Assembly: GCA_051294905.1 (NCBI GenBank)
Contig: CM119372.1
Span: 10,480,001 to 10,544,000, forward strand
Direction: 5' to 3'
Length of the DNA: 64,000 nt
Origin: Botryllus schlosseri
Taxonomy: Eukaryota
A program made the position numbers and the translations under genes. The notes under the pieces were generated by a model. That model searched no databases and was not told the origin of the DNA. It saw nothing but the letters and a program-made list of their open reading frames with translations. Below, in pieces: positions 1-64,000 of the stretch (the stretch's first letter is position 1; each line of letters opens with the position of its first letter).

Positions 1-94
1 GGAAAGATTGCTTGATGGATTAGAATACCATAACTGCTTCCATTGTCACTTGTGCCTATTTATCAGTATACTAGTCTTAAGGCCTTTTTCAAAA

Positions 95-170
95 TATTTT
101 ACAGCTCTTCTTCAAAAATGTTCGCGGCACAACTAAAAATCTGTGGCGGCACACAGTTTGGAAATCACTG
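95..170. mobile_element. Right end of a hAT (Charlie/Buster-like) MITE fragment
   Basis: Ends in AGTTTGGAAATCACTG, resembling the reverse complement of the CAGTGGTTCTCAA-type TIR found repeatedly in this window; left end not identified. Confidence 0.4.
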
Positions 171-390
171 TATTAACCTATGTAGATTTGGAATGAATAT
201 TTATCAAAGCTCATTTTGACAATATGGGCCTAATCCAACTATAGCGATCTGCTGAATTGACATCACGTTTGGTTCGCAGTCTAGTACTTGCCTTAAGTTC
301 TGCCTTTTCCAACAGATTTTGTAAATGGATGACATATTCGTTGTATAAGCTTACTATTATTACTACAATTAGGACTCCATTTTATAAGCG

Positions 391-2487
391 ATGAAATTCG
401 GGGAGAATCTGCAAACCCATCTAACTCCGGAATGGAGAAGTCAATACATCGATTATGAGTTTCTGAAAACACTATTGTATGAATGTAAAGAACAGAGTCC
501 GGACGCTGAACTCACCGAAGAATTGTCCATGCAAAGGTACTTTGCGAGATTTGAGGAAAAGTTTTTCGCGGTATGCGAAAAGGAGCTTACAAAAGTCAAC
601 ACATTTTTTTCTGAAAAGCTTGCCGAGTCGACGAGAAGATTCACGTCCCTGCAAAGTGAGCTTCAAGCGCAGAAGGCGGCGAGACGAAGCATACGTTCTA
701 GGAGAAAGAGTGAATTTCGCATCCCCAACAAGCAGAAAACGCAAGTCCGCACAGTGAAGGATTTGAAATTAGCATTCTCCGAGTTCTATTTGAGTTTGAT
801 ATTATTGCAAAATTACCAAGATTTGAATTTCACTGGCTTCCGAAAAATCCTGAAAAAACACGATAAAAATCTCGCCACCGACAGAGGTCATAAATGGAGG
901 ATGGAGAATGTGGAGACCGCTCCATTCTATACAGACTCCTACATTGGCCAGCTGATCTTGAAAACAGAAACGGATTACATCAATGATCTTGAAGGCGGGG
1001 ATCGTTCAAAAGCAATGAAACGATTAAGAGTACCTCCATTGACAGAGCATCAAAGGTACCCTCGGTGGACGGTTTATAGAGTGGGATTTTTCACTGGAAT
1101 GTATTTTGTTTCTTTTGTTGCGGCCATTCTTGGAATCGCATTACTCGAAGTACAACTCGATCCATGGCTAGTGGTCGACTTGTATAGACCTGGGCTTGTG
1201 TTGTACTTATTCCTCTTTTTTATTGGTATCAATACTTGGGGCTGGCGATCAGCTGGGGTGAATCACGTTTTGATATTTGGAATCGATCCGCGAAAGCATC
1301 TTTCCGCCTATCATTTATTTGAATTAGCTGCGATCTCGGCGGTCCTGTGGACAATCAGTGGTATATTATTGATTATTGGGAACTTGGCACCTTTTCCCGA
1401 ACCGGGCATGCCAGTCTATCTCAGCCCTGGAATTTTATACGGTATCTACATCGTGTTCCTGTTGAACCCGTTTCCAATTTTTTATCACAAAGCAAGATTT
1501 TGGTTGCTGAAAAGACTGTGGCGGCTTTTGGCTTGTGGGTTTTATCCTGTGGAATTTGCCGACTTTTGGCTTGCGGACCAGCTGACAAGTTTAGGTTCGT
1601 TATTTCTGGATTTGGAATTTATCATCTGTTATTATAGTATCGATGGAAATGTCTACAATGGCTGGAATCAGGCAGACCCAGATGCAAGAGTGTGTGGCTC
1701 CTACGCGTATGGACTCCGTGCTGTCCTGGCATGTTATCCGGCGTGGATACGGTTCGTGCAATGTATAAGGAGATTTTACGATTCCAGAAAATGGTTCCCA
1801 CATTTTGTCAATGCTGGAAAGTATTCGACAACGTTTTTCAAAGTTACTTTTAGCGCACTGTTCGCTCTTCACTATCAACACACCCGTCAATTACACAGCG
1901 TGTACTTTTACGTCTGGCTTGCCAGCCTGTTCATTAACAGCTGTTACACTCTAGCCTGGGATATAAAAATGGATTGGGGATTTCTTGATAAGAATGCTGG
2001 CGAAAATAAGTGGTTGAGGGAAGAGGTTGTATATTCTTATACGGCTTATTATTATTTTGGTATAATTGAAGATTCTCTGCTGCGGTTCGCGTGGGTGTTC
2101 AAGATCGCTCTGGAACAAGCTTCAACGGAGACTATAGTGCCGAAGCCTGTCTTGAATACAATTTTTACAGTGCTTGAAGTTTTCCGTCGGTTTGTGTGGA
2201 ATTTTTTCCGCTTGGAGAACGAGCATTTGAATAATTGTGGTGAATTTCGGGCGGTGCGCGATATCTCCGTGGCGCCCATTCGCGAAGATGACCTGACGTC
2301 TCTCATGAAAATGATGGATGATGTCGATGGGGTCGAACAGTTCAGGCGGCGAATAAGGGAAGACGGAACTGGGCATAAGCCGATGCTGAAAAAACTTGGT
2401 GCACTGAGACGAAATGTGTCTAGCGCAGTGCAGTTTGCCGGTAGTGGTGGATCGGACGAAGATGGGACAAGCACCAGTGCGATATGA
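391..2487 (+). CDS. XPR1: Xenotropic and polytropic retrovirus receptor 1 homolog (SPX-EXS phosphate exporter, SLC53A1), single coding exon, 698 aa
   Basis: N-terminal SPX domain (MKFGENLQTHLTPEWRSQYIDY; LKLAFSEFYLSLILLQNYQDLNFTGFRKILKKHDK), KAMKRLRVPPL linker, multiple transmembrane helices, EXS domain (VEFADFWLADQLTSL; NAGKYSTTF; WDIKMDWG; LEVFRRFVWNFFRLENEHLNNCGEFRAVRDI). Confidence 0.97.
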   Translation: MKFGENLQTHLTPEWRSQYIDYEFLKTLLYECKEQSPDAELTEELSMQRYFARFEEKFFAVCEKELTKVNTFFSEKLAESTRRFTSLQSELQAQKAARRSIRSRRKSEFRIPNKQKTQVRTVKDLKLAFSEFYLSLILLQNYQDLNFTGFRKILKKHDKNLATDRGHKWRMENVETAPFYTDSYIGQLILKTETDYINDLEGGDRSKAMKRLRVPPLTEHQRYPRWTVYRVGFFTGMYFVSFVAAILGIALLEVQLDPWLVVDLYRPGLVLYLFLFFIGINTWGWRSAGVNHVLIFGIDPRKHLSAYHLFELAAISAVLWTISGILLIIGNLAPFPEPGMPVYLSPGILYGIYIVFLLNPFPIFYHKARFWLLKRLWRLLACGFYPVEFADFWLADQLTSLGSLFLDLEFIICYYSIDGNVYNGWNQADPDARVCGSYAYGLRAVLACYPAWIRFVQCIRRFYDSRKWFPHFVNAGKYSTTFFKVTFSALFALHYQHTRQLHSVYFYVWLASLFINSCYTLAWDIKMDWGFLDKNAGENKWLREEVVYSYTAYYYFGIIEDSLLRFAWVFKIALEQASTETIVPKPVLNTIFTVLEVFRRFVWNFFRLENEHLNNCGEFRAVRDISVAPIREDDLTSLMKMMDDVDGVEQFRRRIREDGTGHKPMLKKLGALRRNVSSAVQFAGSGGSDEDGTSTSAI

Positions 2488-3392
2488 TTTCACACTCCTT
2501 CGCCAGTTGCCTATCTCGCAATGGTATCTTCGATGACCCGCGACTAGGTGCTAAAATATTGCCTGTCCTTGTCGTGAATTCTCTTCGCAGACCTTTGCAA
2601 CATTTTAATGTATTGAAATTGAGTACTGAAACCAATTCCACTGTTACACAGGGTACTCACGTACTCAGGTGCCTTTGCAATTTAGATGTATCATTTCATT
2701 TGTCATTGTGATACGTTGCGTGTCCTCGCCAACTTGGACAGGGTTTTTCGCAGACTTTCTCGCAGTGCTCGGTGATAAATTTAGCCTATTGCGGTAGGCT
2801 TTATTTATTGTCATTCAGTGATGTCTCATTTGAAGCATATTGAAACTAAACACCTCATTAAACCTGTGCTAATGAATTCCTGTGACGATTTCATGACTGA
2901 AATGGTCTCTGAGGCATATGACGATAGCTGCGTCAAATAGGCTTCAGAGATTATATAATTAATTCTGGTCATCATGCAAGGAATATCCTGTCCTAATGAT
3001 TTTAGCTACCTTCCCACAGTTTCAAAATATACTCCAGATATGCATAGAGGAGAATGAAGCCAGGGTAGTCCCTCGCTGGTCTGTAATTCCTGGAATTATA
3101 TACCGCTGGTTTGCAACACTGTTTTAAATTTGATTCCTTTCTTGCAAATCCACGTCATTGTGCTGGCTTCATGCAGGCACCGGCCTATTGTCAATTTAAA
3201 ATGTTTCATTCTCCGTTTAATGATGATTTTATACCAATAGTTCGTCTTGCGTTTTCTCAAATAAATTTTATTGTAATTACTCATACTGATAGTCAGTGTT
3301 ATTGAATTGAAGTTGGCCTATGTGTGATTTATACGGTATGTTTTTATTGTTCTTATTTATTGTCCATTCTAATATGTTATAGAATTGCTTGC

Positions 3393-3413
3393 CTAATAAA
3401 CATTTTGTCACAG
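3393..3413 (+). promoter_or_regulatory. Poly(A) signal (AATAAA 3395-3400) overlapping a branch-point-like CTAAT, followed by splice acceptor TTTTGTCACAG (AG 3412-3413), 19 nt upstream of the MNAT1 ATG
   Basis: Motifs read directly: gcctAATAAAcattttgtcacAG|cttagtcagtttgtatacaATG. Confidence 0.6.
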
Positions 3414-3432
3414 CTTAGTCAGTTTGTATACA

Positions 3433-3631
3433 ATGGATGAGCTAGGCTGTCCACGGTGCCGTACTACTAAGTACAATAAGCCCTCATTGAGGTTAATGAT
3501 AAATGTTTGCGGTCATGCATTATGCGAAGCCTGTGTGGATCAGTTATTTGTTAGAGAAGCTGGGATATGTCCCGAATGCAATGCTCCACTTCGTAAAAGT
3601 GGATTCAGAACACAACTTTTTGAGGATACAG
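3433..3631 (+). CDS. MNAT1: CDK-activating kinase assembly factor MAT1, coding exon 1 (C3HC4 RING finger)
   Basis: [39 protein letters not shown]...[20 protein letters not shown] is the MAT1 RING; phase-1 donor G|GTTGGT at 3632; 56-nt intron 3632-3687. Confidence 0.95.
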
Positions 3632-3687
3632 GTTGGTCTTAATATTTATCTCAAATTGAAACGCCTGAAACACTGGGTATTTTGTAG

Positions 3688-3984
3688 CTGTCGACAAGGA
3701 AGTTGATATTCGCAAGCAGATGATGAAAATTTTTAACAAGCAAGAGAATGACTTCTCCTCCTTGCGAGAGTACAACGATTATCTAGAAGAAGTGGAAATA
3801 ACCATTGAGAACTTACTCACTGGGACTAACGTGGATGCAACGAAGGCTAAAATTGCCCGGTATAAAGCGGAAAATGAAAGTCTCATTAAGAAAAATCAAG
3901 CACGGTTAAATCGCGAGAAGGCGTTTTTTCTGAGTCGACTTGAAAAGGAGAAGAAACAGAGTGAGCTAAAGCGGAAAATCAGAG
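3688..3984 (+). CDS. MNAT1: MAT1 coding exon 2 (helical/coiled-coil region)
   Basis: Acceptor TTTTGTAG at 3687; splicing restores [41 protein letters not shown], matching the conserved MAT1 segment; phase-1 donor G|GTTTGC at 3985. Confidence 0.93.
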
Positions 3985-4282
3985 GTTTGCATTGAAGAAT
4001 TACTGAATTAGGCGGGACATATTTCAACTGTGTGGTAGTTGAAGTGATCATTGCTGACTTGCATGAAGGAAAATATGCTGACGAGTTGACTCCCGTAAAT
4101 GAGTGTGTCGACAATATCTTGCATGCTCAAGCCTTAGGTTTCACATGCTCTTATGACAACATTTTTTCTGTTCAGCATTGGAAGTCCAATATTATCAATA
4201 CCGTACCAAAAACGACTCATTGTGTGAGCATTTTGGAAAGTTCACATTCATCATTGTGCTTCACTCAATTATGTTACTGCAC

Positions 4283-5252
4283 TATGGTTGCCATATCTTC
4301 AGAATTTCACTCTTAAAACTGTGTCCGGGAGGAAATTCTAAAATATGCCCAAATGTCCGGAATTTTGAAGGCTTGAAATAGCATGAAATTTTTTTCGTAA
4401 ATATACATACGCGATATTATTTTTGGACAGATTTATCACACTTTGAAATTTTCTTCGCGCTGCGCCCTTGCATAAAATGCAATCAAACTAAATAAAAATA
4501 CTCGTCATTTACCGAAATAAGTCTAATTGTGATCTCAATTATAGGAGAACGGTATATTCCTAGAGTCGGTCAAGGCAATTTAGATGCTTCAGTCAAGGAT
4601 AGCGATTCTATCGATTCTAGAGTTCGTGAAGATGTTGAACGTAATTGGATTTCAAAATAGGCTGTGAGTTAGCCTGGACAAAGGTGCTGGGCCGTGACAC
4701 ATTTTCAAATTGGAAATTCTGTTGCGACCATAACAGGTTGAAAACAACTGGACGTGCGACCTGCTGGTGCGTACTGGCACATGCTCATAAATAGTCATGT
4801 GCTTGAGACATGAACATGACTTCACGATGTACAATTCCCTACATTTCGAAGTCATCCCCCACCAGCTCTACCACTAACTATGATCATGTGGGCGGAGAGA
4901 GGATCAAAATTTTATAGTAATATATGGAAGAACCAATGTTATTGACATATTTCATTGAAAAAATTTAACGACCAGATGCATATAGTAGCCCTACAGAAGT
5001 TGCATCGAATACCCTATGGTGGGACCAAGATTAGTGTTTATTTGGACGGAGGGGGCTGAAAAATGTTGTTTCGGTCCCGGTTACAACACACAACCAAATA
5101 CCTAGGCTCCTGATCCGGAACGTGACTACCTCGATTCGATAGGCGAAACGTTGAAGCATATTGACAGATAATGTGTCATACCTCATTTTAAAATTCGCTA
5201 GTGTGCGCTAAAGAGTGTCCATAATTTTATCCACAAAAATATGGTAACCCTT
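4283..5252. mobile_element. Non-autonomous hAT-type element in MNAT1 intron 2 (TAGGGTTACCATA-type TIR)
   Basis: Ends TATGGTTGCCATAT / ATATGGTAACCCTT; exact 8-bp TSD TACTGCAC at 4275-4282 and 5253-5260. Confidence 0.8.
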
Positions 5253-5535
5253 TACTGCACTATCGACCCATTATTGAAAATTGTACTATAAAGTAGTACA
5301 TAGCTGTCAAGAAACGTTACACTGATAACTCCGACAAATAATTATTTTACTCATCCTTTAGCTTAGTTCTCCATTTACTATTCTATGAAAATCCTAGAAC
5401 TGTATTCTGTAACACCATTCTAGTTTGCACTCAGAATCATGATTTAGTTGTAATGTATGTTTCTATGCACACAATGTATGTATGAGCAAATAGTTTGAAC
5501 ACCTTCAACAGTAACTTTCAATATTTGTATTTAAG

Positions 5536-6017
5536 ATGAAATGGAGAAAGAAGAGAATGAATCCAAGCGTATGAAGCATCAGAATTTGTTAGACGACTTG
5601 GAAAATAACAGGCACCTCTCAGCGCAGCAGGTTCTTGCAATGCATCAACAGAAACTTGAAATGGACTCATCATCGAAGACATTTGAAGAGAGAATGAGTA
5701 TGAGTCAGATCGAACTTTCCAATATTTCAACTGTCGATAGCATGACAGACTTTGGACGATCTGGTAACGCAGTACAGATTAATGTATCGTCTGGTCAACC
5801 GTTTGTGTACAAATTTACAGAGGAAGATATTTTGGGGCCAAAAATGCCATCTATAGATGATATTGTCAATACTGGTTATTTGAATAACGTTCGTCAATCG
5901 ACAGAACGGGATGTTGGCGGCGGATATAGTAGTCTGACTGCATGCTCCCGTGTGTTACAGGATGCATTCACTGGTTTATTATGGCGCCCTTGCTCCACAA
6001 TTGATGGTGTAGTTTGA
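5536..6017 (+). CDS. MNAT1: MAT1 coding exon 3 (C-terminal CAK-anchor region); spliced CDS 978 nt, 325 aa
   Basis: Acceptor TGTATTTAAG at 5535 in phase 1; KHQNLLDDLE, GYLNNVR, GGGYSSLTACSRVLQDAFTGL match the MAT1 C-terminus. Confidence 0.92.
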
Positions 6018-6041
6018 CATGCATGCTGCTGAGTGTGCAAT

Positions 6042-6647
6042 TGGGCTGTTCAAAAAAAACTTTTCGTTCAGATTTCACTGGCTACTTGACAAAATTGTTA
6101 GGTTGGTTAAGAAAACGCTGCATACCAACTTTGTCTCAATTCCAGCCAGTAGAAGCGAGATTCTTGTAGTAGAAAGTTTTGAATTTATCATTAAAAAATT
6201 AAAATTAAAACAAATTACTGAATTAAAAAAAGATATGATGCATACCAAATTTGGCTCAATTCCAGCCACTAGATGCAAAGTTGTTGCAGTAGAAAAATTT
6301 ACAATTCCATGATTTTATAATAAATAATTAAAAAGTTAGTCACCGTAAATACTATTTTATTCGAATCCAAATTTTTCTACTGCAATAACTTCGCTTCTAG
6401 TGGTTGGAATTGAGCCAAATTTGGTGTGCATCATCTCTACTGATAGCCTAACAATTTTATGGGGTCGACAGAAAAAATTTAAAATTTAATTTTTTTAATG
6501 ATGAATCCCAAACCTTCTACTGCAAGAATCTCGCCTCTACTGGCTGGAATTGAGCCAAAGTTGATGTGCAGCTTTTCTTTTAACCAACCTAACAATTTTA
6601 TCAAGTAGCCAGTGAAATCTGAAGGAAAATTTTTTTTAACAGCCCTA
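6042..6647. mobile_element. Foldback-type MITE with long inverted arms built from about 120-bp internal subrepeats
   Basis: GGGCTGTTCAAAAAAAAC...TTCAGATTTCACTGGCTACTTGA mirrors TCAAGTAGCCAGTGAAATCTGAA...AACAGCCCTA; flanks TGTGCAAT/GGTGCAAT (7/8) resemble an 8-bp TSD; subrepeat starts at 6121 and 6241. Confidence 0.85.
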
Positions 6648-8819
6648 GGTGCAATGTGCATTGATTGGCATCAATTTCCTCATTGTTTGGAAAATGAACT
6701 CGCATTTTGTCATTGCTGCTCCACGGAATAGGTGGGAAAGCTATTTGAGTCACCTGTTACCTCAAATTTCACTTGTTGACGGATCCGCTATGTCGCACTT
6801 GGTCCAATCTGGATTCTAATTCAGAATTGCGTTGGGTCCTTTCACTTCATTGTTTTGGACAGTCGGATTGACCTTGATCCGCCCAGAATTCCATACTAAG
6901 TAAATCCTGCGGTTGGCTGAACCAGCAGAAATTTTGCCCAGTGTGGTGTGGTTATGATAATTAATCACCTTGAATTAGTGAGTTATGTGCCGCACTATTG
7001 GTAAAACGATTAATTCGTATTAATTCGGGGAATGCTTAAAGATTCGAGGCAAATTCAAACGGCTCATGGGCGGTAATTTTCACCATTTCACAGTTTCAAA
7101 TCATGATTTGTCACAAGCCTTGCTATCGACATAAAAATAATCCATTTTGGTTACCCGCACCGCAGTAATACCTTCAACTGGTTAACTGATCTCTTAAAAT
7201 TTAATGAAGCGTCTCTATAGAACCGACTGAATCTGACCACTGCCTATTTCATGTGCGATATAATCGCCCGACTTATGCAAGTGCTTCGTTAAAGTTGAAA
7301 CGTGTAGCCCCGTGAATCTTGACAAGTATAGTGTAATGTTTGAAATACATATTCAACGCACTAATTCATATTGATCGTACGTTGTTGTGGGCAGGTGCAA
7401 TCCGCATAGGCTCGGTCTGCCATTGGAATCTTGTAGATGAATTTAGCCTGATGTATTGTAGTGGATTACTTCAAAAGTCTAAAATTGGGCCTCTGTCATT
7501 ACAATGTGAATCATTTTTCACAATCTGAATATCACAGAAGTTGGTTTTCGCATGTTCCAGCTACATCAAATACAATTTTGCTTACTATTTATGACGAAAA
7601 ATGAGCGATGGAGGGGAGAACAGAGGTGAGGACGTGCAAAAGTCCTTCAGGTTTTAGGAGTTCATTTCAATGTTACGTGATACCAAGCCATTGACCTCAG
7701 AAAATATCTTGCATTTATTCAAATACATTTTCAAAATATGGCAGCTTTTGTATACAATCGGAGTTGGGAGTGGTAGTGTATTATTTCTTGAATGGAATTC
7801 GGGTTTAGGAGTCTGGACCATAAGCATAAGCGGACCACCAATTTACACGGCGAGGAGAGTGGACGTGTTTTCTTCGCTCTCAAGCAGTTATGTTAGTTTC
7901 AAAAGTCAGGATTTTGAAGACGAGAAGTGGATATATTCAATAACGATCGATAGATTTTCACCAATTGATCTGATACACCAACGCTGAGAGCAGGATAACG
8001 CTGGTATTTTACGGACAGTTAACGAATCGGATTTAGAGCCACGAAATACGGAATCAAAAGGTCGCGGTTAATGGTATTAAATTGCCGCTGTTATATCGGG
8101 AGCTATCATTGGATAGTTTTTAGTTTTTATCTCCAATGGTGCGTAGTTTTGAAACACAAAAACGAATGCACCACTATATATCGATTGAAGAGAAACAAAT
8201 CTCCTCTCCTTTGGGAGGGCTTGAGTGGAGGTGCACGTGCACATTTTGCCGATCGTCATAAATTGGTCTGTGACTTGGAAAGTATTCCCACCTTTGTAGC
8301 AATTTCGGAAGTCAGTTTTCCGAATGAAACCTCAGAAAACGTGAATATATCGGGCTTGTAGCGGTCGCTGCAACGACTTGTTGCAAGACACGCTGGTATA
8401 GTGCTTGATTGGAGTCGACGCTACAGCTTACAGTTCCTGTTGTACGCACAAGTCGACTGACTAATGACCGCTCTCAGTTTACTCTTGCAATCCCGATCAC
8501 ACACGCAGATCCAAGGAGCTTTCTTTAGTAGCACAGAACAGCCAAATAGTAATAATTAGTGGTCAGAAACTTGTAGATTTACCAGGATCAAATCATACTG
8601 CAATATATTAACGAAAATAGAAAGAACACAGTTAGATGTATCTAATTGTCTGTATACGACTCTGTGACTTGAGCGCGAGCACGCCCGCTACGGCGCTACA
8701 CTGGCGATCTCTCAAAGCACATGCTTCGCAGACTACTTTATCGATATAATATTTAGGTCGTGGGAAATGAGGTTAGGAGCAGGGTAGCGCGGGAAGATTA
8801 TTGGCACCCTGCTGGGACA

Positions 8820-9313
8820 GATCTTACAGGGCTACAACTTCGAATATACTTTACATAGACGATTACATATTTTACAAAATCTGTTCTGAATTCAACTTGA
8901 ATATTGATCAATGCGAAGAATTGTGGCAGGAAATTGACCACCCGATCGGCTAACACAAATCATTTCTCGTTGCAGTATTATACCTCCATCCCAATAGCAA
9001 AAACAAGATCGCTGAATTCACCGAGGCAATGGAAAAGAGCATGGATAAAATCAACAGTGCAAACAAGATCTGTTTCATTATGAATCACCGATAAATCAAG
9101 CACTTGATCACTTAATGTAGCCTATATTCGAACGTGCTTGACAAAGAAATATTCCCGTTTGTTATATCTGCTAAAACTAGTGACCACTTATCAGCTGCTT
9201 ATTATCTCAACAACGCATACATGCTGAATCTCATCACTTCAGCTGACATCCTGCTTCCGTTGACGAAGATGCCCTCAACGAGGCGGCGTTCAATCTCTTT
9301 CATCCGTCTAGTC
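8820..9313 (+). pseudogene. Decayed CR1-group (L2/Crack/Daphne-like) LINE ORF2, AP-endonuclease fragment
   Basis: Translated pieces LQGYNFE, YIDDYIFYKICSEFNLNIDQCEELWQEI, SFLVAVLYLHPN, NKICFIM resemble LINE APE motifs; interrupted at 9314 by a hAT element. Confidence 0.7.
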
Positions 9314-9512
9314 CAGCGGTTTTCAACCGAGGGTCCGCGAACCATTTTAAGGTCTGCGAGACCTTTGAATTTGCAAAACGATGAACAATCAATTTGTCAC
9401 CTTATTTTAAAAATTATGGAAATAACGTAGCAGTTTCGCTTCAAACTGCTAATGCTTCAGTAAGCACATCAACAGAATGGCGGTATGAGATTAAATATCC
9501 TACTGTGTAAAC

Positions 9513-10407
9513 CAGGGGTGTCGAGCTCAAATTACGTCGCGGACCTGATTCAAACCTTCCAAATGCTCGCGGGGCGCACGCTTTGCTTTTCACTTGAATA
9601 CTTCATTACCAAGCATAGATAATAGTATATTGCAATTGTATCACGGATCATAGGGGTTTTATCCTAGCAAGTAGGAACATATTTATTCGCGAACAATGGA
9701 ATTGACGATAATGATTGGCTGGTTGAATACACTTAAGAACCGCTGCTAAAACATTGGCGGTAACGACGCTACAAGTTCTCTTATTTCTAAGCTCACTTTG
9801 CTTAAGTCGTAATCTGGCGTTAGCCGTGCGTGTGCGTTGTGAGGAATACAAGAGATTAAACTGTAAACGCGGACTTTGGAATTTGTTGTATTCTCATTAA
9901 ATCACGATTCCGCTTTCTCTAGACTCCGGGGACCTTTTAAGTCAGAAATGATGCAGCAGCGTGTCCACTGTCCATGCACTGATATTTGAATTATATTTTT
10001 GCGTAAATAATATATTATTATCCATGTAAAGTTCATAACGACCCACCATTGTCGTTTTCGCTTCTCTGAATAACTACTGTTTGGCACATTTTTTCATAAA
10101 ACTCAACTCAGTGTGCAATTTTTTGCCTTTTCGAAATTGGGTATCAATGTCACCGATTTGTTCCTACAGTGGTAACAAGTGTGAAACCACAACACCGTAG
10201 TCGGGTAATTAATTATAGTGTGGCCTACGAACATACGCAACATTTGCTGTCTTGAGGGAATATGAATATTTAACGGAAGTATTTTCTTCAAAACAAAGAA
10301 ACATTTGCGACAAATGTGCTGGATTATACTAGCATTTGTCAATCTACTCGGAATGGCTTCGCGGGCCGGATAAAATCGTCTGGTGGACCGTATGTTCGAC
10401 ACCCCAG
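9513..10407. mobile_element. Nested hAT MITE (CAGGGGTGTCGA TIR)
   Basis: CAGGGGTGTCGA / TCGACACCCCAG; TSD GTGTAAAC / GTCTAAAC (7/8). Confidence 0.8.
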
Positions 10408-12514
10408 GTCTAAACTCAATGTAATTGCAAAATTGCCAATATTCTACTGATACAAACATATTGCTGTTTAAAGTTTTGTTGAGGTTTGTTTAAAGTGGTT
10501 TTTTTCTTCTTGTCTGTCTAAAAAAAGGGATTAAAACCTCATCACGGAATCCATTTTCTCCTGTGATATACATAACCATAGGCGCCGACTTTTATTTCTT
10601 TACGAGGTGGGGAAGTCTTGTGACGTCATAATTGTTCCATATCGATGACGTCATCGTCGCACTAAAACGCACTTTACTACACATGCCGCTGGTGTACGTG
10701 CAGAGTTAAACCATTCGCGTGACGTTTTTATACCGGCCCTGCACTCATTAATATCGAACCATGCAGTCGAGTTAATAAATGGAATCTTAAAACGGTACGA
10801 TCATTCGAATGTGTAACTGCAGCCTGCGCTACCAGCAGTCCGTCCGACGGAATGCATCGAACAAAAATCAGAATTTACGTCAATGAGAATCTGCAGTTAC
10901 AACAATGTTATTCACGGGCTATGCCCCGTATGAGTGACGAAATACACTACGCACTGGCCTTGCAAGTAACACGCGACAACTCTCCGAATACTTCAAGCAG
11001 ACAATAATGATGATTACAATCGCGAAATCGCGCAGCCAATCAGCAATTGTCTTATGCGGTTTCTTGCTTCGCGTTGACCAACTCGCATCGCGGCAATCGT
11101 TTGCTGATTAAAACAGCGATTTGGGCGGCATTTAATTGGTGCATTCCCCGATTTACGTTCGCGAAGCATTTTGGGAGTACATCGGTCAATTCGTAAATTC
11201 AATCTGCATGTCGAGTGTCGACGGCCGCCAACACATACTAATTGAATTACGTGTTGACGGCCACACAAATTTCCTTCTACGACCGCAGGTTGGCCACCCC
11301 TGGGCTACAATTAATTCCACTTCCGGGTGCATGCCGCGATCTTATCAATAGAAATCCACTGTCTATCTAATGCCCAACAGTTTAATATTCGATATCGTTG
11401 TTCTCGATACGAGTACATCCAGCAATCAAGTTTATGGGAATGTAGAAGGTTCCCTGTTCAAACGAATCGAATAAAATCACAATTTGTGCCACCCAGAATC
11501 TTGTGACGCATCAAAATTTGACAATGGCATGGCGTGGACTACTGCACGTTAATAATGAAAGGAACACTGAAAAATGACTTTATGCGACAATTTCGGAGTA
11601 CGAGTGTATCAAGTAGATGGCATGGATGATGGCAAATGAGAAAGCGTGTATTCTAATCAGTATCGCCAGTTCGCCACGACTGGGTTTTAAGTCTGACACC
11701 GTATTGAGGAGCTTTCGTCGCGACAATTGTTTTCTCATTATTATCGTTGTTTAAGCTGTATTGCTGCGTTTCCCGATTAATGTCACCGGCAAAGCCTTGT
11801 TAGAGAAACGAATCTGCGCAGATATGAATTCCAATTTGCAGGCACACACCAGCACACCCTCCAATTTCGCGCTCCGATTACCAAGACGAATATTGCTGCA
11901 CATAATTTGGATTTCAGAAAAGCGGAACGTCTCTTTGGGCGCCTGGTCGGGAGAGGACATCTAGCATGGTGCTTCTCAGCACACGCTAGGCGCGTCGCCA
12001 GTCGAAAAATTAGGGGGATTTGGATATTTTTTAAATTTACCAATATAGCATCAATTCAATTCGGGTCGAGTACATGTGTAAATGGCGATCATATAATCTC
12101 TTCGTATTGATGATTTTAGGCGTACTATAAGCTTGCCAAAGAGTATGGGAGTGGTGTCAATTAGCGAGTCTCTGATCTCTAGTGATCAATTAAATACGCG
12201 CGCGTATTACGCAGTCTCGGCGACAGTTTTCGCAATTCAAAATGCCCGAGCTTGATGGCACCGATTTCAAACCTTTGTCGTCTTTCAAAACTCGAGCCAT
12301 GATACACATCTTCTGATCGTTACGTTCAAGTATGAGCGGGAATCAATTACGCACGTTAAAGTCTGTTTGCAGCGATTCGATGTTATTCAGTTTCGCGATG
12401 TCGCTTTTTAATCAATATGACATAAAACAACCACTAATTAGCGTAAACTTGACCGTATTGTCCCAAACCAGCGAGAGATAGGAGCCAAAGCATGCTAGGC
12501 CCGAGACGCGATAG

Positions 12515-13210
12515 TTCCGCCAGCAATGATATCTTTCACACCAGGCCTATTGGAGATGCCATTGTGCACGCCAGCGATGATATCATCATCATCATCATTG
12601 GTTTATTAGCAATTTGATCAGTTCAATACACCACAAAAAATGCGATACAATGAAAATACAGGAAGATGTCGAAGCGACTTGGAGTAGTCTATGGCACCAG
12701 ACACCCACCTTGGCCTAGGCGATGTAAAGAGGAGGCATGCACACTGAATGAAAGTAAATAATATAATATAGAAAAAAAAAAACTGCAAGAATCGGGCGGC
12801 ATGTCATGTGAAGCGAGATCTATAGGTCAGTTGTGGTCCGGTAATCTTAAGGATGGACTGTATTTATTTAGTAGTAATTGCTTGTATTTCGACTTGAATG
12901 TGGACATGCTCGTCGACTGTCGGATGGCCGGCGGGATACTGTTCCACACATCAGGTCCGGCATATTTGATAGAGCGGTGATCTTTTCCGTCGATCATATG
13001 ATATTTGGACGACGTGGACGCGCGTGTGTTTAACTTGTGCGCTTTTGATTCCGAGGTAAAGAAGTCGTATCGTGCACACCAGGCCGAAGCCGCCAATGCA
13101 GATGCGATTGCGGAGGCATGCGATGATAAAGTTTGACCTGGGCCTATTGCAGATGCGATTGCGCAGGCATGCGATGATAAAGTGTGAACTGGGCCTATTG
13201 CAGGCGATTG
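12515..13210. repeat. Tandem repeat of about 51 bp, split by a LINE 3' end
   Basis: Unit GGCCTATTGCAGATGCGATTGCGCAGGCATGCGATGATAAAG... twice at about 13097-13205, with diverged copies at 12518-12581. Confidence 0.7.
12582..13072 (-). mobile_element. 5'-truncated CR1-group LINE 3' end with AATAAA and (GAT)n tail
   Basis: ORF2 C-terminus HKLNTR...SIKYAGPDVWNSIPPAIRQSTSMSTFKSKYKQLLL; minus strand ends AATAAACCAATGATGATGATGATGAT. Confidence 0.85.
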
Positions 13211-14094
13211 TTCAAGCCTGCGGAACCAGGCTTGTTCGAGACACGATAAATCAGGCTAGCGACGATTGCCACGCGCACGGGAATGAATGACCTAATTTCG
13301 CGACCATCTCAGCGGGAGATCATAACAAAATCTTCTCGCTAATTGACAACACGTTTTCGCAAATCAGCTGCGCGGAACACTGCTAACAAAATTATTGTGG
13401 CAACTGATTACTAGAGTTAGAATGATCATTTCAAAATGACGGTGACTGGGTTTCGCGTTTCAAATAGGGAAGTTCGACCCCCGAAACCCCCCTGGCTACG
13501 TGCCTGGCACACGCACGTATCGAAATCGAAGACGTCTTTAACGAGGTCGCATCGATTCGCCTGATTACTAGTTACTGGTGACAAATCACTTGGGCGTTTG
13601 AGCATTTTGTACGAGGTGGCCGCCACCTCGTAAGTCGGCGCCTATGTACATAACCACTATTCCAGAATATCTTGAAGATGAGCTGCAGTATGGATATGAC
13701 TATATATACATTCTAGAAGTGATAACTTCATTGAAAAATCTGTTTTGGTGCTATATATGTCGCGATCATGCTCAAAGGTGTCGATGAAAATGGATTTTCG
13801 GCGCGCGTTCATATAAAATCGAAGGAGTGAATTTTGAAGACACGACAACATATTTCAAGAAATAAGAAGTACAGTTGCAGAAGCCCCTTCGAAATAATAA
13901 GAGTCTGAATCATTTTCAAGAACGGTCATTTTGTTGCTGTTTATTACTATAACCTTGATATTTGAACAAGACAGATGACGGTTGCACGATAATTCAGCTA
14001 AATTTGAACTAAAACTTCAGGGGGTCCGCGGAGGTCTGACATGGGGCAAAAGGGATCCGCGAAGACAAACAGGTTGAGAACCACTGGTCTAGTC

Positions 14095-15925
14095 TCTCTT
14101 GCATCACCAAAAGCAACTTTGACGATCAATTTGTGGAGTTCATGTTAACCGTCAAAGCGCTGATAGATAAATTTGCACCTCTTCAACGCATCTCAAAAAG
14201 TCGTCGGGAATTGAACAGGATACCGTGAGGCGTGGATGTCTTCAAAGTTGGTGCAAATGATCTGAAAACGAAACCGGTGGCATCACAGACTCGATACCAC
14301 GAACACCTCACAAGACGAACGAGAAAGAGTTCGACGCTTCAGATATCTTATCGCCCACCATATCTCCAAGGCAAAAGCGAAGGCTAACGCGAAATTCTTC
14401 AACAAACATAAGAAAGACACACACAAAACCTGGTCATATTTAATCGGTATCCCAATCCATCATGCTCGAGCCTGCAACTTCTAACGAAGTGGTACTTGCC
14501 ATTAATGAACTTAAATCAATAAGGCAGTTGGATATGGTTTCATTCCAGCCTGGTTTTTAAAACTCATTAGCCTATACACAATTACACATAGGCCATCTCA
14601 TTGCCCATTTTTTCAATTTTATGGTAGAAAATGGTGTTTACCCAAATTTTCTGAAAACTGACAGAGTTGTCCCGGTTTACAGATTCGGAGATAGAACTAA
14701 TGTCACCAACTTCAGACCTATATCTGTCTTACCGTGTATTGGAATTGTGTTCGAAAAATTGCTCCTGTCCCGCCTTTCGTCGTTCCTCGCCAAGATGTCT
14801 ATCGATCATTTCTCCACATCAATTCGGCTTTCGCAAAAAGCATTAAACCTCGCATGCCCTGCGACATCTTGGAGAAACGAAGTGTTGGGTGTAGCATGTT
14901 TCTTGATCTAGAAAAAGCGTTTGACTGCGTCGATCACAGTATTCTTCTCTCGAAATTAGCGCGCTACAGATTTCGGGGTCCACAAGTAGAGCTCATGAAA
15001 AGCTACTGACTGGGAGATATCAAATGGTTTCGATATCCAACACCTTGTCCTCCCCCACCTTGTTACCTGTGGTGTTCCGCAAGACTCAGTTCTTGGACCG
15101 GTCCTTTTTACTTTATATGTCAATGATATCTTTGATACCTCATCATTGAATACCACATTGTTCGCTGACGATACTCACCTCCTATCTCACGCACCTACCA
15201 CCGCAAGCTTGAATGCCGTCACCCGTGATAAAATGCCCAAAGTGCATGAGTGGCCGTCCCATAATAGCCTTCGGGTTAACGATGCGAAATCCCAATTATT
15301 GGTCGTAAACTCCTGCGATAACCTAACCGTTGACATCGCTGGCCAACCAATTTCCAACGCTAAAAACGCTACATACCTATCGTGTCTTTCTGGATTCGGA
15401 CATGTCTTGGAAGAGTCACATTCAATTACTCAAACCACAACTATCGAAGGTATATGTGGTCTGTTTCGCCGCCTTAGCTACACTCTCTCTGTCAGTCAGG
15501 TTTCTGTTGATTCTCTTTAACACTATAGGGTTACCATACGTCCTCTTTGTCCTCATTTTCGACTTTTTTGAAAGTGTCCTCGGAGGACGCCCGTTTGTCC
15601 TCATTTTTGAGACGTTGTCCTCTTTTTTTGATAATTTTGGTCAAATTTACGGCCAAATTCGACTGATATGCCGTAAATCAGCACTGAAGTAACGCTCCGG
15701 CGGGTTTTTCGGGAGCTGAGCCGGAAAGTTGACCGTTTTTTTAATCAACCGACCACAAAGTGAGAAAAATTGACCATTTGTTCAGGATTTTCCTCCGGTT
15801 TTGCCAGTCAGATAAGTCTGACAAAAGTGTCCTCTTTTCAGATTTCCAAAATATGGTAACCCTATTCAACACTCTATTCCTATCAAAGTTACAATACGGA
15901 ATTCTTTGTTGGGGTGCTCCCCGCA
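14095..15925 (+). pseudogene. Decayed CR1-group LINE ORF2, reverse transcriptase and C-terminal part (continuation of 8820-9313)
   Basis: Frameshifted RT motifs VVPVYRFGDRTNVTNFRPISVLP, FLDLEKAFDCVDHSILLSKL, GVPQDSVLGPVLFTLYVND, LFADDT, then LQYGILCWG. Confidence 0.9.
15526..15864. mobile_element. MITE with TAGGGTTACCATA TIRs and GAGGAC subterminal motifs, inserted in the LINE
   Basis: TAGGGTTACCATA / TATGGTAACCCTA; related copy in opposite orientation at 31558-31951 and a lone end at about 16680-16750; TSD not cleanly preserved. Confidence 0.85.
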
Positions 15926-16167
15926 ATTTTGTGTATTATGCTAGAGGCTAGTTAAGAATAGTACCGAACAGAAAGACGCCACTATAGGTAGAAAACTACT
16001 AGTCTGCGACAGCGTAAGCTCCAATCACTACGTTTGCGGACAATTTATTTGTGACTTACCGACGAGTGCTTAGGAAAACCAGGCTACGCAATCGTTGAAA
16101 GACTCTGGTTGCTCGCACAGATCATCAGCGTATCGAGAACATATGCGTACAAGGTACGGCGACTGAG

Positions 16168-16455
16168 TCATCATCATCATTGGTTTTATTAGCAATTTTT
16201 ATCAGTTCAATACACCACAAAAATGCGATCCAATAAAAAGATAGGAAGGTGTCGAAGCGACTTGAAGTAGTCTATGGAATCAGACACACACCTTGACCTA
16301 GGGCCTATAGGCGATGTAAAGAGGAGGCATGCACACTGAATAGGTAAAAGAAGATGGTATAGAAAAAGCAAGCGACAAGAATGAGGTGGCATGTCATGGA
16401 AGGCGAGATCGATAGGTCAGGTCATGGATCGGTAATCTTGAGGATGGACTAGTAG
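16168..16455 (-). mobile_element. Second 3'-end copy of the (GAT)n-tailed LINE family
   Basis: Colinear with 12582-12865 (TCATCATCATTGGTTT..ATTAGCAATTT..ATCAGTTCAATACACCAC...). Confidence 0.85.
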
Positions 16456-16802
16456 TCGACACCTGTTTACTATTGATGACTTGAAATTGACTCGAAAATT
16501 TTGCTTCGAGTTCGAGTCACGAGCCAATCCACATTCTTCGTTCTACTTGTAGTGAGTAGGGAAAAAGGTCATCACTTTATTCGACTCCCAAATGACCCGC
16601 TCGAACGTCTGTTGCAGTGTTACACCTATTTCACGTCATTATGACGATTTTCACTTAGCTCTGTCCATTATTTTTGCTGTAAAGGAGGATATTTTCAATT
16701 TCCTTAAAATGAGGACAAATCCTCCTGAAGGAAGACGTATGGTAACCCTAGCTAGGGCCTATGATAACATAAAAGTAAGCGACAAAAATTAATGCTGCAT
16801 GT

Positions 16803-17995
16803 CAGGGTTGTAACCAAGTCACATGGTTCCGAGTCACGAGTCAATCTTACTTTTGTGGTTTTGACTCGAGTCAAGTCGAGTCATTTTCAGTTCATCACCG
16901 AGTCGAGTCCGAGTCCAAGTCACCATTTAAAGGGTCAAGTCCGAGTCATAGTGTTATGACTCGAGTCGAGTCCAAGTCACAGTATTGAAGTCATATGTTC
17001 AACTCATGTTTTCAACCCTGCTTGGGTGATATCGAATTCCGATGCTACAGATAGACAAGACAGGCCGCCAAAATGATAAGTCTACTAATCTCAGAACTTT
17101 TGACTCGCACTGAAGAGCATTGGATACTTTCTAGTCGCCGAAAAATGCAAAGAATCATGGCCTTCAAATCTGCACAAGAGCTTATCAGTCTAGCTCAGTG
17201 GTTCTCAACCTGGGGGGCGCGCCCCCCTTGGGGGGGGGGGGGCGTGAAACATCTGATGGGGGGTGGCGCGAGGAATCGGTCAACTGAAATTTTTTTTCGC
17301 GCTCTGCGAAATTTACCTCTAATTCACGTGTGTTTCTTTGTATATAGACCGAATTTCATATTTTTAATTTTCTCATCAACAGTCATAACCTTCCGTGACA
17401 TCAAACAATCTGTCGAGGTTACTAGCATCCCGGTTGGATTTTGTGATATGACGATAAGGGGGCGTGAAATTTTTCACTATCATAAAGGGGGCAAAAAAAG
17501 GTTGAGAACCGCTGGCTCTTCCAAGCACTTGACCATCTGAGTCATTGCATTGGCTCTAATTGAACTTTGCTTCGATTGTTTGCTTGTATAATTGAAAAGT
17601 CTTGGGTACTTTGATCGCGGAGGATCTATTACACTTTCATTACTGGATCATTTTGTGCAATGCATTGCTAATATGTACCATTGTCTGTTGTTTTTACGGC
17701 GGCATATCTGATATCAGACGAGTGCATCGGAAGCAGTGGTGACAAATAACGATGGCGGCAGAATTCGTCAGATGCGTTGATCTAGCCATTACGATTTGCA
17801 AAATTCTACATCTGCAAGTCATATAAAATAAGCTAAGTCAATGACTTGGGTCGAGTCATGCGTAATGACTCGAGTACAAGTCGAGTCAATCCAAATATTG
17901 ACTCGAGTCGAGTCGAGTCATTTTCCCATTTCAAGAAAATGACTCGAGTCAAGTCGAGTCACAAAAAAATCGTGACTCGAGTCATTACAACCCTG
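16803..17995. mobile_element. hAT-type MITE (CAGGGTTGTAA TIR) with many GACTCGAGTC/AGTCGAGTC subterminal repeats
   Basis: CAGGGTTGTAA / TTACAACCCTG; exact TSD CTGCATGT at 16795-16802 and 17996-18003. Confidence 0.9.
17196..17514. mobile_element. Nested hAT (Charlie-like) MITE
   Basis: CAGTGGTTCTCAACC / GGTTGAGAACCGCTG; inverted sibling at 41989-42287. Confidence 0.85.
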
Positions 17996-18220
17996 CTGCA
18001 TGTGTCTGTATAGGCGAGGTCGATATGTCAAATTGTGGTCCGGTAATTTGAGCACATTTGAGTTTGAGACCCCTGAGCTAGATGTTATATTAAAAGACTT
18101 CCCAGAGCAGTAAGAAATAATATGTTTTCATAATCAGAGGTCAGAGCTAATGGAAACACAGACGGGCGTAAGAATGGCCTTCAGCGGTTACACAATGCGT
18201 CGCTGACTTGCACTCGCAGT

Positions 18221-19014
18221 CAGAGATGCCACTGGGATATCTCGGAAAAACCCAGATGTGGACGTTAAATAAACCCAGAAAACCCCAGATCCTATATTTC
18301 ACTCAAATTCCTATGCGAAAGCTAAGAAAATGGAAACTGATAGCCATTAATCACAGTCATATTGACAAAGAACCAAGTTTTAGCCCTTGATATTGAAACT
18401 ATAACAGTTCATACTATACATTTTGCTCGGTTAACAATGCAAATCTAAAAATAATATATATATGTTGTTTTCTTTTTGACGCATTGCTTCGAAAATAATT
18501 GGTGCGCGTTGCTCCGAAAGCTCACTCATGTGATAAATAAAATTATCACTTGGGAAGTGGACGTTAAATAAGCTGTGAAAGCAACCAAGATCATATTTTA
18601 TTTATTGATACTAGCAGTGAAGTCTTGAATCGATATAAATTGTAAGAAAACGGTTCCAAATTTCAATGAGTTGCCCTATGAACATGACTTTCTGCGAGCT
18701 GGAAGTTGGTATGCAATAAACCTCCATCACATCACGGCCTTTCATATTAGTAGTAAAACCGTTTCTCGAGACTCTGTGGTTACAATATAACAAAATTCCT
18801 CGACAATGCAGAAATCAAGCAGTCAATCGACAACTGAAGCTCGTGCATTTTTAAACATTATGACCTTACTGATCTAATATAACTGATTTTCGAACATAAA
18901 ATTAACCTGGCGAACATGATGTTGAAAAAACCCAGATTTCAAGAACAAAAACCCCATAAACCCAGGCTCGAAAAACCCAGATCTGGGTGGAAAAACCCAG
19001 GAGTGGCATGTCTG
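18221..19014. mobile_element. hAT-type MITE (CAGAGATGCCACT TIR, AAAACCCAG subterminal repeats)
   Basis: CAGAGATGCCACT / AGTGGCATGTCTG; exact TSD CTCGCAGT at 18213-18220 and 19015-19022. Confidence 0.9.
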
Positions 19015-19414
19015 CTCGCAGTCAGGTTTGGAAACCAATCTGTACGTTTAGGAAGTGGGATAATTTATTTCGTGTGTGGGAGCGAAGTAACGAACAGATG
19101 TTGCGCAGTCTACGACAACAACGGCTTGGAGTAGCAATGTCAACGAAAGACACTTACCCGAAAATGGACTAAATTGCATGCCTTTTTCAATCGACATCAT
19201 CGGAATCTTACGTCGGGACTAGTTCGCTGCTCTCTGCCTTCAATCCTCCAGTTTATTGCCATATCACGAAATGTTCGGTGTACACTGTACATGACTCGTC
19301 GTTCTAGAGGCGGTATCCCGTTGCGTATGGGCGTGCAGTGTGCACTGTGCAGTGAACTGAACCAATTATGAAACATCAGTCGGCATAAATTACGCTTGAC
19401 ATACAGTCGTCCAG

Positions 19415-19653
19415 AATTCACACACACAAATATTTTCTGATCCCTTTCTATTATAACTATGATTTCATTGAGTGACTCATCATCACGATTTGCTACCCAT
19501 AGATTCCAGTGGGCGGTCATTGCAAGTTTTCCATGATCATTTTCCATTGCTAATTGCTTGAGCCTGTTTGTTCAACTCGGAGTCGAACCAGCAACCCATT
19601 GGTGCGGCAGCTGTTGATTATAGGCTACCGCTACTTGACTACGCTATCTCGCC
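19415..19653 (-). mobile_element. Probable tRNA-derived SINE
   Basis: Minus strand starts GGCGAGATAGCGTAGTCAAG (A-box-like) and has GGTTCGACTCC (B box, 19579-19589); no acceptor-stem closure; (TG)n near 19420. 3' boundary approximate. Confidence 0.55.
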
Positions 19654-19717
19654 ACAAAAATGAACTATGAATAAGCCTTTGTGTGTCCTCTGCGTGCTTG
19701 GATTGAGCGTTATATCT

Positions 19718-19892
19718 AGAGGTGGTGAGTAGCGAAGTACTTCTACTTTCTTGAAGTACTCAAGTAGTTTTCCGTTATTTGGTACTTACTCAAGTAGATC
19801 TAATTTCCCGCCACTTCTACTTCTACTTCGTAATATTTTGTACTTACTTACTTACTTTTCGCTATTTTCAGTTGGTCAAGTAGAAGTAGTTT
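19718..19892. mobile_element. One end of the AGTAGAAGTA-rich MITE family also at 26582-26837
   Basis: AGAGGTGGTGAGTAGCGAAGTACTTCTACTTTCTTGAAGTAC closely matches the reverse complement of the right end of the 26582 element. Confidence 0.6.
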
Positions 19893-20127
19893 AATCCTCC
19901 AATCAGGAAGATAGCCTGAGGAATTTCGGTGCTGTTTTCACGGAGTATCAACATTAAATTTTCATAAAAGTTGAGTTAAACCCCAAATTTTCGTCGCGAT
20001 TCGCGCACGGTGGATATGGTGTGACCGATATGATTTCACGAAAGTATCGGTGAATATAATTAGGTAGCGGGTTACGTGGTTCCGTTCACACCGAATTGTC
20101 GCCTGTATGAAATATTTCGTCACAGTA

Positions 20128-22102
20128 GGGGAGATGTGTGGTACCGATGAGACAGTGGAACCAAAAATACTTGAAAAATCATCTGTGATAATCCCATATG
20201 ATTACAGTACGCGAATTTGTCTACAATTGCATGCTGGTAGAATCTTTCCTCACACGCTCAAAACTTCGACCTGCGTGAGTTATGGGGTCTGAGACAGATA
20301 TTTATGTTTTAGGGGGTGTAAAATAAACTTGGATCGACGTATACATTTTTCTATACCACCTTTCACACTAATAAACCAGCCATAATTTTTAATGTGTAGT
20401 GTAGGGCCTGTATCAGGGTATATAATGCCACATAGTTTTTAATTCAATATCATCCTCCAGTGGATTATTCTCAATTCAATTACAATAATTATAGGGTGGG
20501 GGGCCTACGGTACCATAGCCAAACACAGTTAAATAGTTGAACCAACTAATCACTTAACAACAGAAAAACGCCTACATATAGAGTATGCAAATCATAGTTA
20601 CCTGTGGTGTTTTATCGCTATAACGAGGTATTTGAAAGTCAAAATGTCAATTTACGGGTAATATGTATGTACCATTAATTTTGTAAGTTTGGACGTAAAT
20701 CGAAACGTGATTTTACTCCGACATTTGAGTTGATATACTGTATTTTATTCTTGAAGGCGACGACGAAGCATTCTTCATCGGCTTGCTGTTAGGGATGGTG
20801 TGAACGTGATGTTCACGTTCGCGTTCTGTGTCTGAACCACGGAAATTTAGAGGTTCACGTTCACAAACGAGCCTTGGTAGGTTCTGCACTGTGAACCTTT
20901 TTCATACATTACAATTTTCACTTCATTATAACATCTTTGGTTGAAATTTATTGCATTTCAACTGCGGGCCACTCTATGCATGGCGCTGGCAGCATAAAAA
21001 TCAACACTAAACGAGTATGCACCTTGACAATCTCAAATTTTGTTATCTGCTTTCTTACGAAAGTTTGCTCGAAATAGCCAGCTTTCAGTTTGTGAATATT
21101 TAGTGCCTCTCTGCTGTGAGCTTGACCCGCAATCTCACAACATCAAGAACGAACTACACTACATGTAGGTAGTTAGCGAATATTGCTTATTCAACCAATC
21201 AATGAAGTTGATATCATATTGTCCGATGTAAATAAAAATCTATTAGGCGTACGGGGTCAATCTCGATGTCAGATGTTTATTCTATCATAAAAGCCAAATC
21301 CGTGCGATTGGGGTGTTGGCTACTGCTGTATAACTTGTTATAGTATTATCCGTAGCAAGTACAGAAACCAGTTTTACACTCTGCTCAATATCAACGTAGC
21401 AATACCCACTCGCCGAAAACATTGTTCGGTCTGGCCTATACCGTTAAGGCGTGAGCTTATATTCACTTGCAAGTATCCTCGTCGAAATTGTTGGCAAAGC
21501 GACGGAAGATATTATTTTATGGGATTATTATATCATTTGATTGCCCCAGTTAATACATTTGGCGACGTTTAATACGTCAATATGTACTTCAGCATTGTGG
21601 CATTATGTGGCACGAGTCGTCGCTAGGTATCGTGTACATTAATATTGACTATAAAATCACTGAAATGCAGGGTTGACATTAGCAATACGACGTCACGTGA
21701 CGTCATGAGGTTCACGTTCGCGTTCACACAGAACCCTTCAAAAAGGTTCGAGTTCACTCCATCCCTACTTGCCTTTCAGAGGTTCACACCATCCCTACTT
21801 GCTGTAGCTTAGATTTACACAACAAAACAAGATGAAAAATTTGAGTTTTTGGGCGTATGTCTCATAGGTCCCATGGTCGTGTGCCTTTGGACCCACTGAG
21901 TGCGGACCGATAATACGTTCGAGCAACAAATTTTGAACGTTCATAAATATTTTTGGAAAAGGCGGATATTCATGTAAATGTCCGCGATAGGTAAAACTTG
22001 GATCAAAGTGTTGAGCCAGCAAAAGATTTGCTATTCTCGGCTGAAGATTTGAGGGCCAGAGATCATTTTGCAATTTTTGATCCATCGGTACCACATCTCC
22101 CC
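20128..22102. mobile_element. Tc1/mariner(pogo)-type non-autonomous element (GGGGAGATGTGGTACCGA TIR), carrying a nested hAT MITE
   Basis: TA|GGGGAGATGTGTGGTACCGATG ... CATCGGTACCACATCTCCCC; colinear with the uninterrupted copy at 35943-36893. Confidence 0.8.
20790..21797. mobile_element. Nested hAT-type MITE (TAGGGATGGTGTGAAC TIR)
   Basis: TAGGGATGGTGTGAAC / GTTCACACCATCCCTA; exact TSD CTTGCTGT at 20782-20789 and 21798-21805; empty site CTTACTGT in the sibling host at about 36595. Confidence 0.92.
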
Positions 22103-22247
22103 ATGGCTCGTCATAACGTTTGAAACTGATGTTTCGCAATCTAGCATTTACCTATCATATCGTAATCTAGCAGTCCATGGCGTGTCCTAATCAGGAAAAG
22201 TGAACTCTGACTTTTTTCATAGCTTTAGACCTGTTCTAGCATCCCAC

Positions 22248-22300
22248 CGGGGCCTACGATACTTAGTAAGATCGATACTTAGTAAGTATCGTAGGCCCCG
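22248..22300. mobile_element. 53-bp inverted-repeat element (CGGGGCCTACGATA family) with 7-bp TSD
   Basis: 18-bp perfect arms CGGGGCCTACGATACTTA / TAAGTATCGTAGGCCCCG; TSD ATCCCAC at 22241-22247 and 22301-22307. Confidence 0.85.
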
Positions 22301-23251
22301 ATCCCACATTTGACTTTCTGGACCAAAGACATGAAATACATTTTCCACTTTTAGAAGGAATATTTACATTTCTCTTTCAATTCCCAGTATCATACTTTGA
22401 GTTCTAATTAATTTGTTCTTTTGTCCGGAGAACATACATGTTGAGGTATATAAGCTAATGTAGAAATTCCTTTAATTTGCGGATATATATAGCTACACAA
22501 TATGACATATTTACGATCCACCATATTTTTTATTAACGTTTACTAATCGCGCAAAGTGTTTACACCATATCCGATACAACTTCTCCGTTTTGCTCTTCGA
22601 CTAAACTACTGGCCTTATAATATGGGGAAGGGCGCCATACCATATTTTCTAAACGGGCTGTTCGAGTAAACAGAGAATTAGTATCGCATTTCCATATCAA
22701 TACTATCATTTTCATCCCATGATGCAGATTAATGCTTATATGCTGTCGAAAATTGGATACCTCCTGGTATGCATCAAAACGAATCAAGCTCCGGACCTTT
22801 CGCATAGCTTAATTTGCAGCTTTTGACAATCCACGCGAACGAGTTACGATCGTACTTTGAGAAAAGACTGGTGCAAACTATGAACAACCAGTTAACTCGT
22901 GACATCAACAAAGAATTTAGACTCCCGCACACAGAAGATCGGGTTATTTACGTCTTTCCCGTAGCACCCGTTAATCGGTCACATACGTAGACCACATCGA
23001 TCATACTCCATCGCAGTGCGTCAACATTCTGGCATGGAAGCCGGTGTTAGTATAGATAACTAAGGTACTAAGGTAGTGTTAGTCAGTTTATGGAATGTAA
23101 ACCATAACAATCGGCAATTACCTCGCTGCCGAGGCAACAATATCGTCGGCTGCTCGGGGGGTGTGACGGCGTTGAACAGTAAGTTTTGTTCACTAATTGA
23201 ATCTGTTAAGCCATATGCAACGTTTTGCTCATAGGGGTTATCTGGTAGATA

Positions 23252-23606
23252 CCAGAGTGGAATCGGTGGCAACGGCACGCGCAACGTCACGCAAGCATTT
23301 ATATCTGATCACGCCGATTAGTGAATTATGATGACGTCACGAAGCGATACCAGACTCCAGATGCAGAATAAGGCGCTGGCGCTTTACAATGCAAGCGTGG
23401 CATTTGTGCAACAGCGAATATTCGGCATAATCCTGGTCCGGTGTATGCCAGGTCTATTTTAGCACATGGTGTCCCTTATCAAGTAATTAAGTATCGAATC
23501 AGAACGAAAAATATTTCCTTCACGCGGATGAAATTTTCCAATCACGCGAGAAATCCGTCTGTCACGCACAACATGTTGTCGAAAACAACCACCGATTCCA
23601 GTTTGG
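23252..23606. mobile_element. MITE with CCAGAGTGGAATCGGTGG TIR, copy 1
   Basis: CCAGAGTGGAATCGGTGG / CCACCGATTCCAGTTTGG; exact TSD GGTAGATA at 23244-23251 and 23607-23614. Confidence 0.88.
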
Positions 23607-23612
23607 GGTAGA

Positions 23613-24119
23613 TAGGGCTGGGCAAAATCGAGTACCTGAGTGATTCGATTCTGAATCACGTATTACGCTTCGAGTCGAGTCGAGTATTCGAGTATCACTC
23701 ATTATGACGTCACAACAGAATGTACTGTGTCAACGTTGAAATATGTACCTTTTATGCCACTACAATTCTTGTTATCCGTCACATTAAAGACACTTTTGTA
23801 TTTTTTCGACCATACCGATGTCATTGTACTTCTTGGCAATGTTGTGGGATGATCATGACTTCGAAAATGTGTTATTTCCAGTAACGTTCGTAGCTTTGTA
23901 CTGTGTCTCGTATGCTGCGACACGGCCAATCCAGGTTTCAAGCCTTCCTTAGTGAAAAATAGTATCAAAACTATAATTCTCGCTAGTAAATTACCTTTCA
24001 GTTGCGAGGAGCGTATAATTTCAGAACTCGAAAAAAATCCTCTTTTGCTACTCGACTCGAATCACTAAAATTAATACTCGATTCAGATTCGAGTACTCGA
24101 ATCATTGTGCCCAGCCCTA
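23613..24119. mobile_element. hAT-type MITE (TAGGGCTGGGCA TIR, TCGAGTA/TCGAAT repeats)
   Basis: TAGGGCTGGGCA / TGCCCAGCCCTA; TSD CTGGTAGA at 24120-24127, with the left copy at 23242-23249 displaced by the later 23252 insertion. Confidence 0.85.
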
Positions 24120-24319
24120 CTGGTAGATAGACATATTCAGTAACATCACCGTTTATAAGAGCCCGGCGGCGACACTCACATGATTTCATTGATTCTGGAC
24201 TGTTTGGTCCGGGTAACGTAAGATCGGCATTGACAATAATGTCATGTTGTTATAATGTGATGAATTGGCCAATTAACTTGAACTTTTCTAGATAGCGGTT
24301 TTGTAACCACAGTGTAGCA

Positions 24320-24682
24320 CCAGACTGGAATCGGTGGTTGTTTTCGACAACATGTTGTGCGTGACAGACAGATTTCTCGCGTGATTGGAAAATTTCATCC
24401 GCGTGACGGAAATATTTTTCGCTCTGATTCAATACTGAATTACTTATTAAACGACACAATGTGCTAAAATAGACCTGGTATACGCTGGACTAGGGCTACG
24501 CCGCATATTCGCTGTTACGCAAATGCCACGCTTGCTTGAGTTCATTGTAAAGCGCAAGCGCCTTATTCTGGATCTGGACTCTGTTATCGCTTTGTGACGT
24601 CATCATAATTCATTAATCGGCGTGATCAGATATAAATGCTCGCGTGACGTTGCGCGTGCCGTTGCCACCGATTCCACTCTGG
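24320..24682. mobile_element. MITE with CCAGAGTGGAATCGGTGG TIR, copy 2 (inverted relative to copy 1)
   Basis: CCAGACTGGAATCGGTGG / CCACCGATTCCACTCTGG; exact TSD GTGTAGCA at 24312-24319 and 24683-24690. Confidence 0.9.
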
Positions 24683-25994
24683 GTGTAGCATAGCACTTGG
24701 TGGTAATGCGATTATATAACGATATCACTTCAAGTATACCGTACTGGCGTACTATAGTCAAGTATAATATGGAAAGTTCAACAAAAATTTCTTATGAATT
24801 GTAATCCACAGAGCCTATATTTTGTTCTCCGGTGCAGAGTTTTGTCAAAACCAATAGTATTGAAAATACTGGTTTACGGCGCTTTTTGACTGGATTTTTT
24901 TAGTATAAAACCATCGCTTTTATGACATTAGTTCTGATTTACCAGGTGTTTTGAAATGCAACATGGCAACTTGAAAGTCCCTCGCCTATCAAATGCATTA
25001 GTGTCTACAATTTTAGAAGATTAAGTGTACATCAAGACTTATTTAGATATAGCGAGTTGGGTAACTTTCTATCCTTCAATCTTACTAAACCACACGTCAA
25101 AGATGGGGATTTATTCCACTTATTATATGTACAACTCTACATCGTCAGGGACATCGTTGACAGTCTGCCGTATATTTTGCAATACCGTATAACAGTGATG
25201 ACTGATAGCTTATTCGATAGCAACAATTAAGATGTTAGTCTATGATTCGAAATAGGATATCGTATCGTCATGGTGCTGTGTACTTGTAAGTGTATCATAT
25301 AGAGTGCACCTTTATTGTAAGGGGATAGATAACTGCCATGAGTGACAGGTCTCAAGTCCGATGATCTTGCTTGAAAGGCAGTATTGGCATCATACCCAAA
25401 AGTGCACTGCACAATAATGCACAATTTGTCATATACCAGGCATCAATTGAATCGTCTCTCACAACATGTAAGGTGTCTTCGATACCGTACTCTGCTGATC
25501 AAGTTGGTGTGTCCATATATTCCATATTTTTAAAAGATGGCAAAGTTGATGTTACTTTTAGCTGGAATAAATGTTGTTATGTGTAACCGGCCTTATTTCT
25601 ATAAAGCTGATTAACCTTTTACGTTACAGATGTTACCGTCCATTCGGCTACACATGAACAAGAGATATACTAAGTCGCACCCAGGGATGTGGTTAGAGGA
25701 GGCTAGTGAGGCAGTGCTTTACCGCCAGGATAAGTAAAAGAAAATAGTGAAACTTTCCACCATTAAGCCTACGCATCAGATGAAATTTTTGTTTATGTTG
25801 ATATTTTTATTGTTTGTTGTTTGTTTTTATGTTGTGGTGGTGGTGGGGTAGGGATAAACTGCACTACATAATGTATATCACAAGTCACATTTAGTATTAT
25901 GTCACCATTGTTCAATTGTGGGATCAGGTCTTCTATACATAGATTTGAGATGTGAAGGAATTCCGAAGCTCAGTTAACTCCTAAATGATGCAAT

Positions 25995-27110
25995 GAGAGA
26001 GAGAGTTTGAGAAATTTATTCGTCATCTCAAAAAATCAAAAAAGATACACATGATTCCAAAAAATATTGTCCGGTCACAGTAGGTAAGATCAAAACACAA
26101 GAATCGTGATATGAAATGTACAAATATAAATGCTAGACTAACCTATAGCGAAGCGATCGGGTGATCATCCAGTCTACAACAGCTGTATGGAGTAATTTGA
26201 TATATATTTTTGCCCATTGCGCAATAACGGTGAATTGCCAAAAGTGTAGATGTAAGAGCACAGAATGAGTCAGGTCAGTTATGGAAAATTATCAAAATAC
26301 AAAATATGTCGGCTGGCACTGGTTCATATTAGGAAAACTGTTAGCTTTTATAGGATTCAATAAGATCATGACGATGCTTGGTTTTTAATACATATAAAGA
26401 ATTGTTTCTAATATGGATGTATGGACTTCCATATAAGGGGACCTTGATAAGTAATGGTTTAGTGATGAGCCTTCGTTAGATGTCAGTCTTGTCAGTTCAT
26501 AACAGAACTGCTTGTGAAATGAGAAAGGTGTTTACTAAGAGGGGTGAAATAGTCTAAGAAAATGTCAGGCAGGGTAATATTCAGAGGTGGTCAAAGTAGC
26601 CACCGTCGCTACTCAAGTAGAAGTAGAAGGAACACCAGAATTTCTACTCGAGTAGAAGTAGTAGTGGTGGTTCACAAGTAAGTAAGTAGGTATTCTACAC
26701 CTATTTTTGCCTAAAAAACTGAAAACTGTCAAGTAGAAGTAGTCTAAAATCATTACCACGTAATAAGTAGTGCGAGTAGGCAAAATCTACTTCTAGTACT
26801 TCAAAAAGTAGAAGTACTTCGTTACTGACCACCTCTGGTAATATTATAGTACTTATGCATCAGAATACCCATATACCCACTTCAATACTATAGATATTCT
26901 TAAATTTCAAGAATTTCAGACTATATGGTAAGAGATTGAGGCGATCTCTACGATTGGCAAGGAATATTAATGTAAATGTTTTTATAATCTGCATCAGAAT
27001 AGATGGTTTTGGCGAGTATTGCAAAAATCTGGTTGCAAAGCAATTTTTTACTCGGTTCAAAAGTTTAATACATTAGTAGGTGCTATCATAGTAGAGTCAC
27101 TTCTTTGCTA
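25995..27110 (-). mobile_element. Decayed CR1-group LINE 3' fragment with (CT)n tail, split by a MITE
   Basis: Minus-strand remnants SLKFLKFKNIYSIEVG, MHKYYNITLPDIFLDYF, TITYQGPLIWKSI; AATAAA followed by (CT)n at about 25995-26020. Boundaries approximate. Confidence 0.7.
26582..26837. mobile_element. hAT-type MITE (CAGAGGTGGTCA TIR, AGTAGAAGTA repeats)
   Basis: CAGAGGTGGTCA / TGACCACCTCTG; exact TSD GTAATATT at 26574-26581 and 26838-26845. Confidence 0.9.
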
Positions 27111-27789
27111 TTGTGATCACATGTTATTATAACGTTTTTTTTAGCAATATAGAATTGGTAGTACGGTAGATATTAAAAAAAATCACTGAATTTTTTGTTA
27201 TGTTTGTTGATATTTCGTTTTTAAATTTCTAAACGGGTTAAGAAATGACGCGCAGCCGCGACAGCTGGAGCGTGAAGGTCCTGTGGAAATTTCAATAAGT
27301 TGCAGCTCCATTACGGTGCCCCTTTAAAAGAGAATTGAGTGATTTAATAAGTGACGTAACGTACTGCAACAAAATTTTCAACAACACAATCAAACCAGTG
27401 GAATATGTTGGTTGGCGATTGAAAAATAATGGCATACAAGAAGAGGCACTCGGACTTATGTCTTAGCTCTAATTAGTTGATGACAGTACAGCAAAGTTAA
27501 TCTCGTCAAAATTGGACCTCACATCGCAAAGTTATCACATTTTCAATTTGTGCTCACCTAACCATAAATTTCAATTACTCAGTCATTGTATGAGACAGTA
27601 ACTGCCATAAAACAGCATAACTATATTGTTGAGGCCGATTTATAGTACCTATGATTGAATATATTTTACTCATTAGTCGTTGAATCTTTGTTGGTCAAAA
27701 TTACTTTATACAAAGTTTTAAAACTAGGTATTTTTCATTACTAAGTCAGAAAAATGGAGGATGATGAATTTAAAAATATGAATGATTGG

Positions 27790-28667
27790 TAGGGCGATTT
27801 TTTTACCTAAAAAAAGGAAAATTTTGACCTAAAAATCAAAATTGTGACTTTTTTCGACCTAAACAAACTGAATTTTGACTGAATTTTGAACTAACGTATG
27901 CAGAATGTAGATTAGGTGTTTTCCCACATAATGTTAAAATTGTACCGCTTATCTTCATTTCGAGTTGGAACTGGCTGTCCTAACTAAGTAGTTTGTCCTG
28001 AAAAAAGTTTTTGGCTTAGAAAGGTCAGGCAAATTTTTACATGAAAAAAGTAATCTGGCCCTATGAAGAATTCCAGTAGTTACAATACGTATTATGGCAG
28101 AAATAATTAAAATTTGTTGTAGTACAACGAGAGATACTTTCCAACATTCTCGGGTAGAAAGTGCATGTCCTTACTAAGAAGCTTGCCAAGAATGGAGAAA
28201 GAATGTTCAACAGCAGCAGTTGTTGGCTGACAACACTCAAGTTGTGCGTACACTGCTGGTGACACACCGTGTTGCAAGTTGCTTCATTCTGACAATGTTT
28301 TCTACATTACAATTTCTCATCATGCCCTTCTTAACATAAGAATGATGCAATGCCCAAGAAGTCTTTCTTCAGTTAATATATTGCGGTACGTTGACCATAA
28401 CAGCATGTCTACCTATTTGTTTTATTTGACCGTTTATGATTCACAATGGGCAGACAATTGACCGTCTACATCTACAACGTTAGGCCTATAAAGTAGGCTG
28501 TAAGCTGTAAAATGTCTAATGATAAGTTCACCGACCGTGCAAATATTCATGATATAAACGAAATGCTGGTGGCAAATTTATCTGACTTTGTAAACAATTT
28601 TGACGATTTTTTAACCTAACGCTTCAATTTTGACAAAATTTTGACATGTCAAGAAAAAATCGCCCTA
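27790..28667 (-). mobile_element. hAT deletion derivative retaining the transposase C-terminus
   Basis: TIR TAGGGCGATTTTTT / AAAAAATCGCCCTA; TSD ATGATTGG/ATGATGGG (7/8); minus strand reads TTAAVEHSFSILGKLLSKDMHFLPENVGKY, an ERSFS-like hAT dimerisation motif. Confidence 0.8.
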
Positions 28668-28779
28668 ATGATGGGTAATATATTATTCTATTTTTGAACT
28701 TAGTAGGGCCTACCCCACAAAACAAAGTGTCATCAAAAACTATACTGCTATTTAGTGCTATTGGTATTTGCCTGCTGAT

Positions 28780-29319
28780 CAGGGTTGTAACCAAGTCACA
28801 AGGCTCCGAGTCACAAGTCAATCTCACTTTTATAGTTTTGACTCGAGTCAAGTCGAGTCATTTTCAATTCACCACCGAGTCAAGTCCAAGTCACCGAGCA
28901 GGGGTTCGAGTCCGAGTCATGGTATTATGACTCGAGTCCGAGCCCAAGTCATTGTGTTGACTGCTCAGTTCCCAGTTAAAGTTTTGTTAAACCCACTTTT
29001 ATAACTCAGTTTCGTGATATCGAATGGTTCACATTTATAATATAGAAATTGGTCGCATTTTCAAGTACCAGTATCAATAAACGAAATCCCAACAAGGTGG
29101 TTACTTTACTATACTTCGAAATTACAATGAAAAGTCGGTCTTGGCCGTCTGAGTCTCGAGTCATGTGACTTGGTTCGAGTCATGCGCAATGACTGGAGTT
29201 CAAGTCGAGTCAGTATAAAGATTGACTCGAGTCGAGTCAAGTCATTTCCGTGTTTTGAGAAAATGACTCGAGTCAAGTCGAGTCATCAGAAAATCGTGAC
29301 TCGAGTCATTACAACCCTG
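28780..29319. mobile_element. CAGGGTTGTAA / GACTCGAGTC MITE
   Basis: Same TIRs as 16803; exact TSD CTGCTGAT at 28772-28779 and 29320-29327. Confidence 0.92.
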
Positions 29320-31002
29320 CTGCTGATGTTCATGAATGACAAATCACCCATTATTACACAATTCACATACATATTTACTGTTCACACTTCACAGATAGGG
29401 GAATGGAGAGGTGACGCTGAGACCAGCCAAGTCCTCACCTGTCACAGGGACGCGATCTCAGAATAACTCGCATCAAACGAATGCTACAGTTTCACTGATT
29501 CCCAAATTCTAAATATTAATAATGTTTGGTCTACATAAATCCCTCAAACTCGCCAAAGATGTAAAAATCGGCTTTGTTATGTACGTACAATGACAGCGTA
29601 AAACAATACAAGGTGAGGAACAAATTAATATGTCACATCGATTGTTGGAATAAAAATCCGACAAACACAGTACGGTACAGTGAAACAATACGTTATTGGC
29701 TATCGACTTGCGAGCCGGTGGTGTAGCATGCTTGTGAAGTTAGGACGGCCAAAGTGTAGTGCACAGGGGTATCCGAAAGTTCTAGATATCGCTGGTACCT
29801 TGTAGGTCCTAGTAAATACCTTCTCTTGGTGATATAGCTGTTATGTATTTCCATACCTACCTTTAATTGTGGATACCTAGTATCTTCTTACGCAACCTGC
29901 ACGTGTAGATTGCTAATGTGATAAGAAACACGTCAACTGAATCAGCTGACCATTTGGGTGTTATATATATATATTTGCGAATTTGATTCTGTGAGGGATA
30001 TTCCACGCCTCCTACCCAATCATGAACCCCTCCGTCACCCCACGTCACTGGTCTCACGGAAAAACTAGTGCGGCACTAGGGAAATATTGCAGTCTCATGT
30101 CAAATAATATAAAGCAAGGTGTATGCGGCCCCGGTGCATGTCAGTATGCATTGTATGGTCTGGTCTGGTTATGGTGGATTACAGCAGCAATGTGTGATCA
30201 ATGATCAAATTGATCATCGTAAACTATACTCATATTCATGTCACAAAGCAATGGTTTCACAACTGTCACCTATCACTACAGCACCCACAGTGCACTGCGT
30301 AACCCCAAATATACACTACATTTACGCCTTTCACCCAACACTACCGCTGTCGTGCTTGAGTGGTCTCAATGCCTTCGAGAATTTCATCTTAAGTTTCCAA
30401 CCGACGCTCTCCGTTGGATTGTTTCGTCTCGCCATCGTTTTGATAGACGCAAACTTACTTGAGCGTTATTCAAGACCGAAATAACTGTAGCGCATTTGTG
30501 GTGTGTGAAAGGATTTGATTCTCTTCAGCCGGAGAAACTCTCGCAGATAATACGCTACAGCCATAGAATGTTCACATGAATCAGATATATCGAAAGTCCA
30601 TTGAGCGCGTATTCGCCACTCGGTGTGAATGTTTCTTATGGAACAACGTACGATGGTATTCTCTATCGCTCTGCTGGGTTTGTTGATTTTGCATCGTGCT
30701 AAGTAAACTGACGGAAGTTGAGTAGGATATTTGCTGGTCAGGATTTTTATGAGCCTGTTCGCACCGTATGTTAATACTGTATAGCGTATATATGTAAGCT
30801 GGGAATGATTTCTGTTGATGACAATGTTATTCAACGTGTGTAGAAATCGAACACACTTGTTGCTTTCATTTTAGAACTCGAGGCTATATGGGAATGTTTG
30901 GTGTAGATAATCGACTTGAAATATAACGCTTTCTTTGCTGTAGTACGTACTGATGAGCCGGGATCGAAGAGCGAAATTACGAAATGGCCAACTGAAATTG
31001 AA

Positions 31003-31323
31003 ATGGACACGAAAGGTGGACAGACTGTATCATACGTCGGCCAGAGGCCATATTCGCCGTCGGACGTCATGACCTACGATATTTCATCGGACTCGTCCGA
31101 TGAAAGTACCAAAAGCAAACTCTGTGGCAAAGTTTTATGTTCTCCGGGCCGATCGGAATCGAGCGACGACAGCAGTTCTAGTTATGAGTACCAGTGGAAA
31201 GAGGCAAAACCAGCAAAACCACCGATAGAACCGTGTTTGACCATGGTAAATATTGGCTTGAAGGATATTCCGGCCGTTAAGCGGGAACGTTTGGTGATTA
31301 CGCCTCTGAAGGCCGTTTGCAAG
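31003..31323 (+). CDS. Probable first coding exon of the large uncharacterised gene
   Basis: ATG 31003 (acceptor TTCTTTGCTGTAG upstream at 30943); Ser/Asp-rich ORF MDTKGGQTVSYVGQRPYSPSD...LKAVCK; strong phase-0 donor AAG|GTAAGA compatible with exon 40895. Linkage to the downstream exons is inferred. Confidence 0.55.
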
Positions 31324-31557
31324 GTAAGAGCAAATATCGCCACGTAATCAAACCGTATTTTCTTGCCTACAAAGCAAACCTGCGACGTCGATGGCGCTGG
31401 TTGGTGTTTATGGTGGTAACGGTCGTTGCTCGTCCATGTTTGATATCGCGTGTTTGCTGCGTTACACATTAACACGAACAAGTGGAATTTGAAATGTTTT
31501 ATGATAGGGCGGAGCCATCGGATGGTGTTTGATATGCATTGTATTGTATACATTATA

Positions 31558-31951
31558 TAGGGTTACCATATTTTGGAAATCTGAAAAGAGGACACTCTTT
31601 CAGAATTTTCAAACTTGCAAAACCAGAGGAAAGTCCTGAAAAAATGGTAAATTTTCCTACTTCGTGGTCGGTTGACTAAAAGAAGGTCAACTTTCTCTCT
31701 CAGCGCCCAAAATACTGTTTTCCTTCACATTAACAGGTGTTTGACTAAAAAAAGGTCGACTTTCCGACTCAGCTTCCGAAATAACCGCCGGAGCGTCACT
31801 TCCGTGCTGATTTACGGCATCTCGGTCGAATTTGGCCGTAAATTTTTCCAAAATTCTCAAAAAAGAGGACAAAAGGGCGTCCTCCGAGGACACTTTCAAA
31901 AAAGTAAAAAAGAGGACAAATCCTCTTAAAAGAGGACGTATGGTAACCCTA
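31558..31951. mobile_element. TAGGGTTACCATA MITE (inverted sibling of 15526-15864)
   Basis: Both TIRs present; internal sequence matches the reverse complement of the 15526 copy with local duplications. Confidence 0.85.
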
Positions 31952-32795
31952 GATTGTATCAATGAAAGACGTTCGAGGTGCAATGCTCTGCTTGGATCTG
32001 ATTCGGGCTGGAAATGTACACTTTGTTGGTCGTCTTTACACACGTTTCATCAGTTGAAAGCATTACAAAATTGCGATGCTGTAACAACATGGGAAAGAGT
32101 CAAATTGACTCGTAGATCAGGCCACCCTTTCACATACAGCCAATAATGTTGAAAACATGCTTTCAATAGGCATGCATGTCTTGTCTATACCGTGGTAGAG
32201 ATACGAAGGTAGAAGGGCATAGAGAGGAATAGACGTTGGCAGTAGAGAGGCATATATGATGGAACGATCTATGCGAGAAATCGATATTTGAAAGAGGTGA
32301 TCCGGCTATGTCACGATTTGAGAGTGCAGTCTGCCCACGTCAGGATTCTTGCAAATTACCTATGTCCTATTTTATCGCAGAGGCAATTAACCTATTCCTT
32401 TGTTGGCAGTTAACAGCCCTTTGAACTCATCAACCAGTTCACACAGCCTGTCAAGAATGACTCAAAATCATGTTCTTATGTGCATCCAACACGGGCTCAC
32501 TTCTGTAATCTTCATTAAATATTGATTTCATTCCACATCCATGTTCCATACATTCGATGGTATAAAAACCAACTTTACAGACACAGCACATTGATGTACT
32601 CGCTAGTTCATTTGCGATAATCACCTAAAATATAGGACGTGGTTTTAAAATGATGTCGAGAGGCAGCAATGAATTATGGAATTGATATTCTGAATGCTTC
32701 CTCGTTTCGCTTGATGAATCCCTGCTATCTTGCGTATGCAACTATGCATGTACCACAGCAAAATCGACGCCTGCGGTTGGAATGTTGCATTCAAC

Positions 32796-32821
32796 CGGGG
32801 CCTACGATACTTAAGGCCCCG
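32796..32821. mobile_element. 26-bp CGGGGCCTACGATA-family element with 7-bp TSD
   Basis: CGGGGCCTACGATACTTA + AGGCCCCG; TSD ATTCAAC at 32789-32795 and 32822-32828. Confidence 0.8.
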
Positions 32822-35411
32822 ATTCAACTCATTCAATGATTAATATGATCACATAAAACCTCCTATTCTGAAAGAAGCAACTGTAATTATAGGCCTGTTC
32901 AGTTGTTCATGCTCGCGGAGAGCTGCCATAGTACGGTGTCGGTGTGTCGTTGAAGCAAATACTTGTCGATGTAATATTATTGGATATTGTGTACTCATTA
33001 TCATCATTGGATGATCATTGGAGAATGGAACTATCACACGATTACTAGTTATTGATCCTAATTCAGTCTAGGCTCATGGCTTCCCGTAGCGCCCCGACCT
33101 TGTACGAAATGTACGGTGTGCGCTAGGGGTAGGCAACTCCCAAGGGGCCAAAGAAGACACAGAAAATACGTTCGCGGTCCAGGCCGAATGTATAACTATA
33201 CTCTGCGTGACTGCGTCGTATTCATTTGAGGTATTTCTAGATTGAAAAGGCTGTCTGGAGGTACAGAACTTCAATATACAATTCAGTAGTATATTCATAT
33301 TGAGATGAACCCGAATATTTTCGGCTGATACTCGTAAGTGGTAATCGTCAGCGACTAGTAGAGAATTGGAAAGAACATTGTATATCAGTGTTTCCCAAAC
33401 TTTTTCTATTTAGAATATATCCTGGAATCAAATCACCATATCCTTGTGCAGTTTTCCGAGATTTATGCTTTTCCATCAAATCGGGTATGCGAAATGACCG
33501 ATAGCTCAGGCAAGATGAGAATTGAAACGGTTCACGTCTCGCAAAATTTCGGTGATATATCAAGGGCTTATCACTGAATCCGGACAGTGCCATCCTCACC
33601 CTGATCACGTTTCATCATTACTAAGAACGGACATATTCTACTCATAAATTTTGGAGAATAGTAGTAGTATCAGATCAGCGATATCGTTTCCCGCAACCTG
33701 AACGCCGTGTCGAAGGCCACGGTCGCAGCACTGTCGAAAATCCGCGATCGTTTGAAACAAAGATTGAAATCACGCAAGACAGTTTCCCTTAAAATGCCAT
33801 CTCACCTTGTATTGAGCAATAATTGCTCAGATACTTCGTAGTTCTCACAGCACACAATAAACCACGCTTTCTAGGTATTCTGCCGACTGCTAAATTAGTT
33901 CACTGATGGGCAGGATCAGCATTGTCAAGTAGAAATGGACTTTTCCGGTACAGCTGATTAAATAGATGGAAGACCCTAAATTGCCCTGACTGAATCGATT
34001 TTGCATTTTTACTTCATGTTTAGTAGCCTAATTCGTGAATCGTTTCAATACCAGACAGCAGTTGCCTACTAAACTGACACCGCCGCCATTTGCTCTCGGC
34101 GCCTCCTCACCGTCCAATTTTAAAGCCAGCACCCCACAATCGCCCATTTCATGATCATCGCCCCCTTCGCGCTCACGAACGCCCCCAGGGGGTGCTGGCG
34201 CCAACTCTAAAAACCAATGTTGTATATGAACAATCGTAACTTCATTGTTCAAAGCAATGGCAAACATGAAACATTTTATTAGCTATTTTTTAACCACATT
34301 AACCCCCAGACACGTTTTTCTATTAATACACCAAAAAGTATTTTGCACGTTACATATCTTGTCTTAGTCACTGTATCCCGAGCTGTTTGTAGCCTGGTAA
34401 AATATCGCTGTCGTTCTACTAATCGCTTCGGTAGTAGATATTCTGAAATAACCCCCTCTCCGGCAGCCGAGTGTCTGTCTGCGTGTAGCCTATTTATCCA
34501 TAATGTCAACTTAAATTATACTCCTTGAACACAGCGATCTACTCACCACAAACTAAAAAAGGTTTTTCCTCCGACTTCAGCATTGTGCTCTAAACCATCT
34601 TGAAATTTTGGTCTTCGGCCCGAGCTTTGTTTTTTGACATTTTGAATCTGGATTACGCGTACCGCGTACGTATGCTATATGTGGTCACATCACATAAATG
34701 AAGAGGCTTCAAAGTAAATGCATTTCCGGGTCTGGTATACAGCCTACGATTTTAGTCGCGTAATAACATCCGAAAGTATGTTTCATGTTCTAAATTCCAA
34801 TCAACTTTTCGCGGGCCAATCAACTTTTCGCGGGCCAGTCAGAATCGCATCGCGGGCCGTGCAATGCCCAGGTATAGTGTACACTGTAGGCCTACCGTGC
34901 AGCAGTGGTGCTCAACCGCCGGTGTCGGTCCGTGGCAACTGTTCTGTCGGTCCGCCAGATGTATTAGAATATTTTTATCCAAATTCCAAAATGGAAGACG
35001 TTTGGCGTTTGTCCATTAATTAGAGATATAAAACATCAAATTTTGAATTGATTCAGAAGTATGGGACGTATCTTATGGTGTCGCAATAGGGATTTCATGG
35101 CCTTCTTGGGGCCTGCGTTAGAATGGTGCTACTGTTGAAAATTACCGTAACCTGCAACTCGTTTCGAAGAAGTTGTATGTTGAAGCTACGGAGACTGTTG
35201 GAATAAATTTTGTTAATTCCGACAGTGCAATTAAGCGACACTTGGCAGTAAAATAGAGGTTATAGCAAAGTCGCATTTCTTTCAAAGCAATGCTTTTCAA
35301 CCTTTTTGAGCACCATTCGCACAAACTAACTGAAAATTGTCCAAAATTAGATGACGATACCTAACAATATCTTGTTCGGATGTGCAACAAATAGTCTGCT
35401 ATAGCTTAGGC

Positions 35412-35800
35412 CAGTGGCTCTCAACCTTTTCGGACTTGCGTCACCCTTTCAAAATGAAAAATAGTTCGTAGCACACTAGCATACAGTGGTTTTGAAATAG
35501 CTCAACTGTGTGTCAGATAGTGTCTATTCTTTTTAAAAAGTGCTTTTTCAATGTCTTTGGTACCATAGCCTCATTTGACAATTTTGCATGACAGAAAAGG
35601 CAATCTGGCAGAGATTGCGATTCATCATCACGTCAAGTGATGCCCATATTTAGATAACTGTTGCCATTTATGCGTGCTCTCCAGCTTTCTTTTCTAACGT
35701 ACCTCCACTTCCATAATCTATTTTCTTTGCTGCAATGATCATCACCACTTGACTTACTTTCTTTCAAAATAAGAGTCTCCATTTTAATATTTCTAAAAGT
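35412..35800 (-). mobile_element. Buster/Charlie hAT remnant with decayed BED-finger region
   Basis: TIR CAGTGGCTCTCAACC at 35412; minus-strand pieces SYLNMG, PDCLFC, LSNEAMVPKTLKKHF resemble the ZBED5/Buster N-terminus. Confidence 0.6.
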
Positions 35801-35942
35801 AAACTTGAGTAAAACGTCTCACATATAGATTACTAAGCCCTGAAAAAAGTCGCCGTAATCCTCCGGCCAGAATATCGTTCCTTGGTAATTACAAGAAACA
35901 GCTCATATTCAGACATGACTTAAAGGAGGGTCATTATGATTA

Positions 35943-36893
35943 GGGGAGATGTGGTACCGATGGATCACTGGGACCGAAAATACTTTGAAAATTCTCTATG
36001 ATAATTCCATGATTACACTCCGCGCACTTTTTCACAATTGCATGCTGGCGAAATCTTTCCTCGCATACAAATAAATTCGACGTGCGCGAGCTATGGGGTC
36101 TCTGAGAGATGATTTTTGTTTTGGGGGGGTGTAAACTAAATTTCGATCGACAAATACATTTTTCTTTGTAACCTTCAACACGAACAAACCAGCAATCATT
36201 TTCAATGTGAAGTCTATGGCTTGTATCAGGCTATATAATGGCACCTATTATTTTTTCAATACCTTCCTTGAGTGGAATTTTTTTCGATTCATGTATAAAA
36301 TTCGTAGGGTGGGGACCGATGATACAATAGCCAAATCAAGCAAAATCATCAAGCATATTATTCATCCAACAACTGAAACATGCCTACGTACAGAAACTCT
36401 TTATGTAATAATTGCATATGATGTGTTATCGCTATAACGAGGTATTTGGATGTCACACTGTCGATTTTCGGGCAATATGCGTGTACCCTCAAATTTATAA
36501 GTTCGAGTGTAAATCAAAACGTGATTTTATGGCAACATTTGAGTTATTACTTATTCTATTTTTTGACGGTTGCGACCAAAAAATTCTTCTTTGGCTTACT
36601 GTAGCTTAGATCAAAATACTGAGCAAGAAATCTGAGTTTTTGAGAGTATGTGTCATAGGTCCCCGGGTCGTGTGCCATTGGACCCACCGGGTGGGGACCG
36701 ATGACACGTTCGAGCAACAGATTTTGAACGTCCATAAATATTTTTTGGAAAGACGGACATTCGTGTATATGTGCGCGATAGGTAGAGCTTGTATCAAAGT
36801 GCTGAGCCAGCGAAAGATCTGCTGTTTTCGGCTGAACATTTCGGGGCCAGCGATCATTTTCCAATCTTTGATCCGTCGGTACCACATCTCCCC
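35943..36893. mobile_element. Tc1/mariner(pogo)-type non-autonomous element, uninterrupted copy
   Basis: TA|GGGGAGATGTGGTACCGA ... TCGGTACCACATCTCCCC|TA (TA TSD). Confidence 0.88.
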
Positions 36894-36964
36894 TACTGCG
36901 CTTAGATACTATTTCATAAGTAGTCGAAATTTTGACATTTTTTGACCTTAAAAAAACCTCGCGT

Positions 36965-37736
36965 ATGTAAATTAGGTGTTTTCCCACATAATGTCAGAAT
37001 TGTAGTACTTATCTTCATTTCTGGTTGGACCTGTCTGTCCTTAAGAAGTAGTTTGGCCTGAAAAAACTTATTTGACTTTGAAACTGACAAATATATACAT
37101 GAAAAAACTTTGTTTTAACGAAATCTGGACCTTGTCGAATTCCAGTAGTTACATCGCGCATTATGGTAGAAATAATTAATATTTGTTGTAGTAAAACGAA
37201 AGATACTTTCCCACATTCTCGGGTAGCAAGTGTCTGCCCTTACTAAGTAGCATGCCGAGAATGGAGAAAGAACTTCAACAGCAGCAGTTGCTGGCTGGCA
37301 ACACTGAAGTTGTGCGTACACTGCTGGTGACACAGCGCGTTGCTTCATTCTGACAATGTTGCCTACATCAACGTTTTTCATCATGCGCTTCTTGATATAT
37401 GAACCAATGCCCACGCAGTCTTGCTTCAGTTTGGATATTGCGGTACGTTCAGCATCACACCATGTCAATTGTCAACCTATTTGTTTCACTTGACCGTTTA
37501 TATGATTCACAATGAGCAGATAAGGGACCTTCTACAACGTTAAGTCTATAAAGTAGGCTGAAAACTGTAAAATGTCAAATGATAAGTTCACCGACCGTGC
37601 AAACATTCATGATATAAACGAATTGCTGTTGGCAATTTTTTTTGACTTTGTAAACAATTTTGATATTTTTTTAACCTGACGCTACAATTTTGACATTTTT
37701 CGACATATTTTGACATGTCAAGAAAAATTCGCCCAA
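36965..37736 (-). mobile_element. Second copy of the hAT deletion derivative at 27790-28667
   Basis: Colinear with 27905-28667; minus ORF remnant VSPAVYAQLQCCQPATAAVE then, frameshifted, SFSILGMLLSKGRHLLPENVGKY. Confidence 0.8.
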
Positions 37737-37764
37737 TTCATAAGAATATGTTTGACAAACTCTG

Positions 37765-37990
37765 CACACTTCCGCATTGTCCATGTAACTAACCATGGAT
37801 GCTAAACGCATTTCCACGCACATCCTGTAGCAGGCGTGAGGATAGGCAGGCCTCGATAGTTCTACTAGCAGTCACCCGGAGTTCCATTATAGTGCCAAAC
37901 TTCCGACAAACCGGGATAATATCCTCTGCGGCCGGGAAATTTGTTAACTGTATAATTTGATGAACTTTCTCAATTCTCAAATTCGTCGCC
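37765..37990 (-). mobile_element. Possible 3' remnant of a restriction-like-endonuclease (CRE/NeSL-type) LINE
   Basis: Minus ORF ends CLSSRLLQDVRGNAFSIHG, resembling the C-terminal QRGNA motif of RLE retrotransposons; weak similarity only. Confidence 0.35.
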
Positions 37991-38574
37991 TATAACATAA
38001 CGTTGCGCTACAAGCTTATATTTTGAGGGCAGTGCCGGCACGCTGCCTACCAATCAAAATCATCACTTCCAAAGGAGTTCATTTAACATTTCTCGCTTGT
38101 GATTAGGAAGACATTGACACAGTGGCACCGCAAAGTCTGCTCTTCTCTGACATTAATCAACGTATTGTGCAAAAATTCAATTTAGCCTTCAAAGCACGCG
38201 ATATGTCGGATAAAGCGACATTAGCTGGGGCTATTGATTGCCTGTATGACAGCAATTTAGATTTGTCAAATATACAAACTTCACATCTAGCCCGATCTAA
38301 ATTACACTAGGCAACAATTTTGAACGGAGAATTTGTTGACTTTGATTTTGCACTTGTTTTAGGCTGATTTTGACGTGCTGATTCTAAAAATGCCGCTGGC
38401 TTCTAGCACGTCAAGTTTTTGCTCTACGACATGAGCCCAAAATATGCAAATTTTAACATAAATTTAGCCACATTACTTTTCCATACCACATAGATATCCA
38501 CACTTTTATCATAAGTTATATAGGCAAGGGGTCAATTAAATTATTGGAAAAACGGTACTGGTATCGTTCTAGGG

Positions 38575-39700
38575 CAGTGGTTCGCAACATGTACGCGTAC
38601 CACTAGTGGTACGCGAAGGTCTTCCAGATGGTACGCGAGTAGATTCTGGTTTTTGTTCTCCAATAAACTTCAGGCTTAGCATGGCCTTCTCGTACTCGAC
38701 TTTAGCTTCTCACGCCATTCCCCAGCTGCTAAGTGTGTGAGCAAGGATTTTTATCTCTGATGACTATCAAGTCGGAGAAACGAAACTGACTTATTGCGCC
38801 CATGCATGACTTTCGATGCGCTGTGAGCAAACATATGCCACGCATCGACTAGCTAGTGCAGTGGTTCTCAAACTGGGAGCCGGTGTTTACTTGTTGTCTT
38901 CTCAGATTGCAAGAACGGGATTATTCGGTGCCGACTGCCGACCATTTCGACGACGGAGTATATCCATATTGAAAGTTTTGGCCGACCAGCGAAGGTCGTT
39001 TTTGGCCAAGGTTTGGTCGCCGCTGATCTGTTTGGCACTACATTATATCAGCGTTGTTTTGGCAAGAACTTCACCTCTTCATATATGCCTGCCAATACAC
39101 CAGTATTCGAACCAGGCTTTTGATCGCGTAATAATTATGGTGCGCAAACATTAATTCAGTACAGCTGGTGAGCCGTGAGAGACAGAGATATTGTCAAAGC
39201 TACGATTAGTGATTAGGTGTGTCGGAAGTCAAACAAGTTATTAGAATTACGTCGCAACTACAAAAGTTAGCGAACCACTGCACTTGAATTTCCTATTAGG
39301 ATTATTTCAGGGATATATAGAATTCCCTGGTTTATTTGAATTATTACACGTCAGAAAAAGTAACAATTATTCGCACACGCACCACGACCGTCATCCGCGC
39401 TGCAAATTTTTTCATCGCACAAGTGCGTACCATCCCGCAGGTTGAAAAGCACTGTTTTGAAGGTTACTGACCAATCACAATCCGGTTAGAGGTCTTTAAC
39501 AGGACTTCGCGAGCTTCGCCTTGCGGAAACGAATAGAGCCACTTATTTATCTAGTGTCAAACAGGCTTCTTAAATGAAGTTTCCAATATTACCGGCTATA
39601 CCGGTTCGCGTGGTATAAAAGGTTGAGAACCACTGCTATACAGTACACCTACCCCACTGGTAGACATGTATACAAGGCATGTCCAACCCGCCGCTCTTGA
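38575..39700. mobile_element. Cluster of nested/fragmented Charlie-like hAT MITEs
   Basis: Several CAGTGGTT(C)-type ends at about 38575 and 38859 and reverse ends at about 39280, 39453 and 39635; pairing not resolved. Confidence 0.6.
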
Positions 39701-40200
39701 TGTCGATGTTTTTATTTGTGAATTTTTGCTCTTTCGTGGCCCTCCATTCACTAACAATTGTTTCTCAAACGCTGCACATTGCACATTTTCGCACGATGTG
39801 CGGAGCGCAACTCTCACGAACACCTCACAAGCCAGTTTGCGTTGGTGTCATGTAGGGCGTTGTGCTAAACCGAAATTCAAAACTACGGTGAGCCAATTAC
39901 CGAAACAAACCCGATACAGAACATGAGAGTTAACCGGCAGTACCTTCACCAAGTGAACAAAATTTTCAACAGATTGAAATCATTGTGGAGAGCTGATAGG
40001 CTATTTGCAGGACTTCCACCACGCGATTGACTGCGCATAGCAATTCACTCTCTTCTACATTTCTGCTAATGGTCAACTTTTCATTTTAGATCTGTCATTT
40101 AGGTTTATGTATGTAGGATTGTAGGGGCTCTGAAAGTCATTGGTAATGTTTTCGACAGCATCACGCAGAAATACTTGGTGCTCTATTGCCGTATTACGGC

Positions 40201-40644
40201 TAGGGTTGCATTTAAAGCAAACGGTGTTTTAAGACACTTTGTTTATAACATGTTTTAAACAGTGTTTTAAAAAAAGGTATTTTAAAAAAAAAAATTTTTT
40301 TTTCAAGTTGTAAAATTATGCCATCATTGTGTAAATACCTTACAAAAAGCATGTTGTATGAGCCTACGGACAATTACCACCCGATGGTAGCCGAGGTATA
40401 TCGATATGGGATGGTTGGAACACTCGAAATAGTCGGTTCAACAGCAATAGTACATATATTTCGTCAAAGGAGCTATTTTACCCTATTTTTTATATTGTCA
40501 ATGTCAATCTATTATGACGTCGCAATTGAATATTCGTGACGTCATGGCTTTAAAAAAACAAAAACAATAAAACTATGTTTTTAATTAGGGCCTTGTTTTA
40601 AACGTGATTGTTTTAAATTGATTTTTGTTTTAAATGCAACCCTA
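40201..40644. mobile_element. hAT-type MITE (TAGGGTTGCATTTAAA TIR)
   Basis: TAGGGTTGCATTTAAA / TTTAAATGCAACCCTA; TSD ATTACGGC/ATTGCGGC (7/8). Confidence 0.88.
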
Positions 40645-40894
40645 ATTGCGGCAATGCGCGTTGACATCGAAGTACGACACTCGTCTATAGTGGACGTATA
40701 CCGACGGATTTCATTGACGTACAAGTGGGCATTAATTGTAGCATTATGGATTAGAATTCTTGTAGCAATTTCGGGGTCACCTATGATGTATACTGTGTCC
40801 ACCACTCGTATTTTCTATACTACCCACCGAAATCGTGATCGATACAGCAGTGAGTCCGCTCGACCGATAGGACTAAATCTATTCTGCATTACAG

Positions 40895-41101
40895 CTATTG
40901 CTTGAAGATGATAGCCCTCAAGTATTAGATGAACTTCGTAAACTCGGCGTGCACCATTTAACGGCGTTTGAAGCGAATATGATGACACAACATGCAGCCA
41001 GTTTGCTGCGTCGTGGCATTAGAGATGTGGAAACTGTGAAAGAGTCAAAATGGCCGGAATTTCAACGCGGCGACGAGGCGTGTCCTGTTGATTCGCTAAT
41101 A
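40895..41101 (+). CDS. Internal exon of the large uncharacterised gene (phase 0/0)
   Basis: Acceptor TTCTGCATTACAG, donor ATA|GTGAGT; LLLEDDSPQVLDELRKLGV...VDSLI; the 64-nt intron joins in frame to the next exon. Confidence 0.75.
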
Positions 41102-41165
41102 GTGAGTTGCGAGCGAAAGCTTTGTGACTGATTGATTGTGGTAAATACAGTCTTCTCCGTTGCAG

Positions 41166-41868
41166 GCTAGCTATGATGCGTTGTTGCGAACTACGCATAA
41201 GACTGCGGAAGACGAGAGCGGAAACTTGAACTTTGAGATGTTGATTTCTGATGCGTTGCGGCACGAGGAAGAATCGTCGGTTGTTGATTGTTCGGAAGGG
41301 AGTGCTGAACCTGCGAACCGAGAGAATTCGGTTGGACCAAAATCTGAAAATCGTGCGGATTCCTCCCAAACTGATAAGAATTCTAACCCGGCTGAGAAGA
41401 CGCTGAGCGATGTTACGAATTCTCAAATTTCTGATGCGACGCCTGTTTCGGGAAATGGCTCGCGGTTTTTAATGCGATGGCGATCGCACAGTAAAAGTGT
41501 TCCGACAGGAACCTTTAAGGAGTCTTCGCGTCAACACGCAAATAACGTGAAAAATTGTATGCGTAATCAATTGTTTCCCGAAAGCGAAGACGCGGACTCC
41601 GAATTTGAAGGGAGTGAGGTTTCTGTTAAGAAGAAGAGAAAAGTGAGTGTGAAAAGGAGCCTGCGAGGGAATGGGAAAATTCCGCAAAGTCGATTCGTCG
41701 ACGTGAGAAATATACTCCCACGTGAGTGTTTGCGCTTATGTGATCTTTACCGTAACACCTTAGAAACTCGCAGACATTGTGTAGATTTTATGAAGGAACA
41801 AGACAAGATCTCTAGGTCGATTTCAGCTTTGGATAAGACCTTGACAATCCCGGAAGTGGTCAACTCGG
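41166..41868 (+). CDS. Internal exon of the large uncharacterised gene (phase 0/1)
   Basis: Acceptor TCTTCTCCGTTGCAG, donor G|GTACGT; 234 open codons including NLS-like VKKKRKVSVKR; phase matches the acceptor at 56750. Confidence 0.75.
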
Positions 41869-41988
41869 GTACGTATATACTGTGCAATTTACTAGATCGA
41901 CTAGTCGTATAAATGTACGCATCATCGGGACCGACAAACTCGGAGATAATACCATCATGCAATTACTGATGCTGATCTTCCCTTAGTG

Positions 41989-42287
41989 CAGTGGTTCACA
42001 ACCTTTTTTAGACACGCCCCCCTTTATGATAGTGAAAAAATTCGCGCCCCCCCTTGTCGTCATATCACAAAATCCAACCAGGATGCTAGCAACCCCAACA
42101 GATTGTTTGATGGCATGGAAGGTTATGACTGTTGAAGAGAGTATTCAAAAATATGAAATTCGGTCTATATATGGAGAATCACTCGTGAATTGGGGGTAAA
42201 TCGCGCACAGCGCGAAAAAAATTCAGTTGACCGCTTCTTCGCGCCCCTCTTCAGATGCTTTCACGTCCCCCAGGTTGAGAACCACTG
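41989..42287. mobile_element. hAT (Charlie-like) MITE
   Basis: CAGTGGTTCACAACC / GGTTGAGAACCACTG; exact TSD CCTTAGTG at 41981-41988 and 42288-42295. Confidence 0.92.
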
Positions 42288-42998
42288 CCTTAGTGATAGT
42301 GGATTCTGGTGCTTTGCACGTAATGAAGCAGACCTCGACATATGACCATTGATCAAACCTTGGAAGAATTGCTCGATCTGTGATTGTTTACAGCTCGAGG
42401 ACTAGATGGTAATGAAAAAACATAATTATTAATATAACGTCTTGAGTTTACTATCCTGCATGAGACTGCATGTCCACTTGTGCGGCGCGCCCTTTCCAGA
42501 TATTGTAGAATGATGTTGGATATGAATCGCACAGAATTTGGAATACTTAGGTGCCGTGAGGTATTCAATAACACCTAGCGGGATGAACCTGGTATTGCAT
42601 ATTTTTCGCGACAAACATGTGGTATGCAAATCACATCATAAACTCTAACTTGGCAATCGGACAGGCATATCAATCATCAACAGTAACTCCTGAATAATTC
42701 ACATATACCAGTGGCCCTCAAACCCTATTTCCCGCAACCTTCGAAAATGAGATCCTGCAATATTGATAAATTTGTGCTTCACTTGAGGAGTAGTCATGAC
42801 ACAACTGTTGCGACCATCAAACTTCCTATAAAACGTACTCAGACCATGTTAGATAATTTTACGTTGCTTGTTCCGATTATTTATCCAATATATATATTTA
42901 TTGTATATCACTATAATTTTTTTTTTAATTACGTGTACACTTAGTCCTGTAACGCATACCTTTGAGCCAAGATAAGTTAATCAGGACAAAGGCGTCGT

Positions 42999-43496
42999 CA
43001 GGGTTATGACCGAGACGCAAGTCAATTCGACTTCTATAGTTTTTACTCCAGTTAAGTTGAGTTATTTTCAATTCACCACCAAGTCCTAGTCAGAGAGCAG
43101 TAAGTTGAGTCCGAGTCATAGTGTCTACCGTTTAGTATCGAGGTCAAGTCGGGGTTGAACTCACTTGTATGAAATTCCAGGTAGATATCGAAGTCCTCTG
43201 ACCGGACTCATTTTTCTCGCACTGAATAGTGAATGTGTTTATTCAAACAGATTGACAGACTGTTTTTCAAACAGACTGTTTTTGGGCCTATTTTTTAATT
43301 ATCGGTTCTAATATTCTAGACTTGAATAAGTCATGTAGAATGTGTCGAGTGATATGACTTCCAAGGTCCAGTTAGGCGTAGTGACTCAAGAATAAATTGG
43401 GTCAATACAAAATTTGTCTTGAGTCGAGTCTTTTTTGCTTTATAAGATAATGATTCGAGTCAACGAAAAATTACAACTCGAGCCATTACAACCCTG
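42999..43496. mobile_element. Older CAGGGTTGTAA / GACTCGAGTC MITE copy
   Basis: CAGGGTTATGA / TTACAACCCTG and decayed GAGTC repeats; no TSD retained. Confidence 0.7.
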
Positions 43497-44103
43497 GGCA
43501 ATGGGCATAGTACCTTTTGCTCCATGTCAAAGTCAATTGCGAAATTGATATGCAATGCAGCATAAATATCTTCTGGTCTCATTTCATACAGATGTTTCGT
43601 GTAAGTGTATGTAGGCCAAATATAAGGATGGTAGATCAATTCTGCCAAAATTGACTGACTTGAGAAGGTGCATTATAGTTGATGCAACGAAACTTCTATT
43701 TGGTCGTCCATACGACTACACGTGCACAGTAGGATTATGACTAAAAAATGCCTGTAGCAGGAATCAATGAACATTTTGGGATAAATTAAGAAAATTATAA
43801 TTATTTTGTTCGAATCGTAAAAAATGTCCCGCACAAACTGACTTCAATTTTCGTCAATTGTCGAAATGTAACAAAATTTAGAATTCAAAAGTTATTCTTT
43901 GCTACAAATTTAATGTTCAAATATTTGTCCTTTTGCACCTCTGGTAAAGGTCTTCCATCAATTTCACTTCCCTTTCTACAATTATGCTAGTGCCAGGGAC
44001 ATCTACAACGGACTTATCCGAATTCCAATCGATTGTAAGGTACTTTGACGCTGCAGGTCATTCGAGTTCAAAGAGCATCAAATAATATTTGGTATATCCC
44101 ATC

Positions 44104-44153
44104 CGGGGCCTACGATATTTACGAATATATATTTACGAATATCGTAGGCCCCG
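44104..44153. mobile_element. 50-bp CGGGGCCTACGATA-family element with 7-bp TSD
   Basis: 16-bp perfect arms CGGGGCCTACGATATT / AATATCGTAGGCCCCG; TSD TCCCATC at 44097-44103 and 44154-44160. Confidence 0.85.
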
Positions 44154-45046
44154 TCCCATCTATAAATCTCCGGTTAGAAAACCAGATTTCCTGACACGCA
44201 TTTGCGATGAAGAAGCAATTAAGCATGATATCTCCAGAGCAACTCAACATCTAGGGATTAGGAAGTAGGCAATCATGGCCCTCGAACTCCATCTCGCACT
44301 GTGTAGAGATGGACGTTCATGCCATTTGATTAGTGGCAATCTACCGTTTTATTCGGAAGACCGGAATGGTCTGCACAACTCAAAAGAAAAACTTAAAATC
44401 GTCCCTCCATCCTGGGTTTTCGAATACTTTCACTTGGCTTGGTGCATTGCACCTAGTTTTCGTAGTGTTTTACCACGTCATCCACAAATTTGTAGCTGAT
44501 AGTTGGTTTTGTTGAAGACGTTGGATTGAAGAACTCTGGTACATGCTTTAAGACTCAAGAACAAGATGTTGGCAACCGATATACTGCGGTTTATCAAAAC
44601 CCTTGCTGTTCATTGCATTTTACTGTTTCACAGCGCCATTCAGCCGTCCAGTATCATCATTTATGTTGTGTCGCTCTGTCACATATGATATGACATTTTC
44701 GAATTTTCCTAGTGATCATGTTCCCGTATTAGGTTTACTCGACTCCTGAAAATATCTTGAGCCGTTCAACTTTCGCATTTTAGGGCACTCAGTTTGATTT
44801 GTGTCAGGCAAATTCATATAAGACGATATATATTAGTCTACATCTAAAATCGAAATTAACAATTATTAATATTTTTTCATGTCATAAGCCTAGTGTGCAG
44901 TGCACGCAGGGTGGTTCAAAATTGCCTAACTTTATAGAAATCTTTGTCTTCAGTTAGTTTCCGAGCACTTTGTTCACATCTTCCATATTGGATCTATGTG
45001 TACTGGATTTTGATCTACCCCAAATTACTGAAAATCTGTTTTGAAA

Positions 45047-45581
45047 CAGGGTTGTAAACAAGTCACAAGGTTCCGAGTTACCAGTCAATCGCCCTTTTGT
45101 AGTTTTGACTCGAGTCAAGTCCAAGTAAGTTTGTAGAGAGTCGAGTCCGAGTCATAGTGTGGTAACCCGAGTCCAAGTCATTGTGTTCACTGTTCAGTTT
45201 TGAGTTCAAACCGGTTCAACCCACTTTTTTCAACTCTGCTCGAGTGATATAGAGTAGATCGCATTGTCGCATTCATAATATCTTAATTTTCCTCAGTCCT
45301 AACAGTCTCGGGCCCTATTTTCCAAGTATCAGAACTGATAGACGAAATACCAATAACGTGGTGACTTTACTATTCTTCGAAATTACAATGAAATGTCTGT
45401 CTCGACCGTTCTGGTCTCGAGTCAAAGGACTTCGTTCGAGTCATGCACATTGCACAAATTCACAATGACTCGAGTACAAGTCGAGTCAATACACGAATTT
45501 TGAAATTTAGAAAAATGAATCGAGTCGAGTCACCAAAAAATGGTGACTAGCCGAGTCACGACTCGAGTCATTACAATCCTG
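45047..45581. mobile_element. CAGGGTTGTAA / GACTCGAGTC MITE copy
   Basis: CAGGGTTGTAA / TTACAATCCTG; colinear with 28780-29319. Confidence 0.8.
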
Positions 45582-48089
45582 TTTGTAACATGGCGATCAA
45601 GACACAATTTTAAACTTGACTCGACAACAGGAATGTACAGTTGTACACTAGGATTGTTCGAAAATATTTTTTTTCCATATTTCACTTGCTCGGTAATAAA
45701 ATTGTCAGGTTGACTACAAAAACGCTACACACAAAATTTGGGTCAGTTCCGGCCAGTGAAGGCCGTGCAATATTGAATGGAAATTTCGACCATTTTTGAA
45801 TTTATAGTATTTACGGTGGCAAATTTCGACACTTCGGTATGAGCATGACCAAACATCGTCTTTCAGGCATGTCTGAAGGGAGAATGATGCTTTATCACGC
45901 GTTTAAATCTTGATAACGGCCTGTAATAAAGTTTGGATGATGAAATTGCTAATAAATGACAAATGAATATGACACTACTGATTACTGGAACTACATTGAA
46001 AGAACCCCGTGGAAACGATGGTGATATGCATTGCAAATAGAATACTTTCAGCACTGAAATTCGGGACCATAAAGATAAAATAAATTGCCAGGCAGGTAAA
46101 ATACAGTAAAATATATTTCCCAGGCTTTAGGCGATAATCTTTTGTCCCACCAGTGTGAATTTTACTTGATCAGAGCAAATAAGCTTGTGGATGTTGCCTT
46201 CACAACGCATTATGATATTTGATTTTCCGATATCCTGCAGTAGAATATCTATATACCTCTAGCAAGCGAACTACTATTACGAGACGTTTTGTCAACTTTC
46301 AGGCATGCCACATCATTCTTCAGACATTTATATCAAGGGAACTCGAGTAACTCGCGATTCGATGTTCAGGAATCTCCGGTTATCATTAGGTTGATAGCGA
46401 TGCTGATAGCCCTAGATACGCCTCGTTGAAGGACTGTGAAATGTTTGCGTAGCCCTTATCTTTTCATTGGATCGCAATCTTGTGGTGTATTCAACGAATA
46501 AAAATTACTAATAGAACCGAACCAACTCCTTTTGGATTGATTCCAAATTCGCAGTTCCAAAGGCGGTAGCATCGGTCAGCTGTCCAGACAAATGCTGCTG
46601 ATTGCAGTCAGGAATGGTCTACACGCCAATTAATGACATATATGGTAGTTCAGATATGATTTTTATTTGCTCGTAAACTCTGGAAAACCAAATTGTAATA
46701 TACCAACTTTATACAGCGTATTATATATAAATACCCTGCAGAGGTATATAGGAGTCGTGAAAAGCAAATGTCATAACGCATTGCGAAGAAAAAAGTCGCC
46801 ACGACGTTCTGATTTCGTCAAATCTACATCAGCACGACAAAAGATACTTTCGGGTATCGATATTAACCTGGAAATGTATTTTGCTGTATTTTACCTGTGC
46901 CCGATGGTGCCCGATTTCAGATTTAAAAGTATTCTGTTTTCTAATTATATCACATTTGTTTTAACGAGACTATTTCAATTTCGTTTACTAATTTCGAGCA
47001 AATCAGTTTGAAATTAATTTTTACTTAATTAGAAATTTCATTATCGCAACTCTATCACACGCCAGTATGAAGATGTAAATCCATGAAAAAAGCATCACTT
47101 CCCTTTCAGGCATATGCCTGGAGCACGATGTTTGGTCATACCGAAGTGTCGAAATTTCTATTCAAGATTGAGCGGCTTTAAGCGTAGGCCACACGTACAA
47201 TATTCACTAGCGAGTAGCGACATCACTCGCGATAATCTCACTTTTTCACTAAGAGGAGTGTTACGTCATCATGGGGTGGGAAAAGGTTAACCGAGTACAG
47301 TACGTCTTTCTCGGAGCGAGAAACTGCGCAGGTACGGTACTTATTACAAAGCTTCAACATTGGGCATCATTCGAAAAGGTATTCCGCCGTACAACCAGCC
47401 GACCGGGTGATATGGTAGAAGTTGAAAACAACAATAAAATGCGATATGCACATTGCACACACAGTCCAAGGCATTACTGACAACTATTTGCAGAGGCAAT
47501 ACTTTCATTGGTTATGGCATTCAATAAATGAACACATATTTCAACAGTCAAATGCGGTATCATAGTGATATATTCAACTGCGATTGGCTTGGTGTTGGTC
47601 AGTTGCGGAGAGCTTTGTAGGGCACAACGGCTGCTTGATGAACGAAGTGACCACGATGATCAAATCAGAAATCGGCGTAATAAAATATACAGTAGAAGCC
47701 CTGATCCCTTCATATCAAGCATGAGTTGGGTCAGATTTTGTAATCTCCTCTACCATCATTGCATGGCCCTTGTCGTTATCAATTTATATACTTTAATGTG
47801 TTCTAATTTAAACATTTGAATTCTTGTTGCAAGAGCCAACATTTTCACCTATTTGAATGTCATAAGATTTGTTTTTGTTATTACAAATGCCATACAGGTT
47901 TGTATGCTACAATGTATCACCTACTAGGGTAGGTCCGTACAGCGTACACGGCGGAGGTTTCCGAACAACTGATCCCTATTTCACAATAACTTTTTCTCCG
48001 CTGTGACGTAATACTGTCACCAGAGATGCCACTCCTGGGTTTTTCCACCCAGATCTGGGTTTTTTGAGCATCACCTGGGTTTCTGGGTT

Positions 48090-50477
48090 GGGTCAGTTCA
48101 TGCCAGGTGGTCTAGAAAAATTTCAAAATATGCCCCCACCTTCTCACATTGTCATGAAAATTGGTATGCTTGGGAAACTTTTCTTTCTGATTTCAGAAAA
48201 ACAAATTTTATGAAAATCGATCCAGTACAACCGAAGATATGGCCGTTCAAAAATTGCTGTTTTTGTGATCGCTAAAGCGGAAAAAAATGACAGAAATTTA
48301 CACGTGCAATTGAAATTTGCTATATTTTGGTCAAATTTGGGTTGTTGAGGGTGACACTTTCACACTTGTTCATTTACATCCTACTTGATACTTTGCCCTC
48401 TTCTTTGACACCTGGGGTTGCATAGTCTGACCTTTAGCCCCATGATTCTGTTCGCATCTTCGAAAATCGCTCACGCGTGACGTCATTTTTAATTGCAAAT
48501 TTCTTATGACTAAGAGGTGGTGTCATCAAGTGTAAGGTGTCATTGGAAAGCTCCTGATAAGGACTTTCAGAATCAACTATTACATTCCTCGCTATAGAAT
48601 CATTACATACCATGAGAGTGTCATGAAACTAACCTACAAATAACATGTTTTAATTGAAAATCTGACCTTTCTCAACATGACACAAACTCTGTGAAACAAC
48701 TAATTTTACTTTTATTCTATATACAGTACCTATTGTACTATACACAAGGTAGTCAGTATAACTCAGAACAGATAATTGCCGACATAAATTATGCTGGAAA
48801 TAATTTTTGAAAATTGGAGAAAAATTTGCTACACAGTTTGAGTTGAACACACACTCACAGTACTTCAAACATGAATCAGAATTCACAACTAACGCAATGA
48901 TAAGATGCAATATTTTATGTATTCTACACAATACATTTGGGCAACGATCAGCACTAAACAATGAAATGGACAATAACAATAAAAATCAATGTCAGCGGGT
49001 TGGTAGATTTCGTATTATGGTGAGATATCAACTATGCACTTGCAGATATCAGATATATATATTTATCTTTGATGATATGTCTTCCAAACTTCTTTGACTT
49101 TCAGTGTTGTTTATACACACTCTTTTTGATGCTAACTCGGTCTTTCAACGCCGGCATCATCCTGTTGTGTTTGCTGTTTCCAAAAAACTTCACAATTTTT
49201 TCAATTTTTTCATCTGAAAGCATATTCCCTTTTTGTGGTGGTGGCAAAGAATAACTCCAGTGTCTTGTTCTTGCTGTTTCGCATCTCTCACCAACCTTCC
49301 ACTTACTCCGAAAATTTCCGAGATTTTCATTCTTGACCAATTGTTAAGATTTGAATTTTTTGAGGTCTTGTTGAATTAGGGCTATTGTTTTTTCTTATAT
49401 TTTTGATAGGATATTTCAAAAGCAACTTCATTTTCATATTCGTATTTTCCCGTCCCAACAAATTCTTGAATCTCATCAACATGTAAAACCTTTGAAAGCT
49501 TTGTTTCAACAATGTTGAAATTCAAATCTTGTATTTTTCTTTTTCCTTATCTAATTTTTCGATTTCCAGAAAGAGAATGCAGCTTTACTGGAGATTCACC
49601 AACAGCATGAAGACACTGATATGTGCATTGTTAATATCTCACCATAACATGAAAACTACAATACATGAAACATTGCATCTTATCATTGCAATAGTTGTGA
49701 ATTCTGATTAATTTTGGAAGTATTGTGTGTTCACCTCAAACTGTGTAGCAAATTTTCTCCATTATTTTAAAAGTATCTCCCAAAATTATTTCCAGCATAA
49801 TTTATGTCGGCAATTATCTGTTCTGAGTTATACTGACTACCTTGTGTGTAGTACAATATGTACTGTATAGTGTATATAGAATAAAAGTAAAATTAGTTGT
49901 TTTACAGAGTTTGTGTCGTGTTAAGAAAGGTGAGATTTTCAATTAAAACATGTTATTTGCAGGTTAGTTTCATGGCACTCTTATGGCAAGTAATGATTCT
50001 ATAGCGAGGAATGTTATAGTTGATTTTGAAAGTCCTTGTCAAGACCTTTCCAATGACACCACCTCTTAGCCAAAAGATATTTGCAATTGAAAATGACGCC
50101 ACGCGTGAGCGATTTTTGAAGACATGAGCAGAATCACAGGGTTAAATGTCAGACTATGCAACCCCAGGAGTCAAAGTAGGGGGCAAAGTATCAAATAGGA
50201 TGTAAATGAACAAGTGTGAAAGTGTCATCCTCAACAACCCTAATTTGATCGAATTATGGCAAATTTAAGTTACATGTTTATATTTCTGACAATTTTTCCG
50301 CCTAAGCGATCACAAAAAAGGCAATTTTTGGACGGTCATACCTTCGGATTTAGTTGACCTTTTTTGTTGAAATTTGGATTTCTGAAATCAGAAAACAAAG
50401 CTCTGTAAGCATGCCAATTTTCATGATGTTTCGAGATAGTGGGGATATGGCCAGGACCAACTGATATGATATTACCC
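48090..50477. mobile_element. Sola2-like DNA transposon, internally deleted, TIRs of about 800 bp
   Basis: GGG...CCC termini, 4-bp TSD GGTT (48086-48089; 50478-50481), arms about 48090-48925 and 49660-50477 with mismatched outermost bases, transposase remnant inside. Confidence 0.78.
49075..49420 (-). pseudogene. Frameshifted Sola2-type transposase N-terminal fragment
   Basis: STRPQKIQILT then LPPPQKGNMLSDEKIEKIVKFFGNSKHNRMMPALKDRVSIKK, resembling from memory the KIQILT...SRxMPGKKDxVSV region of Sola2 transposases. Confidence 0.65.
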
Positions 50478-53049
50478 GGTTTTTATCCTTGAAATCTGGA
50501 TTTTTTCAACATCCAGTTCGCCAGGTCTGTTTTACGCTCAAAAATTAATTATTAGATTAGTATGGTCGCAATGTCGTAACATCCACGCACTTCAGTTCGC
50601 CATTGGCGATGGATTTTGCTGTTATTGTAACGAAAAAGTGTTGATAATCTATTTCACTACTAAAATAAGAGGCTTCTGCTTGATGCGATGGAGCTTTTAC
50701 GAATGGTAACTTCCAGGTCGCAGAAAGTCATGTTCATATAGGACGATTGAAAGTAGCGAACTCGGCACTTGGTGAACAATTCGGCATGTATCGATAAATA
50801 TCATGTAACTGTATGGTATGCACTGCACAAGCACATGAACAAACCAGGTGATGATCCGACTAATGTAATCCTATTGTTATCTGAGTATATATTTATAGTT
50901 CCAACAAGGACACTCAGAGAGAGAGAGAGCGAAAGAATTAGTTAGTTGGACACCCCTAGCAAGTTGATCAGAGGCATTGGTTACCAGCACATTCGAACCC
51001 TAACCCTGAATTTCATGATTTGGCAGTTACGGTATTTATTTTCACTATACATTGGTCTGTGATTATTCCAAATAAAAGTGATTGTCGTAGGATTGATTAA
51101 TCAATCGAAAGCTACTTTCAATCTGTCCAGGTCGCTGAAAATACATGAAATCATCCTTAGAAATAGGGAATGGATGGCATTGCATCGAACTTTCGCTGCG
51201 CGATGATATAATTGGTACCGGTACACTATTAAGTATTCACGCTGCGCCCCAATTGTTTCATTGCGATGTGTCGAGAGGAAAACAACATGTTTTTTGTGCG
51301 ATTCGCAGTGTTAACCAAGCAAAATATGTATTATGAACTGTTGTAAATTCAATATCAAAGGCTTCAATGACTGTATGAGTGTATTCGACGACTATCAGGC
51401 TCCACTTTAACAGTTATCTCGTGTCTTTTGAGTGAAATATAGAATCTGGGTTTTTCTGGGTTTATTTCGCCTCCACATCTGGGTTTTTCCGAAATATCCC
51501 AGTGGCATCTCTGACTGTCACAACAAGATTCACTAGCGAGCTCGCGAGTGAAACGCATCGGTAGCGTCTTGACTAGCGACCTTGCTAGCGACCCCGCTAG
51601 CGAAGGAGTGGAAGAAGAAACGAAGTAGCTAGCGAATTTCGGTACCGTGTGACCTACCCTTTAACTGGCCGGAATTGACCAAAATTTAGTGGGTAGCGTT
51701 TTTTAGGCAACCTGACATGCTATATCCACACTGTTCTATCAAACAGCAAGATTTTAATCCGAATTGAAAACTATGTTGGAGACCAAATTTACCAGATACA
51801 AAACAGAGTGCTCCTGCAATTTCTACTCTCCTCACTATGCGTGGAAAATCACCGGCATTCACAGGTCACAATACCTATGATAACGAGTCAAAAGGGTTTC
51901 TGACACGTTTGGATCGCAGCCTTCACTATCCAACCAATTGTCAGAAATCATGAGGGACTTTAATGTTAACCAATATTTATAATATGAAAAATTATCCACC
52001 CGGCAATGAAAAAGTAGGAAAGGACTGAATGTATATATGTAATGCATGTATGGTACGAATCTGGAGGCCCTTTGCAACATGTCTATTCATTCTTTGAAAC
52101 TATGTCCCTATTGAAAAACGTGACGCAATCTATGAGTTATTGAACAATGAACATGCAGACAGTTTTCAATAGCAAGTTAAAGGGGAATGGAATTTGGTAG
52201 AACGCACATGACGGCTACATGAGGTAACAAAATGCAGGAGCATTGACAACGGAAAATACCTAGTAATCGCGCTAAATTTTAACAATAAGGCTCGCTATCA
52301 CAGATTCTTAAATATGCTGATTATTACTTTGGCGTGCAGAGATCATCTATTTCCTAATCGCTGGATTGATCAATCCACAGATTGGCCGTAAATCTAGATT
52401 TTATCACTGGACTTTTAGGGCTTTTTTTCACCTTTTCATTGACCCCTTCGATGGTAGTCTGCGGACCCCCGAAGGATTCACGGACCTTAATTTAGGAATT
52501 CTGCTTTACACGTTTGTTTTGTCACTTCATAGAAACTCTCGCCAAGTCTTGTTGACATTTTTATCAAAATCTTTCATAAAAATCAATATTTTTAAAAGCC
52601 TTATTTTTGTCATTTGGTTACCAAAATGCCAGAAATAACACGGCCTGCTTATCTGTGTTGGGATTGAGTCACCGTTCCCAGTCACCTCAAATTTCGACTC
52701 ATTTCAATTTATTTCAAAATTTGTCAGGTCATGCAACTTTACTAAGTGACTCAAGCTAAGCCATCTCAAAATTTCCGATCTCAAGTCACCGAATATTTTC
52801 AGTTTGTGGCGATTGCCATGGTCGCCATTTTTGTGTGTAGCCTACTGTGTTAGGAAACACTTCTCGATGTGGTCCGTGTTTCGACTAAGTTTTTACTTTC
52901 TCACGATAGAACTTCCCTGATTTATATTTTGAATCTCTGTTGTAACTACAGGAAAGATCGTGGAATAAATTTCAAAATGATGTTCGAGTGGCTGATTCTG
53001 ATGGTATAACAGCTGCAAAACATTCATTTACTTGAATATTGTGGATAGC

Positions 53050-53530
53050 CTATAATAAATAATTATTGACGAGCTGACCTTCGACTAATACGTTTAATTG
53101 GTCAGGTTAACATATTTTTTCCATGATTTTCCAAGCAACCACAATTGTTGCTCTGATCGTGCCATGTTTATTGAGCTAGCCTTGAAGTATTTGGCCAACT
53201 GCCACCAATCAAAGTTTTTTTCCGGCAACTGATGTTTTATCCGTTTTCTTGTATGCAATAGATGATTTGATGTAAATGGATTAATTGAGCAAAATGATTT
53301 TAGGATGGAGTGAAGTCCACAGATAGGCTAAACTAATCTTTTCTGTCGTAGTTTGAATGCAATCATCTTGAAAACAATCTATAAAACCTGTAATAACATT
53401 ATGATCCGTCAATGAAGTGAAGCACGATTGAGTACCAGTACCGAAATATCGTCTACATACCATTTACACATCCTTACAACGAACTCCATATGAGAAAATC
53501 AATTCTATATTTCCCAACCACTACAAACCT
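53050..53530 (-). mobile_element. Possible L1/Tx1-like LINE fragment (end of APE domain and linker)
   Basis: Minus-strand pieces YRIDFLI, LTDH, DWWQLAKYFK; heavily decayed. Confidence 0.4.
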
Positions 53531-53561
53531 CCAAAAATCGGATGCAGATGTACCTTGATCC

Positions 53562-53849
53562 GGTCCGTGGACATATGAGCATGCGACATTACAGCATGCG
53601 AGACTTCGGCATGCGACAATTTGGCATGCGACACATGAGCATGTGGGTTAAATTAAGGGTTAGGGGTAGGTTAGGGTTGGATTTATGGTTGGGTTAGGGT
53701 TAGGCTTTAGGTTAGGTTAGGTTAGGCTATGTTTCGGGTTAGGGTAAGTTTTTGGGTTATACAGTCACATGCTGAAGTGACGCATGCTGATGTGTTACAT
53801 GCTGAACTGTCGTTTTCCATTGTGTCGCATGCTCATATGTCGGGCAACC
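53562..53849. mobile_element. MITE with GG...CC ends, subterminal GCATGCGAC repeats and a central telomere-like tract (MULE- or Merlin-like)
   Basis: GACATATGAGCATGCGACA / TGTCGCATGCTCATATGTC arms; flanking direct repeat CCTTGATCC at 53553-53561 and 53850-53858; TTAGGG/TTAGG tract at about 53655-53760. Confidence 0.8.
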
Positions 53850-56750
53850 CCTTGATCCGGCTGTCGATCCTGGTGCTAAGGAGTATTAAGAGGTAGAAGT
53901 CTAGCCGGTTCTGTCAGAATTTTACCAATTTACCTTTCTGGTCGCGAGAAGATCGAGCGATCCCCCTCTAAACGACTAAGCCGATATATATCACCGGATA
54001 TTTATGTATGTTGCTGAAAATGATGCTTACGGTATACTCCGTGCTAAATACTATGGGAATATCATTCAAGCGAAGGAAATTCATTGAAATGTTACATCAG
54101 GCTCTTGGTAGTGCTGAACTCATGCGAACAGACCAGAGAGTAGAATTAATTTTAGGAATGTAGAAGATCGACTTCCGAAACAGCTTCAAATTACAGCATT
54201 ACTCCAAAACTATCGCCCATTATGGGTGCTCGGAAACCCTGTTTATTTGCAATCACCCACATAACCCAAGACGTTTTCAGGCATGTGTGACACACAGATG
54301 TTGAGATGCGCGGAGCCTCAGCTAGTTCCACTAAAAGGATACTTAACAAATTTAAGCATGTTCGTTGTAATGATATTATATTGCCAGTCAAAGACGATAT
54401 GATAGTTTAATTAAAGGGGCACTGCAAAACATTAATGAAATACCTGCGGCGGCACCATATAGATATATTTATGCAGCTAGAGTGCAATGGTGATAACTTT
54501 ATTAACATATTAGCCGCAGTACCCTGACGGTGGCTTTCTGATAAAAGAAGGTCGGGGCCAAAATATTTTCCCGGTTTTATCTTTTAGTTTCAGATCACAT
54601 ATAGTTAGAGCGCAGCGCCTCTTTAAGGATGTGCCGCAGCCGTTTCGTCTGCAACGTCTGTGCTGATAGTACGAACCATATCGGAAACTTAATGGAAATG
54701 AAATCTACAAAAGAAAGGACTGATGTTTATGACGTGGTCTTTTATAGTGCAGCGGAGAGGTTCAGAATCTACAAGTCAATGATCCTTGCAAATTTCTCAT
54801 ACGTCGAGTCCAAGTCAAGCCATTTTAAGACATTTACTCCAGCCAAGTCAAGTCATAAAAAATGTGACTCAAGAAAAGTAATGATAGTTTGAATGCGATG
54901 GTTATATCTGCTGCTCTTGGACAAGCAGGTCGATGCAGGGAATTGCGTCAAGTACGGTGCAACCAAAATACGGTGCACCAACCGATGCGATCAAGTATTT
55001 CGATAATTTCGTTCGTCAAAGCTAATCTACTGCTGTAATAACCTTAAAATATACAAATTTATAGGTAGCTGAGTACTACGAAAGCTTACGAAAAGTTTAA
55101 TGCGGTTCGCTGGCAAAAAGGCCGGGCAACCTCGATTTCGATTGCCCAAATCTTCTACTTATACGTATAATATGTAACTGAATAGTGGACATTCTTTACT
55201 CATTTGTATATCCGATGAAGGCATAGCATCCACACGATAGCAGACATATGCCAATTACATCCCTTCATACGCTATCTAGCGAACTGGTCCCAAGCATAGT
55301 AAAACCAATTCATTTTCCCTTTGATCATTATTCACATTCTGGAAATAGAATTTCTTTCCGCTATTGTAAAGTATGTGGATTGAACGCCGTATTTTGTATT
55401 CTGGTCTGGTGGTGCCAAATTATAACTGATCTCTGAATAGTCCACGGACGACCCTATGACATATCGTCCATATTTATGGCATGTGTCCAACGTCATGTCG
55501 GTATTTTGTAGGGCAATGCCTTATAAAATTACAATGTCATATTTTGACTTCTGTCTTATTCTCAATGCTCACCACAAGTCACTATAGCCAAACGGACGAT
55601 ATGAACACCAATAGTTAAACCGCAACTGCCAATGAGGCCTTGATTAGGCGTGGGTCAACTTACCAAATTTCAAGTACGCTTACTCAGAAATTTTGGCTTG
55701 GCCGTAACTTTGATACATGAAGACGGCAACCCTGCATATAGCATACAAAACTGGGTTCGAATTATGGGGCCTGATGACACTCCCAAACCTGACCCAGTTC
55801 TGGTAAAATTTTACCAACAAATTGTTATAAGATCTTATGATAAGCATTTCGTTTCAGTCACATGGTCATGAGTGATATCTCAGGAGAGGCTATATGTTTC
55901 GGTACAATATATATTACATAGTCAGGGGCATAGACAGAACGGCGAGAAGCGCTTGTATCCTATCGTATACAAGACGGTTAAAAAGTAAAGCTAAAATAAT
56001 AAAAAATGGAAATACGGAAGGTTGTTAATGCAAACAAACGAGACCAAGGATGCAATATCTATCCATCTAACTAGATGTGTGGAGACGGGTATGAGCGAGA
56101 GTTTCTGTGGATGCAGGTAGAGTCAGGCAGTTATCAATGGAAACGTTTTCCTCTGGTGTAGATATTGGATTAACTCACTGTGACGCCATCGCAATGAAGT
56201 TGATATGTTATCGCGTATTTAAAAACTGCTGTGTCACTATGGTGTTCTATATACCTTGCGGAAATACGTTGTTGAGAATTAGCTCTTTGATGATGTTCTC
56301 ATCTCTTTGTGATGATGTTCGTGTTTAGAGTGGACGATACATAAAAGTTCGTGTTCAAATGACCCTTAATTTTCAGGGGTTCGCGTACATTTATATGCTT
56401 ATGTGTCCTTGTGTGCAAAATCGATGAATGACAGTTTTAGTATAGTTCGCTAACGATCAGCGCTTCTACTCGCATAGAAATAACCGCCGTTAATGTTGTT
56501 TACATTTGGCATCGTTGAAACAATGGCGTCTGTGATTTGTAGCCATGCCGTAGAATTTCATCACCAGGTTTGCGAGAAAGTCTCAAAAGTGATGACGGTT
56601 GAAACATTAACTTGCTTCGTTCGATATATACTTTTCCATTGTTTTACACGCCCGTTAAGCGTGTGGTGAGAATTGTTTGATTTCACTTATTCAAGAGTCT
56701 AGACATGTTTACCATTTGTTTCATTCCGGGTATCATTTTCCTTCCGCTAG

Positions 56751-59700
56751 GCAACGACGCCAGTATCGGTGTCACTCCTCACAGCGATGCTAAGCAAAGA
56801 ATCATAAAAGGCGAAGAAGCTTCGGCGATTACGAAAAGACCAGCTACCGCCGATAACAATAAGGGAAAACTTTCTACTAACAATAAATCTAAAGAGGCGT
56901 TACGAACAAGTCATACTCACAGCTCTGGTCGGAAGTCTAAGCCAGCAAAAGACCATGTTTCTGAACGTAAACAAAAGGCACGTTCGAAACAGCCATCGGA
57001 CGTTGACTCCAAGAGTAGTTCCACTGAGAATGAATGGGCAGTCACAGATTCTTATACTGACCAAGCTTTTGCAAACGACACCGCTATACCCGCAGTTTCA
57101 AATGTAGATTCTACAACCCAGAAAACGAGAGCATCTCGTCCTGTGAGCATTGTTGCTAGCAAAAAAACAGCACGCTTATCTTCAGTCGTCGTACGTTCGG
57201 TACCAAGCCCGATTACAGATAACGATCAAAATGCGAACAAGTTGAACGTTACGGGGAAATCATCGTCTCGCGTTTCTAACGGTGCGGGAGCACCGAGCGA
57301 AAACAGCGCACGCGACGCATCAAATATCAGACCGAAAACCTCGGGCCATCGTAAGTCTAGAAAATATGACGAGGAACTCAGACGGTCTGATTCGTCTTCT
57401 TCAAGAGCCGATAGTCCTTCAATTCGAAAGCGCTATTCCAGGGAAAAAGACAAGACTGCAAGTCGTCGTTTACATCGTCAGCTTCCAATAATACAGCGAA
57501 TCCGAGATCGCTGTCAAGCGGCAGCAAATGAATACGATAAGTCAGTTGAAGTCGATGAAAGATATCGTCCGAAGCAGTACACCGACAGACGCGTCTTTTC
57601 GGTGGGCTCGCAGAAATATAATACAATCAGCTATTCCAGACTCAGACTTGTTTACGACGCATCAATTTACTCGCCAATATCCTCCGATGAGGCTGATTTT
57701 GGATCTGCAACGAGCGCGAGCAGTGACGAAGGTTCTAGACGTCAGTCATCGAGAAAGACGCTTCACCGTCGTTCTGGTAGTACCACTAAAAGTCAACATC
57801 GTTCTGTATACGACGGACAGAGTCAGGATCTGCGTCATGCGAAGTTGCAACCTAGCATTACGGAAGATAAACCGAAATATCCCGTCAAACGTCTAGCTGT
57901 GCTTGATAAAAAGGACGAGCAATCTGCTAATGTTACGCCCAGCGTCCTCTTGAACAATCCGTCGGATTCTAGTCTTAAGGCAAACGTTGAGAATCTAGTC
58001 GTGAGTATAAGAAGGAAAAGTGGTAGGGATGTATCTTTCATTGATGATCAGAACTCTCACAGACGGACGCCCGTAAGACGTATAGAAAATACTGATCTTC
58101 ATTCAAGCTTTCGAAATAGACGCCGTTCGCACTCGCCCTCCGTCGCTCGATCAGTGTCGCCGCGCGCGCCGCGACACAGGTCTACTGGTAGGCGCCGCTC
58201 CCTTTCACCAATTACGACGCGACTCTCGCGGGAAAGAAGCAGTTCTTATTATCCCCCTCGTGATAGAAATCAAGCTTCTTTCCGGCCGTACATATATCCT
58301 CCATCGCATCCGGGTTTTTTGGCCTTGTCGCACGGACATTTTGACGCTAGCGAAGGCGGAAATGTGCGTAGAGTCACGCAAAACGCGGAAATGTGCTACT
58401 CCACAACACACCACAGTTATCAGACTCGCGTCAGTGAGCGTGAGAAGTTAGGTAACGTGGGTCATGGTCCCGGTTGGCGTAGCGGCAATGTGCCTATCCA
58501 GTCTATTGGTCGATCTTCATTTGTGGGAGTGAACGGCTTTAAAGAGTTTTCAGACCCGTTGGTTAGAAATGCTGCTGATATAATTTCAACATCAAATCAA
58601 TGCAGATCAAAAGTTGAAACTATTCGATACGACTCCATGCATCGTAATGGTTCTGCCTTAGAAGAAGACCAGGTCGTTATATTCAAAAATTATGATCCTA
58701 CTGAATGGCCGTTTCGTTCTAATGGCTCAGATACGTGCTCATCGGCAGAGGACGATGCCGGCACAGAGAATTTCACACTCGGTCAGATGACCGCCCAATT
58801 GCGAAAACGACAATCATACGGCAGTAACAGATCATCGTCCGACGAAATGATGAACTTAAATAGCAACACCGGTACGTTCGATATTTCAGTACCTGCAAGC
58901 ACACCGATTTCCACAGTAAACAGTCAGAATCCATGCATTGACAACAGGAAGTTAGAGTCCTCCGATGTGAACAAGGAACCGTACTGTGCACAAAATAAAA
59001 CTGTCCCCGATCCATCATCGTTGAGTCATCCGGCTTCGCAAGCGTTGAATGCATCCGTCGCCAATGCTGACACAATTACTGTTTCTGGCAGTGTCGAATA
59101 TCATGGTAGAAACGATTTTGATTTGCCGGCGAATGAGTATCCAATGAAAGCACGCGATAAAAGTAGCCCTCTGGTGGACTTGAATATTATTATGGACAGC
59201 CCCTGCGCTTACGAAGAAATACCCGTTACGACCGATCTCGATACAGCGCTACCTAATGAATCTAATCCGACGCAAAGCGGAAAAGCAGTGCCTTGTTTAC
59301 CCGTCACGAATGAAAAGCAGTGTTGCAAGTCAAGCAATGAAAACGTCTCTTCAGAAGACAGCGAAGGTGCTGAAGCTATAAGATTCGGCGAAGAGGAAAA
59401 TGGAATAGTTCTTGGCGCCACTATTACTATTGAAAGCGGTATGCCGCACGTTGCACCGCTGCCAGCGTCGAAGGGAAAAAATGATGCTACGTCATGGAAG
59501 AAGAAACTTCTTTATAAGGCCCAAAACGCAGTGAATTTCGGCGAAGCGGATGACAGTCCTATACTTACCAAAAGCACCGTGGCAGACCCCCTTACTAATA
59601 ATGAAATTGTAAAAGGAAAGGAATGTGTTCACGTTTCCACGACTCCCCAACCTCGTGTTAAACGGGCTGAAGTCGGTAAAGGGAGATTGTCTGGAAAAGC

Positions 59701-61991
59701 TGATTCCGCCGAGACTTCAGATCAACAAGAAAATGAACTCGAGCGTGCAAATGTCACTGCGTTATCACCATCGGCGACAACGTCAGTTTGCGACGATAAC
59801 ACCGAGTGTGAATCACCATTAGTACACGGTGCAATAGCAGTGGCGGAAAACGCATTATGCGACCAAAAATTGACTGCCCCAGGATTAGTTGCCGAGGACC
59901 AATCCAACACTGTTGGCTGTCACCATGACAAGGAGACCGACCAAGACCTATCAACGAATGATAAGTGTCTGAAGACGTCAACGGAAAATTCACACGAGCC
60001 AGCCTGTACGGTTGACAATAGCAGATCATTGTCAGCGACTAACGTACTTGATAGCCATTCTTCCTGTGTTCAAACAGTCAATCCTGCACCAGAGACATCA
60101 CATAAAATTCCTGATAAAGGACTTGACACAACGACAGTCGTCCATGCTGGGTTATCGTGTACATCAAAAATATCAGATGCGCCTGAGGTCAACATTGGAT
60201 CTCTTTCGGGAACAAACAATTCTCGTCTACCTGGTGATCTAGTAACTAATGCGAAATCCCGAAATACTGAATGTGTTCCGCCTAAAGATATAATTCCATC
60301 CGCCATACCCAGCGTAGCACGAGAAAGAGAAGTTGATTCTGTCTCTCAGTACCACGATACTGTTTTAAATATCAAGGTTACCAATATGCAATGCGATAAA
60401 GACCCTGTTAGTTCCAGTGTCAGTAGCACTAGGATATTTTCCCATGTCACATCACCGATAACCATCGTTAATCGGTCATCATTTTCTCCACCTAAAGGTT
60501 CCCTATCGAATAGACAGTCGTTCAGAGGGCCACAAATGAAAATTCAATCATCGAAGCCAAAAAACATACTTTCCAAACCGTGGGACAAACCAAAGAAAGT
60601 CACCAAAACGAAACTCACGACAGCTGATGTGCCTAAAGATGCATGTGTTAAAACTGTTTCCGACAATCTCACGTTGACTTCCGCTGAAATCCAGCATTCT
60701 CCGAAAAAAATCGCAAAGCCACTAAAGTCCATATTATTAAATCGCAATGAGAGTCCCAGTGTGGTACGAAGGGCCGGCGGAAATGCTGGTACGGCGGCAA
60801 TTCGCGCAACTGAAACAGTAGGTCGGACAGACGCATACTCCGATTCCCAGAACACCACAAAGACTGGAAGTATCAGGGGAAGAAAAAGGAAAGGCGTTCG
60901 CGTAGGACACGCCAAGCGAGCCGTTAAAACGAAAAGACTGAATGACAAACAACAAGGGACCGGAGACGACTCCCCAATGGTCCCGAAGCTTATTGAAGAA
61001 GCCCTCGAAAATGTGGATTCCGAACTTTCGACTCAAGAATCAAAGAATAATAGTACCATATCACAACATAAAAATAAATCGAGAGCAAGGTCTAGTAAGG
61101 TGAGCAAGCAGTCTAAACCACGGCATAAAGGGAAGCGCCGCGGTCGCTTACCATCAATATCATCTGACGAAGATATCATGGAAGAACTAAACTCCGTCGT
61201 TCAGCATCCAACGGCCGAGCGAAAGTCTTCCCGGTCTGAGAATAGCGACAACGACGAAAGCGATGACGGTCTCGTAAGTTTCATGGGCATCATACGAGAC
61301 TCGGACAAGATCGTGCCTACCGTTCCTGAAGTGAAACGGGAAGCCGAATCGGAATCTGCCCACGACAGTATCAACATGTTATTTGATAATGAAATTTCGG
61401 ACACCGATCTGAATGAATATTCAGAATCTCGCAGCACCGTAATCACTAGACAAAACCGCGCTGCCGTACCTGAATTACAGGCGCAAGACTTAACGGCCCG
61501 TGACAAAACAAGCAGGGAACCGTGTGAAACTAGTTCGGTGAAACAAGTGCAGTCTTCAGCCGAGTGTTCGAACTGTAACTTTGTCCAATCCGACCCCAGC
61601 AAAGGAAAGGATAGCATGCTTCAAAATCCAGACGTGGCAAACGAAATGAGCTCCACTGACGCGACGAGATCATTGAAGAATCACGTTATACCCCTCGAAT
61701 CGCCGCCCCCTAGTATCGCCATGCAATCAGCAGGCGCGGAACAACACATTTCTGACATCAACGTTCGCAACTCAACCGAAATCCGTGGTTACGAGAAAGC
61801 GGATGGTTCTGATGCTGAAAAAGTGTCACCACAATCGTTAGACACTGGAAGTCTGACTTCGAATCTTTTGACTCCTCCCACTTCACCGACGAAAGACGAT
61901 AAAACCGAATCTGCGTTTCCGCCTGAAAGTACGGAACCACTTGATCTTAGTAGAGGCGTGAATATGACTGCTTCTACATCAACGAAAAAAG
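56751..61991 (+). CDS. Giant 5241-nt internal exon of the large uncharacterised gene (low-complexity S/T/R/K/D/E-rich, RS-like tract)
   Basis: Lies within the 1791-aa ORF; acceptor TTTTCCTTCCGCTAG (phase 1) and donor G|GTTACT (phase 1); contains RRRSHSPS...RRRSLSP, RGRKRK, LLTPPTSP and PLDLS. Confidence 0.88.
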
Positions 61992-62049
61992 GTTACTTGA
62001 AATGCTTCATTCTATATGTTACGTTTTTTTTACCATACTTTTTATGTAG

Positions 62050-62157
62050 GAAAGTCACAATCCGAAAGCAGCCGACGTAAACGATCCTCCGTAATATGTT
62101 CCCGGGAGAATCAGCCGGAATGTCAATATAGTGCGGGAGATAATCCGGAATTTAAAA
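62050..62157 (+). CDS. Exon of the large gene (phase 1/1)
   Basis: Acceptor TTTTATGTAG, donor A|GTGATA; GKSQSESSRRKRSS...PEFK. Confidence 0.7.
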
Positions 62158-62216
62158 GTGATACTTTCATCACTGTATTTGTTATTAGAAAATCTGATCC
62201 AACACTGTGTATTCAG

Positions 62217-62279
62217 GTGCATCCAACTTAATCGCCGCGGCTGCGGAAATCGCTGGCGTTCCTACATCCATACATTCTG
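62217..62279 (+). CDS. Exon of the large gene (phase 1/1)
   Basis: Acceptor TGTATTCAG, donor G|GTAAAT; SASNLIAAAAEIAGVPTSIHS. Confidence 0.7.
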
Positions 62280-62364
62280 GTAAATTTTCATCCCTAGTTA
62301 GGATACCTTATAATTGATATAAGATATAAAGTAGCTTGGTGTCTATTCACTAATATTCCCGCAG

Positions 62365-62433
62365 AAGCCGACGGAACAATCGCTGGGCCTTTTAATAAGG
62401 AAGAACTGTCGTCTACACGAACCGAAGTTGAAG
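62365..62433 (+). CDS. Exon of the large gene (phase 1/1)
   Basis: Branch-like CTAAT, acceptor TTCCCGCAG, donor G|GTATGA; EADGTIAGPFNKEELSSTRTEVE. Confidence 0.72.
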
Positions 62434-62509
62434 GTATGATTAAAATGCTTCAATCACTCCTGTTTTCAGTCATATGTTTCAGGGGACTAAAATATCTCTT
62501 AACATGCAG

Positions 62510-63072
62510 AAAGTAAATCTACTATCGCGGATCAACATAAGCCCATTCCTACGTCGAAAAAATCTTCCAAATCTAAGAAGGAACCAAAGCCTCTGTCAAC
62601 TCGTCGCATGCCTGTTGGAAAAAGTTGTCACGGATTTCTTGAAGTCTGTTTGTCTTGTCATAAAGATGATAGCAAAATTACGTATTCGATGCGCCGCATT
62701 CCTTACGTACGAGCGTTACCATCGCTTGAACACGAAAACAAAACTTTAAAACCGTCCGCCAATGAGGATGAGTCGGAAGCATCTTTACTTGGAACCTCGT
62801 GCACCTCCAAGACTTACGTGCGGATGCGTGATATTATTTGTTTGCTAAAAATCCCTGGAGAATCGTTGTACTCGCTGACAAATCGATGTGCTGTGGAATT
62901 ATTTTATCCCAGTGACTATGCAATAAAATTGTTCCGCTCTGTTTACGACCCAGTAAGTGATTCTGATCCGATCATGGCCAAGATGATGATGACGAATTGG
63001 CGGGGAGAGATGTTTCAAGAATTTTTGAACCATATGATCATTTTGGACGAATTTTTACACTCCATGTTGCCG
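62510..63072 (+). CDS. Exon of the large gene (phase 1/0), start of a probable globular domain
   Basis: Acceptor CATGCAG, donor CCG|GTAAGT; in frame with ORF 62608-63114. Confidence 0.8.
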
Positions 63073-63140
63073 GTAAGTGCCGTCGGAATTGAACACGTGA
63101 CCCTGCTCAGTTGAATCATTATGTCGTATTGTTTTGCCAG

Positions 63141-63245
63141 CGATTTTATTCAGAATGTTTAGACATCCGTAGTACAGATGTTCCGAACTTTGTTAACGTC
63201 AAAATTTTCAAACCGATCCTGGGTATCGGTGAAAATGTTGTTGAG
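63141..63245 (+). CDS. Exon of the large gene (phase 0/0)
   Basis: Acceptor GTTTTGCCAG, donor GAG|GTTAGT; RFYSECLDIRSTDVPNFVNVKIFKPILGIGENVVE. Confidence 0.78.
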
Positions 63246-63307
63246 GTTAGTCTTGATTTCCGTGTAAACTCGATTATAAACAATGTAATCGAAATTTCGT
63301 TTCATAG

Positions 63308-64000
63308 ATCTTCCGTAAGCCGTATGAATACAACTCCATCTTGTGGAAAATGGATCGCCATAATTTCGCTAAACCATCGCCCAGACAGAGATTTTGCACT
63401 GCTGCCCATTCTACTATACGCAAATGCAACAACACACCTGACACGAGATATTTTCCGGGTGGCACGCAAACTCACCAACCGTCGACACGAAACTCACCAG
63501 GCGTTGATCAAAACCGGAAAACAAATCCCCGCTCAACTGTCAACTTCATCGCTTCCTGGTCTCCACCGAGCGCGAGTAAAGGAAATGTTGACACGACAAA
63601 CTACTCTGTGTCTGCGCAACGACTGCAGTACATGAGGTATCCGCAACCTCAGGACCTTCCAAGAACCACAAATTTCAATACTCAAGGGCCACGTCAGTAT
63701 GATGGTACACTGAGAGTGATTCCTACGGATGCCAGGTTGATCACAAATAATCTACGACCACCTGGTGAAATGGTTCAGTATCACGGAGTCGTGCGGTATC
63801 GTGGAATGAGAAGTGTAAGCAACCATTGTGATGTTGAACAAAGAGGAGCTACTACCTATTTACAAGAAGCTATGACCACTGTCAATCATGAGCAGAACCA
63901 GAACTACCTAAACTCGACTCTTGCGGTGCGATATCCTAACGCTAGCGCGTCGGTACCGCGGCCACCTCCGCCGTACATTGCGCCTGGCACGATAAATATT
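63308..64000 (+). CDS. Exon of the large gene, open to the end of the window (partial)
   Basis: Acceptor TTTCATAG; 231 codons without a stop (IFRKPYEYNSILWKMDRH...RPPPPYIAPGTINI); absent from the ORF track, presumably because no stop occurs in the window. Confidence 0.75.
   Translation, partial: MFRKPYEYNSILWKMDRHNFAKPSPRQRFCTAAHSTIRKCNNTPDTRYFPGGTQTHQPSTRNSPGVDQNRKTNPRSTVNFIASWSPPSASKGNVDTTNYSVSAQRLQYMRYPQPQDLPRTTNFNTQGPRQYDGTLRVIPTDARLITNNLRPPGEMVQYHGVVRYRGMRSVSNHCDVEQRGATTYLQEAMTTVNHEQNQNYLNSTLAVRYPNASASVPRPPPPYIAPGTINI

What the first reader, a model, noticed from the sequence alone, without database searches (positions are those of the whole stretch)
22241..44160. Ultra-short (26, 50, 53 bp) inverted-repeat elements with exact 7-bp TSDs: candidate P/Galileo-type excision footprints
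Seen: three dispersed loci (22248-22300, 32796-32821, 44104-44153) start CGGGGCCTACGATA and end (TATCGT)AGGCCCCG. Each has its own perfect 7-bp direct repeat (ATCCCAC, ATTCAAC, TCCCATC; all end in C). Arms stop at 16-18 bp (one is cut back to 8 bp), and the centres are short re-copies of the junction (GATACTTAGTAAG x2; ATATTTACGAATAT x2). Known: P-element transposase cuts with a 17-nt stagger, leaving about 15-18 nt of each TIR at the donor site, often joined with templated filler; Galileo (P superfamily) makes 7-bp TSDs. Inference: these are excision scars of an unrecognised 7-bp-TSD transposon with CGGGG ends (atypical for P, which usually starts CA), or else a minimal mobile unit far smaller than typical MITEs. 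Three in 22 kb suggests high genomic copy number.
Basis: partly seen in the sequence, partly recalled or inferred. Interest (0 to 1): 0.72.

Follow-up and report, generated by a model that had tools for sequence, protein, structure and literature searches.

The report
Jumping-gene exit scars in sea squirt
Three tiny mirror-image DNA stubs are most likely the scars left where a cut-and-paste jumping gene, probably a relative of the fruit-fly P element, left its insertion site, but the parent element was not found.

Summary
Three stubs (53, 26, 50 bp) share one inverted arm, and each has its own exact 7-bp flanking repeat; 0 of 100 shuffles reproduce the arm matches. The host is an ascidian. Four of six arms follow one 18-nt consensus and diverge from each other at base 19; the other two stop at 16 and 8. 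The centres are re-copies of the arms. This anatomy matches published Drosophila P-element donor-site junctions (17-nt tails plus templated filler). The target sites resemble the P/1360 motif (P about 0.001-0.015), though the hAT element hobo has a similar motif. One public run appears to carry the empty site at the third locus; this is inferred, since the joint row was not displayed. No genome was held, so the parent element, its transposase and the copy number were not found. P membership is untested, and the CG ends differ from the CA ends of fly and zebrafish P elements. The scan already noted similar scars with CAT ends in another genome (e1-7810740). Verdict: real excision scars of a known kind, from an unidentified parent that may cut 18 nt in; moderate interest.

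The parts
22241..22247 (+). Locus 1 left target-site duplication (7 bp)
22248..22265 (+). Locus 1 left arm, 18 nt
22266..22282 (.). Locus 1 filler, 17 nt; part of a second copy of the central palindrome with one base missing
22283..22300 (-). Locus 1 right arm, 18 nt, perfect complement of the left arm
22301..22307 (+). Locus 1 right target-site duplication
32789..32795 (+). Locus 2 left target-site duplication (7 bp)
32796..32813 (+). Locus 2 left arm, 18 nt, identical to the locus 1 arm
32814..32821 (-). Locus 2 right arm, cut back to 8 nt
32822..32828 (+). Locus 2 right target-site duplication
44097..44103 (+). Locus 3 left target-site duplication (7 bp)
   Evidence: empty allele inferred
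44104..44121 (+). Locus 3 left arm: variant base at position 15; 16 nt pair with the right arm, 18 nt follow the consensus
44122..44137 (.). Locus 3 filler, 16 nt; part of an exact 14-nt tandem duplication (44115-44142)
44138..44153 (-). Locus 3 right arm, 16 nt
44154..44160 (+). Locus 3 right target-site duplication

Best explanation
Each stub is the donor-site scar of a cut-and-paste DNA transposon that cuts like the P element. Steps: (1) a longer element inserted and duplicated 7 bp of target (duplication shown; empty allele inferred at locus 3); (2) its transposase excised it with a long staggered cut, flush on one strand and about 17-18 nt inside on the other, so each chromosome end kept a single-stranded tail of the terminal repeat (inferred from arm lengths); (3) the two tails have the same sequence and cannot simply anneal, so the cell joined them by microhomology-primed, templated end joining of the polymerase-theta type, giving arm-derived filler, a duplicated junction (loci 1, 3) or a trimmed arm (locus 2) (inferred). 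The stubs are dead ends, not mobile units. The parent is most likely a P-superfamily family with 7-bp TSDs, as for 1360 and Galileo, but with CG ends; at least two sequence variants were active.
For: Four of six arms run exactly 18 nt of one consensus and then read G, C, A, C at base 19; the others stop at 16 and 8. All 3 centres differ. Fillers parse into fewer arm-derived pieces than shuffled fillers (5 vs mean 7.2, P 0.044; 4 vs 6.4, P 0.013; 5,000 shuffles each). P transposase leaves 17-nt non-complementary 3' tails, and sequenced fly junctions include TSD + full tail + one base + short tail, and full tail + 12-nt re-copy of the junction + full tail (PMC2895639 Tables 1-2). 1360 and Galileo make 7-bp TSDs. 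The targets match the P/1360 motif at 14 of 24 positions (null 6.5, P 0.0012), the Galileo motif at 12 of 24 (P 0.015) and the 1360 TSD consensus at 10 of 18 (P 0.008). The 3'-terminal base is G, the base that contacts GTP in the P transpososome. In run X10 a contig piece ends at 44096, the exact joint predicted for a clean empty site, and a contig of the same depth (17.6) covers 44287-44400. P elements are cited for Ciona, and unchecked scan notes report many P elements in this genome.
Against: No parent element or linked transposase was found; none of 16 window ORFs scanned matched a transposase family and no genome was held. The ends are CG, not the CA of fly P and zebrafish Pdre2. The sample is six arms. 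The target-motif tests use 3 sites and three overlapping motifs, so they are not independent, and hobo (hAT) has a similar GT..AC motif. hAT families with 7-bp TSDs exist. The template-switch model needed 6-7 switches with 1-nt primers for loci 1 and 3, so it is permissive and does not prove the route or settle 17 versus 18 nt. Extra contigs laid on locus 2 (about 16 haploid equivalents in run X1) show that similar 26-27-bp stubs recur, which a mobile mini-unit would also give. No allele with a long element at these sites was seen.
Confidence: 0.65

Rival explanations
1. Abortive gap repair. A hAT-type or other 7-bp-TSD element excised at its ends, each flank began to recopy the element from the sister chromatid, synthesis stopped early, and the two short copies were end-joined. 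The stubs would be extreme internal-deletion derivatives of a non-P element.
For: hAT families with 7-bp TSDs are annotated in Repbase. The hobo target motif also has GT..AC. The window is rich in short elements with 8-bp TSDs and hAT-like ends. The CG start is unlike known P ends. Incomplete synthesis followed by end joining is common in the fly assay.
Against: Random stopping would not be expected to end four of six arms at the same base 18. That hAT excision leaves no terminal repeat at the donor site is recalled, not read here.
Confidence: 0.17
2. A mobile mini-element: units of 26-53 bp are themselves moved by a transposase supplied from elsewhere, each insertion making its own 7-bp duplication.
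For: Each locus has a perfect TSD directly against the stub. An empty allele at locus 3 fits direct insertion equally well. Similar short stubs recur at other loci. Paired mini-elements of up to 80 bp (MADE1) are known.
Against: The three centres share no sequence beyond arm re-copies, and lengths differ. Locus 2 has only 8 nt of one end. Fly P uses 31-bp repeats plus internal binding sites, more than these stubs hold. That 26 bp is too short to bring both ends into one complex is my inference.
Confidence: 0.08
3. Collapse of a long palindromic (fold-back) element. A hairpin-forming MITE lost its interior by cruciform cleavage or slippage, with no transposase cut.
For: Long fold-back elements lie in the same window (23252-24682, 48134-50444), and the stubs fold into stable hairpins (z -4.7 to -10.7).
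Against: None of the 19 window repeats whose ends were printed has these termini. Collapse gives no reason for a shared stop at 18 nt.
Confidence: 0.08

Closest known systems
Drosophila P-element excision footprints at the donor site (P{wa} assay; PMC2895639, PMC5466332; review PMC7776569)
   Same: Both TSD copies kept; up to about 17 nt of each terminal repeat kept; short filler copied from the arms; sometimes one arm trimmed; tail ends in TA; 3'-terminal G.
   Different: TSD is 7 bp, not 8; ends read CG, not CA; the longest arms are 18 nt, not 17; the arm is GC-rich; these are natural alleles in a chordate, not laboratory events.
1360/Hoppel and Galileo (7-bp-TSD members of the P superfamily)
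   Same: 7-bp TSD and a partly matching target motif; the locus 2 TSD matches the 1360 consensus at 5 of 6 positions.
   Different: Described from Drosophila; their ends begin CA (recalled); I found no report of their donor-site cut or footprints in my searches; no sequence link to these stubs was tested.
hAT families with 7-bp TSDs (Repbase annotation; hATw recalled)
   Same: 7-bp TSD; hobo has a similar target motif.
   Different: hAT excision is not expected to leave terminal repeats at the donor site (recalled), so stubs would need abortive gap repair.
MADE1 / Hsmar1 mini-elements
   Same: Very short element made of two inverted ends (up to 80 bp).
   Different: MADE1 is described as an 80-bp unit with 24-bp ends; here every centre differs, the lengths are 26-53 bp and the TSD is 7 bp.
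Scan note e1-7810740 (another genome; unchecked)
   Same: Micro-palindromes with 7/8-bp TSDs read as P-like excision scars.
   Different: CAT...ATG ends there, CG...CG ends here; that note had genome-wide counts, which I could not obtain.

Membership tests
P superfamily (parent element) | TSD of 7 or 8 bp | tested here: met
   7 bp at 3 of 3 loci; 7 bp for 1360 and Galileo, 8 for P.
P superfamily (parent element) | THAP + RNase H + GTP-binding-insertion transposase inside the element | not testable with these tools
   No genome held; no parent found; 0 of 16 window ORFs scanned hit a transposase family.
P superfamily (parent element) | Termini CA...TG | tested here: not met
   Ends are CG...CG; fly P and Pdre2 begin CA. 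That CA is general for the superfamily is recalled.
P superfamily (parent element) | 3'-terminal G, which contacts GTP | tested here: met
   All 6 ends; role in PMC7776569 section 8. One base only, weak.
P superfamily (parent element) | Target motif ANAGT...ACTNT | tested here: inconclusive
   14 of 24 positions, P 0.0012, but 3 sites only and hobo's motif is similar.
P-type excision footprint | Both TSD copies kept with at most about 17 nt of each terminal repeat | tested here: met
   Arms of 18, 18, 18, 8, 18 and 16 nt against the consensus; one base longer than the fly tail.
P-type excision footprint | Filler templated from the arms, different at each site | tested here: met
   3 of 3 centres differ; P 0.044 and 0.013 against shuffled fillers; duplications.
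P-type excision footprint | The same site once held a full-length element | tested here: inconclusive
   4 runs laid on loci 2 and 3 showed no such allele in the rows displayed, but most rows were cut.
MITE (mobile mini-element) | Many copies with uniform length and internal sequence | tested here: inconclusive
   Not met among the 3 window copies; some recurrence of locus-2-like stubs in run X1; no genome-wide count.
hAT with 7-bp TSD | hAT transposase in the parent and hAT-type termini | not testable with these tools
   Parent not found; Repbase is not available here.

The most novel reading that the evidence does not exclude
The parent is an undescribed lineage with CG ends, 7-bp TSDs and an 18-nt staggered cut. 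It could be the two-gene P elements noted in this genome, whose separately encoded C-terminal domain is the part that guides the looped-out single strand in the fly transpososome, or a non-P transposase that also cuts deep inside its ends. The scars would then be a natural genome-wide record of both the cut position and germline end joining in a chordate.
Probability: 0.25. Interest if true: 0.62.

Novelty: new variant of a known kind. Interest (0 to 1): 0.38.

Why it matters
The long staggered cut is listed as a feature that sets the fly P element apart from other characterised cut-and-paste transposons. If these stubs are its equivalent in an ascidian, the cut position of an unstudied transposase can be read from the genome without an assay, and one can ask whether stagger length varies with TSD length, end sequence or transposase layout. 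The fillers would also sample natural germline end joining, and the stubs would be small presence/absence markers. As it stands this is three loci of a known kind of scar with no parent in hand.

Tried and rejected
Genome-wide census: not possible, no genome is held for this window. Relatives elsewhere: a 17-mer gave 1 hit in viral contigs, an 18-mer gave 14 loci in metagenome contigs; 0 of these 15 had a partner end or TSD within the fetched flank. The two-ended pattern gave 0 hits in viral contigs and 1 in prokaryote genomes, without paired arms beyond 8 nt or a TSD. All treated as chance; these collections are not expected to hold an ascidian. Look-ups in the scan's notes by sequence found nothing for loci 1 and 3, nor did the look-up near the window; this does not show absence. 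Parent inside the window: no further arm match with up to 3 substitutions; one 4-mismatch hit at 31068; the 20499 match is not conserved in its paralogue; no flank of the three loci has a paralogue in the window that would give an empty site. Other boundaries (element starting at the first G, TSD of 8 or 9 bp): rejected, the longest flanking repeat is 7 bp at all three. Hairpin-opening footprints of flanking DNA: rejected, the arms are shared between unrelated loci. Cut position from a template-switch model: 18 nt was the only length that spelled locus 1, but loci 2 and 3 could be spelled with 17 or 18, and 1-nt primers make the model permissive. Run X7 at locus 2: its contig begins at the stub's first base and has 4 gap letters at an undisplayed place; I could not interpret this. 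A literature search for a 10-letter piece of the arm listed 14 papers, none on transposons by title.
Full report
What is there. The three loci are as described: 53 bp at 22248-22300, 26 bp at 32796-32821 and 50 bp at 44104-44153, each between two exact copies of its own 7-bp word. The shared 14-mer has five exact matches and one two-mismatch match in the window; 0 of 100 shuffles reached six. Short inserts with an arm of 8 or more and an exact 7-bp flanking repeat number 5 in the window and 0 in 60 Markov sequences; two of the five lie inside larger repeats. The longest flanking repeat is 7 bp at each locus, so the boundaries are fixed. Paired arms and TSD copies show no mismatch, which suggests young events (inference).

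Host and setting. The XPR1-like protein at 388-2487 has Styela clava as its best named match (72% identity), then Ciona and Phallusia (59%), above vertebrates (about 55%), so the host is an ascidian, probably a relative of Styela. The window is rich in non-coding inverted-repeat elements. Of the 132 stop-to-stop frames of 75 aa or more, 16 frames were scanned against Pfam; none matched a transposase. None of 19 repeats whose ends were printed has these termini.

Anatomy. Read from the outside in, four of the six arms follow one 18-nt consensus ending in TA and then disagree at base 19 (G, C, A, C); the other two leave it after 16 and 8 nt. Locus 3 has T for C at position 15 in both arms, so at least two variants of the parent end existed. 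The centres all differ. Locus 2 has none: 18 nt meet 8 nt. Loci 1 and 3 hold the central palindrome twice (periods 16 and 14), and their fillers break into fewer arm-derived pieces than 5,000 shuffles each (P 0.044 and 0.013). These P values are modest.

Comparison with measured P-element scars. P transposase makes a 17-nt staggered cut and leaves 17-nt non-complementary 3' tails at the donor site (PMC7776569, passages and section 8; PMC2895639, passages and sections 7 and 9; PMC5466332, passages). The junction tables of PMC2895639 show both TSDs kept, tails at or just under full length, and templated filler. They include a full tail plus one base plus a 7-nt tail, like locus 2, and a full tail plus a 12-nt re-copy of the junction plus a full tail, like loci 1 and 3. 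These junctions come from Rad51-mutant flies, and the second from a strain that also had an altered polymerase theta. 1360 and Galileo make 7-bp TSDs (PMC3698922, PMC4168063, PMC3276498; passages). The three target sites match the P/1360 motif at 14 of 24 positions (null 6.5, P 0.0012), the Galileo motif at 12 of 24 (P 0.015) and the 1360 TSD consensus at 10 of 18 (P 0.008). These tests overlap, rest on three sites, and do not exclude hAT, because hobo's motif also has GT..AC. The terminal G that contacts GTP in the fly complex is kept; the second base is not, since fly P and zebrafish Pdre2 begin CA (PMC10983969, passages). Anopheles P elements and their MITEs have 8-bp TSDs (PMC1562414, passages). 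P elements in Ciona are known to me only as a citation.

Alleles in other samples. Of 14 runs listed, 11 hold the locus 2 region. I laid 4 of them on 32500-44400, which covers loci 2 and 3 but not locus 1. The output showed only 15 of 363 joints, 12 of 26 indel rows, 24 of 2,241 loose ends and 32 of 36,066 pieces. Locus 2 is spanned without gaps in 3 of 4 runs (X1, X10, X11); X7 is unclear. At locus 3, a 753-letter X10 contig is laid from 43697 to 44096 with its first 400 letters, and a contig of the same depth (17.6) shows differences at 44287 and reaches the end of the stretch. A clean empty site would be reported from 44096 to 44154 under the tool's leftmost convention, which I checked on an intron joint. 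So X10 most likely carries the pre-insertion allele, but the joint row was not displayed, and a deletion that also removed the TSD would give the same left edge. For X1, X7 and X11 no displayed piece crosses locus 3. An empty allele shows that the 7-bp repeat is an insertion duplication; it does not separate scar from mini-element. In the DNA run X1, depth at 32813 is 143.8 against 8.46 for the locus's own contig. So locus-2-like stubs recur elsewhere with variation; the tool's threshold is unknown, so this is not a copy number.

Mechanism. Shown: shared ends, 7-bp duplications, a common stop at 18 nt, differing arm-derived centres. Inferred: a longer parent, a deep staggered cut, and microhomology-primed end joining of two identical tails. 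A simple template-switch model spelled locus 1 only from 18-nt tails and locus 2 in two steps with 2-nt primers from 18-nt tails, but loci 2 and 3 also work from 17, and loci 1 and 3 need 6-7 switches with 1-nt primers. An 18-nt stagger is therefore a lead, not a result. Rivals are abortive gap repair of a non-P element (hAT families with 7-bp TSDs exist; PMC4455052, passages), a mobile mini-element (MADE1 is up to 80 bp; PMC9062482, one passage) and collapse of a fold-back element.

What could not be done. No genome is held, so the census of stubs and the search for the parent are open. Scans of viral, metagenome and prokaryote collections gave only hits without partner ends or TSDs.

Novelty. 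P-type scars are established in laboratory flies. Nine literature searches listed no paper on natural P-type scars in tunicates or on a family with these ends; I saw listings and abstract openings for most hits, read no supplements, and the library lacks most subscription papers and Repbase, where such a family could be entered. The scan's notes hold a similar reading for another genome (e1-7810740) and several two-gene P elements in this genome; I did not test these, and their end sequences are not shown. The stubs work like P footprints; membership of the parent in the P superfamily is not shown, and one usual feature (CA ends) is not met. I rate it a new variant of a known kind, interest 0.38.

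Noticed in passing
window 388-2487 (+): Uninterrupted 699-aa frame for an XPR1/SLC53A1 homologue (SPX and EXS domains); best named match Styela clava, 72%.
   Followed up: partly
window 5535-6017 (+): Frame with MAT1 (CDK-activating kinase assembly factor) C-terminal matches.
   Followed up: no
window 56681-62080 (+): A 1,799-aa serine/arginine-rich open frame with no Pfam match.
   Followed up: no
window 40893-43028: Transcribed and spliced in three runs (GT..AG introns at 41102-41165 and 41722-41784); the 255-aa frame at 41145-41912 has no Pfam match.
   Followed up: no
window about 31917-33316: One 1,400-letter contig in each of two RNA runs spans locus 2 without gaps, so this stub is transcribed; intron or UTR not determined.
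   Followed up: no
window 32796: A contig of run X7 starts exactly at the first base of the locus 2 stub and has 4 gap letters at an undisplayed place; could be a different allele or a stub shared with another locus.
   Followed up: partly
window 16803-17995, 28780-29319, 43010-43496, 45047-45581: Four copies of one non-coding element with short inverted ends, 8-bp TSDs in the first two, and many GAGTC subterminal repeats; hAT-like by recall.
   Followed up: no
window 20126-22102 and 35941-36893: Two copies of an element with GGGGAG ends; the first holds a nested 1,008-bp element with an 8-bp TSD at 20790-21797.
   Followed up: partly
window 23252-24682, 6043-6645, 48134-50444: Long fold-back elements with arms 78-95% complementary; the last is nested in a 3.5-kb element with an 8-bp TSD at 48021-51513.
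   Followed up: no
window 10577-13646: 3,070-bp element with 15-bp inverted ends and an 8-bp TSD; three frames in it had no Pfam match.
   Followed up: partly
window 53570-53841: 272-bp inverted-repeat element with degenerate TTAGGG-like repeats in its centre.
   Followed up: no
window 14999-15520 (+): Reverse-transcriptase fragment (Pfam RVT_1).
   Followed up: no
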